In this document: positions 1-64,000 of the stretch, in pieces | Numbering within the stretch: position 1 is the stretch's first letter | Layout: every line of letters starts with the position of its first letter | Notes under the pieces: model-generated | What the model was told of the DNA's origin: nothing | Databases searched by the model: none | What the model saw: the letters and a program-made list of their open reading frames with translations, nothing else | Assembly (NCBI GenBank): GCA_002269645.1 | Contig: NIVC01001228.1 | Span: forward strand, 1 to 64,000 | DNA length: 64,000 bases | Direction: 5' to 3' | Source of the DNA: Macrostomum lignano | Taxonomy: Eukaryota | Made by a program: the position numbers and the translations under genes

Positions 1-2693
1 GAGCGATTGTCAGATAGTCAAGTAGTACGGCTCGTAGCTCATTTAATTTAGATAATGAAATAGTACACACAAGTGGTGTTGATTCTGCTAATAGGAAATA
101 CCAGCGTATTTATTAAAGGTTTGGTTCTTTGAGTTTGGCTAATAAATAGGGGTATAAGACCGTCAGGAACGCAGCGTGGCCTTGACGCCTGGATGGGCGA
201 TGTCCTGCAGTGCTAGTAGAATCTGACGGCGCATTTGCTCTGGTATGGGTTTGGTTGCGAAGTTTCGCAGGACATAGGACAATCTGATAACCCGACTTCG
301 AATGGGCAGTAACGGTCACCGCTCGTGAGCCCCGCTTCTCGCTGTGCCTTGGCGAGCGCAGGGAAATCTGCGGGTAACGGCAATATTTGCAATCTTCCGA
401 TTGAACAGTGTTCACTGTGTGCTCACCAGGCTTGACTGTGTCTCGAGATAAGGTATCGGCGACCACGGTCTTGGCTTCCGGATGTCGATGTGAATGATGT
501 CGATCACATATTCTTAGATGGTGGCCAACTGGCGCAGCTGACGATCGGATAGGCGCTCCTTGTTGGTGTTGAAAGCACCGACTAACGGCTTGTGGTCGCT
601 AAAAACGGTCGTGGAGTGGTCGTGAATGATGTGTCGCCAGTTCTTGACAGCGGCGAACATGCCTAGAAGTTCATGATCAAACGCGCTGTATGCCGTTTTC
701 GCTTTGGTAAGTTTCCGTGAATAGAACACAATGGACCGAATCGCCATCTTCATTCTAGTGCAAACAGGCGCCCAAGGCGAACAGCTTGTCCGACGTGATG
801 GTGAATGTGCCAGTTTGGGTCGGGAAGGCGAGTTACCATTGCTGCTAGGCTATCCTGAAGCTCTCAGAAAGCGGCATCATGTTCGGCTTACCAATGATAT
901 CGATTTCGGTGAGGATCGCAGCGGTTGCACAATGCTTGCGTGTTTCGGAATGTGGTGCTGGTAGAAACTGAACATGCTGAGGACGCGCTGAAGGCTCTTG
1001 AAGTCTGCCGGAGGTGATGCCGGTGCCGGAGGTCGGATGGTAGTGGCTGGATTCCGTCTTTAGAGACTAAATGACCAATGATCCGAGGCTAATCTGAAAG
1101 AACTGGCATTTTGCGGCTTGAACTCGGGGACCCTTTTTGTGTAGGCATTGCAGCACGATCTAAATGTCGTTGTGATGGTCTACCCTTGACTTGCTGTGAA
1201 TCAGTATATCGCCAACGTATGTGATGACATAGGTCAGGTCTCGGAACATCGAATCGATAAAGCATTGAAATATGTTGTCGGCGTTGCGAAACCCGAATGG
1301 CACCCGGACGTACTCAAAAGAACCGAATGGCGTGCAGATTGCTGTTTTGGAAATGTCATCCTTGGTGACTGGTCTGAAATGTTAGGCCTTGAGCAAGTCT
1401 AATTTGCTAAAAACGTTGGTGCCACGAAGTTGGTGGTGAAAATCCCGGAAGTGCGGTAGTGGGTACCTGTCCGGCACCGTCGCGCTGTTCATAGCGCGGT
1501 AGTCCCCCGCAGGGTCTCCACAATCCGTCGGCTTTCTTCACCATATAGAGTGGTGACGCCCAAGGGCTGCAGGACGGGCGGACGATGCCCATCGATGCAG
1601 CTTGTCAAATTCTGACTTGGCCATCTCGTACCACCATAAACCGAAAAATCCGATCCGAGAATGGGGACTGTGTCTGCGACGATGAATTTGAATTGAAAGG
1701 TGCGACGTAAACCCTTTACCGAAAACAAAGCGTTGCATTTCCCGTGGGTTCGGACGTTGTGCCCGCTGACCCCGCGAAGCTGAACGTTACAGGGGGTGAC
1801 GAGGTTAAACGGAACGAAACATGGAGGCAGTAAGGACTTTTCCGCACCGGTATTAACGAGGAATGAAACAGGAACTTAGTATTTGAGTGGAAACGATAGG
1901 TGGCCCGGCCGCTGCACATGACACTCGTTTGGGATCGGCGAGGCCGTGGAGACACTTGGCACTGACCTTGGCGGAGCGATTTCGATGGCTTTTGACCCGG
2001 CCACTTGATCCAGGAACGGCAAGTTCGAGCCCTGCCGGCATAGATGTGCGAATTGCAAACGAGTGGTCGCTGCCATCTGCGAGGCTGGGCGTCGTGAGCC
2101 GGAGGGTCGGGTCACCGGGAGAAATGCCGGGCCAGTTGCTGCTCTGCATTAGCAACAGTGGAAAACTGATTGATGTCGGTGAATGGTGAGGGTCGGCCGG
2201 CCATTGCCCATGCTGTCCGCGATCTTGGCAAAATTATCCAGCGGGCTGTGCTGTGCTCATGTCCGACGAGTGCAGCGAATGTGGGACGGCAACGCAAAGA
2301 TGAGGCATGACTTGACAATGACGTCGTTTACCTCAGGCCGACCTAGGTAAATTTAAGTTTTATCTCGTTGACAAGTTGGCTTGGGATCCAAAAACCAAGT
2401 TCCACGGCGGAAATGGCTTCCTCGATTAGCTGATGCCGATTAGCGCACAGGCTATCACCCACTGCCTTTAATGCGTCGTAGTCGTTGCCGTCGAGGTTGA
2501 GTTCGCACGAGATGTCCACTGGGAGGGCTGCTAAAGCATAATAGTACTTGATGGAGCTGCTGGTGAGGTTGGCGAGCGCGAATTGTGACTCCAGCTGCTT
2601 AAACCAGATCTCCGGTGACTTCCTGTAAAAAGCAGGGGTCGAACTGCGACGCGGTTGAGCTCGATGTGCTGAGTCGGAAGCTCTTCTCGTCAA
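1..2693 (-). mobile_element. Degenerate Ty3/gypsy LTR retrotransposon (gag-pro-RT-RNaseH-start of INT); no LTR recognised
   Basis: Minus-strand fragments in gypsy order: gag-like PAFYRKSPEIWFKQLESQF (2343-2693), protease tail FIVADTVPILGSDF (~1650-1730), RT GIVRPSCSPWASPLYMVKK (1407-1592), RNase H YSAFDHELLGMFAAVKNWRH...FSDHKPL (514-753), VADTLSR linker (113-466). Many stops and frameshifts. Confidence 0.85.
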
Positions 2694-2857
2694 ATTTCCG
2701 TCGTTTTTTTTATATGTGAGCGTATACTGTACAACCGAAAACTCGAAAGGACGTTACATTTGACTTCGTTTCGTACCACATTTCAAACGGAGTTATCAGT
2801 AACTTAAGCGGATGTCACAACTGAATTTTGAACATATGCCGCTGTGTTGATAGCTTA
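2680..2857 (-). pseudogene. Ty1/copia integrase remnant, downstream half (left flank of Polinton-1)
   Basis: Minus-strand translation AINTAAYVQN...ITPFEMWYETKSNVTSFRVFGCTVYAHI...KRRKFDEKS matches the copia post-integrase-core motif (AVNTA.Y..N...TPYE.W.G.KP....LRVFGC..Y.HI). Confidence 0.8.
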
Positions 2858-2863
2858 CGTACG

Positions 2864-3422
2864 AGTAGTAGAAAAACGGTACAGTCTGGCGCACGTCCAA
2901 TCAGCGAGGGGGGCAAATCAATGATGAGGAAGCCCCGGAGGCGGGGCGGGGCAGGCCGGAGGTGGGGCAGGACAGAGGCGGGGGCAGACCGAGGGAAGGG
3001 CAAGCCTAGGGGTCGATCAGCCATGGTAGGGTCAAGCAGGCCCAGAGGTGGGGAGCAGGCCAGATGAGAGGTCGAGCAGCTGAGTGTCCGGTGAGTGTCC
3101 AAGGGTGACTTAGCTGCAGGGCGGTCGGAAGATGTCCAAGGGTGAGTTTGAGTGAGTGTCCATTGGTGAGTATCCTCTATCCGCGTGTGGTGACACGCAA
3201 GACAGAGTTTCAATGTAATCAGTCTGTAGGGGTCCGATTGCTTGGAATTTCCGAGTAGAGGTATATAGTGGGGGAAAGGCTTCTATTGGTCAAGAAAGCA
3301 TTTAGAAGGGTGCTGATTTTCTCGGAATTTACGAGTATTATGGGGATGGGATTGTATTGGTCGAGAGGTCCCTGGTGCTCCGTGCAAAATTTGAATCCAG
3401 GACCCTTTATAAACTAAGCACC
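2864..3422 (+). repeat. Left terminal inverted repeat of Polinton-1 (~560 bp)
   Basis: Reverse complement of 43485-44042 aligns by eye with indels, e.g. GGTACAGTCTGGCG, GGGGCAGGCCGGAGGTGGGGCAGG, CCGCGTGTGGTGACACG, GGGTCCGATTGCTTGGAATTTCCGAG, CCCTTTATAA. Confidence 0.9.
3408..3413 (+). promoter_or_regulatory. TATA box at the inner edge of the left TIR, upstream of pPolB
   Basis: CCCTTTATAAA about 105 bp before the pPolB ORF start; the same motif is mirrored in the right TIR. Confidence 0.5.
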
Positions 3423-3516
3423 CAGATGCATTGCACCCCATAGGTTTTTTAGATAAAATACAACATAAAAATGCCAATAACTTGCGAATTCTGCGAGTCA
3501 TCAGTAGTCGGAGGCA

Positions 3517-6491
3517 TTGAGGAGCTCTATGCGTTGTGCCCCGCAATACCAGCACTATTTGAGTCAGACGAAGAGGCCTCCCAAGGATACATTCCAATTG
3601 ATCAAGGAGGCGTTTAGTGGCAGGTCCCGACTTTACAGGGCCAGTGCATGCGGAGACCCGAGGAATGTCTTGGAAAACACTCGTCAAGCTTTCATTGACT
3701 TGATCACTCAGCATCAACGTGAGCCAGGAACCGCCATCAAGGTTCAGCTGCGCCTCGGTGTCCTGATGCAGCGTATCATTAATGGTAGCTGCGCCACCGA
3801 GAACACCGCCTGGTTTGCTGCCAAGGCCCACTCTCTTCTCCGGAGCGAGGAGGAGCACTATTTCTTTAGCGACATGCAGACTATCCTCAGCCGGATATAG
3901 AAGTACTTACGCAATGGCAGTGGCTGGGTAATCAGGACCACTCGGTGTGTTGATGTTTTGACCGCTATTTATTATCTACCGCATGGAGCAGCAAAGTTTT
4001 AATTGCCAGCCTAGTTAAAGGCAAAAAAAGCAGTAATTAATTCCTACTCAAACGGGGCAGATTGCCTTAAGTATGCGTTTTGGTGTCTCTCCACATTGAC
4101 GATGGCATTAAAAAAAATCCTGATCGTCAAATCGGCCTATCAGGAACCGCTAATGCTTTTGCACAGGGTTGCCGGCGAAGATGGCGATGCCTGCATGATT
4201 CGATTTCTTGATGCCCTCGAAGGTGTTGCAGTAAAGGCCTATCACTGGAATAAGCGCTGCAGCCATCAGCAGGCCCTCCGACCTCCTGAGGAGGAAGAAA
4301 GGTTACGAAGTGCTACACGGTGCTGCTTGTGCGACCAGTCAGTCAATGATTCTCGGCACCTCTCCATGACCATCTGAACGGCAAGCTATTCGGCGCATCA
4401 TGCCCCGAGTGTAACGAAGCGGCCGTTCTCATGCGGGACCCGCTGCCAGTCTCCTTCCACAATCTTCGCGGCTACGACATGCATTTGCTATGCAACACAG
4501 CGATTGAACTGGGAGCTGTGTCATCGCCTAGACCAAGGAGCGGTACATGACACTAGTGGCCCGCATCATGGTGGAGGAGGCTTTCGATGCTGGAGCAGAC
4601 AATTGGGTACGCAAGTTAATGCGATTGCGCTTTCTCGACTCGTATCAGTTCACGGCAAGTAGCCTGGCTCAGCTGTTGAAGAACCTCGAGCGGGATTGCT
4701 GCACCCATACGCTGGCTATGCAGCAGCGCTACCCATGAGTCTCTGAGGACATTCTCTTGCAAAAGGGTGTCTTTCCTTACTCCTATACAACCAGTGTGGA
4801 GAGGCTGCGCGATACTCAGCCGCCCCCACAAGAGGCATTCAGAAATGTTCTCACGGGAGAGGCTTACTCCAACAAGGATTACGCTACTGCTCACAGGGCC
4901 TGGAGGGAGTTCGAGTGTGAGTCCATGCGGGACTACATGCTCGCGTATCTCGAGATGGATATTCGCCAACTCGCAGATGTCTTCGAGGCCTTTAGACACA
5001 CGAGTATAACTTTGGATGGTCTCGACCCGGTGCATTACATTACCACGCCTGGCATGTCGTTCGATGCGGCACTGAAGTTTTTCCATCTCGAGTTGGAACT
5101 CCTTTAGGACCCGGAAATGTACCACATGTTTGAAGATGGTACTCGTGGTGGCATGACTTTTGTCAACTCACACATTTCGACGGCCAACCATGCTGGTCTT
5201 GTTGACGGATTTGACCCAGAACGACCTCAGTGTCACCTTATCCCAATCGACGCAAACAATCTTTACGGTCATGCTTTGTCCACGAAGCTGCCGCGGCATG
5301 ACTTCATATTCGTAGCTTTTGACTCTGCTGAGCAGGTGGAACACTGACTTTCAGAAGAGTTCGATCCGGGAGGTGATCTTGGATACATCCTTACGGTAGA
5401 TTTGATATCGATCGATCCAAAGGAGATTCATGATCAGACGGCTGACCTCCCATTTGCTCCCGAGAAGGAGCCCCGCTTACCTCGGATGCCCGATTACCAG
5501 CAGCAGCTGTGGGGTGTCCTGATCGACCGGTGTGGGCAGGTGGGTCAAGAGTATAGGTCGAACAGTCTAAAGCTCTTGCTGACGTGCCATGACAAGGTGG
5601 AATACACAGCCCATGCGAAAAATTCTAGTTTTATCTGCGCCAAGACATGTGGCTGAACAAGGTCCACAAAGTCTTGAGCTTCCAGCAGGGGCACATCTTT
5701 GAGCCATATATTCCTCGGAACAGCGAGCGTCGTGTAAAGGCCAAGAATGAGTTCAAGAAGGACTACAACAAGCTGCTAAACAACTCCCTGTTTGGAAAGA
5801 CGGAGAATGTTCGCAAGCGAGTGGACTACCGCCTGGTTAATTCAACAGGGAAATTGGAAAAGCTTGTGGCCAAGCCGACGTCCCGTGAGCAGGTAACTTT
5901 CAGCGAGGATCTAGTTCTAGTGCACATGCTTGTGCTCAAGGTTATGCTCAACAAGCCAGTGTATATCGGCCAGTGAGTTCTGAACAATAGCAAGCTCATC
6001 ATGTATGAGCTGTGGCACCGGCACCTGAAGCCTCTGGTGCAACAGAAGCCCGATGCAATGCTGCGACTGCTCGGTGGTGACACGGATTCGTTTTTTCTTC
6101 ACCTCGAGAATCCAGATGCAGATGGCTGGTTTCTGCCGGAGCTGTGCGGTAAGGGTCTGCTCCTGCTGGATACGTCCAATTAGCCGAAGGACCACCCTCT
6201 GTTCTCCAACGAGCGCAAGGCCAACTGGGGTGTGTCAAGAATGAGAGTGACGGCGTGGCCAACTGCCAGGAGTGGATTTTGCTGCGTCCGAAGCTGTACT
6301 CCTTTGCATCCTCAGCTGCTGGTAAGGACAAGCGACAAGCCAAGGGCGTTCAGCGGGCTGTGGTCAAAAACGACATCTCCCATAGGGAGGACCACAGGGA
6401 GACTTTTGACATGCTTGTGGAGAAGAGGTGGCTGACCAGGCGCATCGCCCACTGGCGCTGCCCTTATGGAAGCATTAAGCACTCTATATAA
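3517..6491 (+). pseudogene. polB: Protein-primed family B DNA polymerase (pPolB) of Polinton-1, fragmented
   Basis: Motifs in order: NGSGW, endonuclease-VII-like CxxC...HxH...CxxCN insert, HNLRGYD, RFLDSYQF, KGVFPYSY, DIRQLADVFEAFR, RGGM, IDANNLYGHAL, KLLNNSLFGKT, GDTDS. Split into more than 10 ORF pieces. Confidence 0.95.
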
Positions 6492-6519
6492 TTCATATCA
6501 TGCATGTTCTCAAAAAAAT

Positions 6520-7790
6520 TAGCATGAAAGATTCCGCAATAATGCCAATCTGATACAAGCGTGCAATTGCCTCTTCAATTAATTACATTGGACAGACAGT
6601 CACTCTTGACGCCATTGACTAAGAAGTAACCAAGGGGCAGCTTCCAGTTGCTTTTGAGTCCAACGGCTATAATTACAAGCGAAGAGGTGGCCTTTTCTTC
6701 AGTCACTGCTCCGTCGCCCTTGTCCACGTAGCCAAAGAACTTGCTTTCACAGGAATCCCATTCGATCAGCTTCTAAAGCGACATTTCATCTGCCACCACA
6801 CTACAGTAGGCAAATGCTTCTGCACCAGGCGAGTTGCGTCGTCTTAAAAGCTCTTGGAAAGATAATTCGCAAAATCCGGGGAGACATTTGACATTTGATG
6901 TCCATCGGCGAAGTGTAGCAGGATGAGAAAGTTGAAAGTATTTACGGACATATTGGTACGCCTTTGCACTGTAAAAGTGCAATGTCGAGGCAAACCTCAG
7001 GAGAGAATTTCTTTGAGCGCGGATTCTTCTGGGACACCAAACTGTTAAGAAGAGAGTTGGATGCCAGAAAGTTCAGTCGCGAAGCCTCAGCTGCAGAAAG
7101 GATATTGTGTCCCTTTAGCGACGTGATCAGCTGAAGCAGTGATTTCGCCTTACTTTTTAAGCGCGAATTATTGGACCGCAGATGGCGAATTCTTCTATAT
7201 TTTCTCTCCAGTTGCTCACGCGCAGGTTGCAAAGAACGGGTCATTACTTTAAAATCGTCACTTGCCTGTGTAAGCCTCCTGTACCGGCACCGGAGATTTT
7301 TCAAAGCCTTCACTTTCTTGTTAAGCAGCTCCTTACTGACACAGTTTTGGTAGCAGTCATCAGCGGGTGCGGGCTCAGATTGAGGCTGATCCGAGGTTGC
7401 ACTTTCCTCTTCAGCCAGCTGTCAGGGCGCGTTTTTCTCGGCATCTTTGATGAAGTTTGAGAAGTCGATTTGGCCAGCAGCAGCCGAAGTCATTGTCTTT
7501 CTCGTCTTCGCAGGAGTGCTACTCAAATTACTCGGGAAAATGGGAAAAATGGAGGGCACTGCTTCCGGATAGAGTCGCTTCCGTTCCAATGGCCGAAATC
7601 CTTCTACAGGTTGCACAAAACACTGGAGTAAAGTGCTCAGAGGGTTTGAAATCTTTGCGGTTGAGAGCAGCTATCCATTTTTTCTTAACATCATTGTCCT
7701 TCGGGAAGGAGTGAAATGAGATTGCTGACGAACTTGAGGCCCCGTTGCTACAACCAAATGCTGTGCAGAAGTGACAGTTTCATGGCTTAT
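6520..7790 (-). mobile_element. P-element/THAP9-like transposase fragment (THAP domain to first catalytic Asp region)
   Basis: CTAFGCSN, ISFHSFPKD...KKWIAAL, RKRLYPEAVPSIF (THAP); HFYSAKAYQYVRKYF...HPATLRRW; YCSVVADEMSL; FFGYVD; WKLPLGYF. 3' part absent. Confidence 0.88.
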
Positions 7791-7867
7791 TAGCTTGCTG
7801 CATGGTAGGCTGATTGAATAATTTTTCGCTACACATTCATCAGCTTTCTTAATTCATCAACCATATA

Positions 7868-9379
7868 CGAGGGGCATACTGAAAGTTTTGAGATACATCG
7901 AAACCACAAATATCTGAAGCAAAATTTCTGTCAAAATTTTTCGAAGTAGTTGCCGCCAGCTTGTACGCATTTCCTCATCCGGTGAAACCACTGCGTCCAG
8001 GCTCCAGCCCACTGTTCTTCTGGCACTGCTGACACCACCCGCTCGAAGTCGAATCTTGCTGCTTCAGGGCTCTTAAACCGAGTCCTACGCAGTTGTTTCT
8101 TCACTAAGGGAAGAGAAAGAAGTCGCAGGGTGCCAGGTCAGGGGAATAAGCGGGATGCGTCACCAACTGGACTCCATTCTCGGCCACAAATGCCAATGTT
8201 GCAGCAGCCATGTGCGCACTGGCATTGTCGTGGTGCAGCAGCAGGCCACGAAATCCGGTGTACGCGGCCGGCGTCTGCGCCACGCATCGAACACAAGCAG
8301 CAGGCACTGGTTGATATACCAGTCGGCATTTTTTTTATTAGAGGCAGGGGGGTTGTGTGCACCCTGGCGCACTTTAAGGGACATAGGCACACAACCGGCG
8401 AGAGGCATTGCTGCCCATTCCGCCGACTCCTCTGAGCAGGCATACAAGCGCGCGGATACGTACGCTGGCACACACTCACACAGGAGTGTACAGCGGCCCT
8501 AACTTTATTTTATCGTTAGGCATGTACACTTCACTGCGCCTTGGGGGGTTGGTTCTCAAGGCCGTTAATTGCACGAGCAGAGCCAAGCCGAGATTCCAAT
8601 TCAGCCCCAAATTAATGTGACTGCACTTGGAATCGAGCCTGGGTCGCTGGCACACCAGAGCAGCTGCGCTACCGCTGGGCTACGGCCCCCTTACCAGTCG
8701 GCATTGACTGTCCGTCTGTTTTGGAGCGCTACAGTTGCCAAGTGGCCAGCCTGGCTGAAGAAAGTCGCCACCATCCGCTTCCCGACGCTGCGGGCCCGTT
8801 TGACCTTCGTTGGGTGGCATCGTCCGGGAGGAGCCAAACTGCCGACTGCTGCTTGGTTTCCGGGTCGTACTGGTAGACCCAGGTCTCATCACCTGTCTTA
8901 TCTTATCTCCTGTCTAATCTCCCAGCATCGCTTTAAGGTCCCAGAATTGAATCTTTCGAGCATAAACTCGCACCAACGCACCCTCTCCGCTTTCTGGTCT
9001 TCCGTCAGGTTGTGGGGCACCCAGCGGGCACACCGCTTGGAGGCTCCCAGCTTGTCATGCAGGATGGTCGTAACCGCTGCCGATCCAATGCCGAGAGCCT
9101 CTCTGATCTCTGCACAGGTCACTCGCCGGTCCTCGTCAATCATTCTTCGGACAGCAGCGATGTTTTCGTCCGTGACTGCGGAAGCTGGACGTCCCGTCCG
9201 AGGCTCGTCATCAAGGCTGCTTCGGCCCCACTTACATTCGCTATACCACCGAAAAACTGTGGCACGTGAAGGGGCTTGGTCTCCAAAAGCAGCACGTAAA
9301 CTTTCAACGGATCGAAAAACTTTCAACGGGCTGGATCGAAAAAATTAAAAAAGTTGTCGCTATCAAATTCTTCTTCCAT
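7868..9379 (-). mobile_element. mariner (DD34D) transposase pseudogene with 3' TIR, interrupted by a SINE
   Basis: TA at 7866-67 then TIR CGAGGGGCATACTGAAAGTTTTGAGATAC. Motifs RWVPHNLT, VTGDETW, LLHHDNA, HPAYSPDLAPCDFFLFP. ATG at 9379. Confidence 0.92.
8331..8691 (-). mobile_element. tRNA-derived SINE (~360 bp) inserted in the mariner
   Basis: Head GGGGCCGTAGCCCAGCGGTAGCGC (A box) ...GGCTCGATTCC (B box); tail AATAAAAAA. 14-bp TSD TACCAGTCGGCATT (8317-8330, 8692-8705). Second copy at 61144-61504. Confidence 0.9.
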
Positions 9380-9624
9380 CGCGGTGTGGTTCAAGAGAAA
9401 GCTACGAAAGAAAGTAATTCGGATTTCGTCTAGCTAGTACTGTCTTAAATTTATGGAAAATTTGTCTATGGTTCCAATGTGGGGGCTTCGCCCCCACACC
9501 CCCAGTCGAGGCTTTGCTTCGACACCCCCAGTCGGGGCTTTGCCGACTGGCTGCACCGCATTCGGCCCGGCTCAAGAGAAAGCTACAAAAATAAGCAATT
9601 CGGATTTCATATAAGAACACGGTA

Positions 9625-9747
9625 GTTTAATGCGCATTCTATGGTAGAAAGGCCTCGGCCACACTTAATGGTCCTCGGCTCGCTTCGCTCGCCTCGAGAC
9701 CATCAAATGCAGCCTCGGACTTTCTAACCCTAGAATGCGCATTAAAC
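9625..9747. repeat. Small MITE-like palindromic element within a cluster of short repeats (9390-9990)
   Basis: GTTTAATGCGCATTCTATGGTAGAAAG is an imperfect inverse of CTTTCTAACCCTAGAATGCGCATTAAAC; no coding capacity. Confidence 0.6.
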
Positions 9748-10422
9748 ATCCATGATTATATACTTGACAAGAGCGCAAACACTGAAAATTTATATCCAAT
9801 CATCTTAACATCTTCAAATCCGATTGTCAGCGTGGCTGACCATGCATCACTTCAGCTAAAATCCAACTCTTTATGGCCATAGACTCAACTTTTGTCTTCA
9901 CTTAACAGCATATCGCGAAAACCCATATGGTCAGCTTGGCTGACCATGGCTGTAAGTAGTCTATATCAAGTATAATAACGAGAAAACATGCATTCAAGCA
10001 TGTCAAAAACTAAAAAATATCGTCAAAAATATCAAAAACATGAAAATTTATTTCACAAAAAACATGAGTTACTAAAATTACTTTTCTCACTCTGCTAAAA
10101 GGGTGAAAGTGCATAGCTCGAAGCTGTCTGCTCAATCGCACCTGAATATTAGGGTGCTAAACTAGTAAATAACGTTCTGTTTTCGACTTTTTGAAACTTT
10201 TTCAAGTTCTTAGTGGTTAAAACTTTGAAATGGTCTCAATGTTTTGAATGTCTAGCTTCCAGATGTAGCATTGCTTTGAGTTCTTGTTTAATAAATTTTC
10301 CAAAAGATCCAGTAAATTTAGCTTTACTTCTGTTGCTATTACACTACCTAACTTTTATGCATTGTGAGGCAAGACAATAACAGGTAGTCAGCAGGAGTAA
10401 AACGAACAAGTCTCCTCTCAGC

Positions 10423-11704
10423 CTACGAGTGCCAGGCTCGAAAGCAGTCAGGGATGCACAAGCCGGGCTGACCAGGTCACTGCTGACAGACGAAGACGGT
10501 AGGTTTGGTGATGCCATTGCGATAGCAGACTCTGCAGCGACGTGCAGGTCGCTGGTTACCAGGTGTGGCAGGCAGCTTACTGGGCAAGTGAACAGCATCG
10601 GCAACAGGACGCGATGGGTGGACGCACCGTCTTTTTCCAGGCCCTGAGCTGTCTATCAGGGCAACGATCAGTTGTTCCATGAACTTCAGAAAAGTCAGTG
10701 TGCCGCCGGAGTGCCGGAACAAAATCCAGGTATTGTGCGACAGCTGCAACAGGAAATGAATTCCGAGCTTCTGGTGCCAGCGGTACATCTTTCTGCTTGG
10801 GTGGTAGGGCTGCAGCGCAGAGTCAAGACGATCGACACCACCCATGACCTTTAAGTAGTCCGTCACAGTTACCGGCTTTCGAACAACATCCAATTGTCCA
10901 CCTCGTCAGTACCGTTGTCGCGCAGTGCTCTGGGCCGTATCGAAGGTGTCAAGCATGTAGACTGTCTTAATACCGCTTGCTTTTCTGTCTGTCAGCTTTA
11001 CTACCAAAACACCGCTTCGCATGTAGCAGTGGGATGGAGGCACTGCTGGCATCTGCCGGAGCTCGACTGGAATGCCGCGGTCACAGCGAACGGTGCCTGT
11101 TAGTAAGGTATTGTGAGCTAGTAGAAACTCAGCCAGTCGTCGGGAGGAGAAATAACTGTCAACAAACACCCTGTAGCCAAGATTTAGCAGGTCCTTCGAC
11201 AGCTCCACCCCTATTCGCTCGCTGATGGGCAGGTTGCAGTCGACGAATTCGCTGCCAAACTTGCTGTTTTCCTCAGCTGTCGAATGAACGAGGACGTTCC
11301 ATAAGTAACCGGTCTTGGAGTCACAAAGACAATAGGTCTTAATTCCATTTCTAGCCCGCTTGCTGGAAATATACTGTTTGAACGCTAGTCGTCCTTTGTG
11401 CTGAACAAGCTCCTCGTCAACAGCGATATCCCTGTCAGGCTGAAAATTCTGCTGACAAACTTCCTTTACTGAGTTCAAGAACGGGCGGATTTTGCGAAGC
11501 GGATCCTCATTGTCACCAACGCGACAGTCGTAGAACCTCAGAAAAGATAAGATTTGCTGGAACCGGTTTTGAGACAGGCAGTTTTTACTCAGAACAACTG
11601 GTTGTCATAAAACTTTCCAGTGGCCCAGTAGTTTTTGATCTCTGGCTTGCGCACGATTCCCATGTAAAATATTATTGCGATGGTCTTTCTTATCTCATCA
11701 TCTG
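10423..11704 (-). pseudogene. piggyBac transposase, C-terminal portion
   Basis: IIFYMGIVRKPEIKNYW, IAVDEELVQHKGRLAFKQYI, FVDSYFSS, MGGVDRLD, and a Cys-rich tail RRCRVC...C..*PGQPGLCIPDCFRAWHS. Several stops. Confidence 0.92.
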
Positions 11705-11838
11705 TGTTGTAGGGGTCGTGGGGGAGGGAAGTTTGTCTTGACTTACTTCTTTCACTTAGCTGCAGGGCTGTCCCGGAGGGGACACAGCGGGAAGGCGCGG
11801 GCGCCCATTCCGCTAGTCCCTGAACGGCCGACGCGTCG

Positions 11839-14800
11839 CTATGGACGGAGGGTTGGCGCCGCCCAGGGAGGTCCCCCAGTGTCGCCAGCAGCTATGGTGC
11901 TCTCTGGAAAGGAGAGTTCAGCCCTGCGGGTGGCCCGAAGGTAGCGCATGAGCTGATTAAAGTTTTCGGGTTTGCACGCTTCAGTAATAGATGTGTGTGG
12001 CCCGAGGTAAGTGAGTCTGGCCCGCGTGAAGGCGGGACAGATGCTGACGAAATGCTCAGCGGTTTCGTCACCTGAGTTGCAGAAACTACAGGTGGCGTTG
12101 ATGGCGTTGCCCTGCAGGTACTGGTGCCTGGAGAAGCAGCCGTGACCAGAGAGGGTCATGGCAGCCCGGATGTCTCTGCGCGAGAGGCGCAAGAGGAGCT
12201 TCCGGAGCTGGTGAGAGGGCTGAGGGACAGCGCCTCTGGATTGCCTGCAGTTCGTGCGGTTCGCCCAAGTCGAGCGGTGCTGAGTCCTGATCCACGCTTT
12301 GATGCGCGAGTCGATGACACAGCCAGGAATCGGGACAAGAGGTTCGGGGCCGAGAGAGGAGCCGGAGGCACCAACTTTTGCAAGGGTGTCAGCCAACTCA
12401 TTTCCTCGGATCCCCACATGCCCCGGAACCCACTTAAGGGTAATTTTGTTGGCGGAACCCAACATGTTGAGGAGTTTAATACAGTCGAGGACTGTAGCAG
12501 AGTTGGTGCTGCAGCCACTGATGGCGTGCAAGGCAGCTTGGCTGTCCGAATGGAAAATGATGTTCTTGCCAGTAACGCCAGTGGCGAGAAGCTCTGCAGT
12601 GCAGGAGCTAATGGCCAGAACTTCATTTTGGAAAACACTGGAGTTGACCCCAGTGTATTGAGCGTGGGTAGCGATGACCCTCCCGTTCAGAAAGATTCCA
12701 ACACCAAAGCCGGTGTTGGCTGACTGCTTAGAACCGTCGGTGTAGCAATGAAGCTCACCAAGGTTCCATTGGTCATTGATGTTATCGCGCGAGTCGATAG
12801 CTACGGAGTAGCGCTGTCTCAGGTTGAGCGTTGAGGCAATGCGATCGGTGAAGACGCGATTGGCCTGACACTCGTTGAGAAAGTTGAGGCACAGGTCGCT
12901 ATGTGGGACAAGGTTCCGCTTAGCAGGTGCTCTCATGTAAATGAATTTGACGCCGGCATCAATTAGACGCCGCGTCGTTCTAGCCGCCTCACCCCTGATG
13001 AAGAGGTCAAGAGGCGGAAGATTAAGGAAGGCCCCCATGCCAGCAAAGGGCGTGGACCTGGTGGCGTTGCAGATGAGCCTACACGCTCTGCCTGGGATCG
13101 TGTTGAGCAGGTCTGCATGGCTTTTGACCTGGGTAGCGCTAACCCAGACAACAGAGGCGTACGTAATGGCAGGTCTAACTACGGAAGTATAGATCCACCA
13201 AAGCCGCTTTGGGGATAGACCCCAAGAAGTGCCAAGTGCTCGTCGGAGCTAGGCCAGGATGGCTGAGGCACGCTTGGCTTTTGCTTTCACGTGGGAGGAC
13301 CAGTTGAGCCGGTGGTCAAGTATGACCCCGAGACATCTGGTCTGGTGCGCGAAGGCAATATCTCTGCCGTAGAGCTGCAGAGGACGTATGTTCCAGCGTA
13401 GTCTGCTGGTAAACATAATGGCAACGGTTTTGGGCTCAGAGAGTTCCAGACCATTGTCATTGGCCCAGGATTCTGCTTTGCGGATAAAGCTCTGCATCAG
13501 ATCCCTGAGTGTGCTGGGAGACGGTCCTGCCACAATGGCCGTGACGTCATCAGCATACCCGACTTTGAAGACGGGGTCGGGTCGGGAGTCACTCAAAAGA
13601 GCGTCCATGACCAGATTCCAGAGCGTCGGGGTGAGGACTCCGCCTTGGGGTCCACCCTTACAGACTCTGGTGGAGGCAGTTTGCCCAAGAAGTTGGGCAG
13701 TGACCGTACGGTTGGAGATCATGTACATGATCCACCGTATGAGGGTAGCATGAGCTTTGCGATTTTAAAGGGCCCTCTGAAACGCTTCAAAGATAACGTT
13801 GTCGAAGGCGCCAACAATGTCAAGAAAGAGAGCCAGAGCGTAACCGTCACCCAGTACCGCCCTTTCAATCTTCTCGACAATCGCATGCAGGGCGCTGTCA
13901 GTCGACCTCCCGGTACGGAAGGCGTGCTGATTATTGCTGAGGGGCATCGCTGTCAGCTCGCAGGACAGCAGCCGCCAGAGAATAAGCCTCTCAGTGAGCT
14001 TAAGCATTGCTGACGTTAAGCTAATAGGCCGGAAGGCCTTGACGCTTTGGTAGTCACCCTTCCCAGGTTTGGGAATAAAGACTACCCGAGCTTCAGTCCA
14101 GCATTTGGGAACGTATCCCAGCTGGATAGAGGCCCGCATGAGATTGCGGGTGAGTCTCAGGAACGAGGGTATCTTGGCTGCTTCACGAAGGAGAACAGGG
14201 TAGATACCATCAGGTCCAGGAGATTTGAAGGGTTTGAAGGTTCTGACCGCACGAGCGATTAGGTCTTCAGTGACAATGCCCGCCGCTAGGGTAGCTCCAT
14301 CCATCGAATGGTTGGGCTCCGGTCTAGCAGTAGGTACCCTCGGGAAGCATATGCTGAAGCACTTCTTCAGGGTCTTTAGTAAGAGAGCCATCATCTTTTT
14401 TGATCATGGCTAATTTGGACATTTTGTCCATTGTAAGGGCCTTGACAAGCCTAGAAGTAGGTCTGTCTTGATCCAATTCATTGCAGAATTGGCGCCACTT
14501 ACATTCCTTGGCCTTGCGCACTTCAGATTTGAAATTGCGGGAGGCTTGCCGGAAAAGCTCCATGTCCTCCGGGTTTCCGGTCTTCATGGCACGGCGATGA
14601 AGGCTTTTGGCCTTCCGCCTGAGTTTCCCCAGCTCCGGGTTCCTCCACGGCGCCGAGGTCTTGCCTTTGTAGGCGCGAGCAGGACAAGCCGCTTCGTAGG
14701 CTTCAATAATGCAACCTGTCAGCGTCTCAGCCATATGATCCACATCCTCGCAGGTCTCAATCGGACGTAAGTCCGTGAGTTCCTGCAGGTGCAGATCAAG

Positions 14801-15562
14801 GGCAGCCTTGTAGGCCGCCCAATCAGTGTTGCGGATATTGCGTCTCCAAGTGATCGGAGACTGGGTTTTAGTGTCCGCGATGTTAAAGGCGATAAAGCAG
14901 TGGTCAGACAGGGAGGGCTCCTCAGACCAGACTCTCCACTCCTCAACTCTGTCAAAGAGTCTTGGGGTAACGAGTGTGGCGTCGAGGACCTCGGTCCATC
15001 TGCCATTATTAAAGGTAGGAGTGCTGCCGCGGTTGCAGAGCATGAGGTTTGTGTTAGAGATGAGGGCCAGAAGCTCCTCTCTAGTGTTGGTATCTTTGCT
15101 GCCCCAGTGCTTGTGGTGCGCGTTGAGGTCGCCCCCTAAGCACAGCTCAGCGTTCTGGGACTCGCAGTACTGCGCGAGGCGCAGTAAACTCTCAGGAGCA
15201 GGGTCTCTGTCGCCTGGGATATAAACCGAGGCAACAAGACACGTACGCGGAGAGAAATGATTAGATTGGATGACACAAAGGTCTCCATCAGAGAGATCAG
15301 TCCTCAGCCAAGCCTGGAGATGGCTAGCAGCGAGGATAGCCGCTCTAGGGCGGCTGTTCCCCGGGCCACACACATAAAAATCAGAGTAGCCAGAGGGAAT
15401 GTTGGGCAACTTACCGTTGCGCATCCAGGGTTCCTGGATCAGGATGAGGCCTGGCCTGTACAGCTCAGCAATCTTCATCAGATTTACTGACGCAGATACG
15501 CAATGCTGTAAATTAATTTGCAGACAGAATGTCGCTCCTTTGGCAGCGTGGAGCTTAGTCAT
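11839..15562 (-). pseudogene. LINE ORF2: APE endonuclease, reverse transcriptase, RNase H, C-terminal zinc finger (frameshifted)
   Basis: LQINLQHC, LIQEPW, GGDLNAHH, LSDH; PGPDG, FRPISL, FLDIVGAFD, GPQGGVLTP, YADD; YTDGSK, SDSQAAL, WVPGHVGIRGNELAD; CSFC...ETAEHFVSIC. Broken into four ORF pieces. Confidence 0.95.
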
Positions 15563-15585
15563 ACTGTATTAAATGCAATTTCTGG

Positions 15586-17166
15586 CTAGAGCCCAGGGCC
15601 ATCAAGGAGACTTGGACAACAGATCGTCCTCGTCCCAGGCCGCTGGGGCTTGACTGGAAGATGGGAGTTGGTCGACGTCCATGGCCTCCTCACCCCCACC
15701 GCCCCCCCCCCAGCAGAGTCCTCAGGCTCCGATGACAGGATGGAGGAAGCTTCCTCACCTGCATCTTTACCTTCAGACCCCACCAGGGTGGCCGAGGAGA
15801 GCTCGGATTCCGAAGACCCGGCCTCGCCCTCAACTCCTTCTCCGACAGGCAGGTTTGGTTCCCTGGGCTTGGCCGGAGCCGTTACCGTGGTCGCCGAACT
15901 GCTGCTAGCAGAGGGGCGAGATGCAGCTTTGGCTTTGGGATCGGCTTGCGCCTTTCCTTGGGCCTTAGACTGCGCCCCGCTCTTGCCGGAGATGCCGGGG
16001 TTGGCAGTAGCCTTCCCTTTGGCAGACTTTCCTCGGCGCATCTTGAGCTTGAGGGCACCCAGCTGGAAAGAGGATCCATTAGAGTACCGACTCGCCCAAG
16101 TGCTGGAAAGGCCGAGGACAATTGAGTTGCCCGTCTCCCCCCTGCGGACTTTACGGTGATACACCAGTCCACTAGCAGGGAGGTCGGGGTTCAGACGCAG
16201 TAGGACCCGGCGAATAACGTCTGGTCCAGCTGCGGTGCTCTTAGCAGGGACGAAAACCACATAGGGTATCGTCTTTGGACGCTGGCCCTCGCGAAGAAAA
16301 AGAGCTCCGTCAAGGTCAGCATCCAAGGAGACCGTCGGTAGCCGCTGGAGCAGCTGCCGAGCGTCCTCCTCGCTGCTAGGAGCAATAAGAACGAATGTGC
16401 TTCGCAGCACCATCCGCTCAATGCCGATGGAGATTCCCTCCTCGACAGTCAGCTCAATCAGATAGGAGTCAACAGCACTCCACACTTTTTGAAGCTGATC
16501 AGTGGTCCAGTCCTGGTCGCGACCTTGGATGATCACTCCCGGGATTTTGGCCTTGGCCTTCGCCGCAAAGGTAGCTCCCGAAGGAACCTCCTTGTTGGCA
16601 GTGGCCATTTGTTGCGCCGTGGTTTCGGCCTCAGCAGCCGCAGCAGCATCTCCAGGGAGCGCCGCCGCTGAACTACCGGAGCTTCCACCGGCCGGCCCGT
16701 CTGGTTGCCTTGGGACGCCAGTCGCTTCAGCATCCATGGTGGACGCCGCCGCTTTGGCCCCCGCAGCTCCCTTCTTGGCCTGCCTTTTGGCGCGTTGTTT
16801 AGCGCGTTTGCGCTCAAGCCGAGCCCGCTGAGCTTCATCGGATCTGCCAGATTTGGCCGGTCCTTTAGGCTCAGAGCTCGCGGTTCCCTTAGATCCACCA
16901 GCGGAGCTGGCAGGTCTTTGGGTATTATGAGTTTGGTAGCTCTGGTCGGATCTGCCAGCAGAGCCAGCCGGTCCTTCCTTTGCCACAGTTGAATCAGTCG
17001 GTTGGGATCTGCCAGCAGGGCCGGCCGGTCCTTCGGACTGAGGTTGGGGTTTAGAAGGGTCCCCGTCCCTAGAATTAGTTTGGTTATCCATAGGCGGCTC
17101 GAAGGCCATGATAAAAGGTTGGTGGGCTACCCTCAAAGGGGCGCGGTACCCACCCAGCCGCTCCAC
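15586..17166 (-). CDS. LINE ORF1 (gag-like), open 526 aa; the true start may be the downstream Met (MAFEPP)
   Basis: Long open frame directly upstream of ORF2; low-complexity ends with a central globular segment. DUF4780-like character is inference only. Confidence 0.8.
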   Translation of the reverse strand: MERLGGYRAPLRVAHQPFIMAFEPPMDNQTNSRDGDPSKPQPQSEGPAGPAGRSQPTDSTVAKEGPAGSAGRSDQSYQTHNTQRPASSAGGSKGTASSEPKGPAKSGRSDEAQRARLERKRAKQRAKRQAKKGAAGAKAAASTMDAEATGVPRQPDGPAGGSSGSSAAALPGDAAAAAEAETTAQQMATANKEVPSGATFAAKAKAKIPGVIIQGRDQDWTTDQLQKVWSAVDSYLIELTVEEGISIGIERMVLRSTFVLIAPSSEEDARQLLQRLPTVSLDADLDGALFLREGQRPKTIPYVVFVPAKSTAAGPDVIRRVLLRLNPDLPASGLVYHRKVRRGETGNSIVLGLSSTWASRYSNGSSFQLGALKLKMRRGKSAKGKATANPGISGKSGAQSKAQGKAQADPKAKAASRPSASSSSATTVTAPAKPREPNLPVGEGVEGEAGSSESELSSATLVGSEGKDAGEEASSILSSEPEDSAGGGAVGVRRPWTSTNSHLPVKPQRPGTRTICCPSLLDGPGL

Positions 17167-17639
17167 CTGACCGGGCAGTAGGCCAATAGCACCCTTAAGG
17201 CTGGCCCGACACCAGGAGGGGGACCGCTAGCGACCGGACTACTCCCCGGCCTTCCAGCCCATCGGCACGGTCAACACCTTAGGCATTAGAGAGTACGGTT
17301 GAGCAGTACCACGGCCTGCAGGTTGGCGAGCCAGACCCGCATACTCAAATTCGGCCGAAGCCACTGGATAGGGTCGCCAGCGCCGGAGCCCAGTCTGTCC
17401 AGCAGCCCTAGGGACTGCCTTGAACACACGCGGGGACGAGTACCCTGGGTCGACTTGCGAGACAGCGTGGGGGGGTCTGCGGCTGCCAGAGGCAAATAGA
17501 GGGTGCAGACCTCCCACCAGCCTTGACCTGCTGAAGATAGGGGCAGGCGTGAAGCATCGCAGACCTTAGCCCATGGGCCTAGTCTGTCTCATACTTCACT
17601 GGCATGCTGAATACGCCTTCGCGTGCAGGGAAGTTTGTC

Positions 17640-17932
17640 AGTAGTAGGGCGAATTATGATACTGCTGCACTAGCACTGGCGAGATAGGCGGCAATCCAAA
17701 TGTATAGGGAAAAATACACTGCGGAGATATGAGCCCTATCTCTGTGCATTGGGGACGGCTAAGCACTGCAGAGATATGAGCTCTATCTCTGTGCATTGGG
17801 GACGGCTAAGCACTGCAGAGATATGAGCTCTATCTCTGTGCATTGGGGACGGCTAAGCACTGCAGAGATATGAGCTCTATCTCTGTGCATTGGGGACGGC
17901 TAAGCACTGCAGAGATATGAGCTCTATCTCTG
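17640..17932 (+). repeat. Left TIR of Polinton-2 with 47-bp tandem array (4 full units plus 1 partial, from 17717)
   Basis: Unit CACTGCAGAGATATGAGCTCTATCTCTGTGCATTGGGGACGGCTAAG at 17717, 17764, 17811, 17858 and partially at 17905. Confidence 0.92.
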
Positions 17933-18161
17933 CTTAACACTGCAGTGATAGGAGGAGAGGCGGCCTATCTCTTTACACTGGAGAGATAGGAGAGGCGGCC
18001 TATCTCTTTGCACTGGGGGTGGTTAACACTGCAGAGATAAGATGGGGTGGGTTAGCTTAGCTGAATGAATGTTAATCTATGTAATTGGAAATAATGTTTG
18101 CGAAAGAGCCAATCACAGAGCCCGGAGTGGGATGGGTGGTTTGGGGTGGTTCGGTCGAGGG

Positions 18162-18168
18162 TATATAA
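18162..18168 (+). promoter_or_regulatory. TATA box upstream of the Polinton-2 PC4-like gene
   Basis: GGGTATATAAGC about 105 bp upstream of the ATG at 18274. Confidence 0.5.
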
Positions 18169-18273
18169 GCCCCGAAATTGACAAGAAAGAATTCTCAATT
18201 TTTCAAATCCAAAATTTCATCCGAACTTTTCCTCAGCTTTTAACTTTTGTGAGTTTTCAATTGCTAAAGGAAA

Positions 18274-19047
18274 ATGGACATCTGTGAAGGCTATAAGGCA
18301 CAAGTCCAGGAGTTTGAAGGACAAAAATTTATCGCTATTCACAAGTTTTACCGACACGGCAGCACGGCAAGTCTGAAGCCAGGCGTCCCAGGATTCAACC
18401 TGAATGTTCACCAATGGAAGAAATTGAAGGAGGTGAAACGCTCACTTGTGATTTCTGCACGCAACAACGAGCCCAAGGTCGTGAAACTCGGCTTCGATAA
18501 GTTTGTGGAAGTCAAAGGCGGCATCATTTGGCTCAAACGGCTGCCGGAAGATTGCTGCGAGGAGTTTTTGAGACGAAACGCCGTACCACTGACTCCGCCG
18601 CTGTGGCAGAAGCTCTGGAAAATCGCCTCCTGGATCGACGGTCAGCTGGTGGCTCCTTTGAGGAACTCAATGCAGTACGAGCTGGAGTCTGATGAGGAAG
18701 AGGAGGAAGAGGACAAGAAGCTCAAGTTGGAGGCTGACCAGGACACGAAGCCCATAATGGAGACTGATGAGGGCGGAGAGCATGCTGATGACGAGGACGT
18801 TAGCTCGCCCACAAGGCCGCGCATTGTGACTGAGCCTATCACATCCACACCGATAACTTCGGTTGATTCTGATGCTGGACTGCTTCCGCAGCGGGACACC
18901 AACCTTGAGGAAGATCCGGTGTGGTATCAGTTCAGGGCGCATGCAGCGGCTTCGACGGTGAGCAGTAGCAGCAGGAAGCGAAAGCTGCCATTTCAACTTG
19001 GTCGGCAGGACGCGATGAGGCTGCCCAATGTTCGCTTTGATAACTGA
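18274..19047 (+). CDS. PC4/Sub1-like ssDNA-binding protein (two tandem PC4-like repeats plus acidic tail)
   Basis: VQEFEGQKFIAIHKFY...LKPGVPGFNLNVHQWKKLKE resembles PC4 VRDFKGKVLIDIREYW...[20 protein letters not shown]. The second repeat ends in LTPPLWQKLW; EEEEEE tract follows. Confidence 0.8.
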   Translation: MDICEGYKAQVQEFEGQKFIAIHKFYRHGSTASLKPGVPGFNLNVHQWKKLKEVKRSLVISARNNEPKVVKLGFDKFVEVKGGIIWLKRLPEDCCEEFLRRNAVPLTPPLWQKLWKIASWIDGQLVAPLRNSMQYELESDEEEEEEDKKLKLEADQDTKPIMETDEGGEHADDEDVSSPTRPRIVTEPITSTPITSVDSDAGLLPQRDTNLEEDPVWYQFRAHAAASTVSSSSRKRKLPFQLGRQDAMRLPNVRFDN

Positions 19048-19380
19048 ACAGCTAGAATGCTTTGAATGCATTGGACTAACTAAATTACTTTTAGCTTGCA
19101 CATGATTATCCAGCCTATATCTGACGGCACTATGCTGTTTTTTATCTCTGTTTTTTTCTGAAATGCTGGTGTGCGAGTGTTTTAGTGTTCGTTTTTATGG
19201 ATTGTTTGCTTTCGGAAAATACACCGACTGTTACGATGTTAGAGGTTTCAATCTGACAGTAATAAATTAATTTGCCACTCGTTTCTCTATCATTTAATTG
19301 GAATATAAATTTCTACTTAATACTGTACAGCTATACTGTACAGCTAGAGCAGGTGGATAGGCACGTATCTTGATAAACCC

Positions 19381-20461
19381 ATGATGGAGAAAATTTATTT
19401 GAAACCTGAGCAACCGGCTAGTTTTTCTTGTGCCTCAAAGTTGCTGCATGAAGTGATGCAAAGAGGTGATCGAATATCTGCAAAGAGCATTGAGCAGTGG
19501 CTCAGCGAGCAGCCAGTGCACACTCTGCACAAGCCAGCTAGGAGGCGATATCCAAGAGCCCCAATCATAGTGCGCGCAATCGATGATCAGTGGGAACTTG
19601 ACTTAGTGGAAATGATTTCATTCGCAAAGCATAATAAAGGCTACAAATATATTCTCACGTGCATTGACGTGCTCTCAAAATGTGCTTGGGCCAAGGCACT
19701 GAAAAATAAAACTGCCACAGAAGTGAAGTCAGCATTCGAGAGCATACGCGCTCGTACTGAGAAGTTCAAAGCGCCAGCCACGCACAGTTTGCACAGATCA
19801 GGGGAAGGGATTTATCAACTCCACTTTCCGTCAATACTGCATTGACAGAGGGATTCTGGCTTTCCCAACTAACAGCGAGCAGAAGGCAGCTGTCATTGAG
19901 CGATGGAATCGGACTCTGAGAAGTAGAATGTGGCGCTACTTCACCTACAAGAGCACACTGCACTGGCTTGATGTGCTGCCTAAGCTGGTAAAATCTTACA
20001 ACAATACCTATCACAGAAGCATCAAAATGGCACCCACTAGTGTCTGCAAAGAGAATGAATCTGAAGTGTGGATGAACCTGTACGATGGAAAAGCAGTCGA
20101 GACTCTAGAAAAATTAAAGAAGCCTAAGTTCGCTGAAAACCAGTCAGTGAGAATTTCCAATGCTTTACGGCTATTCAAAAAGGGATACAAAGCGAGCTGG
20201 AGTGAGGAAGTGTACACCGTAGTGAGCAGAGCCCCAAAACATTATCCCTACATGTACAAGATTAAAGACATGCGGGGGCAAGAGATTCGAGGACTCTTCC
20301 ATGAGCACGAGCTGCAGGCTGTCCCGGACTCACAGCGGCTGTATGTGATTGAGAAGATCCTGAAAACGGAGAAGCGGAAGGGAAAGATTCGCTATCTGGT
20401 GAAGTGGGCCGGCTACGACTCGACTGGCTGGGTGGATGAAAAAGACTTAAGAAAGGTTTAG
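19381..20461 (+). CDS. Retroviral-like (c-integrase) DDE integrase with C-terminal chromodomain; one frameshifted region near 19770-19850
   Basis: WLSEQPVHTLHKP, WELDLVEM, LTCIDVLSK, KAAVIERWNRTL, YKASWSEEVY, chromodomain YVIEKIL...YLVKWAGY. Confidence 0.93.
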
Positions 20462-20480
20462 CTTTGGCACATCCCTCATC

Positions 20481-21308
20481 TTGAAGTTTATCATTATAAT
20501 GCGAACTATTTTGATTAACAGTGAGCATGCTAAAGGTACTCCTTGTGACTTTAATTTTTACCTGCCTTCACCTATTTACTTGGATCGAAATGTGGACTAT
20601 GAGGCAGGTCTGGCTGAAATCCATCTGCCTGCTGCATGGTTCAAAGTTGACGAGCCTTACTGCTTCACTGTCTCAGATGGAAGAGAGCATGAGGCCCTGG
20701 TTCTTCAACCCGGACGCTTTGCTAGAGTGGAGGAGCTGGTGGAGCGCCTGAATGAGCTGCTGGCCAACTCTGATTCGCTGTTATTTGATGCAATGAGTGA
20801 CAGGGAGTCTGAGATGGAGGCTGATGAGTTCGGCCTGATGGGGCGTAGTGGCAACAGGGAATTTGGTATGAAGTTCGAAATCCGCAACTCACGAACTGTG
20901 GTGCACAACAACACTGCGAGAGCAGAGCTGTTTCTTCCATCTAGTAAAATTCTGCATTGGCTGGGATTTGGAAACCAGGCTGTGAAAATCCAGCCAGGGA
21001 GCCGCGTGTCCGAGCATTGCACTGGCTGCCCGCGCACCAGCTTAATCAATGTGCACTGCAGTATCGTTGAGTCAACTAATTGCAACTGGAGCTCCTTGTT
21101 GAGAACAGTTGGAATGAAAGCCGGCATTGAATGGGGCAACTATCAAACAAAAATATTTAAGAAAACAATATTTTTCCCGATTCAACGAATCAGTCTTCTT
21201 CACAGCATTCGAGTTCAGCTCCGTGACATCTATGGTTGCCCACTGATTGCACAGACTCACAGCCCTGTTCTGCTTACAGTTCAAATTCAGGAGAAACGCA
21301 TTCAATGA
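20481..21308 (+). CDS. Putative minor capsid (penton-like, single jelly-roll) protein
   Basis: F...LPSPIYLD...YEAGLAEIHLP..WF and INVHCSIVES...SLLRTV...IRVQLRD..G pattern typical of the Polinton minor capsid; located between integrase and core/MCP genes. Confidence 0.75.
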   Translation: MKFIIIMRTILINSEHAKGTPCDFNFYLPSPIYLDRNVDYEAGLAEIHLPAAWFKVDEPYCFTVSDGREHEALVLQPGRFARVEELVERLNELLANSDSLLFDAMSDRESEMEADEFGLMGRSGNREFGMKFEIRNSRTVVHNNTARAELFLPSSKILHWLGFGNQAVKIQPGSRVSEHCTGCPRTSLINVHCSIVESTNCNWSSLLRTVGMKAGIEWGNYQTKIFKKTIFFPIQRISLLHSIRVQLRDIYGCPLIAQTHSPVLLTVQIQEKRIQ

Positions 21309-21676
21309 ACTACCAGCAGCTAATCCAGCAATATTCGGGGGTGAGGACAGGACACGAAAAGCCTGCACTCTATGGCTGTGGGAGCTTCCCAGGGATCATG
21401 ACATACCAGCCTCCGCCAGCGGCTATATCATCATCATCAGCCTCGACGCTTAGCAACGTCAGGCGCAAAAGAAATACTGAAGCAAGTCCGAAACGATTGA
21501 AGAAAAAGAAAGGCACCCGAAAGGCAACTGGTGGAAATCGCAGTAAGAGGTCGAGCAAGGCTAGTGGGAAAAAGCTTAAGAATAGGAAGACGAAAGCAAA
21601 GAAGAATAGAGCAGGCGGAGGAAAGCAAAAAGTCAGCAAGAAAACTGTGAAACGCGTGCTCGACTCTCTGTCATAG
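21305..21676 (+). CDS. Basic K/R-rich putative core (pVII/pX-like) protein
   Basis: MNYQQLIQQYSG...LYGCG N-terminus followed by a strongly basic tail; immediately precedes the MCP. Confidence 0.55.
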   Translation: MNYQQLIQQYSGVRTGHEKPALYGCGSFPGIMTYQPPPAAISSSSASTLSNVRRKRNTEASPKRLKKKKGTRKATGGNRSKRSSKASGKKLKNRKTKAKKNRAGGGKQKVSKKTVKRVLDSLS

Positions 21677-21678
21677 AC

Positions 21679-23091
21679 ATGGCTTACGGATTCAATCCCA
21701 GACTTGATTTATTTAAGACGCCCATTCTACAAACCTGCATTGAAAAAGCTACTTATGTTGATATTCACCCAGTTAATTCCATTGTTGCAAACTCTCCCAT
21801 TGAATTTGACTGCCACCAATCTGCCGATGAATACACAGATCTGCTGAATTCTTTTCTTTATATTCGCTGCCGCCTTGTGAGACTGGATGGGGGTTTGCTG
21901 AGGGAGGATGTTCGAGATGGAGATGGCATCATCACCGAGCGCAGAGACAGTGACGTGCACCCAGAAAATTTTGTTCTGTCTACAGTCTTCTCAGATGTAA
22001 TTGTGAGCATTAACCAGCGAGTGGTGTCTGGTGGAGACCAGCTCTATCCCTACCATGCGTACTTCAAAGCACTAATGAGCTCATCCGATGCCCAGCAACT
22101 AAAACTTTACCCTGCTGGCTTCCTGGAGCCGAACTCGGCAGCTGAAGAGCACACGGAGAGCCACAGGGAATCCCGATGGATGGAGTATGCGGGGCCGCTC
22201 TTCAGCGATGTTTTCCAGTGCCCAGTGTTTCTGCTAAGCAATCTGCACTTGCACATCAAACTGGTGCCCAGCGATGGGGCCTTTGCCATCAGAAGCCCGA
22301 ATGCAAACAACGCGGCATACCGAACGGAAATCTCTCACTGCATTCTGCATCTTCGCCGAGTCAAAGTGGTGCCCCACATCAGCCTGGCCCATGAGCAGGG
22401 GCTGACAAACCAAAATGCACTGTATCCCATCGAGCGAACTGAAATGCAGAACTTCATCCTACCCCAGGGTATTCAGTCAAAAAACATTGAAGGATTCACT
22501 CATGGAAAATTGCCGAAGTTCATCATGCTGGCCTTCGTGAGCCACCGAGCATTCAACGGTCATCATCACGCGAGCCCGTTCCAGTTCCAGATCTTCAACC
22601 TTAGCCGATTGGCTCTAAAGAAAGGTGGGGAAACCGTGTGCCACGGCGCCTTCACACCTGAAAACAATTCCTTTGTAAGAGAATACTTGCACTACCTGAA
22701 AAGCTGTCAATCTGCAAGCCACACAAACTCGGTTCCGTGGATCCCCTACCAGCTCTTCTCCAACAACAGCACGGTGTTTGCATTCGATCTCACACCCGAG
22801 GGAGCGGCTCTGTGGTACGGACAGAAGGAGGGCAACCTTTTATCTTTGGTTTATAATTTGTTTCGAGAGATTAAAACAACTGGCTTTTGGCTCCGAAGCA
22901 ATATAAACAGAGTTCAATGTGCTAACTCTAATAAATGCGGAATGTTTTGCATCTATTTTGCTTATCAAAAGTTTCTGTTCAATCGGTCATTTGAGGGGAT
23001 TTTGAAGCATTTGCATGCTAATGAAAAAAATCGTTTGAATGATAGAATCTTACAGAGGTTTGAAGCCAACTTAAGAAAAAGATGTCCGTGA
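21679..23091 (+). CDS. Major capsid (double jelly-roll, hexon-like) protein fused in frame to the C-terminal half of an adenain-like cysteine protease
   Basis: LDLF...Q..I....VDIHP...SPIEF...EYTDL..SFLY and P.FQFQ.FNL...FAFDLTP are Polinton MCP motifs. After ~22845 comes NRVQCANSNKCGMFCIYF, the protease Q..S..CG.FC motif. Confidence 0.85.
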   Translation: MAYGFNPRLDLFKTPILQTCIEKATYVDIHPVNSIVANSPIEFDCHQSADEYTDLLNSFLYIRCRLVRLDGGLLREDVRDGDGIITERRDSDVHPENFVLSTVFSDVIVSINQRVVSGGDQLYPYHAYFKALMSSSDAQQLKLYPAGFLEPNSAAEEHTESHRESRWMEYAGPLFSDVFQCPVFLLSNLHLHIKLVPSDGAFAIRSPNANNAAYRTEISHCILHLRRVKVVPHISLAHEQGLTNQNALYPIERTEMQNFILPQGIQSKNIEGFTHGKLPKFIMLAFVSHRAFNGHHHASPFQFQIFNLSRLALKKGGETVCHGAFTPENNSFVREYLHYLKSCQSASHTNSVPWIPYQLFSNNSTVFAFDLTPEGAALWYGQKEGNLLSLVYNLFREIKTTGFWLRSNINRVQCANSNKCGMFCIYFAYQKFLFNRSFEGILKHLHANEKNRLNDRILQRFEANLRKRCP

Positions 23092-23288
23092 TTTCTAATA
23101 TTTATGCATTAAACATGGGAGAAAAGCAAGCTTGCTACGATATCCGCCTCAGGCAGGGAAGCTGCATGATTGTCTGCGGGCCCACCAATGCAGGAAAAAC
23201 AACCTTTGTCAAACACCTGATCCAGTACAGAGACGTCATGTTTGATGTGAAGCCTGGCAGAGTTCTGTGGTACTATGGGATCTCATAG
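23082..23288 (+). pseudogene. A32/FtsK-like packaging ATPase, N-terminal fragment
   Basis: Walker A MIVCGPTNAGKTTFV; truncated at WYYGIS* and followed by AT-rich DNA. Confidence 0.85.
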
Positions 23289-23687
23289 CAGTAGAAAGAA
23301 AATTATACCTAATCAATCGCACCAAGCATACGAAACCATCACCAATTTATTGAAAGTATGTTATGTTGATTTTAATTTGTTAAATTCAACTGTATAATGT
23401 TTCACCTACTTTTCAAATAATTTTTTTTACCTCGGATACAAAAAATATTGGTTGCCACTACGAGCTATATATAAAAATGTTTTTTAAAATTTTGGAAATG
23501 AAAACTGAAAACTTACAAGCAAGATTCCTAGAAGCGAATACAGAGTTATGAGATGATCAAATCATTAATTAATGCACCTACTTTCAACTTTAAAAAGCTA
23601 GTTGAAATAAATTTTTAGCAATAATTGCAATAAATGGGTAGATTTCTCACTCCACACAAAAAGCAAAAAAGTACAAAAATTGCTTAG

Positions 23688-24596
23688 TCACAGCGACACA
23701 ATTCTAATACGATTTTCGAAAATCGTTACCTCGTACCCAGCCCCGCCGACAGGAGGCAGAAAGAAGGCAACTCCAGCTGGCACAAGTGGAGTTTCGGATT
23801 GAGAAACTGGAATTGTAGAGGCTGCAGCTGGGGCGGCTGGAGCAGCTGGGGCAGCTGGGGCGGCTGGAGCAGCTGGGGCGGCCAGAGCAGCTGGGGCGGC
23901 CAGAGCAGCTGGGGCGGCCAGAGCAGCTGGGGCGGCTGGAGCTGCAGGTGGCACAATTGCATTATGCGACTCATTGTCGCTGCCCTCCTCTTCTAGGATT
24001 TCCATTTCGTGGTCGTCTTCAATTAGATGAAGTTGTTTTCCAGCAATCACCGGAACCGAAGAGACAGGTTGCTGCTGCTGCTGACCAGCGTTGAATTCCC
24101 TGAGGAACTGATCCAGGACATCTTCCTCTATGAAGTTTATGACAGCAGCAGCCTCGACTCCAGCAGCCTCGACTCCAGCAGCCTCGACTCCAGCAGCCTC
24201 GACTCCAGCAGCCTCGACTCCAGCAGCCTCGACTCCAGCAGACAGCTCAACTTCAAATTCTGCAGCTGCTGAAGACCCGCTTGGCCTCATCCTCTTCAAT
24301 GTAGAGTCAATTACTTGATTCAAGTGAGCTGATAGCAGACTCCTGCTGGCTCCCTTTTTCTGCTGGCTCTTTTTTTCTCTCTCTTTGCTCTTCTTGATGG
24401 CGCGGATTACTTTCCAGCGGTTACTTTCTTGCTTTTTCTTGTCATCGCTGACGATCCTGTGTCCTCGATGATTTGCTGGAATTTTTCCCTCCTGCAGAGC
24501 TTCGACGGTGCCGCACTGGTCGCATGCCAACCAGCATGAGACCAGACAGTTCTCATTCTCGTGGTGTCTTGGGGACACGCCTCCAAGCAGGCACAC
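23688..24596 (-). CDS. Hypothetical low-complexity protein inside the right end of Polinton-2
   Basis: 302-codon open frame (GTG start) with a basic segment, (GVEAA)n, an acidic segment and (AAP)n repeats. No recognised domain. Confidence 0.4.
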   Translation of the reverse strand: MCLLGGVSPRHHENENCLVSCWLACDQCGTVEALQEGKIPANHRGHRIVSDDKKKQESNRWKVIRAIKKSKEREKKSQQKKGASRSLLSAHLNQVIDSTLKRMRPSGSSAAAEFEVELSAGVEAAGVEAAGVEAAGVEAAGVEAAGVEAAAVINFIEEDVLDQFLREFNAGQQQQQPVSSVPVIAGKQLHLIEDDHEMEILEEEGSDNESHNAIVPPAAPAAPAALAAPAALAAPAALAAPAAPAAPAAPAAPAAPAAASTIPVSQSETPLVPAGVAFFLPPVGGAGYEVTIFENRIRIVSL

Positions 24597-24949
24597 TTCG
24601 CAGCTTATACAGACCTCATTTCATTTTGAAAGAGAAAGAGTTGTTTTTTAGAAGTAGTAAGGTTTTTAAAAATCCTTTTATACAATTTGTTTTTGTCTAT
24701 TTGTTTATTTGTACTTGCGTGGCTGCTTATATAGTAATTTGTACATGCATGCCCTCTCCTTATCATATCGTATATGAACATCCAGCCATGCTCAGGTAAT
24801 AATTACTTTACCGTTATAGAGGCCACCGGCTGTAATTAGTGTATTCCCCCCCGTCCCTTATCCAGGTAAGCAACACCAGCCGTCCTCTGTGCAGTTGTAA
24901 AACTTTATAACCTTAGCCTAACACAGAGCACAGAGATTGGCCACCCCTC

Positions 24950-25492
24950 TTATCTCTGCAATGTTTAGCCGTTCCCAATGCACAGAGATAGGATCCTCTC
25001 CGCAGTGTATTTTTCCTATATCCTTTTTGCCGCCTATCTCGCCAGTGCAAATGCGGCAGTATCATGAATCGCCTCTATCTCCGCAGTGCTTAGCCGTCCC
25101 CAATGCACAGAGATAGAGCTCATATCTCTGCAGTGCTTAGCCGTCCCCAATGCACAGAGATAGAGCTCATATCTCTGCAGTGCTTAGCCGTCCCCAATGC
25201 ACAGAGATAGAGCTCATATCTCTGCAGTGCTTAGCCGTCCCCAATGCACGAGATAGAGCTCATATCTCTGCAGTGCTTAGCCGTCCCCAATGCACAGAGA
25301 TAGAGCTCATATCTCTGCAGTGCTTAGCCGTCCCCAATGCACGAGATAGAGCTCATATCTCTGCAGTGCTTAGCCGTCCCCAATGCACAGAGATAGGGCT
25401 CATATCTCCGCAGTGTATTTTTCCCTATACATTTGCATTGCCGCCTATCTCGCCAGTGCTAGTGCGGCAGTATCATAATTCGCCCTACTACT
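24950..25492 (-). repeat. Right TIR of Polinton-2: seven 47-bp units plus a degenerate inner copy of the terminal ~130 bp
   Basis: Units at 25084, 25131, 25178, 25225, 25271, 25318, 25364; 25411-25492 is the near-perfect inverse of 17640-17721; 24950-25083 is a diverged repeat of the terminus. Confidence 0.9.
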
Positions 25493-26226
25493 TTTGTCCT
25501 ATTGCTGATCTCAAAAACTGTTATAGGCCTCTTGGCTCTCTGGGGAATTATACTACTGCTGTCTAATTTATTATAAGGGAGTCGGGGTTACTGGTTTTTG
25601 TTTTATTACTAACACAAGAATTATTTTGGGAATTTCTTAGGATTTGGGGAGAAATACTCAATTCCTACTACTAACAGGAGTAAGCCTTAGGTTGCTCCTG
25701 GTGGCGTGATGTGTCCGAGCGGCAAGACACTATATCTCTATTCAGTCCGAGTATTTAGAGGGGGGAAAGTAAGGGCTTCGCGATGGATCAGAGTTGCCTG
25801 GGAAACTGGCGCACTAATGGGGAATTTCTAATAACTAATAGGGTATGCTAGCATGAGTAGGCAGAGCGTCTAATATCGCATTAGGTAAGAAGGCAGTACG
25901 CCTAATAGATATGGGAGATAGAGAAGGGTAGGGATGTTTGAGCAAGGATCAGACTGTAAGTCTGAGGGAATAAGGCTGTACACCTGTGCAGACAGACTGT
26001 CTACAAAAGGGGAAGGAATGAAAGGGAAGCGCCTGTTCTGTTGGGAGGAAGGGGGGGGGGGTTGAGCGATTGCTCGGGCGGGACTGTACGTCCTGGGGAG
26101 AACGGGGAAGAGAAGTGCTGGGCACTCAAGGCTCCGCGGGAGAGGGAAGGCGGAACGCCTTTAAATGACTAAGACCAATTCCGATCTATTTATAGAACAA
26201 TGTTTAACCGAAGTCTAATTTTAGCA

Positions 26227-26605
26227 CACTGCGGTGCAAAAAGGTCCAAAAAAAGGTCCACACAAGGTCCAAATTGTAAGGTCCGCAGCGTCGATATTTT
26301 TGGACCTCTGAAGGTCCATTTTTAAAAAAGGTCCAATTTTTGAGGTCCATTTTTGAGGTCCAAATTGTTAGAATAAGGTCCAAATTGCAAGGTCCGCAGC
26401 GTCGATATTTTTGGACCTCTGAAGGTCCATTTTTAAAAAAGGTCCAATTTTTGAGGTCCGCTTTTTAAGGTCCAAATTGTTAGAAAAATTTCCAAATTGA
26501 AGGGCCCAAAGCGTCCATTTTTGGACCTCTGAAAGACCATTTCTCTCTAAAAAATATGCATTTTTAGATCCAAATTAAAAGGTCTATTTTAGAGGGGTCC
26601 GAGCT
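26227..26605 (+). repeat. Subterminal repeat array of the EnSpm element
   Basis: Many GGTCC(A)/GGACC motifs and three ~120-bp blocks (GGTCCAAATTG...GATATTTTTGGACCTCTGAAGGTCC). Confidence 0.8.
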
Positions 26606-27331
26606 TTAAGGATTGCAATCATTGCATGCCCTTTTGGAGGGTCGATTTCATGAATTAATAAAGGAAGTCACTGAAGGCCAAGAATGTTTTCTGTAATATT
26701 AACAACTCATCACTTGCAAGTAATGAGTTGCATATAAAATATAATGTACACATTATAAACGTCTTTACACCAGCAACAGTAAAGTAAAAAGCTCTAGCAT
26801 GCATACATGAAAAGCAGAGGCATACAGTTTCCATTTTGATGTGCAAAAAAGTTAACAAAACACACCTTGTATAGCATAGAAGACTGGACAAAAGTCCACA
26901 GAAAGCCACATTATAGAACACACAAAAAGTAAAAGTGCACGAACACCCCGGCTGCAATTTGACAACATTCCAACAAGGATTTAAACAGACTTTATAATGT
27001 GGCAAATGGATACCCATTGAATTAAATGTTTGTTTTGTGCACCCTTCATTTTTATTATCCCACAGACAGAAAAACTGCAAAGTGCAAAAATGCATTCTCA
27101 TTTCTAAAAATGCAAATCCAACATTTGGAACGCAAAATGGACTAAATAAACTATGATATTGTGTCTGCAAAAATACACCATTTCCATAATTCCATTATAC
27201 CATTTCCATTATTCCATTATCTATCCTGTAGGAATATCTTATATCTGGGGATAAAACTACTCGAGCATAAGAAAGTCAGATAGCTCAACTAATTGGTTTT
27301 TGAAAATGAAGGCAATGCAATGAAACAGCAA

Positions 27332-28945
27332 CTACATAAAAGATGCAATAACAGTCTTGGCGGAGCTACGTGAAACAGCAGACCGGCTGCGCAGCTTGGC
27401 CAGAACCTCAATCGTCTCGAGGAATGGTTCCAAGAAGGGGACATGCTGTAGGTTGAAAGCAACATACACGATGATGAAGACAATGACGGTATCCGCTGCA
27501 TTATCTAACACCAGGGTAGCGCCATTGACAGAAACGCCGGACCACTTGCTGTTCTCGTCTCGAACAATTCTTACGGGAAGACCATCGCAAAAAATCTTCT
27601 CGGCATCAATCTTCAGCCGACCAAGAAGAAGACAGACTGCAGCACACAATTTTTCGTCATCAGAGTCGACGGCATCCACATATTTTTTGCAGAACTTGTA
27701 GTTTTTTAGGTGTTTTCTATTGTTGTATATTTTCATCAGCGCTGCCGTAATGTTAGTCCGAATCTCATTTGGACCTGATGCACAAATATAGTCTGTCTTG
27801 CTTTTATTGTACTCCTCAATCATCAGATGAGTCTCTTGAAGAATGACAGGCAATAAAGTTAGCGGTCGGTAAAGTTCAACTTCCTCGGCAACAGTTTTAT
27901 CCTGGCATCGTGAAATTCGCACAGGAAATAGCACACGCATTTCATCCAGCACTTCCGAAATACTGACTCTGCCAAAATCAGAATTCAGTCGCTCTCGTCG
28001 CTGTTCATGGCTGGGGGGTACGGTGCCATCATTTTCAAAATCTACACTTTTATTCATGACACTTCGACAGTCGGGCTCGACTGGTCGATGCTCAAATGGT
28101 GGTTGCTCATCATCACCAGAGTCGTCAATGGGTTCGTCGACACCATCATCACCCAATTCATCAGCTGAAGTGTCGCCAGTGGGAGCACATGCAGCAGCAG
28201 CAGCAGTTACTTTGCGCTTCCTCCCATGCTTGCCACGCATTTGCAGAACGATTGGGCTTGTGAATGACGTAAGCTTTCTGCTGCGTAGGTCCTTCAAGCG
28301 ACGGCAAATCTTAATTCGCCAAAAACGGAACCCTTCAGGCGAATCGTCCCGGAGGCCAGAATAGGTTGCAATTATGGCACAGCAGATATCGCGAATTTCA
28401 ACACCAGACAAATATGGATTGTCTTCAGACTTGAACTGTTGAAAGACGTCCTCAATAATGAACTTTAGAAACCGGTTTACAAATGTTGGGTTAACTTTGA
28501 ACTCTGCACCCTTTTCTGGATTGAGCCGAAGTTCGCGAAGAGCGTCACCCAATTCGCCCATCCGAGGCAGGGTATAGACCTCAGGCCACGGTAAGCTACC
28601 AGCAGCTGCTCCACCTGGCATGCTCACTCCAGTAGATCCTACAAGTTCGGAGCTACTGTCTTGCTGTCTGGCAGGAGTGCTTGGCATGAAAGGCGTCTCA
28701 TTTGATGGCTTTGATACACAGTCCAAAAGCTCGCCTTGAAGCAAAAAGTAAACAAACTTTGCTTCCTTTGCAATTTCTGGTATTAAATCGTCGTCATCGA
28801 TTTCGAAGCCATCTTCGGTAACAATCCGGACATTATCCGCATCAGCAATGCCGAGCTTCTCGCATCCTTTTAATCGCAACTGGTCAAGCGAAGAAGCACA
28901 AACAAGCTTCTTTCTTGACTTGTCACCAGTGCAGATTCGAAGCAT
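27332..28945 (-). CDS. EnSpm accessory ORF with an N-terminal CIDE-N-like (ubiquitin-fold) domain, 537 aa
   Basis: LRICTGDKSRKKLVCASSLDQLRLKGCEKLGI...VRIVTEDGFEIDDDD fits the CIDE-N pattern (FRV.D..R..RKGV.ASSL.EL..K....L....V.LVLEEDGT.VDDE). The frame is uninterrupted. Confidence 0.75.
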   Translation of the reverse strand: MLRICTGDKSRKKLVCASSLDQLRLKGCEKLGIADADNVRIVTEDGFEIDDDDLIPEIAKEAKFVYFLLQGELLDCVSKPSNETPFMPSTPARQQDSSSELVGSTGVSMPGGAAAGSLPWPEVYTLPRMGELGDALRELRLNPEKGAEFKVNPTFVNRFLKFIIEDVFQQFKSEDNPYLSGVEIRDICCAIIATYSGLRDDSPEGFRFWRIKICRRLKDLRSRKLTSFTSPIVLQMRGKHGRKRKVTAAAAACAPTGDTSADELGDDGVDEPIDDSGDDEQPPFEHRPVEPDCRSVMNKSVDFENDGTVPPSHEQRRERLNSDFGRVSISEVLDEMRVLFPVRISRCQDKTVAEEVELYRPLTLLPVILQETHLMIEEYNKSKTDYICASGPNEIRTNITAALMKIYNNRKHLKNYKFCKKYVDAVDSDDEKLCAAVCLLLGRLKIDAEKIFCDGLPVRIVRDENSKWSGVSVNGATLVLDNAADTVIVFIIVYVAFNLQHVPFLEPFLETIEVLAKLRSRSAVSRSSAKTVIASFM

Positions 28946-29487
28946 GAGTGAAAAGTTATGTTAAGGACATCAGAGTTAATCTGGTATGTAAGACACATTA
29001 CGTCCAAAATTGTTGTTAAGCTGTAAGAATGTAGTGATGTCGTGTGGTTTTACCAAAGCTTTTTTGTTTTGTTTTCGCCTATTTTCTATTGGTTGCATGA
29101 TTTGTGCATGCAGAAAATATATACAATATGTATAACTGCACATTTTGGGCCGAGAAATGGCAAAACCGGCATCCAACACTTGCTAAGCTTAGCCTAGTCA
29201 GGACGGGCAAGCCCATCCATCATAAAAAGGACAAATGCCTATAGACCAGTTTTTAGCTAGAGCCAGAGAGCACATACCAGTGCTAAACTCTTTGCCATGC
29301 CTCAAGGTGCCACACGCAGCCTTGGCACTGACATTATTAAGTATTTAAGTCACAATTAGTTCAGACAAAACAACTATTCAACTGCTGGGGCATAACAGAA
29401 AAAGTTTGTTGATAAGTTTACTAAAAAGTATATATCATTGAGCTACAAGTTGGAACATATTAGACTACTTTTATTGCTATTATTTTT

Positions 29488-32054
29488 TTAAACTGACTTT
29501 TCATTCAGCATATCAACATATGGATGGTATTTTAATGAAGCATAAAGTTGGCCACGATAAAGCATAAGAGGAACTTGCTGGTGAACAATATGCTGGCTAG
29601 GCATACAAAATATAGTGTCATCATTTAAAATAGCACATAAATAACAATTATAATGGGTTGAAAATGTAGCTTTAATCTTTTTGCAAATGAGAACCCATTT
29701 GTTTGTGACCTTAATGATGCAAGAAATCATTATTAAATCAATATAGCTATCTTTAAATATAGCCAAGCAATATCTTTTATTAAGTGTTGGAGTTTTATAA
29801 TGAAATCCTCTAAAATTTAGAACTGTGGTTGAGAAGCAAATCTGGCCTAATGAATCAAATTTGACATTGAGCATATTACTTAGTTTGATTTTCTCAGGAG
29901 TTGTTAAAATTGAACTGATTTTAATTATACTACTACACTTTGCTTCTTTTAGATCATGGGGCATGAAATGTGTAACAACTAAAGCCTTCTGAATTTGAAA
30001 GTTTTTTGCACATGTAAAGGCAACATTATTATAGTTTTTACATTGTCTACTTATATTCTTTATTACCTGATGTTGGGCCTCACTTCGCATGCACCAAAGA
30101 TACCTTAGACCACTAAAATAATGGTATAATTCTGGATAATGGCAGATGTAATGTAGTTTACATTTGTATTTTGGGTTAAAGTCAGTGTATTTATATATAG
30201 TTTCAAGTTGTGCTGCTACTAAAAACTTAAAATAATCAATATCAACATCCTTATCATAATATGGTGATAATATAATATTAAGAAAAAGCTTATGGTTGCA
30301 GAATAATATCCAAATGTCATCATCATAATCAAATAAATCCCCAAAAAGTAAACCAAAATATTGTAAGATGACTATCATTTGACTAGCAGTGCATGGCAAA
30401 TGAAAGTTTTTTATGTTATATTTGCTTAGCTTAGGAAGTGATACATCATAAATTTTGCTAAATTGTTCATTTATAAATTCCATGCTTACATGATTTTTTC
30501 CATAGCATTTAATAGTACAAGACACACAACCAGATGTGAAAATCCTTCCAAATCATCATGCATAATATCAGGTGGGAAAAAATATTGCAAATCAATATAA
30601 GACAAACCCTCAAAAGCTGAATTTCTAACAAAGCCATTGTTTAATTGTTGTGAATCATTGATATTTGATAAATGGGTCCTATAATTAAATTGAAAGAGCT
30701 TATCTAAACATTGAATATCTATACTACAAAGCTGTCTATATTCCTTATAACAAAACCTGCATACATACCCACTAGAAAAGCATTTCTGTAAACCTAACAT
30801 TTGATGCATAGATAGATTATCCCCAGTCATAAAGCAAGCCACAACAGGCAGTGTTAAAGAAGTATTTATTTCAAATTCCTTATAATATAGATCATTAAGC
30901 TCAGCAATTAATGGAGACAAGCAAAATTGTAAGCCTGCTTTCTTTATTGTAGACTCAGAAAAAATAGTTGACAAGAAAGATAATTCTAATGATGAATTCA
31001 AGTATTCAGGAAAATTAAGAATACTATAATAAATAACACATAGCTTATGCTTTGTCTTGGCTGATCCAATTGGATTACAAACTTCAATTTTGTCTGAGTA
31101 CAGTTTCAAAAAAATCCCACTGTCACTGGTTACCAATGATGATATACATTCTTTAAAATAGGTTGATGTAAAAAAGTTACAATTATTGATACATGGCTCA
31201 ACAAAAAATTTCATCAAATGTTCATTTTTTATTATTGAAGCAAGCATTTCAGCTATTGGGATATATTGGATTTTAGAACCCGTCTCTGGGTGGACAATTT
31301 CTATTGGCTGAACTAAGTTATATTGATGTTTTAGAATATCAAAGACCTTTGAATCAGTTAATAAAAATTCTAATGAGATATCAATCATTTCTTGCATATT
31401 AAACTGATTATTAATTAAGTTTTTACTAAAAGATGGATATTCCTCCTTTAAAAACTGTTCAAATAGGCAAAGATAATCATGAGCAAATTGTGAAACCATT
31501 TCTTTTACCAATTCACATAACTGATTAGACTTTTCTTTAGAAATAAAAAATACATTTTTACATTTGAAATAATAGTATACAAAGTTTTTAGCAAGGTTTT
31601 TTCTTATATTGTCTCGAAGGGTATCACATGTTATTTTTTCTGGGTTTATTGTTGGAATACTTTCATTTTCTTCATTTAAGCCATTATTAGGCTCATTGGT
31701 ACCACTAAGACTAGGTTGACAATGATCAGGACAGACTTCAACTGTTTCATTTTTTTCATCCTCAGTTTTCAGAGCATTTTCTAAATTAGACATAACATAA
31801 GAATCAACATTAGTAAGTTGACTATGCATACGATAAGCATGAGCTCTTAAAGCTTCTATTGAACCACTACTATAAAAACAATCTAAGATAGGGCAGGTAA
31901 AACAGTGACATCCAAATGAATGTGTAAACTTAATATGAGATATAACCTTAAAAGTACTTTGACATGAAAATGAACAAAATGTACATTTTATACTTATTTC
32001 ACTATTCTTATGATTAGATTTAGAAGCAAGATGCCTATCCACATCCTGTTCCAT
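29488..32054 (-). CDS. EnSpm-type transposase in two overlapping ORFs (frameshift near 30490-30525)
   Basis: N-terminal C2H2-like fingers; LYSD.IEVCNPIGS...KHKL..IYY.ILN.P; GDNL..HQ.LG....F....CRFC; PPDIMHD..EG; KLHYICHYP...W.MR.E..H. Very AT-rich. Confidence 0.9.
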
Positions 32055-32888
32055 GAAAATCCTATTTCTAAGACAAAATATCTAATATCTATTCGACTTT
32101 ACATTAATTAAAGAGGCCTGAAGTAAGTGTGAACGTAAGCTTTGACTTCACTACCGTCAGGGAGGGCAAATCAGTTTAAAAAAGCTGGAAAAATTGGACG
32201 GTTTGTCCAGTCTGTATGTATTGCTTTTGAATGCAGGCATTATAACAGTGGCAAAATATTAATGCAGAACAATTACATAATTATTAATTAACCAAGACTC
32301 CTAACTCTTAGATACTATATTATCAATAGCAGTAAATGTTTTTGCACGACGTTATTAGCACTAACATTTCCTTTCGTTATTTTCAAAAACGAAAGCCAAG
32401 TCCCCTAAACAAATTCCAGTTGTAGATGCAGTTACTGCTGATAACATTACGTGAATTTGATCATACAACAATTGCTACACAAATTGTAGTTAAACATGGC
32501 TTTTTAATGGAATAGAAAGCCTTTTTTCATTTTTATAAAAATGGACCTCTAGATGACAAAAGTCCAAATTATAAATTTGGACCTCCGTTGGACCTTTTTG
32601 ATTCACAGTGCAGACTATATGGCGGAGGAACCAGCCAGGCGGCGCGCTTTCTCTCCTTCGTTTATTTCTCTCGCTTTTGTAGCATTACAAATAAAAATGG
32701 CGTACGTATTAAAACTAATTAAAGATACTATATTAGACTAAGGCTACTAATGATACTATTTCTTACTATTAACAACACAAAAAACATATTTTTATTTAGG
32801 CACGAAGATCTTTAATCGAATAGAAAAATAGTCGTAATTATAAGGCAACATGCACAAGAATAATAGGCTAAGAATAACGGCTCTTACA

Positions 32889-33265
32889 TCTGCACAGTCT
32901 CTCCAATCGGTCAATCTCGGTGGCAGCTGCTGGTCATCCTCTTCGTTCTCAAAGATTCGCAGCTCCTCCCATGCGCGAGCATTGGTGAATTCTTTCAAAT
33001 GACTAATCATGTCCTTCGTGAATAAGTTGAAAAAGAGTAACGGCTCATTTGCTGGTGCTTGAACACCAGGATTCATACCGTGGACTCCGAGAAACTCGGG
33101 AAGCTGCCCAGCTCTGTCATCTTCTCCGTCGTTGACAATTGTCCATTCGTTTTCCTCATCCTCCATCTCCAAGGTTGGCTCCTCAATTACTTCAATAACT
33201 AAGTCCTGATCTGACTCAGTCGATGAGCTGTTGGACTCGTCGCTTGTAAGAAGTTAATGAAGACT
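32889..33265 (-). pseudogene. piggyBac transposase, N-terminal portion
   Basis: Acidic N-terminus, PLLFFNLFT, LKEFTNARA, W RDCAD; continues in frame into 11704 once the solo LTR is removed. Candidate terminus TTAA at 33594-33597; subterminal inverted motif GCGAAAACCC.TATGGTCAGC...GCTGACCAT at 33527-33561 mirrored at ~9914-9948. Confidence 0.82.
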
Positions 33266-33653
33266 CATTATTACTTATCCGTCGAAATAGCAAATTATAT
33301 GACAAACCTTAAAATGAAGAGGTAAACAATCTAGATTGAATGCAAAGGAGAAAAATATTACTAGGGATAGTGATACAGTACGAGGAAGGAAGGGCAGAAG
33401 CAGTTCACAGTGATAGGTTCTATGGCTAAAACCCCAAAGCAGGTGACAGAGTGTTCCAAACACCTCTCTCAAGTAACGGGTTTTGGCGATGTTAAAGCAG
33501 CACTATAATTTTACATAGCAGTAGTCTATGGTCAGCCCTGCTGACCATACGGGTTTTCGCTTAATGTAGAGAAAATGCGCGGCATGGAACTGGTTAAGGG
33601 TGGTAGAATATGCATACATAAAAAATTGTGCAGTTGTGACCTTTGAGTCAGCC

Positions 33654-33674
33654 GTATCTCAAAACTTTCAGTAT
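33654..33674 (-). repeat. Probable 5' TIR remnant of the mariner at 7868
   Basis: GTATCTCAAAACTTTCAGTAT is the exact inverse of 7876-7896 (21 bp); the outer 8 nt do not match. Confidence 0.6.
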
Positions 33675-34579
33675 CGCATTTCATTTGTACTTAGCAGTCA
33701 GTACAACCATATGTGCGCTTGATGAGATTTTAAACAGAAGAACTGCGTGGAGACCAGGGCATCCCACTATCCCACTGTTCCATTATCAATCGGGGGAAGG
33801 AAAACTGAGGGTGCCATTTCCTCTATGACAAACAAGACACGCACCCCTTAGTGTGGGGAACACCCGCATGCGCCGTCTAGTTATATTACTTGATCTGTGG
33901 CATCGCCAGTGAGCGGGATGAGCTGTACACAGTCGCCACTCTCAAGCGCGCTCTCTCATTCTGGGAGGACAAACGCGCCTGGATCTCCGCCAACGAGAGT
34001 CTACCCTACGGCCACTACCGTCTGCAGTCCCGAAAGCGCCCCTGCCCGTCTGATTGATTTTAATTGGACAATTTTCACAACATTAAAATTTTGCAACACT
34101 TTTCCTCAATTTTTTGTAAATCTGTAAATAATGTAAATTTTAACGTTTTATGTGATTTAAACAGTGTATGCATGTTTAATACAGCCATAGTATATTTTGA
34201 ATAATATACATATGCTTTACTCTATGACATTCAATACGCTGCAGTAGAGAAAATGCTCTTTCACATTATTATTTTTGTCATAATGTCCAGGTTAAAAGTT
34301 AAAAGTTAGTCGAGTCCAGGTTAAAATCCCCATTGAAATACATGTTTTGTGAACAAGTATGTAAGTTTTCGTCCACAGTGATTTAAAGCACGCAATATGG
34401 CGTGAATTTTTCGACAACATGCGTCAATTTTCATGCACAAGTTCGAGTGAAAATCCCTATTGAAATACATGTATTTTGTTTTCAAGCCAGGTCTTTGGCA
34501 TAAGAAAATGATAGGTACTATAAATTTGGAAAAATGATAAAAAGGCGATTTCCAACCTGCCAAGTATTTATCTTGACTG

Positions 34580-35060
34580 CAGGAGGCCGGGCAGCTATGG
34601 AGACTATCAGGCGTTAAAACAAGAGTTGCACAAACAGCAAGGGCGCAAGTTTAGTGTAGGGCAGGTATGGATTTTTAATTCTACGATATACTTCTGGACC
34701 AAAGATTTTCTAAAAAATTCCATCCTAGATTTGCCTCAGATTTATCCACTAGCTAGCTATTTCCAGTTTTCATATTACTTACAATTAAAGGTAATGACTT
34801 GGCTCAAAGACCAAGATGTCTACACACTGCATAGAGATAAACGCAAAAACTTTCGTTTAGCACCAATTGTGGTGCGGGGCATGGATGACCCGTGGGAACT
34901 GGACCTGGTTGAAATGCTTCCATTCCGTTGAAATGCAATGGCGGCATGCGATACTTTCTATGCTGTATTGATATGCTCAGCAAAATGGCCTAGGCTCAGC
35001 CAGTGCGCCGCAAAACAGCCGGAGAGGTTGCGGCAGAATTCAATGCAATTCTGAAAAATC
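34580..35060 (+). pseudogene. Polinton-1 integrase N-terminal remnant containing a 126-nt GT-AG insertion
   Basis: GSYGDY.., [34665-34790], VMTWLKDQDVYTLH, PIVVRGMDDPWELDLVEM, CIDMLSK, KTAGEVAAEFNAIL; homologous to 19381-19845. Confidence 0.85.
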
Positions 35061-35367
35061 TTTTTTTCAAAGGCAGAGAGTGGCGCACAATGAGCATAAA
35101 TTGCACCTACATTGTGCTGTTCAACAACCCCAGAGACACCTTGGGCAGCCTTAAGTCAGCTGTAAATAGCATCAGTTTCGCTATCGCGTGCGCGTGAACT
35201 TATGTGTTTTATGTTCAGTGTACAATCGCCAGTGTACATTGCAAAATCAAATATGAAATATCTCGCTTGGCTTTAGCCACTTCGTGTTTTCTCGGACTAA
35301 CTCAAACCTGCCCTTTGCTTAGTTTACATTGGTGGCAGCGGTCTCTAAATCAAGCCGGCTTACCCAT

Positions 35368-36214
35368 GGCGCACGCAAATGCACTTTTGCCACCCAAGTT
35401 TTCGGGTGCTGACGACACCGACATCAATATGTGGCTGCAAATTTTTGAAGATTTTGCAGCAGATTCAGTGTGGAACGATGCTAAAATGGCTTCAAAAATC
35501 AAGCTTCTTCTGTGTGGCGAAGCTTTGGTGTTCGTCTGGGACCTGTCAGAGGACGAGAAGAAAAGCTTCAAGAGTATAAAAACCAAACTCGTCCAGTTCT
35601 ACAGCAGCAAGGAAAACTCCTACCGCGCCATGTCGGAGTTTGAGAGCCGAAAACGACGTCAGGGAGAATCATTGAGGGAGCTGTGCTTGGCTCTCAAGCT
35701 TCTGTATCGGAAGGCACGCCCTGAACACGCTCAAACGGTGAGAGACTGCGAAGTGCGACACCGAATGCTGGCACTGCTGCCTAGAGAGATTCGCGAAGCC
35801 TTACTGAAAGAGCCAACGAAGAGCCATTGCGACGAAGTCAGCCCTGAACAGTTGGCGGACCGAGCCACGATTCTGGAGAGCATAGGCAGCAAAGGAGCCT
35901 CTGCAAGCGTTGCAGTGACATCGGTTAGTAATCAAGTGTCTGATCGGCTGGAGCAGATGCAGGAGCAGCTGGTAGACCTGGCCGCGACAGTCGCCACGAT
36001 CAGCAGCCGGGGAAGTCAATGTGGAAGAGGAAGAGGAGCCGGACGCAAAGGCGGCAGCCGAGGAAGATGTTTCAATTGTGCTCAGCCCGGCCATTTTGCT
36101 GCTCAGTGCCCCAGCAGGAAGGCCGCACCAACCACGCCGTCCGTGTGCAGCCGCTGCTCAGGCAAAGGACACCGAGCCGAGGTCTGCCCGACACCAGCTT
36201 CGGGAAACTTCTGA
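35368..36214 (+). CDS. gag: Gypsy Gag with two CCHC zinc knuckles
   Basis: PPKFSG...WLQIFE; CFNCAQPGHFAAQC and CSRCSGKGHRAEVC; open frame from MAHANALL. Confidence 0.9.
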
Positions 36215-36220
36215 GGACTG

Positions 36221-38230
36221 GTGACCGCGGGCCATCACCAGCCCTGCCTAGCAAGGCCCAAACCGCTTCCATCTTCCTTCTTCCTCCCTGTCCAGCTGGG
36301 GTCAACCAGGATCCCCATCTTCCCTGACAGGAGCCCCACGCCAGCCTGCCGAGTGATGCCCATCGCGGTGATTGCCAGAGTTGCCAGCACCGTGACCGTC
36401 CCTGCCCGCAGCCGTGTCATAATCCCGGTCAAGGTGCCATCGTCCGTCGAGCAGGGTCTGTTCGAGCCCAGCTCTGATTTCGTCGACAAGACGGGCCTGC
36501 TGCCGAACAGGGCGCTAGTGGTGTCCAGCGCTGATGGCAACCTGCCGGTGGGCGTCTGCAACCTGAGCGCCGACCCGGTAGTGCTCTACCAAAACCAGAC
36601 AATCGGGAACTTCGACTCTGCCGAACCTCATGGATCTGGCGAAGAACCTGATGAAGAGGTTGGCTTCAAAATCAACCCTGAGCTAAGTATGTCGCAACGC
36701 AAGCTAATCGAAGTCCTTCTCAGCAAGCACTAGAAAGCATTCGCCAGTAACGAGTTCGATCTGGGAACAACACACCTGCTGCAGCACGAGATCAACCTGG
36801 AGCCCGGCAGTCGCCCTATCAAGCGCAGGCAGCGAACAATCCCGCTGAACTTCCGCCAGCAAGTGGATAACAAAATCAGTGAGATGCTGCGTCACGGAAT
36901 CATCGAGCCATCGTGCAGTCCATGGGCGAGCAACCTGCTCGTTGTTCGCAAGAAAAACAACGAGATCCGAATCTGCACCGACTGGAGAAGCCTCAACTCG
37001 TGCACCGTGAAGGACGCCTACCCGCTGCCTCCCCTGTCGGTTGCTCTAGACGTACTTACGGAATGCAGTTGGTTCAGCACACTCGATCTCCGCCAAGGGT
37101 TCCTGCAGGTCGAGCTACGTGAACAGGATCGAGAGAAGACCGCATTTTACTCAACGCAGGGCCTGATGCAGTACAGGAAGCTTGGATTCGGCCTCTGTAA
37201 CGCTCCATCAACCTTTCAGCGGCTGATGGATCTAACAATGGCTGGTCTGAACTGGACCGAAGTTCTCACGTACATGGACGATCTGATTTTGTTCAGTCCG
37301 ACGTTTGAAAAACACGCCCAAACCTTGGAACAGGTCCTCGAAAGACTGCAGTCAGCGGGCCTTAAGCTTAACAAGCGCAAGAGCTGCTTCTGCTTCCAAG
37401 AAGTAGAGTACCTGAGCCAAAAATCTCTGCCGAGGGTATTCAGCCAACTCAGGAGAAGATCAGCGCCATCCAATCCATCCCAACGCCTGATTGTGCCGAA
37501 GACGTTCGCCGGCTCGTCGGTATGCTGGGCTTCTATCGGCGATTCGTCCCTGATATGACGTGACTATAATATTGATATTATTTTAATTGCATATGCAGTT
37601 TGACGCGTTTTGTTTTACCTATGGACTAAATGAAGCTGCAAAACAGGCTTGGGTGAAAAGCCCGCTGTGAGAATGTGAAATAAAGAGAAATAAGAGCAAG
37701 ACTAAGAACCTTGGAGCCGCGGAAACGTCTGCTAGGATATCAGCACTAATAATTAATGCCTTAAGTATATTGAAGACTTTAAGTAACCTGAAAACATAAC
37801 AGTCCCAAACTTTGCCAGCATCGCTAATCCGCTTCATCAGGTGACTCAGAAGGGACGGCAGTTTCGGTGGACATCAGAGTGCGAAGTGGCGCTACAGAAG
37901 CTGAAGTCAGCGCTCTCGGCGCCTCCACTGCTGAAGCTGCCGGACTTCTCCAAAGAATTCCGTCTGTGCTGTGACAGTAGCGGCGTGGCCATCGCGGGTA
38001 TCCTCAGCCAGCTGCACGAAGGCGTTGAATGTCCCGTAGCATACGCGTCGCGAGTCCTGAACAAGTCAGAGCGGAATTACTCGACAACGCACCGAGAGCT
38101 TCTGGCAATGGTGTGGGCAATGAAGCACTTCCGAAACTACTTGGCGTCAGCTGGTGAAATTCTGGTCTTCAGCGACCACAAGCCGTTGCTAGGGGTTACT
38201 GATCACCTACCTGCAAGAGATCAACTTCAC
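36221..38230 (+). pseudogene. pol: Gypsy pol remnant (post-protease region, RT, RNase H); no protease active site or integrase seen
   Basis: IIEPSCSPWAS, LDLRQGFLQV, FGLCNAPSTFQR, YMDD, CDSSGVAIAGILSQ, YSTTHRELLA, SDHKPL. Confidence 0.92.
37551..37801. mobile_element. Solo LTR (251 bp) inserted in the gypsy RT/RNase H linker
   Basis: TGATATG...CATAACA termini; 5-bp TSD GTCCC (37546-50, 37802-06); removal restores RFVPNFASIA. Confidence 0.85.
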
Positions 38231-39929
38231 GCTGCTCTTCAGACCCGGTCACGAGAAGGTGGTGGCAGATGCACTAAGCCGAGCGGCGGCGACTCGGCTG
38301 CCACCTGTCTGGTCGGACGACGCTATCAGTACAGCGCATACGCTTGCGTTGCCCGCCACTGACCCGCATGCAGCAGAGGACGGCCGGCCGCCCAGTCCCG
38401 TTGATCCGCGGCAGACCTGGACGGATCTGCTGGACGAGCCGACGGCTGCTGGGCCTCGTCGCTCTGAGAGGACTCGGAGACCGCCTGATTTTTTGTTGCG
38501 CAGTTCCAATCAAACAAACATGCTGCCGCGTTCGAATTCTAAGTTAAATCGTCACTTTTTTTAAGCCATTGTTTTTTTAAATCCTCAATTTAGGGAGGGA
38601 GTGATGTAAATAGCATCAGTTTCGCTCTCGCGTGCGCGTGAACTTATGTGTTTTATGCTCAGTGTACAATCGCCAGTGTACATTGCAAAATCAAATATAA
38701 AATATCTCGCTTGGCTTTAGCCACTTCGTGTTTTCTCGGACTAGCTCAAACCTGCCTTTTGCTTAGTTTACACAGCAATGCTTTCCCAAACGGTGCACTC
38801 TGCTAGTAAAACTGATAGATCCATTGGTGCGAGATGGAGATCAGCGCTATCTGCTGCTTGATTTTCACCCGCTTCACCACATGAACTGCGCCTGAGAGCC
38901 AGTTTTCTCCCCGATGAGGCCCCACAGCGCATTTATCTATAAGAATGGCTCAGTCTCTGCACCGAGTTAAACATTAATAAACATATTTCACTAATACGAG
39001 CGTAACTGTCTTTTGTGAGGGAACTATATCCTTGCATCGCTGTATACTTACCTATGCAAATAAAAGCACCATTTGCTTTTTGGTTAAGTGTATTATCAAC
39101 TTACTAGCAGGAAAAGTTTGCTGTGAAGATAGCTTGAAGCGGAGACTCAGGCGATATCGAAATACTCTCCGGCTTGTTGCACAAAGCAAGTGTGAAAGAG
39201 GCTCGGCGCAATCTCTCACACCCGCATATCATTCGTTGTCTTCCTCTGGTTCTCACCTGTATAAAATAAAAAGAGGTACAAGAAAATGATACTGGTGGCC
39301 CGGTTGCAGTATGAGGCACTTGTGAATCAGAGGGGCATGGAGACAATCTGTGAACCCGAGCTAGAGGCGGAAAAACAGTTGCGCAAGATTAGGGACGATC
39401 GTTGTGTGCAGCAACTACAGGCAAGTGCGACCCAAGAACAGTCTCCAGTAATTCCCAGAGAACCGCAATGGAAGAAAGTGTTATGTCTGACGGATTCAGA
39501 AATGGCATCATCGCCTGCAGGCATTGATTCACTTCATAACTGTTGCATATTCTCTAATGACTTGTTATATTCTCAGACATGACTTGTTATGTCTGACGGA
39601 TTCAGAAATGGCATCATCGCCTGCAGGCATTGATTAGCTTCATAACTGTTGCATATTCTCTAACTATTGCGTATATGACGCACGTTATTTTTCATTTGTG
39701 TTATGCATTACATTGCTCATGTCTGTGTGCTTGACTTGAGTGCTCTTAATGAGCCGCGGCTAAAAGAGAAAGAAAGAACAAGTCGCGGCTGCAGGATAAA
39801 ATATAAAGTACGCCGGTAACTCGCTTCAATTAAACATCACGGACTTCGACTTTAATGTCGTTGATCTAGAAGAGTCTACCAAGACTGGAATTATATATAG
39901 TCTTAGAAAAAGCAGAAGACATAACAATA

Positions 39930-40200
39930 ACTGTAAAGTGCAAATCGATTAGCATATATAATACATATTAAGTTTCTGTCAATGGTAAACCGCTGTACAA
40001 CTCAAATATCGTGGACCTGCTGAATTTCATAGTTAAAGATACGTACTCTTGGTATCTTCAGCCACCGAATGAGATTAATGCGTTTGTTACGTGTCTTCAA
40101 GAAAACCACGTGCCTCTGTCTGCAGTTGGTCTGAACACTACAAAACTGCTTGTGATAAAAAGGCAATTAGATAAATATATTGCATGCACGATAAGCAATT
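39930..40200 (+). pseudogene. Fragment of a conserved Polinton hypothetical protein
   Basis: NGKPLYNSNIVDLL...P.....F...L....VPLSAVG resembles the recurrent Polinton G..I.GSNIVDL...NVP motif (from memory of the family). Confidence 0.5.
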
Positions 40201-41995
40201 ATTTAGGCCCTAGACAAAACTATTTTTGGAGCGTTCAGAGATTTTAAAGCTATTGGCCCTAATTGCCTATCGCCGGTCGGCGAGTCCTACCAATCTTTCT
40301 CCAATAGTCACAGTACGGTACAAGAAAAGAAGGAACACAGGTGAACACGAACCGAATAGATTTAGAGAGTGATAATCCTATATGAATAAAGCTGATAATG
40401 GCTAGACGATTTAATTTGATTATTCAAGCTACAGGATTCAAGCAATTCGCGGCGCAGATAATTAGACTGATGATAACGAATAATAACGATTAATAATAAT
40501 GATTATATTACGCACTGACAAGCGGATCTCAGCTTGAAGAAGAAGAAGGAGGCACCGAACACAGGACCACGGAGAAAGACTCCTAACCCCTGGCCTAAGC
40601 CAGAACCTACACTCAAACGAGAGCCCTGCCGAATCGACCGTTCAACGGAGTACCGACTAAATTCTATCGGCACTGCCCTTCAGTGTGACACTGAGGCCCT
40701 CGGGGTCGAGGCCGCGTACTTGATCAGATCCGACAGTCTCTATCTAAACCGCGCTTGATAGCGACGACGTCAGACAAGGATGCCGAATCGTTACGCTACA
40801 AGACTGAAGCGGTCGGGCGGGGAACAAAACTATGGACCGGGGTGACGAATTCAGAACGCCTCAAAGCGCGAATCAAAGGGAAACAGGCCACCGGCCGGGA
40901 AGCTGGACAAAACCAAGAACCGGGGAAAGAAGGGGGTGAGATCCGATTGCCAAACACACTTTCATTTATAGTCAGAGTCACAACTCCTCAAAACCCCCCT
41001 CAAGCCGGGTGGTGGTCGTCTGGCCGGCCGCTTGCTTAAGCCGAATTGCACTGTGCCCGCGGCGCCGGGTAGAATTGGAACTTGCCACGTGCCAGGGTCC
41101 AGGCCGGTTCTGATTGGCTGGCCGCGCAAAGCTGGGGTTCGCAGACAAAAACTCAACCCTCCGCTGAGTCACAAACGGCGTCTGACTTCTAGCCTGTTTA
41201 CGCAAAATTGATTCTAACTAACAAGGAAAAAGTACACCAAAAACGTATGACTAAACTAAAGCAAAATAATAATTCAATAACAATAATGCAAAACCTAACT
41301 AATAGAATACAAGGCTATCGCAAAAGATGCTCACACTACATGCTGGAAAAGCCTCGGGAAGAAAATTGTAGTCCGAAAAAGCCTTGGCTGCAAGACTATA
41401 AGAAGACGCAGTCTCAGGAAAGTGGATCAAGTGGCCAAGATGATTGTCATTGATTTTGAATGATTTTCGCACCTCTACAAAACAGAGGACTTTGGGGTCG
41501 TACTATAAAGCTGTCGTAGCGTAATTTCGATCGTACGTCGGAACTTTTACACTGCGAAGATAAGAGCTAAGAACGATCTTATCTTACGATGGCTTTATAG
41601 AACGGGCCCTTTGTGATTAAGGAAATTGCATGGGTTGACTTTGCATGTGTTCAAACGACGGTTCATTACTATTGCTACCGGCCGCCGCGCACCTTTGAGC
41701 TCTTTGATAGAGGACAACGACGAACGAACCTGCTACTGGCTTACCAATGAGCCTCCGGTCTAGACTGGGACTGAAGTGGGTTCCGAACCTACTCTTGTCT
41801 CTGGAGCGATATCTCTCACTTGCACAAGGCCTGATACTCAGTAAAGGGGATGTCAAGTGCCAGTTCCTATCGCGCCTGCTGTTCCAGCCTGTCCACGACC
41901 TAGCATAGATGGCCTTTCCGAGTGCCTCAAAGTACGTGCTACCCTGCGCCCTGGCCAAGGTGGCGCTGTACGCTGATTGGCTACAAAAAAAGGTC

Positions 41996-42002
41996 TATAA
42001 AA
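41996..42002 (+). promoter_or_regulatory. Canonical TATAAAA box with upstream reverse CCAAT box for the TBP-like gene
   Basis: CTGATTGGCT (~41973) then GGTCTATAAAAG, 47 nt before the ATG at 42049. Confidence 0.65.
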
Positions 42003-42048
42003 GTAGCGATCTGCAGCAGGCACTGACATTACTCTCGATTGTCTAAAG

Positions 42049-42618
42049 ATGGTCGCAACAACAGGAGCCGATCTGGCGACCCGGGTGGCTCTGCCACAAC
42101 TAGCGAATTTCCTGACTCTTTATCTGCCTCAGTATCACACAATCCGCCATCGCCTGGTTCATCCTCGAACACTGGCAGTGGTGATGAAGAGCGAGCAGCA
42201 TCAAGTAACCGCGCTGGTGTATCCGACTGGACAAGTGTCTGTCTGTGGAGCCAAAAGCATGGAGGAGGCTCTCGCAAAGACGGAGAAGATTGTGAGGCTG
42301 TGTGCGGATTTCTTGCGATTGACCAGTCTGCCCCAGATTCGCATCAAGACTATTACCTCTGTGACGGCCTTTTTCGCGGGTCGCCATCCACTCCGGTTGA
42401 GGGAAGTCAAGTCTAAGTGGGGTACCTACAAGCCGAAAATGTTAAATGGGCTTGTGCTCAAGTTAACTGTCTCTGTAAAGTTGATTTTTGTTTCATTCAT
42501 ATCGCTGTATATAGCTGGTGCTTGCAGCGTGGTTGAGGCTCAGACTGCAGCTGATACCCTCTTCCGCATTTTGTATGCAGACCAAGCATCCGAGCCTACT
42601 TTGCCGGACTCTGACTGA
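42049..42618 (+). CDS. TBP: Divergent TATA-box-binding protein (TBP)-like protein encoded within Polinton-1
   Basis: Two-repeat TBP core: [33 protein letters not shown] vs TBP [41 protein letters not shown] vs [21 protein letters not shown] vs YEPELFPGLIYRM; LIFVS..YIAGA vs LIFVSGKVVLTGA. 189 aa with no stops. Confidence 0.82.
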   Translation: [189 protein letters not shown]

Positions 42619-43033
42619 GCTCGTTAACGGCATAACAGCAGTAGTGAGCCCTGTATCATTTAATATTACTATAAAATGCTTTTCTGTAAAATACACTTTT
42701 TGAGTTTTTAAAATAATACAATACAATGTTTTCGCGTGGTAAGATGAATGAAGAACAAAAGGGGCAGCATTAAGGCTCGTCGCATGTATTTACAAAACAG
42801 TATTATCGCCCCGAATCAAAGCATAAAAACACATGGGCAGTATTATGGCCCGAAACAACTATTTACAGTGAGAGAAAGTCAAAATAGCGTTTTTGGAACT
42901 TGGTCTGGACTGCCTGTCATGCCTCTCAATGGTCATCCCACTCTGCTGGCTGCGTCTCTGGCCACATCACTAGCTGGTCCATCGAGAGTTTTGACGCCCA
43001 CTCCGCGCACTCTTCGGGCTCCGATGGGTAGTT

Positions 43034-43453
43034 TCCGAGCTACCACGGGTTGGCTGGTCCTTCGAGTTCTTCCAATATTCATTGCCTGTGTTGCCACAGC
43101 TGTCGCCATTGCTCAGTTGGTAGCGACAGGGCGTGTCTCAAGTGCAGTACGGGCTCGAGCACTGTTGGAAGGCGCCAGAGTGAGATTGCACCATCTTTGA
43201 CCACCACTTGCCTGTTGCCACCCAGAAGCCATTGCGCATCGAGTTTCCTGTCAGCGAACTCCTCCAAGCGCTTGGTCAAGCTGGCCAGGTGTCGGAATTG
43301 ATGGATGGTGAGCTCCATGCCGGGCAGACCTGGCCGATGATCCTCGTCGTCAGACTTAAACCACTTTCTAATACTGATGGTTTGTGTGTCCGGCACCAGG
43401 TTGATGCGATAACCATGTAGTAGTTCTTTAAACGCTATCAGAAAAAAATTCAT
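43034..43453 (-). CDS. Tandem PC4-like protein of Polinton-1, probably with a premature TGA near its C-terminus (43079-43081)
   Basis: ISIRKWF...RPGLPGMELTIHQFRHL (PC4 repeat 1); LLGGNRQVVVKDGAISLWRLP...LPTEQWRQLW aligns to KLGFDKFVEVKGGIIWLKRLP...LTPPLWQKLW of 18274-19047. The frame continues *ILEELEGPANPW after the stop. Confidence 0.75.
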
Positions 43454-43484
43454 TTAAAAAATTGCTTGAAGCTTAGCGAGCGCA

Positions 43485-44042
43485 AGGTGCTTTGCTTATA
43501 AAGGGTACTGGACCCTTTCTCCTGCGGGGTGTGTTGACCAACCAAATTGTGCTCGGACCGACAGGACCTCTCGACCAATACAATACCTTCCCCACATTAT
43601 ACTCGGAAATTCCGAGGAAATCACTTTGAATGCTTTCTGGACCAATAGAATCTCCTCCCTCACAATACCCCTCTTCTCGGAAATTCCAAGCAATCGGACC
43701 CTTTACAGACACGAACCCGTTGACCGATAACATTAAAACTGTCTTCCGTGTCACCACACGCGGTAGAGGACACTTACCAATGGACACTTACCAGACACTC
43801 AGCTGCCCGACCCCTCATCTAAGCCTGCTCCCCACCTCTGGGTCACCCCTAGGCTGGCTCGACCCCTCATCCGACCTGCCCGACCCCACCTTTGGCCTGC
43901 TCGACCCCACCTCTGGCCTGCCCCACCTCCGGCCTGCCCCACCCCGCCTTCGGAGCCTCCTCATCACTGATTGGCTCCCCTCGCTGATTGGCCAGTCAGC
44001 CAATCAGCGACGTTCGCCAGACTGTACCATTTTCCTACTACT
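43485..44042 (-). repeat. Right terminal inverted repeat of Polinton-1
   Basis: Inverse of 2864-3422; contains the hairpin CGCTGATTGGC...GCCAATCAGCG (43982-44009) and a minus-strand TATAA at 43496-43500. Confidence 0.9.
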
Positions 44043-44048
44043 CGTACG

Positions 44049-44520
44049 CATTGCTGAGCTTAGCATGAGCGATCATGGTTCTGGCTGATTCTTCTAGTGT
44101 GCGGTTCATTCGCTCTGCAACTCCATTCTGCTTGGGAGTATGGCCCACAGACATCTCATGCTTGATACATTGAGATTGTTGAGATTGCTCAAATACTTTG
44201 ATGATGTGTTTGCTAACAACCATTTCAGTGATAAGCATTTCGGCGTATGATAGTTATTATCAGTTATAATTTCATTTCCTTTAATGCCTTGGCTAAGACA
44301 AAGCGATTGTGAGTAAAGAGAGCATTTGGCACTGCAAGACAAACATTGCAACAAAGAGATTCTACCGTCAGATAACAAAATACGGTCAAACAGTAAGCTT
44401 GCAAAACGGGAGGCAAAAAACATGGAACACAGCGATTTGTTTAAAATTTTACTTCTTGCCATATGTTGCCGGAAAGGTTGTTGCCAAAATGAACTGATAC
44501 CTTCATTATGAACGTTACAA
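44049..44520 (-). pseudogene. Ty1/copia integrase remnant, upstream half (right flank of Polinton-1)
   Basis: FVTFI..., IKHEMSVGHTPKQNGVAERMNRTLEESARTMIAHAKL; continues across the TSD into 2857. Confidence 0.85.
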
Positions 44521-45113
44521 AGCAGTTTCACCTTAATTTCTCTGGTTTTTTATGACGAAGTAACATAAGTATCCAGTTATTAGTAAAATACGACATAATT
44601 GATCTCTTAATCATCCTTTACGACGGAAAGGAATATGACGATTGGACCAGAAATCCATGAAACTGATAATATGGATATGCCAGTCAACAATTGGCAGTTT
44701 TGTTTAACTCAAATCATAACAATTTATTTCAGATGGTATATTGTATTATCAAGAACGTACAATGAATTATATTGAAGAAATACTCATGTTTAAAAAAGCA
44801 GTTAAAAACTATTAAGCAACAGATTTTAAAGCTTAATTTAGTTTTTGTTAACCTATTGCTACATAAATTTTTTTACAGATTTTTTCTTTCAATATAATAG
44901 AGTTTCTATCTCGCTAATGCATGCAAATATTTGGCAGCTTTTGAAAGCTAATTGATCAGCTCTTGTGTATGAACATTAAAAATTAAGGTATTAATAGAAC
45001 AAGTAAAATTCAGGAGGAAATTATGACTAATAGAAAGCAATAAAATTTTTTAACTAAAAATTAAATAGGTGCTTATAAAAAAATACAGTCAATAATATTG
45101 AAAATGATTTCTT

Positions 45114-47226
45114 TTATTCTACATCTGCATCATCAATATACGGAATTTCGTCAGTCTCTTGAATTGAATGAAAAGAGGAAGTGCCCCCGTTGTTCTCTGA
45201 CTGGGCAACATCATCACCGACTGTGCAGCAACTGCCTGATGATGAGTTTCTGAAATTAAAAGTTTCTGAGAATTTTCAGTCTTGTTCCTACAAGTCTGAG
45301 TATCGGGAAAGGGACAGAAAAGCATACCCTAGAGAAGGGTAAGGGGAAGGGACATTAGAGAGAGAAGAGTAGGGGCCGGAGGAAGGGATATTAGAGAGAG
45401 AAGAGTAGGGGCCGGAGGAAGGGACATTACAGAGAGAAGAGTAGGGGCCGGAGGAAGGGACATGTAGTCAGAAAGATAAGGATGCATGGGAAAGTATGAA
45501 GAATAATCAGAATGGAGCATCCCATAACCCATGCCTGCATTTAGAACAGACGGAAAAGTGAGTTAAAAGCATAAAAAGAACTTACATTATGTGAACGCAA
45601 AAGCAGAGAGTCAGCATCAGAAGGGCGAACGCAAGAAGCAGTATAGCTATCAGCATTATAGCCATGTAGAATTTTATATCATAAAATGATCCCGTAAAGT
45701 TAGGAGTTACAAAAGTTGTGGACAAATGTGATTCCAAAATCTTCTTCAGCTTGTTCGGGATTTGACATGATACTGATGAAAAGCTGCATTCCTGGTGGGA
45801 TGACTTCACTGAAATTGAGAGATTGAGATGGGTTGATGCAATTGACAGTGGAATGTAAATAGACGTGGAGGAGGAGATGTCAAGAAGAGGGAAGGCGAGT
45901 GGGGAAAAGGGCAAGAAGCAAAGATGCAGGATAGAGGGCAAAGGAAAAATATGCCTGGGATCTCGAACTCGTCCGCGAGACGTTTAAAAATTAACAACTC
46001 AACACTGCATCTGAATGGTAAATGACGCTCACCAACGATGGGGCAAGTATCGCTTGTGCTCATATTCGGGCAGTCCTCAGGACTGCAGGTTGACCCGTTT
46101 TGAAAATGCCTGCCGCGAATCTGACGATTGAATCAAGTAGGACTTGGTTAATTAGTTTCTTAAGTTAGCGTTTGTTTCCTTAATTGTTTACAGTATCTTA
46201 CTGTCTTGGTGTCTTAATGGATTTTCAAGTGTCTTAGTGAACGTCTTACAGGATTAGTATCCTAGAGAATTAATGTCTCACAGTTTAGTGTCGTACAAGA
46301 TAAGTGTCTTACGGGATTAGGCCTACAGGATTAGTGTCTGATGGTATTAGTCTTGTGGCTTTGCGTCTATCTTTGACGCCTCTACGTCTGAGAGCCGTAA
46401 TGTCCAAATATCTGATCAATTTGCCATTTAGTAATAAAACGATTGCGAATAATCAGTTTATTTCCAAATAATTACAGTGGCAAATTTGCTAATGGACTTA
46501 TCTATATTAAAAATTTAGTGAAATATAGACGGATCAACCACTCACAGTAGCTGATATTAAAGTGCATTTTTTCCAATTCGGCGGTAGAGTCTCAATGATG
46601 TAACAGTACTCGGTACCGACTATGCAGTTTAGCTTCTAAAAAACACGATGATAAGCGCTCTCGATTTTACAATCTTAACAAGTGTTCCAGGTTTGGGCGC
46701 CAAGGATTTTGGGCTGGGTTGCAGGAATTTGACTCACGCTGTTCTTCAGAATGTAGAAGCTGTTCTGAGGCCTGTGAGCAATGTAGTGTGGCGTTAGAAA
46801 CACGACGCCCTCAACGACGCCCAGCCGCTTGTAGTGGCTCCTACCGGTGAAGAAAAGCGCCACTTCTTGTTGATTTTCTCTAAACTGAAATCCGTAGATC
46901 CTCGTGTCGGTTGTGGACCTGTCAGAGACTTCTGGCAGCTGCCAGCCACACACTGAAATGATTGACAGCGCCAGACAGATTCTGACTAATTCTGACTCCA
47001 CGATACTACTGCGGACACTGATGGATACTCAAAAACACTAATGCAGACACTCATACGCGGACACTAAGACACTAATGCGGACACTTAAAGTACTAATACT
47101 CTAAAAAACTATCACACAAAGCCACTAAGGTACAGACGGTGAATAAAACGCACCAAGGTCCTCGAACATAGTCAGCATAGCAATGAGGCCCAGAAGCAGT
47201 CGATTGCTTGCTTGAAAAGTTCTCAT
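45114..47226 (-). pseudogene. Orphan type I membrane protein, paralogue A (6 exons; exon-5 acceptor not found, possibly a pseudogene)
   Basis: Exons 47154-47226, 46738-46952, 46546-46635, 46033-46120, 45586-~45850, 45114-45249. GT/AG boundaries and phases match paralogue B except that no AG is present before exon 5. Confidence 0.7.
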
Positions 47227-47989
47227 TCCTGTACTGTGTCTATGGTATTGAGCTGAAGCTTTTAAAACAGGTGGGTCTGTAGCTTGCAGTTGTACGAAAC
47301 CATATTTATACACAAGTTCTCGCTCTCTAGCGAGGTTCTGCTTTTCAGAACTACGGACGCGAAAAAGCGTGCCTTTCTGTCAACCAGTTAGCCGGTGTTA
47401 TAGAGAACCACATCAACGTCGTAAAAATATACGGATTGAATATGCGGCTTTAAAATGCATGCTAGATACCAATTTTACACATTTTCTCAACTTGTTTCCC
47501 TCTGATATCACACTTTTAGCTTTTGCCTTCGGATTTCTGTTATTAACTATAGATATAATAACATTAGAAGCCTATCTTCTACTTCTAGCCACGTTCTATG
47601 CATCTGAAGTCAAAACTCGTTTTGGAAAGGCAGGATTTGTTGCTTAATTAGTTGCTACCCAAAAAGAAACATTTTTCTTTCAATCATTCCTCTCTCTCTC
47701 TCTCTTCGTGGCTAGCTCTCTGTCTCTTATCCCTCAAGAAAGTAATTTTTGCTTGGCCGTTTCCTTGTTTTAAGAGAAGCCAGTTTTAAAATCCCAAAAT
47801 ATAGAATATATATCTACTCTCCCTCGTACAAGAGAAAATTCTCTAGCGATTCAATTTTACGCTCGTCTATAATGTTTTTCTCATTTTAAAACAATGCTTT
47901 TCCATTAAAATCATGGTTCACCACTCGGATTAGCCTGTGGGGTGGCTGACTTCAAAGCGCAGGGAAAGGTGGGTTACCGCCCCCCTCCA

Positions 47990-48230
47990 CCTACGTCCCT
48001 TTTCCCGCCCTCTGAAGGTATCTGCTTGAACTTAAACGCAGGGAAATCAGGGCGGTAACCATGGCCCTCTCAGGCCATATGTGTTTTGCCAGGAATCGTT
48101 ACCTCTAGGGAAAATTCGGCAGTCAGGAATGCCCATTATGTTTCTTGGGTGTTGAGAATGCGGAGCACATCATCTGTGAATGCCCTGCCTCTCCTCAGGA
48201 CAGGCTCGCCTAACTTAACCCAAACCCGGA
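47990..48230 (+). mobile_element. 5'-truncated fragment of a LINE related to 11738-17626
   Basis: RREIRAVTMALSGHMCFARNRYL*...CPLC...ENAEHIICECP vs RRDIRAAMTLSGHGCFSRHQYL...CSFC...ETAEHFVSICP. Confidence 0.75.
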
Positions 48231-48247
48231 CCTCTCCGACGTTTTCA

Positions 48248-48500
48248 GGGGTCGTAGCCTAGTGGTTAGAGCTTCGGACTCACGACTTGAAGGTCGACTT
48301 GGAACAATTTGTGTCCTTGAGCAAGACACCTAACTCTACATTGCTTCAGTTCATCCAGCTATAAAATGGGTGCCAGCATTAGCTCAGGTAATTGAGAGTG
48401 GCGACCCCCAGTTCTCGGACTGAGCAGCCGTACGCAGCCTTCAGATTTGCCATGCAATAGCTGCGGCTGAGCTGTCGGTTGCATATCTGCCCGTTGAGGC
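48248..48500 (+). mobile_element. Degenerate tRNA-derived SINE of a second family (CORE/V-like central domain)
   Basis: GGGGTCGTAGCCTAGTGGTTAGAGC head; TGTGTCCTTGAGCAAGACACCTAAC central motif. Confidence 0.6.
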
Positions 48501-49158
48501 AGGTGTAATTAATTAATTATTAATTGGGCTCGAGAATTTCTGCCAGCTCGTCCGCTACATAAGGGCTACCGGAGTGGGACCGCGCTGCGGACACCTGCAC
48601 CACCGGATCTCTCTGCGCGACACCGCAGCACCAGCTCCCCGTGGTCACCAGAGGTTAGCGGAATTTGAGTCAACGCCCCTGTATCCGGATGCCCGGAGCG
48701 CCCCTACAGCTGAGTCAAGTAAGTCCATTAAAATCATTGTGATAGTTTCTACAGAACTTTTGAAAGCCTGCATATAATTTCTTTTTTCTTACGCACTTTT
48801 GAACTAATTCACGGATGCATGTAACGTCAAAATCACCAATCTGACAATCATGTTCAGCTTTATAGCAGAATTGGATGTTTTCTTCCATGTTTAGTTCATT
48901 AAAAATTTAGTTCTATTTCGCTTGTCCAGTTTAAGACGTTACTCGTGCCTTTAAAAAGTATAAGTAAATGCATTGTTAGCTTTAAGGTAACTACGAGCGT
49001 ATGAGCATTATCAATTGATGATGGAAATTATGGAAAGTAGAAATTCAAACTGTATTTAATTTAAAATTGAATGAATAAGCATAACAGTATTAGTATAAAG
49101 AGTTATGGATTATATATTATTACAGCATCAGTGGTCTCAGAAAATAGACTTTTTCTTC

Positions 49159-52100
49159 TCAATCTTGCACAGTCGGCTCATCTTCGATATACGGAATTTC
49201 ATCAGTCTGTTGTATAACCTGTGCAGACGAAGCGCTCGCGTTGTTCTCTGACTCGGCACTAGTTTCACGGACTGTGCAGCAACTGTCTGATGAGGAGTTT
49301 CTGAAATTGAAAGTTTCTGAGCATTCGCTGTCTTGTTCTTACCAGTTTGAGCATCGGAGAGAGGGTGGTGGAAAGGTAAAGAAATAGGAAGAAGAAGAAA
49401 CATTAGGGAGAAAAGGGTAGGGGGGGGGGACATTAGAGAGTGAAGAGTAGGGGGAAGGACATAGGGAGAGAAGAGAAGAGTAGGGGGGAGGACATTAGGG
49501 AGTGAAGGATAGGGGGAAGGACATTAGGGAGTGAAGGATGGGGGAAGGACATTAGACAGTGAAGGATAGGGGGAAGGACATTAGGGAGTGAAGGATAGGG
49601 GGAAGGACATTAGGGAGTGAAGGATAGGGGGAAAGACATTAGGGAGAGAAGGGTAGGGGGAGGACATTAGAGAGTGAAGAGTAGGGGGAAGGACATAGGG
49701 AGAGAAGAGAAGAGTAGGGGGGAGGACATTAGGGAGTGAAGGATAGGGGGAAGGACATTAGGGAGTGAAGGATGGGGGAAGGACATTAGACAGTGAAGGA
49801 TAGGGGGAAGGACATTAGGGAGTGAAGGATAGGGGGAAAGACATTAGAGAGTGAAGGATAGGGGGAAAGACATTAGGGAGAGAAGGGTAGGGGGAAGGAC
49901 ATTAGACAGTGAAGATTAGGGGGAAGGACATTAGGGAGAGAAGGGTAGGGGGAGGAAATTAGAGAGTGAAGAGTAGGGGGAAGGACATTAGAGAGTGAAG
50001 GGTAGGGGGAAGGACATTAGGGAGAGAAGAGAAGAGTAGGGGGAGGACATTAGGGAGAGAAGGATAGGGGGAAGGACATTAGGGAGTGAAGGATGGGGGA
50101 AGGACATTAGACAGTGAAGGATAGGGGGAAGGACATTAGGGAGTGAAGGATAGGGGGAAAGACATTAGAGAGTGAAGGATAGGGGGAAAGACATTAGGGA
50201 GAGAAGGGTAGGGGGAAGGACATTAGACAGTGAAGATTAGGGGGAAGGACATTAGGGAGAGAAGGGTAGGGGGAGGAAATTAGAGAGTGAAGAGTAGGGG
50301 GAAGGACATTAGAGAGTGAAGGGTAGGGGGAAGGACATTAGGGAGAGAAGAGAAGAGTAGGGGGAGGACATTAGGGAGAGAAGGATAGGGGGAAGGACAT
50401 TAGGGAGTGAAGGATAGGGGGAAGGACATTAGAGAGTGAAGGGTAGGGGGAAGGACATTAGGGAGAGAAGAGAAGAGTAGGGGGAGGACATTAGGGAGAG
50501 AAGGATAGGGGGAAGGACATTAGGGAGTGAAGGATAGGGGGAAGGACATTAGACAGTAAAGGATAGGAGGAAGGACATTAGGGAGAGAAGGGTAGGGGGA
50601 TGGACATTAGAGAGTGAAGGATAGGGGGAAAGACATTAGGGAGAGAAGGGTAGTGGGAAGGACATTAGACAGTGAAGATTAGGGGGAAGGACATTAGGGA
50701 GAGAAGGGTAGGGGGAGGAAATTAGAGAGTGAAGAGTAGGGGGAAAGACATTAGAGAGTGAAGGGTAGGGGGAAGGACATTAGAGATTGAAGAGTAGGGG
50801 GAAGGGACATTAGGGAGTGAAGGATAGGGGAAAGGACATTAGAGAGTGAAGGATAGGGGGAAAGACATTAGGGAGAGAAGGGTAGGGGGAAGGGACATTA
50901 GAGAGTGAAGAGTAGGGGGAAAGACATTAGAGAGTGAAGGGTAGGGGGAAGGACATTAGAGAGTGAAGAGTAGAGGGAAGGACATTAGAGAGTGAAGAGT
51001 AGGGGGAAGGACATTAGGGAGAGAAGGGTAGGGGGAAGGGACATTAGGGAGTGAAGGATAGGGGGAAGGACATTAGAGAGTGAAGGATAGGGGGAAAGAC
51101 ATTAGGGAGAGAAGGGTAGGGGGAAGGGACATTAGGGAGTGAAGGATAGGGGGAAGGACATTAGAGAGTGAAGGATAGGGGGAAAGACATTAGGGAGAGA
51201 AGGGTAGGGGGAAGGACATTAGACAGTGAAGATTAGGGGGGGAGGACATTAGGGAGAGAAGGGTAGGGGAAAGGACATTAGGGAGAGAAGAGAAGAGTAG
51301 GGGGGAGGACATTAGGGAGAGGGGATAGTCTAGCTAATTAAGCCTTACTTTATGAGGCTTGTTTGACCGCTTTCATTTTCGTCTTTGCAGCAACTTGAAG
51401 CCCCCTCCTTCACACGGGTGGTTCTCGGCGATTTTCTAAAATTGAATTCTCGCGCATATTTGCTTGGGTGGCTTGCTAGACGTTAAAATTGAAGAACCAC
51501 TTATACTTGGAGACTCATTGGAATCTGCTAGTCAGAGATAATGATGGGGCCAAGGTACGGACAGTGTAGGTTTTAAAGAATGTATTATGTTGGTTTTTAC
51601 ATTGATGGATGGAGTTGAAATGCATGTGTTCTTTGTGTTACACGCCGCTTGCGGCCCGCTATCAGATTTTCCCAGTGGGTGGGTGCGAAGTAAAAGGGTT
51701 AGATAGGAGTAAGAGGGAGATAGAAGTGAGAAGGAGATATGGGTGAAAGAAAGATACGGATGAGATTTGAAAGGATAAAGAATCTAAGAATTGAGCCTCC
51801 CGCAATCCATGCTTGCTTTTAGAACAGATTTCGAGGAAAAAGCATTAAAAGCATGAAAAGAGACTTACTTTACTTGGACGTACAAGCAGATAATCAGCAT
51901 CAGAATGGCGAAAGCAGAAAGCAATGTAGCTGTCAGAATCGAAATAAACGACGAGGTTCGCAAGTTTCCAGTTAAGTTCGGAGTTACAAAAGTTTTTGGC
52001 AAATGAAATTCCAAAATCTGCTTCAGCCGGTTTGGCATTTGGCAGGATATTGACGGAAATCTGCATTCTTGGTCGGCTGACGTCGCTGAAATGTAGAGAT

Positions 52101-55100
52101 TGAGAGGATGGGTTGATGCAGTTAGCTGACAATCTAATTTAAATACACATGACGGAAGGAGAGACTATGGACCGAATTGATGCTTGTTAGACCAAATTAA
52201 ATGCTGCTGTGCCATCCTTGCTACCATATACAAAAGCTTCATTACTTTGACAAACATATATTGGATTAAATTCAATGCGTGGCTGCAAAAAGCTATAGTC
52301 AAAAAGTCAAAAAGGCTCACCAATGATGGGGCAATTTTCGCTTGTGCTCATATTCGGACAGTCTTCAGGACTGCAAGTTGACCCGTTTCGGAAATGCCTG
52401 CCGCGAATCTGTCAATGATTTTGAAATTAATACTTCGTTTTTTGGTTGTTTGTGATACACGCTAGTAAATACAACTGCCAGCTGCTGCCGTTCAGGTGAC
52501 AAATTCTTGAGATCCAGCCTGCCGAGTCAAGTCGACAAACACAAAAAACAAACGAGCCGACAAACGCTGCAGAGGTTCGCTGTTTTCTTGGCCTGATCAC
52601 GTTCGTCAGTTGTTTCATTCCGGGCCTCGCAGACATGACAAAGCCACTGCAGGACCTGACGAAAAGATGCTCAAGCTGGCAGTGTATCGATCGCAGGAAG
52701 CTAAGGCCTTTCAAACTATCCGGGACTGGCGTGCATGCAACACCACTCTGGTATTCTCAAAGGCGAGTAGAGCTTTTTCTGCAGTCAAGTCCAGACACTC
52801 ACAGACAGAGCGAGAGGCACTAGCAATCAAGTACGGATGTCTGAAGTTTCAGCACTACCTCAACGGTGCAAAAAGTTAACAATCGGGACCGATCATAAGC
52901 CGCTGACCTTCATGTTTAAGCCTGGCTCGCGTCTACCCCCTCGCATCGAACGCATGGCACTCAGTATCCGGGATTTGCAGCTCGGCGAGATGCTGGACAC
53001 CAACTACATCGGCAGCATCTACACCAGACAAGCAGCGACACCAAGAGTACTGTTTCTGCTGCAAGTCAAGGAAGCGACGGCGTGAGATGCCATCCTTTCA
53101 TTGGCAATGTCCTCATTGCGCACCGGTAGTTGGTATCTGCGAACGGAAACATTCGGCGAATGCATGCGGTTCGATAGGAGCTGACGGAGGCATCAGGAGT
53201 TTTTCTATGAGACCAGCAACTTGTGATCCATGAAGCTCTGCAGTCGACTGTTCTTCAGTTAGCGTACCAAAGGTCATCAAGGCGAGACAATAACTTTGCT
53301 GCAATTCAAATTCAACTCAAAATTCTGGTGGCCAGGAATTTCGGCTGAGACTAAAAGAATCGTGCCGAAGTGCCTAGAGTGCGCCGCCGCAAATCATCAT
53401 CTGAAAGTCCCAGCAGCACCCTACAACCAACCGACCTGCCTGAGTCACTGTGGTCCATCATAGGAATCGACTTTCTTGACCCCATCAACAGATGACGACT
53501 TTTGATGATTGTCGACCAATCATTTGCGCTATCCGATCGTCATTGCAATAAAGTCAACCACCGAAAAGTGACGGACAGCGGCCCACCACTCTCTTCGGAA
53601 GTGTTCGCCAGTTTTCACCCAGAATCACGGGACTAGCCACCGTCAAATCACGCCATACCATCCTGGGGCAAACGACATCACGGAGCGTATCAACAGGTCC
53701 TTGAACAAGTTGCTACGAGTCGCTAAAAGTTGCCACCAGCAGCTCCGCGGCTCCAAGATTGCTCAAATCAATTTTAACATAATTTTAACCGACCGCAGGC
53801 AGATTTTTACAGGGATAGAGTGACTAATTTTTTTTAATTGAGATCACTCATTAATACCGGTTGAAAGAAAAACATTATGGTAAGATAACATGCAACAAGA
53901 TTCAACTACTCACAGTAGCTGATACTAAAGTGCATTTTTTCCAGTTCCGTGGCAAAGTCTCAATGATGTAGCAGTACTCAGTGCCGCCAATGCAGTTTAG
54001 CTTCTAAAAGAGACACAAAGACGAGCGCTCTGCATTTTACAGTCTTAAAAAGTTTTCCAGGTTCGTGCGACAAGAGTTTTAGGTTGGGTTTGCGCGGATT
54101 CTAGGTTGGGGTTGCACGGATTTTAGGTGGGGTTGCACGGATTCTAGGTTGGGGTTGCACGGATTTTAGGTTGGGGTTGCACGGATTTTAGGTTGGAGTC
54201 GCATGGATTTTAGGTGGGGTTGCACGGATTCTAGGTTGGGGTTGCACGGATTCTAGGTTGGGGTTGCACGGATTTTAGGTTGGGGTTGCACGGATTCTAG
54301 GTTGGGGTTGCACGGATTTTAGGTGGGGTTGCACGGATTCTAGGTTGGGGTTGCACGGATTCTAGGTTGGGGTTGCATGGATTTTAGGTTGGGGTTGCAC
54401 GGATTCTTGGTTGGGGTTGCACGGATTTTAGGTTGGGGTTGAACGGATTTTAGGTTGGAGTCGCATGGATTTTAGGTGGGGTTGCACGGATTCTAGGTTG
54501 GGGTTGCACGGATTCTAGGTTGGGGTTGCACGGATTTTAGGTTGGGGTTGCACGGATTCTAGGTTGGGGTTGCACGGATTTTAGGTGGGGTTGCACGGAT
54601 TCTAGGTTGGGGTTGCATGGATTTTAGGTTGGGGTTGCACGGATTTTAGGTGGGGTTGCACGGATTTTAGGTGGGGTTGCACGGATTCTAGGTTGGGGTT
54701 GCACAGATTTTAGGTTGGGGTTGCACGGATTTTAGGTTGGGGTTGCACGGATTTTAGGTGGGGTTGCACGGATTCTAGGTTGGGGTTGCACGGATTCTAG
54801 GTTGGGGTTGCACGGATTTTAGGTGGGGTTGCACGGATTTTAGGTTGGAGTCGCATGGATTTTAGGTAGGGTTGCACGGATTTTAGGTGGGGTTGCACGG
54901 ATTTTAGGTTGGGGTTGCACGGATTCTAGGTTGGAGTTGCACGGATTTTAGGTTAGGGTTGCACGGATTCTAGGTTGGGGTTGCACAGATTTTAGGTTGG
55001 GGTTGCATGGATTTTAGGTGGGGTTGCACGGATTTTAGGTGGGGTTGCACGGATTCTAGGTTGGGGTTGCACAGATTTTAGGTTGGGGTTGCACGGATTT

Positions 55101-56292
55101 TAGGTTGGGGTTGCACGGATTTTAGGTTGGGGTTGCACGGATTTTAGGTGGGGTTGCACGGATTCTAGGTTGGGGTTGCACGGATTTTAGGTTGGGGTTG
55201 CACGGATTCTAAGTTGGGGTTGCACGGATTCTAGGTTGGGGTTGCACGGATTCTAGGTTGAGGTTGCACAGATTTTAGGTTGGAGTTAAACGGATTTTAG
55301 GTTGGAGTTAAACGGATTTTAGGTTGGAGTTAAACGGATTTTAGGTTGGAGTTAAACGGATTTTAGGTTTGAGTTAAACGGATTTTAGGTTGGAGTTAAA
55401 CGGATTTTAGGTTGGAGTCGCATGGATTTTAGGTTGGGGTTAAAGAGACTAGGGCTCCGAACTACTCTACGAGTATTAGGAATTTGACTCACGCTGTTCT
55501 TCAGCATGTAGAAGCTGTTCTGAGGCCTGTGAGCAATGTAGTGTGGCGTTAGAAACACGACGCCCTCAACGACGCCCAGCCGCTTGTAGTGGCTCCTGCC
55601 GGTGAAGAAAAGCGCCACTTCTTGTTGATTTTCTCTAAACTGAAATCCGTAGATCCTCGTGTCGGTTGTGGACCTGTCAGAGACTTTTGGCGACTGCCAG
55701 CCACACACTGAAATGATTGACAGTGAGGACACTAATACACTAATGAGGACACTAATGAGGACACATACGCTAATGAGGACACTAATACGCTAATGGGGAC
55801 ATTATTGCACTAATTCGGACACTAAGACACCAATGCGGACACTAAGACACTAATGCGGACACTCAGGCACTAATGCGAACAAAAATTCACTAATGCACTA
55901 ATTCGTACAATAATGCAGAAACTAAGACACTAATGCTCTAAATCGGATGCTAGTGCACTAATTTGGACACTAATGCACTAATGCTGGCGTAAAAAAAACT
56001 GAAAGAGTGATACGGACTCTAATTCGGACGCTATTTCGGACACAAATGCACTATTGGAGACACTAAGACACTAACACGGATACTCAAACAATAATGCAGA
56101 TACTAAAACGAGCACTAATGCGCAGACGCTAAAACACTAATGCGGACACTTAAAAATACTAATCCTCTAAGACACTATTACACAAAGCCACTAAGGTACA
56201 GACGGTGAATAAAACGCACCAAGGTCCTCGAACATAGTCAGCATAGCAATGAGGCCCAGAAGCAGTCGATTGCTTGCTTGAAAAGTTCTCAT
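49159..56292 (-). CDS. Orphan type I membrane protein, paralogue B (6 exons, 290 aa)
   Basis: Exons 56220-56292, 55493-55707, 53914-54003, 52321-52408, 51869-52133, 49159-49300 total 873 nt, all GT-AG and in phase with no stops. Signal-peptide-like MRTFQASNRLLLGLIAMLTMFEDLVCG; Cys-containing ectodomain; TM FISILTATLLSAFAILMLIICLYV; tail ending EIPYIEDEPTVQD*. Confidence 0.85.
49398..51325 (+). repeat. Purine-rich ~29-bp minisatellite (~65 units) in intron 5 of paralogue B
   Basis: Unit GGACATTAGGGAGTGAAGGATAGGGGGAA with variants and higher-order blocks. Confidence 0.97.
52440..53750 (+). mobile_element. Degenerate Ty3/gypsy pol remnant in intron 3 of paralogue B
   Basis: EVRCFLGLITF, HSQTEREALAIKYGCLKFQHYL, TDHKPL, PPRIER, HQG...WWPG...C.EC, GIDF, TPYHP..N...ER.NRSL. 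Confidence 0.85.
54075..55440 (+). repeat. 21-22-bp minisatellite (~60 units) in intron 2 of paralogue B
   Basis: Unit GGATT(T/C)TAGGTTGGGGTTGCAC. Confidence 0.97.
55710..56170 (+). repeat. Degenerate CACTAAT-based repeats in intron 1 of paralogue B (shorter equivalent at 46960-47110)
   Basis: Recurrent GGACACTAATGC / ACTAAGACACTAAT. Confidence 0.75.
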
Positions 56293-56879
56293 TCCTGTAC
56301 TGTGTCTATGGTATTGAGCCGAAGCTTTTAAAACAGGTTGGTTTAAAGCTCGTAGTTTTAGCTCATGCGCAAGTTATATTTATACACAAGTTGTCGACGT
56401 CAAACGAGGTTCTTCTCCATAGTGTATTTTTCAGTATCGGGGATGTTGACGAAAAACACTTATCGGCTTGCACGCTTCATCCTGGTCCTTGTAGATGAAA
56501 AAAAGAAAAACAGACCTGTACTGTATGCATAGCCCTGTACAGCTTCTGTGTGAGAGTGCAGACTTGTTTACACAATAGGCACACAAGAAAATTGCTTATC
56601 ATTTTTTCTTCTATTGCTAAATTTGTTAGGCGCATAAATGCCTTGCTCGCTCCCTGAGAAGCGAGGGAGGGGGGGGGCGTCAGCGTTGGATTCAACTGCT
56701 TTACGTTTAGCACCTAATTCCTGCTTTGCTCGAAGAATAAAATGCGGATGCAACTTGAATGCGACTTGCTTTAGTCCCTGTAGCTATAGCACTATCAAAA
56801 CTGACACTCAAAATTGTATCATTTGTTCTCTAACATCGCATCCTGTCAATCTGGCTAACCGAATTTTACTCCATCAACC

Positions 56880-58320
56880 CATTAACCAAATCCCCAAATT
56901 TCATTCCCAGAATCCCATTCACAGAATCCCATTCCCTAAATCCTATTCCCAAAATCTCATTCACAGAATCCCATTCCCTAAATCCCATTCCCTAAATCCT
57001 ATTCACAGAATCCTATTCCCTAAATCCTATTCCCTAAATCCTATTCACAGAATCCTATTCCCTAAATCCTATTCCCAAAATCTCATTCACAGAATCCCAT
57101 TCCCTAAATCCCATTCCCTAAATCCTATTCACAGAATCCTATTCCCTAAATCCTATTCCCTAAATCCTATTCACAGAATCCTATTCCCTAAATCCTATTC
57201 CCTAAATCCTATTCACAGAATCCTATTCCCTAAATCCTATTCCCTAAATCCCATTCACAGAATACCATTCACATAATATCATTCACAGAATCCCATTCCC
57301 TAAATCCTATTCCCTAAATCCTATTCCCTAAATCCCATTCCCTAAATCCTATTCACAGAATCCTATTCCCTAAATCCTATTCCCTAAATCCCATTCACAG
57401 AATACCATTCACAGAATATCATTCACAGAATCCCATTCCCTAAATCCTATTCCCTAAATCCTATTCCCGAAATCCTATTCCCTAAATCCTATTCACAGAA
57501 TCCTATTCCCTAAATCCTATTCCCTAAATACCATTCACAGAATACCATTCACAGAATATCATTCACAGAATCCCATTCCCTAAATCCTATTCCCTAAATC
57601 CCATTCACAGAATACCATTCACAGAATCCCATTCACTAAATCATATTCACAGAATCCTATTCCCTAAATCCTATTCCCTAAATCCCATTCACAGAATACC
57701 ATTCACAGAATCCCATTCCCTAAATCCTATTCCCTAAATCCCATTCACAGAATACCATTCACATAATCCCATTTCCTGAATCCCATTCCCCAATTCCAAT
57801 ACCCCAAATTCTATTGCCAGAATCCCATTCCAAAAATCCCATTCCAGAATCCCATTCCCAGAATCCCATTCCTCAATCCCATACCCCAAATTATATTGCC
57901 AGAATCCATTCCCAGATTCCCATTCCCCAAATCCCTTTACCCAAATCCCATGCCCCAAATTCCATACCCCAAATTATATTGCCAGAATCCCATTCCCAGA
58001 ATCCCATTCCCCAATTCCCTTTTCCATATCACGTGACCCACTCCAACTTCAATATCACGTGACCCGCTCCAACTTCCTAAATCCCATTCCCCAATTCCCA
58101 TGCCCAAATCCTATTCCCCAAGTCCCATTCCCCAAATTCTATTCCCAGAATCCCATTCCCCAAATTCCCATGGCCAAATCCCATTCCCCAAATCCCATTC
58201 CCCAAATCTAATCCCGCAAATCCCATTCCGCAAATCCCGTTCCCCAAATCCCATTCCCATAATCCTATTCCCAAATTCCCATTCCCAGAATCCCATTCTC
58301 TGAATCCCATTCCCACATGC
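56880..58320 (+). repeat. Compound satellite built of 10-12-bp ATTCCC/ATTCAC modules
   Basis: AATCCTATTCCCTA / AATCCCATTCACAG units, grading into AATCCCATTCCCC. Confidence 0.95.
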
Positions 58321-58804
58321 GTCTTTGAAAAATCTTTTCAAAGAAGTACACTAGCAAAACTATGTTGATTTACACTTGAAGCTTCAACAGCAAAAAAAAT
58401 TGATTTCCATAAAGTGATTTAGTGAGTAAAAATTTTGTTAATATTTCAAACTATATTTGAAATCGATATTAAAAATTGCAAATGAGTGTCATTTATAGTT
58501 GTGCATTCCTAAGTCCATGAGGCGTTGTGCAGTTCAGTAATGTGTTTAGCGGCATACATATAGCTATTTATTTAATTGCAACACAATATCATGTACACTA
58601 ACAGTACACATTAGAGAAGTGTGCAATAATTGCATCAATAGTGCCGCGGACACGTAAAACAGGGGTCTTGTTGCGAGATTCGCGCCCACAAAAGCTGGCG
58701 CATAGAGAGTGTACATGCTTCTGTACGCCCTACATGGGATTGCCTTCTAATTTTAGAATCTACTGGGGTGACAGTTGGTGCAGTAAACTTAATGGATTTT
58801 CTAT

Positions 58805-59619
58805 TCAAAGCTGAACAGGGTAAACAATTTTCTCCCGGCCAGCAATGCTCGGCGATTGCTGCTCCTGCTGCGGCGGCAAAGTCATCTGAGTGGCCTGCAA
58901 ACTTGTTGAATAGAATCGCATCGGACTGGACTGTTGATGCTGCTGATGCTGTAGCAGCTGCTGATAATAGTTCTGATGATGCTGGTAGACTTGATGATGC
59001 AGCTGAGTAGCGATTGGATGCTGACAGCTGCGCGCACTTTTGGCGCTCCTTGAGCTGCTCGGCGTCAGGCAGGCGACTCCGTGAGGCGAGTTGAAACCGC
59101 CAGTGTGGCTGGCTGGGTGCGGATGCTGCTGCATCAGCAGCTGATGCTGGTAGTAAGCCAACGGCTGTTGCTGTTGCTGCTTCGGCGATTGCTGCTGCTG
59201 CTGCTGCTGTTGAAAGCAGACACTCGAAGACAGTGAGGAACCATTGCCAGTGCTCTGCTGATACGGTCGACGAATGGTTGCTGGACTGTGCAAAAGCAGA
59301 AGATTTGTAACTAGTTCCTGATGCTCCTGTTGCTGCTGCTGCTGATGCTGCTGATGTCGGTAGATCGACGTCGGAGTCGATGACGAGGTGCTGGACGAGC
59401 GACATCGGCAGGCCGCCGCGAACTGGCCGGTGAGGCAGCGGTAGCAGCAGCAGGCGAGCCCAAGCAGGCAGGCCATCCCCAGTGCTACCGCCGCCACGCC
59501 GATGGCAACGGAGGCCGCCAGGCCGAAGCTGGCGAGCAGGCGGGACACCAGGCCGCTGCCCTGCCCGACGCCCGCGGAGTCCCCGATGCTGGGATCGTAT
59601 TGGCCTGGCATGCTGGTGC
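58805..59619 (-). CDS. Probable last coding exon of a host membrane protein: TM helix plus poly-Q cytoplasmic tail
   Basis: Acceptor CCTGCAG at 59620; LAASVAIGVAAVALGMACLLGLACCCY hydrophobic stretch then (CAG/CAA)n Q tracts. Phase join to the upstream exon is unresolved. Confidence 0.55.
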
Positions 59620-59739
59620 CTGCAGGACAGGCAAGGAAGTTGGTTTGGAAGCAATTTTATCCTTATTTTATGCGATATGCGTCAATGTGTCATATTCTGA
59701 GATTGTATTTCCTCATATCATCCCAAGTTTCTCAAATTC

Positions 59740-60557
59740 CGAATCTTCAAATCCTTAAATCCTTAAATCCCGAATCCTTAAGTTCCAAAACCTCAAATCT
59801 CAACAATCCGAAATCCTTAAATCCCCTATTCTAAAAGTCTAAATTCTCATATTCGAAAGCCTCAAATTCCGAATCCTCAAATCCCCAAATCCGAATCCTC
59901 AAATCCCCAAATCTGAATCCTCAAATCCCCAATTCCGAATCTTCAAATCCCCAATTCCTAATCCTCAAATCCCCAATTCCGAATCTTCAAATCCCCAATT
60001 CCAAATCCTCAAATCCCCAATTCCGAATCCTCAAATCCCCAAATCCGAATCCTCAAATCCCCAATTTCCGAATCCTCAAATCCCCAATTTCCGAATCCTC
60101 AAATCCCCTATTTCCGAATCCTCAAATCCCCAATTTACGAATCCTCAAATCCCCAACTTCCAAATCCTCAAATCCCCAGTTTCCGAATCCTCAAATCCCC
60201 AATTCCAAATCCTCAAATCCCCAATTCCGAATCTTCAAATCCCCAATTCCGAATCCTCAAATCCCCAATTTCCGAATCCTCAAATCCCCAATTTCCGAAT
60301 CCTCAAATCCCCTATTTCCGAATCCTCAAATCCTCAATTTACGAATCCTCAAATCCCCAACTTCCAAATCCTCAAATCCCCAGTTTCCGAATCCTCAAAT
60401 CCCCAATTCCAAATCCTCAAATCCCCAATTCCGAATCTTCAAATCCCCAATTCCGAATCCTCAAATCCCCAATTTCCGAATCCTTAAATCTCAAATTTCG
60501 ATTCCTCAAATCCTCATATTCCAAATCCTCAAATTCCAAATCCTCAAATTCAAATCC
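59740..60557 (+). repeat. 22-23-bp minisatellite (intronic)
   Basis: Unit CCGAATCCTCAAATCCCCAATT(T). Confidence 0.95.
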
Positions 60558-60597
60558 CTAATACAGATAATCTCCATCCTTAATCCCCATCCTGACC

Positions 60598-61010
60598 GTC
60601 TCTCTGCCCCAGTAGCAGGCAGAGCTCTGATCTCTCGTCGGCCCGTTAGGGCAGTGCACCACGCCGTCGCACAGAGCCTCCTTTGGCAGGCACCAGCTGA
60701 CCATCAAAGATGGAGTCGCCGCGTCGATTTGTCGACGCTGATGGTGACTCTTCGACGAGGACGCCTCGTCGCCGCCGTTGCCACTTCCGATGTTCATCGG
60801 TTTTGCTGGTAGAAATCGGCACAGTCTGAGTATCGATTCCTGATCACTAGCAGACGACTTCGAGTTTCGAACTGAGCCTGACTGCTCCAGCTTGGCGGCC
60901 GGGGGGCAGACCGGACCGCGGCGCTGAGGCTCCGTGACCGCCGCGACTGTCAGACGGAAACCGGCGCTGGATCCTCCAGCATGGCTGGGGTCAGCTTGTC
61001 CGGCTTCGAC
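60598..61010 (-). CDS. Host exon encoding a CUB-like C-terminal strand and an LDL-receptor class A-like module
   Basis: Acceptor ACACAG at 61011; open frame with GFRLTVAAV and CLPKEALCDGVVHCPNGPTRDQSSAC. Confidence 0.6.
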
Positions 61011-61029
61011 CTGTGTTTTGAGGTGTTTG

Positions 61030-61775
61030 GGATATGGGATATTTTGGATTGCTATGCATGGGATTTTAGACTGTAGGGATCTGGGATTTTATTGTAGATA
61101 GTAGGGATCTAGGATCTGGGATTTTAGATAGTAGGGATATGGGAGGGGGCCGTAGCCCAGCGGTAGCGCAGCTGCTCTGGTGTGCCAGCGACCCAGGCTC
61201 GATTCCAAGTGCAGTCACATTAATTTGGGGCTGAATTGGAATCTCGGCTTGGCTCTGCTCGTGCAATTAGCGGCCTTGAGAGCCAACCCCCCAAGGCGCA
61301 GTGAAGTGTACATGCCTAACGATAATATAAAGTTAGGGCCGCTGTACACTCCTGTGTGAGTGTGTGCCTGTGTACGTATCCGCGCGCTTGTATGCCTGCT
61401 CAGGGGAGTCGGCGGAATGGGCAGCAATGCCTCTCGCCAGTTGTGTGCCTATGTCGCTTAAAGTGCGCCAGGGTGCACACAACCCCCCTGCCTCTAATAA
61501 AAAAGGGATATGGGATCTGGGATTTTAAATAGTAGGGATCTGGGATTTTAGATGGTGGGGATATGGGATCTGGGATCTTTTAGATAGTGGGGATCTGGGA
61601 TTTTAGATGGTTAAGATGGTTAGGGATATGGGATCTGGGATCTTTTAGATAGAAGGGATCTGGGATTTTAGATAGTAGGAATATAGGATCTGGGATCTTT
61701 TAGATAGTAGGGACATGGGATTTTAGATGGTTGGGGATATGGGATCTGGGATCTTTTAAATAGAAGGGATCTGGG
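61030..61775 (+). repeat. GGGATCTGGGATTTTAGATAGTA-type minisatellite interrupted by a SINE
   Basis: Repeated GGGAT(A/C)TGGGAT...TTTTAGAT units on both sides of 61144-61504. Confidence 0.9.
61144..61504 (+). mobile_element. tRNA-derived SINE, second copy of the family at 8331-8691
   Basis: Near-identical (about a dozen substitutions by eye) to the inverse of 8331-8691; flanked by GGGATATGGG direct repeats (61134-43, 61505-14). Confidence 0.92.
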
Positions 61776-62439
61776 TTTTAGGCTCCGAAATTCGAAGATC
61801 TCGGTGTTTAGGGAATTTGTTTTTTAGGCATCGATTATATTGGTAGAGACTTTGAGAAATTAGCTTTAATCGTAAATATTTTTAGCATCTGGTGATATCT
61901 ACTATACTTTAATGTTTGTTCAAAAATGCATGCGATGCTACTTAAAGTAGAAAAACATTACGTATTGCAAAAACTGAACAGAAACTTATTATAGCAGAAA
62001 TTGAGAAAAATAATAACAAATTTATTTATATTCCAGTAATAATTGCCAACATTCGACTAAATGTTGACACCAATGAGAAGTTCGGGGACTATATTCTAGA
62101 CTATAAAGTAATATTTAATGCCGACACATCCCATCTCATAAGTGTGTGAATGCATTAGAACTGCGTGTGAGCCGAATTAAGTAAGGGCCCAACAACTTGT
62201 GCAGATGCTTGCGGTGGCACAGATATGACAGCATTGATGCGGCTGATGCGATCTGCCAAAGTCTCAATTTGAAGCCGGCTTCGGGGCCTTGACGAGTTGT
62301 CTGAATTGCTTATAAGCCTGGCTTTTCTCCTCTCCCATTGGATTGCGGATGGGGCTGGCTCAGAGTCTGCTTCCTAGCCTGCTTCTGTCGCTCCGATTCG
62401 CCCTCTCACTCTCCAGCAGCTTCTATCGACCCTTCTGTC

Positions 62440-63130
62440 CCTCTCCACCTCTCCCTCTGCGTCTCCGTCCACCTCTCCCTCTCCGTCTTCCTCTTCCTCT
62501 CCCTCTGCGTCTCTATCTCCGTCTCCATCTCCCTCTCCCTCTGCGTCTCCGTCTTCCTCTCCCTCTGCGTCTCCGTCTTCCTCTCCCTCTGCGTCTCCGT
62601 CTTCCTCTCCCTCTGCGTCTCCGTCTTCCTCTCCCTCTGCGTCTCCGTCTTCCTCTCCCTCTGCGTCTCCGTCTTCCTCTCCCTCTGCGTCTCCGTCTTC
62701 CTCTCCCTCTGCGTCTCCGTCTTCCTCTCCCTCTGCGTCTCCGTCTTCCTCTCCCTCTGCGTCTCCGTCTTCCTCTCCCTCTGCGTCTCCGTCTTCCTCT
62801 CCCTCTGCGTCTCCGTCTTCCTCTCCCTCTGCGTCTCCGTCTTCCTCTCCCTCTGCGTCTCCGTCTTCCTCTCCCTCTGCGTCTCCGTCTTCCTCTCCCT
62901 CTGCGTCTCCGTCTTCCTCTCCCTCTGCGTCTCCGTCTTCCTCTCCCTCTGCGTCTCCGTCTTCCTCTCCCTCTGCGTCTCCGTCTTCCTCTCCCTCTGC
63001 GTCTCCCTCTCCCTCTGCGTCTCCCTCTCTCCGCGTCTCCCTCTCCCTCTGCGTCTCCGTCTTCCTCTGCGTCTTCGTCTCCCTCTCCCTCTCCCTCTCC
63101 CTCTGGGTCTACGTCTCCGTCTCCCTCTCT
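62440..63130 (+). repeat. 24-bp pyrimidine-rich minisatellite
   Basis: About 20 perfect CTCCGTCTTCCTCTCCCTCTGCGT units with degenerate edges. Confidence 0.97.
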
Positions 63131-63714
63131 ATTTCCGTCTCCACCGGCCTAGGAGACCCACCCAAGAGACGGGCGCCCAACCAAGAGGACCCCCTTTAAG
63201 ACTGTGGCCTTGTCTAATTTAAATTCGCAGAATTGTCTAAAATTTCCCAAAAATTATCTGGATTTAGGGCGATTACGGTAAGACTTGCTACTCCAGCTCC
63301 TGGTTCTAGCTAGGAGTCGTTGGTCCATACCTTGGCCGCCCACAGCTGGTTCCAACTTGTGACAAGGAAGGCTCTATGCCACACCGTCTCCCTGCCGCTG
63401 GCTTGCTTGGCCTCTCTTTCAGTTGCCTTGTTGTTCTTTCGCCAATACTGACCCTCAGATTCTGACTGTGCAAATTCTTCGAAAGTGGGAAGAGTTTATG
63501 GGAAGATTAATAACATCTTGCGGAACCGTTTTCACTGCGGAACCTTTTGCACGAGGCGAATTGACTTTAAACTGTTTATAAAGTATTACTTATACTATTC
63601 GCGGGAAATGCGTTTCAAATAAAATAAACGCACTAATTCTTTAAGAAAATACTAGAATTTTTGCTGTACTAGATTTTTTCAACAAACTTTTTTTCAAATC
63701 TAGCTTAGATGATC

Positions 63715-64000
63715 TCACACCAAGCTAGATGGTCCCACACCAAGCTAGATGGTCCCACACCAAGCTAGATGGTCCCATACCCATGTTGATGATCCCACAC
63801 CAAGCTAGATGATCCCAAACCAAGCTAGATGATCCGGAACCAAGCTAGATGATCCGGAACCAAGCTAGATGATCCCACACCAAGCTAGATGATCCCAAAC
63901 CAAGCTAGATGATCCCACACCAAGCTAGATGATCCCAAACCAAGCTAGATGATCCCACACCAAGCTAAATGATCCGGAACCAAGCTAGATGATCCCACAC
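63715..64000 (+). repeat. 20-bp tandem repeat running off the window
   Basis: CAAGCTAGATGATCCCACAC and variants (CCCAAAC, CCGGAAC). Confidence 0.95.

What the first reader, a model, noticed from the sequence alone, without database searches (positions are those of the whole stretch)
18274..43453. Both Polintons place a tandem-PC4 protein immediately inside a TIR
Seen: ORFs 18274-19047 (+, Polinton-2) and 43034-43453 (-, Polinton-1) each contain a PC4/Sub1-like repeat followed by a second degenerate repeat, and the second repeats align with each other (KLGFDKFVEVKGGIIWLKRLP vs LLGGNRQVVVKDGAISLWRLP). Each is the first gene inside a TIR and has a TATA motif upstream. Established: PC4 binds ssDNA as a homodimer and is a Pol II coactivator. 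Inference: single-chain pseudo-dimeric SSB/coactivators; together with the TBP-like gene they could form a TBP+PC4 early-transcription or replication module in this Polinton lineage. The Polinton-1 copy has a likely premature TGA.
Basis: partly seen in the sequence, partly recalled or inferred. Interest (0 to 1): 0.72.

Follow-up and report, generated by a model that had tools for sequence, protein, structure and literature searches.

The report
Tandem PC4 gene at Polinton ends
Two virus-like transposon families of a flatworm each carry, as the first gene inside one end, a two-repeat protein with the fold of a single-stranded-DNA binder; the gene type was already labelled in related viruses, but these elements also encode an altered TATA-binding protein and mark most inner genes with a non-standard TAAGAA box, which hints at their own late-gene switch.

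Summary
Observation confirmed. Both ORFs are homologous (28% over 115 aa, E 1e-10). Both families model as one chain with two PC4-type repeats: repeat 1 overlays human PC4 (rmsd 1.1 A), the whole domain overlays Pur-alpha I-II (Z 10.8-11.2). Each is the first gene inside a terminus, behind a TATA box, with the polymerase at the opposite end. Both repeats are under purifying selection. The gene type is not new: the top viral fold match is adintovirus 'MOSUB', drawn beside an ITR in Starrett et al. 2021. Most likely job: the element's early ssDNA-binding protein for protein-primed replication (0.5); a coactivator partnered with the TBP-like protein is the rival (0.25). Unexpected: full-length copies of both families encode the TBP-like protein, with shared changes on its DNA-binding face, and most internal genes carry a sense-strand TAAGAA box (7-8 sense, 0 antisense, about 1 expected per element) that is absent upstream of the PC4 gene (0 of 69). 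This suggests two promoter classes, as in herpesvirus late transcription. No binding, start site or expression was shown. The Polinton-1 window copy has four in-frame stops, not one.

The parts
2864..44042 (.). Polinton P1 (outer element), degraded and interrupted by other transposons and by P2
   Evidence: AGTAGT termini, target duplication CGTACG, TIR 70% over 571 nt; pPolB, integrase, ATPase pieces
17640..25492 (.). Polinton P2 (inner element), internally deleted copy of a multi-copy family
   Evidence: AGTAGT termini, duplication TTTGTC, TIR 98.6% over 293 nt; gene pieces 84-98% identical to full-length sisters
18274..19047 (+). P2 tandem-PC4 (MOSUB-like) gene: repeat 1 aa 1-64, repeat 2 aa 65-130, acidic linker (net charge -18 in aa 131-200), conserved tail motifs
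18162..18169 (+). canonical TATA box (TATATAAG), 112 nt before the ATG
   Evidence: a TATA-like box lies within 160 nt in 37 of 40 P2-type loci
42866..43453 (-). P1 tandem-PC4 gene, broken by four in-frame stops; small helical tail domain in sister copies
43496..43505 (-). TATA box inside the right TIR of P1 (CCCTTTATAA)
3403..3412 (+). same TATA box in the left TIR of P1, ahead of the polymerase gene
   Evidence: also ahead of the polymerase N-terminus in L108 and L109
3508..5976 (+). frameshifted pPolB pieces of P1, the terminal gene opposite the tandem-PC4 gene
   Evidence: Pfam DNA_pol_B_2; tblastn to sister pPolB
42049..42618 (+). TBP-like gene of P1 (two TBP repeats), with CTATAAAAG at 41995
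   Evidence: Pfam TBP E 5.4e-14; alignment with host TBP
24726..24733 (-). TATATAAG at the other end of P2, pointing inward
20446..20453 (+). TAAGAA box before the P2 putative minor capsid gene; further boxes at 21156 (basic protein), 21575 (major capsid), 23070 (ATPase)
34499..34506 (+). TAAGAA box before the P1 integrase; further boxes at 38938 and 41397 (before the exonuclease-like gene)
19381..23285 (+). P2 internal block: integrase-chromodomain (frameshifted), putative minor capsid, basic protein, putative major capsid fused by deletion to a protease piece, start of ATPase
   Evidence: Pfam rve, Chromo, Peptidase_C5; capsid labels are inferred from size and position, no Pfam hit

Best explanation
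The gene encodes the element's own single-stranded-DNA-binding protein. Two PC4 repeats in one chain fold into the shape that host PC4 reaches only as a homodimer, so it needs no partner and need not pair with host PC4 (inferred). It is transcribed early by host machinery from a canonical TATA box at the element end, as is the gene at the opposite (polymerase) end. Its main job is most likely to coat and unwind the displaced strand during protein-primed, strand-displacement replication by pPolB. Shown: homology, fold model, position, TATA box, purifying selection. Inferred: ssDNA binding, early timing, role in replication.
For: Fold: repeat 1 to human PC4 rmsd 1.1 A over 64 aa; whole domain to Pur-alpha I-II Z 10.8, rmsd 3.9, 117 aa and Z 11.2, rmsd 3.8, 117 aa. 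PC4 DNA-contact residues named in PMC4350104, mapped through onto 22 aligned proteins: repeat 1 keeps the R86 (21 of 22), W89-as-Tyr/Phe (22 of 22), K97 (18 of 22), G99 (22 of 22) equivalents; repeat 2 keeps basic residues at the R70 (22 of 22) and K101 (21 of 22) equivalents plus one more (22 of 22). Selection: between P2 subfamilies dN is 0.06-0.37 (repeat 1) and 0.14-0.47 (repeat 2) with dS above 1.2 or saturated in all 21 pairs. Layout: PC4x2 and pPolB lie at opposite ends and point inward in both families although the central block is inverted relative to them; in P1 one TIR-embedded TATA box serves both. Protein-primed replication relies on dedicated SSBs (PRD1 P12, PMC11886824; Bam35 SSB), the phage T5 PC4 homolog is tied to DNA replication, and no other SSB candidate was recognised among the element ORFs scanned.
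Against: No binding or expression data. Neither repeat has the full PC4 site: repeat 1 replaces the R100/K101 loop by a PGxPG motif and keeps an aromatic at the F77 position in only 10 of 22 rows; repeat 2 has no aromatic at the W89 position in 20 of 22 rows. The tails differ completely between P1 and P2 and the P2 tail carries conserved short motifs unrelated to an SSB core. A third subfamily persists without Polinton core genes within 10 kb. A shared fold shows no function, and I could not inspect the model coordinates for the helix swap.
Confidence: 0.5

Rival explanations
1. It is mainly a transcription cofactor: made early, it helps the element's TBP-like protein open or occupy the TAAGAA promoters of the internal (capsid, integrase, ATPase) genes.
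For: PC4x2 and TBP-like co-occur in both families (10 of 15 PC4-bearing loci). Internal genes carry a distinct box. PC4 is a known Pol II cofactor. Acidic linker and conserved tail motifs could be interaction sites.
Against: MOSUB appears in adintovirus maps with no TBP label in the supplement text I could read; subfamily P3 has no TBP-like gene nearby; P1 and P2 tails share nothing while their TBP-like DNA-binding faces are conserved.
Confidence: 0.25
2. The fold is a nucleic-acid anchor for a tail that modulates the host (cell-cycle or checkpoint kinases, repair of free element ends), like the immediate-early genes at adenovirus ends.
For: Across 11 P2-type proteins the tail keeps TSTP-like, DPxWY, RKR-like and LRRQxA-like motifs in an otherwise unalignable linker. 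That these resemble CDK sites, a nuclear/cyclin-docking signal and a CaMK-family pseudosubstrate is recalled, not tested.
Against: P1 and P3 have a different, helical tail; some homologs of 120-150 aa have no tail, though they may be partial.
Confidence: 0.15
3. It is a captured host PC4 whose second half is a decayed remnant with only a structural role or none.
For: Repeat 2 has no Pfam hit, weak profile similarity and lacks the stacking aromatics.
Against: Repeat 2 is under purifying selection similar to repeat 1, keeps near-invariant basic residues across 22 divergent proteins, and the two-repeat form recurs in lancelet and insect adintoviruses.
Confidence: 0.1

Closest known systems
MOSUB gene of adintoviruses (Branchiostoma lancelet A0A5H3CIS2; Bos-associated insect A0A5H3CT48; Starrett et al. 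2021, PMC8502044)
   Same: Top viral fold match for both models (E 1.6e-5, TM 0.75 over the two-repeat domain; E 2.4e-4); similar length (about 200 aa); in Suppl. Fig. S2 the label order reads ITR, PolB, integrase ... MAEL, MOSUB, ITR, i.e. terminal and opposite PolB (read from the PDF's text layout).
   Different: Only 15-17% identity. The main text never mentions MOSUB or PC4, so no two-repeat structure or function is discussed there; no TBP label in that supplement's text.
PC4/Sub1 (PF02229), type II PC4-like homodimer
   Same: Repeat 1 matches by sequence and structure and keeps most DNA-contact residues.
   Different: Two unequal repeats in one chain; PG[RK]KG loop replaced by PGxPG; regulatory region is C-terminal, whereas the host PC4 has its acidic/basic region before the domain.
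Type I PC4-like domains (Pur-alpha I-II, Whirly, MRP1/2; review PMC7549692)
   Same: Same two-repeat intramolecular architecture; best whole-domain structural matches.
   Different: 8-12% identity; the element protein descends from PC4 proper. Cellular two- and four-repeat PC4 proteins also exist in algae (102 of 150 hits have two or more canonical loops) but keep canonical repeats.
SSBs of protein-primed replicons (PRD1 P12, Bam35 ORF2)
   Same: Proposed role: protect the displaced strand; disordered C-terminal tail.
   Different: OB-like fold, not PC4.
Beta/gamma-herpesvirus TBP mimic (KSHV ORF24) and TATTWAA late promoters (PMC12529657)
   Same: Virus-encoded TBP fold plus a non-canonical TATA variant at structural genes, canonical promoters at early genes.
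   Different: ORF24 is large, keeps four Phe and lacks the TFIIB-binding Glu residues; the Polinton protein is a bare 190-aa TBP core that keeps those Glu residues and alters the N-terminal lobe. Its link to the TAAGAA box is only inferred.

Membership tests
PC4/Sub1 (PF02229) | Pfam PC4 match above the curated cut-off | tested here: met
   P2 28.9 bits (cut-off 25); P1 24.5, just under; repeat 1 only
PC4/Sub1 (PF02229) | single repeat that homodimerises | tested here: not met
   two repeats in one chain in both models; oligomeric state itself not testable
PC4/Sub1 (PF02229) | ssDNA-contact residues R70, F77, R86, W89, R100, K101 | tested here: inconclusive
   split between the repeats, neither complete
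Type I PC4-like domain | four strands + helix, linker, four strands + helix in one chain | tested here: met
   DSSP of both models; Z 10.8 and 11.2 to Pur-alpha I-II over 117 aa
Type I PC4-like domain | helix swap between repeats | tested here: inconclusive
   implied by the full-length overlay; coordinates not available to me
Type I PC4-like domain | binds single-stranded nucleic acid | not testable with these tools
   needs a binding assay
Adintovirus MOSUB | structural match over both repeats | tested here: met
Adintovirus MOSUB | terminal position next to an ITR, opposite PolB | tested here: met
Adintovirus MOSUB | common descent rather than separate capture of host PC4 | not tested
Polinton/Maverick | TIRs with 6-bp target duplication, pPolB, retroviral-type integrase, ATPase, protease | tested here: met
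   the window's P2 copy lacks pPolB by deletion
Polinton/Maverick | double and single jelly-roll capsid proteins | not tested
   ORFs of fitting size and position gave no Pfam hit and were not folded
TBP | two TBP repeats | tested here: met
   Pfam TBP, two stretches, E 7.9e-25 and 6.9e-21
TBP | four intercalating Phe and two Asn | tested here: not met
   N-lobe Phe pair is Pro and Tyr in 7 of 7 rows; second Asn is Thr in 7 of 7; C-lobe Phe pair kept in 6 of 7
Viral late-promoter TBP mimic (herpes type) | binds the variant box and is required for late transcription | not testable with these tools
   only the box and the altered protein are seen

The most novel reading that the evidence does not exclude
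These flatworm Polintons run their own two-stage transcription programme with only two small proteins: host TBP reads canonical TATA boxes at the two ends (tandem-PC4 gene and polymerase side), and an element-encoded, altered-specificity TBP then reads a TAAGAA variant box ahead of the integrase, capsid and packaging genes, with the single-chain PC4 serving replication and possibly coupling it to late promoter opening. That would be a minimal, independent parallel to herpesvirus late transcription inside an animal transposon, and direct evidence for an early/late viral cascade in Polintons.
Probability: 0.4. Interest if true: 0.78.

Novelty: new variant of a known kind. Interest (0 to 1): 0.55.

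Why it matters
How Polintons protect the displaced strand during replication and how they time capsid-gene expression are open; the papers I searched name no SSB or late-promoter system for animal Polintons. This work gives a function-level reading to the undescribed MOSUB gene (single-chain PC4 pseudo-dimer, early, terminal) and, through the TAAGAA box and the altered TBP, a cheap testable model of early/late control in a laboratory flatworm that holds many near-identical copies.

Tried and rejected
Complex prediction of PC4x2 with the TBP-like protein was not available, so no verdict. Expression: no RNA holder listed on record; contigs of three runs guessed as RNA and one unlabelled run covered the gene but also the DNA upstream of the TATA box and nearly all of the stretch, so they say nothing on transcription. 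Searches for related loci in viral and metagenome contigs found none, so the TAAGAA box and TBP co-occurrence could not be tested outside this genome. Word-indexed homolog searches gave only 3 and 5 proteins. Pfam did not name the exonuclease-like ORF; equating it with MAEL rests on its position and a recalled motif. Earlier findings of the scan: nothing returned. Rejected: the TAAGAA box as a poly(A) signal of the upstream gene (it mostly lies inside that gene's coding sequence); as an amino-acid constraint (kept in two different frames at the end of gene X, and it uses the Leu codon TTA, 9% of Leu codons); tandem PC4 as unique to Polintons. Not excluded: a baculovirus-like TAAG late motif read by a helper virus, or a trans-splicing signal. 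Literature: 'polinton'+'PC4' gave 1 unrelated listing, 'MOSUB' 0 occurrences in the 40 listed of 239 papers, term finds in six Polinton papers gave no PC4, and the promoter search listing showed no animal-Polinton TAAG paper among 20 listed of 43. Supplements of bioRxiv preprints and slides in the Starrett supplement could not be read and may bear on this.
Full report
Setting. The window holds two nested Polinton-type elements. P1 spans 2864-44042 and P2 17640-25492; each has AGTAGT termini, TIRs and a 6-bp target duplication. P1 is degraded and filled with other transposons; P2 is a deleted copy that lacks most of the ATPase, the exonuclease-like gene, the TBP-like gene and pPolB. A P2-type TBP-like protein is 99% identical to a record named Macrostomum lignano, so the host is that flatworm or very near it.

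Observation. The two ORFs are homologous across both halves (28% over 115 aa, E 1e-10). Pfam sees PC4 only in the first half and nothing in the second halves alone. Repeat 2 is weak by profile-profile comparison (probability 8%), but its profile scores host PC4 above all 2000 shuffles. AlphaFold models of the P2 domain (pLDDT 87) and of an open P1-family copy (pLDDT 80, about 90 in the domain) both give two four-strand-plus-helix repeats. Repeat 1 overlays human PC4 at rmsd 1.1 A over 64 aa; the whole domain overlays Pur-alpha I-II best (Z 10.8 and 11.2, 117 aa), then MRP1/2 and Whirly; residues 63-125 of the second model also match the single PUR repeat III (Z 4.0, rmsd 2.5, 57 aa). That is the type I PC4-like architecture of PMC7549692 (parts 1-3 of 6 read).

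Family. The own-genome searches scored 150 of 283 and 150 of 231 candidates and found several subfamilies, most with open frames. Of 70 loci examined, one had no N-terminal match and was dropped; of the other 69, 31 of 40 P2-type and 25 of 29 P1-type have a terminus motif within the 1.5 kb or less that was held upstream, and 37 of 40 and 28 of 29 have a TATA-like box within 160 nt. Many of these copies are near-identical, so they are not independent. Among 15 PC4-bearing 10-kb loci, 9 show the gene as first Polinton gene after the terminus, 3 have no strict terminus motif but no gene upstream, 1 is rearranged and 2 are degraded; 10 of 15 contain a TBP-like gene. Gene order is TIR > PC4x2 > integrase > capsid block > ATPase > X > exonuclease-like > TBP-like < pPolB < (small ORF) TIR in P2, and TIR > PC4x2 >< TBP-like < exonuclease-like < ... 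< integrase < pPolB < TIR in P1. So PC4x2 and pPolB stay at opposite ends pointing inward. In P1 the TATA box is part of the TIR and precedes both; in P2 TATATAAG points inward at both ends. Both repeats are under purifying selection between subfamilies; within close pairs dN/dS is lower-powered and one pair has dN above dS in repeat 1. A third tandem subfamily (P3) has no Polinton core gene within about 10 kb at five contigs.

What is known. The best viral fold match of both models is MOSUB of the lancelet adintovirus, with the insect adintovirus MOSUB lower down. In Starrett et al. 2021 (PMC8502044; term finds, section 3.2 and part 1 of the supplement seen) MOSUB appears only as a map label, last before an ITR and opposite PolB. 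The same paper's figure legends list TBP-like genes in the section on viruses of non-animal eukaryotes. The ESM Atlas lists PC4 clusters of Preplasmiviricota viruses at scores under 0.9, a lead only. Profile search gave 490 hits; of the best 150, 102 have two or more canonical PC4 loops (the few named ones are algal) and 15 have the element-type PGxPG loop only. So neither a terminal PC4 gene nor tandem PC4 is new; the unequal two-repeat form in Polintons was not described in what I searched.

Mechanism of PC4x2. DNA-contact residues of human PC4 (PMC4350104, passages) are divided between the repeats: repeat 1 keeps R86, W89, K97 and G99 equivalents and loses R100/K101; repeat 2 keeps R70- and K101-like basics and loses the stacking aromatics. 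I read this as an asymmetric ssDNA binder with one near-canonical face. Its position and promoter pair it with the polymerase, protein-primed replicons need an SSB (PMC11886824 and 10.1101/2021.03.25.437074, passages), and the T5 homolog acts in replication. Hence SSB 0.5, TBP-linked coactivator 0.25, host modulator through the tail 0.15, remnant 0.1. None of this was shown biochemically.

Side finding. While checking TATA boxes I saw a recurring TAAGAA upstream of internal genes. The pattern [ACT][AT]TAAGAA occurs 8, 7, 8, 8, 7 and 7 times on the sense strand and 0 times on the antisense strand of the internal block in six elements, against 0.7-1.2 expected by first-order resampling. Spacing to the ATG is similar in the two families: 35-60 nt for most genes, 107-110 for the major capsid, 140-149 for the basic protein. 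It is absent upstream of PC4x2 (0 of 69), occurs 7 and 4 times on the two strands of 46 kb of non-Polinton window DNA, survives in two reading frames and uses a rare Leu codon. Against it: the pattern was found post hoc and widened to fit P1; the six elements are related; the protease gene and P2 gene X lack their own box, the major capsid lacks it in two P2 subfamilies, the P1 TBP-like gene has a canonical TATAAAAG; and one P3 tandem array has about four matches per 3.4-kb unit that are not tied to ORFs. The TBP-like proteins of P1 and P2 are 37% identical yet share their DNA-facing strands, keep the C-lobe Phe pair and TFIIB-binding Glu pair, and change the N-lobe Phe pair and one Asn. From recall, the N-lobe reads the 3' half of the TATA box, where this box has its G; that link is not tested. 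The nearest precedent is the herpesvirus TBP mimic and TATTWAA (PMC12529657, passages).

Verdict. The TBP+PC4 early module is unproven. The stronger lead is the two-promoter pattern with an altered TBP. Interest 0.55; new variant of a known kind.

Noticed in passing
window 20446, 21156, 21575, 23070, 34499, 38938, 41397; L071, L073, L077, L081, L082, L089: Sense-strand TAAGAA box ahead of most internal Polinton genes, absent ahead of the terminal tandem-PC4 gene; candidate late promoter.
   Followed up: partly
window 42049-42618; L071:8521-9093: TBP-like gene with shared non-canonical DNA-binding residues in both families; no close relatives outside this lineage among the 120 best hits except three Logan proteins.
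   Followed up: partly
L071:8001-9093; L082:2314-3406; window 41440-42618: The exonuclease-like ORF overlaps the TBP-like ORF by 330-390 nt in another frame in both families; homology between families covers only its first 175 aa or so.
   Followed up: partly
L092-L094, L096-L104: Third tandem-PC4 subfamily without Polinton core genes within 10 kb, in repeat-rich DNA, once as a 3.4-kb tandem array; shares the helical tail of the P1 type. Possibly a non-autonomous carrier or a host-captured gene.
   Followed up: partly
window 18840-19047: P2 tail keeps short motifs (TSTP-like, DPxWY, RKR-like, LRRQxA-like) across 11 proteins while the linker is unalignable; resemblance to kinase and docking motifs is recalled only.
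   Followed up: no
window 11839-17109: Non-LTR retrotransposon with endonuclease, RT pieces and RNase H, on the minus strand just left of P2.
   Followed up: no
window 27332-32054: Element with a CIDE-N domain ORF and two AT-rich ORFs (weak Transposase_21 hit) inserted in P1.
   Followed up: no
window 35198-38760 and 10477-11890: Gypsy-like retroelement (gag zinc knuckle, RT) and a piggyBac-like transposase remnant inside P1.
   Followed up: no
window 8331-8691 and 61144-61504: 361-nt inverted repeat pair, 98% alike, 52 kb apart; probably two copies of a short dispersed repeat.
   Followed up: no
P0008-P0152: Cellular proteins with two or four canonical PC4 repeats are common; the few named ones come from green algae and a dinoflagellate.
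   Followed up: partly

Follow-up and report, generated by a model that had tools for sequence, protein, structure and literature searches.

A TATA-binding protein gene with a fixed place in two Polinton families of Macrostomum lignano, and a candidate box upstream of their structural and packaging genes

Viral TATA-binding proteins and Polintons

Viral TATA-binding proteins (TBPs) are established in giant viruses, which supply matches in BFVD, and as mimics in beta- and gammaherpesviruses (available text of PMC6541308). In the latter, exemplified by KSHV ORF24, EBV BcRF1 and HCMV UL87, a nuclear DNA virus supplies a TBP-like protein, as do the Polintons described here, and KSHV structural genes carry a non-canonical box at the TATA position, which reads TATTWAA in KSHV and CT(A)TAAGAA in the Polintons. 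KSHV ORF24 has several domains, contacts Pol II directly and belongs to a six-protein complex (same text of PMC6541308), whereas the Polinton TBP is a core of 187-199 aa with a cellular-type TFIIB stirrup. No herpesvirus-type vPIC partners were detected in the Polintons, and the UL87-like entry in BFVD was matched at just E 6e-5. With a core-only length and a different box, the Polinton protein does not display the herpesvirus vTBP hallmarks (Pol II-binding domain, vPIC partners, TATT box); by analogy, it most likely works like a herpesvirus-type late TBP mimic without belonging to that family.

The TBPs of Nucleocytoviricota (Heterosigma akashiwo virus 01, ASFV B263R-like), the top BFVD matches, have the TBP fold in common with the Polinton proteins, and in some of these viruses TBP is accompanied by TFIIB-like genes, a pairing also seen in metagenome Polintons L073, L076, L080 and L082. 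Most TBP-carrying Nucleocytoviricota encode their own RNA polymerase, unlike the Polintons, where none was seen in the stretches read. Identity in structural alignments is at most 18% to Nucleocytoviricota TBPs, compared with 19-24% to cellular TBP. Cellular TBP and TRF2/TLF show the same two-repeat saddle and YEPE-type stirrup; in TRF2, which acts at promoters that lack a TATA box, Phe residues are likewise altered. In contrast to both, the Polinton TBPs form a separate clade, have a shorter repeat-2 loop and changes at the F99, F116, N159 and V161 equivalents, and are virus-encoded.

The element studied here is of the same type as the adintoviruses, Polintons and MELD viruses of PMC8502044. 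In that paper (Starrett et al. 2021), the legend of Fig. 5 marks one gene as TBP-like; its carrier is a MELD virus or related element whose PolB is adintovirus-like. In the available parts of the paper the TBP family, selection, a promoter box and host range are not discussed, and section 3.4 concerns mainly non-animal datasets. Neither TBP nor TATA was found in the available text of 10.64898/2026.10.13.758929, 10.1101/2023.08.22.554363, PMC11131425, PMC11296320, PMC11502894 and 10.1101/2022.05.25.493380. Within the full text available, the Starrett et al. legend (PMC8502044; preprint 10.1101/697771) is the sole mention of a Polinton TBP; figures, supplements and Repbase may hold more. A sequence-only reading of the present locus knew of no description of TBP in Polintons, a statement that the legend qualifies.

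The window element and its TBP gene

The window, i.e. the whole stretch of DNA analysed, comprises 64,000 nucleotides of M. lignano contig NIVC01001228.1. Most of it is occupied by an outer element (2864-44042) with AGTAGT/ACTACT ends, a 6-bp target site duplication (TSD) on both sides and terminal inverted repeats (TIRs) of ~530 bp and 70% identity. The left TSD and TIR lie at 2858-3393 on the forward strand (TSD 2858-2863), and the right TIR and TSD at 43543-44048 on the reverse strand (TSD 44043-44048). The element thus has the AGT-type TIR ends and 6-bp TSD of a Polinton, together with pPolB (PF03175) and a chromodomain integrase, the latter seen as rve plus a weak chromodomain in the sister copy L052 and as a fragment in the window. 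It is internally deleted, the capsid and protease genes being gone. What it keeps is a broken pPolB (3500-6900, forward; PF03175 at 5629-5973), an integrase fragment (34318-35160, forward) joined to the ATPase end, the ATPase end itself with PX-like and PW-like remains (38773-40150, forward), both identified by blastn to L052, the remains of a DEDD/Maelstrom-like nuclease ORF (41333-42416, forward), the TBP gene, and a PC4-like gene (43079-43453, reverse; PF02229, E 1.4e-5) that is shortened in the window copy and convergent with TBP. In the sister copies, the ATPase and protease give weak Pfam matches, and MCP and mCP are named by position and likeness. Short-read contigs differ from the assembled L052 by several single-base indels, and some breaks in the assembly may therefore be sequencing errors.

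A sister copy with the same TSD measures just 9.8 kb, and hence ~31 kb of the window's element consists of nested insertions. One is an internally deleted family-B Polinton (17640-25492, forward) with its own TIRs and 6-bp TSD, which carries PC4-like, INT, mCP, MCP and protease genes and is 98% identical to the TBP-bearing L053; this nested Polinton, and not the outer element, is the source of most of the integrase, capsid and protease sequence in the window. Further insertions at 10500-17230, 27332-32081 and 35161-38772 swell the 9.8-kb element to 41 kb. Among the nested sequences are two retroelements, one of the non-LTR type that carries RNase H and one with LTRs of 168 bp, as well as a piggyBac-type fragment (DDE_Tnp_1_7) and an ORF that contains CIDE-N and has unnamed neighbours. 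The flank at 45100-64000 is made up of long tandem-repeat arrays with strong GC skew. Reads of four sequencing runs, guessed to derive from RNA, fell on genes, on intergenic DNA and on the TIR without distinction.

The TBP-like gene (42049-42618, forward), a decayed copy of what we call family A, reads without interruption across 189 codons (sister copies, 199 aa). It matches Pfam TBP (PF00352) in two stretches at E 5.4e-14 and, among PDB sequences, yeast TBP at E 7e-8, along with solved TBPs of archaea, plants and human. AlphaFold modelling of a sister copy gave one good model among five (pLDDT 76), with which Foldseek retrieved TBPs at E ~2e-13 (TM 0.70 to 1mp9). The two repeats and saddle fold of PF00352 are thus present, the former by Pfam and the latter in the sister-copy model, and the window ORF is a genuine two-repeat TBP within a TIR- and TSD-bounded Polinton. 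The sequence-only reading, which had noted an open 189-aa ORF with both repeats and a canonical TATAAAA upstream, was right in these respects, and the fold check that it proposed supports a TBP. The TATAAAAG word lies at 41996-42003, 46 nt separating TATAAAA from the ATG in the window copy, and an inverted CCAAT lies at 41976-41980; on the forward strand 5' of the TBP gene, the two (41976-42003) resemble a host-type, presumably early promoter. An upstream TATA occurs in 18 of the 19 loci that have a full 5' end. From the end of the TBP ORF to the aligned inner TIR edge (43543) the distance is ~925 nt, with the PC4-like gene in between.

A fixed gene of two Polinton families

A genome search for TBP, with 150 of 185 candidates scored and ten rows dropped (nine second fragments and one 33-aa match), returned at least 37 family-A loci, 24 of them near full length and stop-free, at least 100 matches to a distant family B, and three host TBPs. 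Ninety-one of 100 family-B matches lie within 2.5 kb of a pPolB match, all of them convergent with it, and 114 of 140 pPolB rows have a TBP-like match within 12 kb. A pPolB or TIR match was found within 12 kb of 17 of the 37 family-A loci; the pPolB search scored 138 of 916 candidates, so that a missing pPolB neighbour is not an absence. Among 20 family-A loci, a PC4-like gene is present in all and a DEDD-like gene in 19, and all 15 family-B loci inspected have both the DEDD-like gene and pPolB. The place of TBP is fixed, between the DEDD-like gene and PC4 in family A or pPolB in family B, and the gene order in L052 is INT-mCP-MCP-protease-ATPase-PX-PW-DEDD-TBP. The genome-wide comparison of copies that had been proposed therefore places TBP in Polintons, with most family-B genes facing pPolB. 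Host TBP and a TRF-like gene (L021-L032) are both intronless, each on three contigs; as host genes are triplicated in the assembly, the copy counts overstate insertions, up to about threefold.

Families A and B are ~35% identical and form a single clade (support 97-99) in trees built without labelled giant-virus TBP sequences. Grouping them with host TBP was rejected by AU tests at p 0.0017 and with host TRF at p 0.006, on long branches. A tentative clade of Polinton TBPs of all lineages has a support of 75, again with long branches. These results bear on the proposal that the gene arose as a retrocopy of host TBP, or was inserted as a passenger, and plays no part in the life of the element. 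The intronless state of host TBP itself and the neutral evolution of the window copy, described below, are compatible with such an origin. On the other hand, Polinton and host TBPs are 25-28% identical in protein and share a DNA match of just 31 nt, no poly-A was found at the Polinton TBP loci, the AU tests reject a host grouping, the same position recurs in more than 100 loci, and the genes are under purifying selection. None of the marks of a host retrocopy (closeness to the host gene, poly-A, sporadic position) was found, and a retrocopy or separate insertion, refuted at the family level, is scarcely credible. TBP is thus a fixed gene of two Polinton families in this genome, a long-standing accessory gene of adintovirus-type Polintons that encodes a minimal, core-only TBP. 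Its earlier description as a captured factor holds in a deep sense at most, since a recent host origin is not seen.

The window copy itself is in decay. Nonsynonymous and synonymous changes number 5 and 1 against one of its two sisters and 17.5 and 3.5 against the other, ratios as under neutrality, and its first strand, part of stirrup 2, the acidic stirrup residues and one Phe are gone. It is a neutral fossil that is probably no longer functional. The window copy, L002 and L003 are three copies of one insertion and have in common the loss of the first strand, a shorter second stirrup and a short shifted stretch. The indels common to these three copies, two multiple-of-three deletions and a short shift that is compensated, all keep the frame; past selection to keep it open may account for this, as may chance. 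The pPolB of the outer element has a longest frame of 130 aa in 3.4 kb, and two stops and one frame change over ~790 aligned nt, in agreement with the earlier estimate of roughly one disruption per 250 bp. At this rate a 567-nt ORF would stay open by chance with p ~0.10, and the copy evolves neutrally with respect to its sisters; the open frame was accordingly rejected as evidence of retention, and the suggestion that the window copy had been retained does not hold, given its lost TBP features and neutral changes.

The family as a whole behaves differently from the window copy in the comparison of dN/dS among copies that had been suggested. For the N-half, which overlaps another ORF, the deeper pairs between B lineages gave dN/dS of 0.083/0.67 and 0.062/0.55, i.e. 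~0.11-0.12. For the C-half, dN between subfamilies was 0.14-0.46, with dS above 1 or saturated. The 199-aa A copies gave ~0.2 to ~1 among themselves, with few changes. The ratios between B lineages, ~0.1, indicate that the TBP gene family is under purifying selection.

The ORF that overlaps the N-half is the tail of the DEDD-like gene, which lies over TBP repeat 1 in the +2 frame and is open over 106-110 codons in all nine full-length B genes tested and over 128 in A (L004, L010, L036-L059; in the window, 42027-42416 is still open). Synonymous shuffling gave p 0.001-0.015 for each case, the tests not being independent. The tail may be derived, since Atlas look-alikes of the DEDD-like protein are just 155-181 aa long. 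The protein has no match among PDB sequences and, with a model of pLDDT 45, shows weak matches to DEDD nucleases (best E 0.01). Between family-B subfamilies (L036, L037, L053-L059), DNA identity falls from ~95-100% to 45-75% near TBP nt 330, a point that coincides with the repeat junction and the stop of the overlapping ORF. Repeat 1 segregates with the packaging module and repeat 2 with pPolB, the modules being swapped between subfamilies at the junction.

DNA-binding face and candidate promoter box

Residues are given in yeast TBP numbering, with a first-Phe register that depends on the alignment. In 13 A/B-type rows besides the window copy, N69, V71, T112, L114, E186, E188, F190 and F207 are kept, and the changes F116Y, T124C, Q158K and N159T are held in common. 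The F99 position is Leu in family A and Pro, with Trp beside it, in family B. The canonical set of four intercalating Phe residues and a symmetric Asn pair is therefore not found: the four Phe positions of the sister copies read L/P, Y, F and F, the first Asn is kept, and the second is Thr. The L, Y, L, F pattern that the sequence-only reading noted in the window copy partly reflects decay, whereas the altered DNA face that it suggested is a property of the family. Both Glu residues of the acidic TFIIB-binding stirrup are kept in 13/13 of these rows and lost in the window copy. Family A lacks the basic helix H2, and the pI of Polinton TBPs is 9.7-10.9. In TBP-TATA structures, the upstream half of the box is contacted by repeat 2, which also binds TFIIB, and the downstream half by repeat 1. 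The Polinton proteins keep the repeat-2 Phe pair and the TFIIB stirrup and are altered in the repeat-1 Phe and the central DNA-contact residues; recognition of the downstream half would thus be the most changed part.

Such a protein might be a decoy that binds DNA weakly, sequesters host TFIIB, Mot1, NC2 or TAF1 and, with the linked DEDD-like nuclease, damps host transcription as a form of shut-off. The invariant acidic stirrup beside altered DNA contacts, the missing H2 in family A, and the linkage of a nuclease-like ORF in both families, also near TBP in L069 and L070, would suit this role. Nevertheless, the N69, V71, T112, L114, F190 and F207 equivalents are kept and position 116 is Tyr, as for a DNA binder, the pI stays at 9.7-10.9, and a candidate target box exists. 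We regard the decoy role as improbable.

The candidate box is CT(A)TAAGAA. In family A, CTATAAGAA is located 36 nt before the PX-like gene (38937-38945, forward, in the window) and 54 nt before the DEDD-like gene (41396-41404, forward), and CTTAAGAA precedes mCP, while canonical TATA words precede TBP, PC4 and pPolB. In family B, CTTAAG occurs five times in L053 and three times in the nested window copy, on the gene strand and 12-104 nt before an ATG, and six of these eight read CTTAAGAA, which in the nested Polinton lies at 20446, 21575 and 23070. The box hypothesis was recorded before loci L065 and L066 were read, and as the motif was chosen by eye, without ranking all k-mers, these held-out loci are the sole correction for that choice. 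In L065 all four CTTAAG words read CTTAAGAA, lie on the gene strand and precede INT, mCP, ATPase and PX-like by 41-57 nt, a count of four against 0.27 expected that was reached in 0/200 shuffles. In L066, a close kin of L053, five of five CTTAAG fit, four of them 35-47 nt before the same four genes. The INT box is intergenic; several other boxes lie within the Leu-Arg-Lys codons or the stop codon of the upstream gene. Family B also has a box ~70-80 nt before TBP itself, which is kept at synonymous positions across lineages, whereas a CTTAAG close by lacks such conservation. Several structural and packaging genes are therefore preceded by a CT(A)TAAGAA box, mostly at 35-57 nt, a TATA-like distance.

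We consider it somewhat better than an even chance that an altered-specificity viral TBP drives the late genes through this box, in the manner of the herpesvirus mimics. Canonical TATA promoters would first be used by host Pol II, to transcribe pPolB and PC4 and, in family A, also TBP. Thereafter the viral TBP would bind the CT(A)TAAGAA box, which host TBP would read poorly, recruit host TFIIB and Pol II to the box promoters and, with the PC4-like protein, switch on the integrase, capsid and packaging genes in an early-to-late switch. Action on the element's own promoters, as the sequence-only reading envisaged, is probable. Several observations run against an altered-specificity TBP. The box is missing before four of the eight L065 genes (core, MCP, protease and PW-like), its presence before the family-B TBP fits poorly with a clean early gene, several boxes fall inside codons of an upstream gene, selection of the motif was by eye, and L066 is kin of L053. 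Loss of the N159 equivalent could also mean weak or absent DNA binding, and a single query or weak profile found no TFIIB-like gene in M. lignano Polintons.

The TAAG present in both boxes is the baculovirus late motif. The box might then be a TAAG-type start element read by a helper-virus polymerase or a host factor, with the viral TBP merely supplementing host TBP at ordinary TATA promoters, e.g. on unchromatinised replicating genomes. Both boxes contain A/T-TAAG, a spacing of 35-57 nt also fits a 5' UTR, and Spodoptera adintovirus particles were obtained from baculovirus-infected insect cells (available text of PMC8502044). Further, in a family without a TBP match, 9.9 kb read (~1 kb masked) had no such box, a point in favour of the viral TBP as its reader, but TATAAGC twice and TTTAAG once before genes, so that TAAG words, which also weigh against altered specificity, occur where no TBP was matched. 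This family without a TBP match, seen in L064, is a third, distant Polinton family, in which TATAAGCAAG is repeated 30-46 nt before two ORFs. A TAAG start element is nonetheless unlikely: the box differs between A and B and seemingly once more in further Polintons that carry a TBP, the DNA-contacting face of TBP has changed in a conserved manner and is not canonical, and LEF-8 was not matched in the genome, in a search run without a positive control.

The TIRs hold a TTTATAAA word, and it is conceivable that TBP bends DNA there for protein-primed replication or integration and not for transcription. Repeat 2 co-segregates with pPolB between subfamilies, and KSHV ORF24 also affects replication (available text of PMC6541308). 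This role seems highly improbable, since the kept TFIIB stirrup and the TFIIB-like genes that adjoin TBP in other Polintons point to transcription.

These other Polintons came from wider searches. A profile search of 1.84 billion proteins gave seven matches at E 1e-30 or better, all A/B-like, and revealed further short TBPs, a class in which the repeat-2 loop is shortened; a broad TBP profile drifted to cellular TBPs and was set aside. A metagenome scan with six of these sequences yielded 16 loci, with Pfam TBP in eight of eight tested and Polinton hallmarks in six (L070-L073, L076, L080); five more are Polinton-like by eye, two are too short to tell and three are unrelated. In L071, TBP faces pPolB and a PC4-like gene is present, as in the window element, and the metagenome Polinton L070 has two TBP-like ORFs in tandem (2065-3582). 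A TFIIB-like ORF directly follows TBP in L073, L075, L076, L078, L079, L080 and L082, probably one related group; the four tested show a Zn ribbon and/or TFIIB repeat at Pfam E 1.5e-4 to 6e-3, below the cut-off. Where seen, the TBP and TFIIB-like pair is head-to-head with MCP, and a TATTTA word was noted by eye before some genes. Other TBP-bearing Polintons likewise have, by eye, differing words upstream of their genes. PC4-like genes (window 18268-19047 and 43079-43453; L071:7964-8497) occur in both families and in an unrelated Polinton; PC4 is rarely mentioned in the 'polinton' papers searched. Of four queries run against viral contigs, three found no relative and the fourth retrieved one archaeal virus; an INPHARED search found one halovirus TBP.

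A broader proposal, which we advance tentatively and at less than even confidence, is that many animal-type Polintons anciently inherited a virus-specific minimal initiation kit (TBP, in some cases TFIIB-like, and PC4), with a DNA face that co-evolves with lineage-specific non-TATA late boxes and repeats that are shuffled as modules. If so, Polintons would have a regulated early/late programme of their own, with a possible link to giant-virus TBP and TFIIB. Several eukaryotic DNA virus groups have been proposed to descend from Polintons, and TBP and TFIIB-like genes in Polintons bear on the source of the giant-virus factors. The protein, if it has the specificity proposed, would be a naturally occurring TBP of altered specificity, and a simpler one than the herpesvirus mimics. 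The finding bears on the timing of capsid production in Polintons. If they do encode a TBP matched to its box, they would run a genuine viral gene cascade that needs neither a helper nor a polymerase of their own, and a single small protein and a site of 8-9 bp would suffice to test this.
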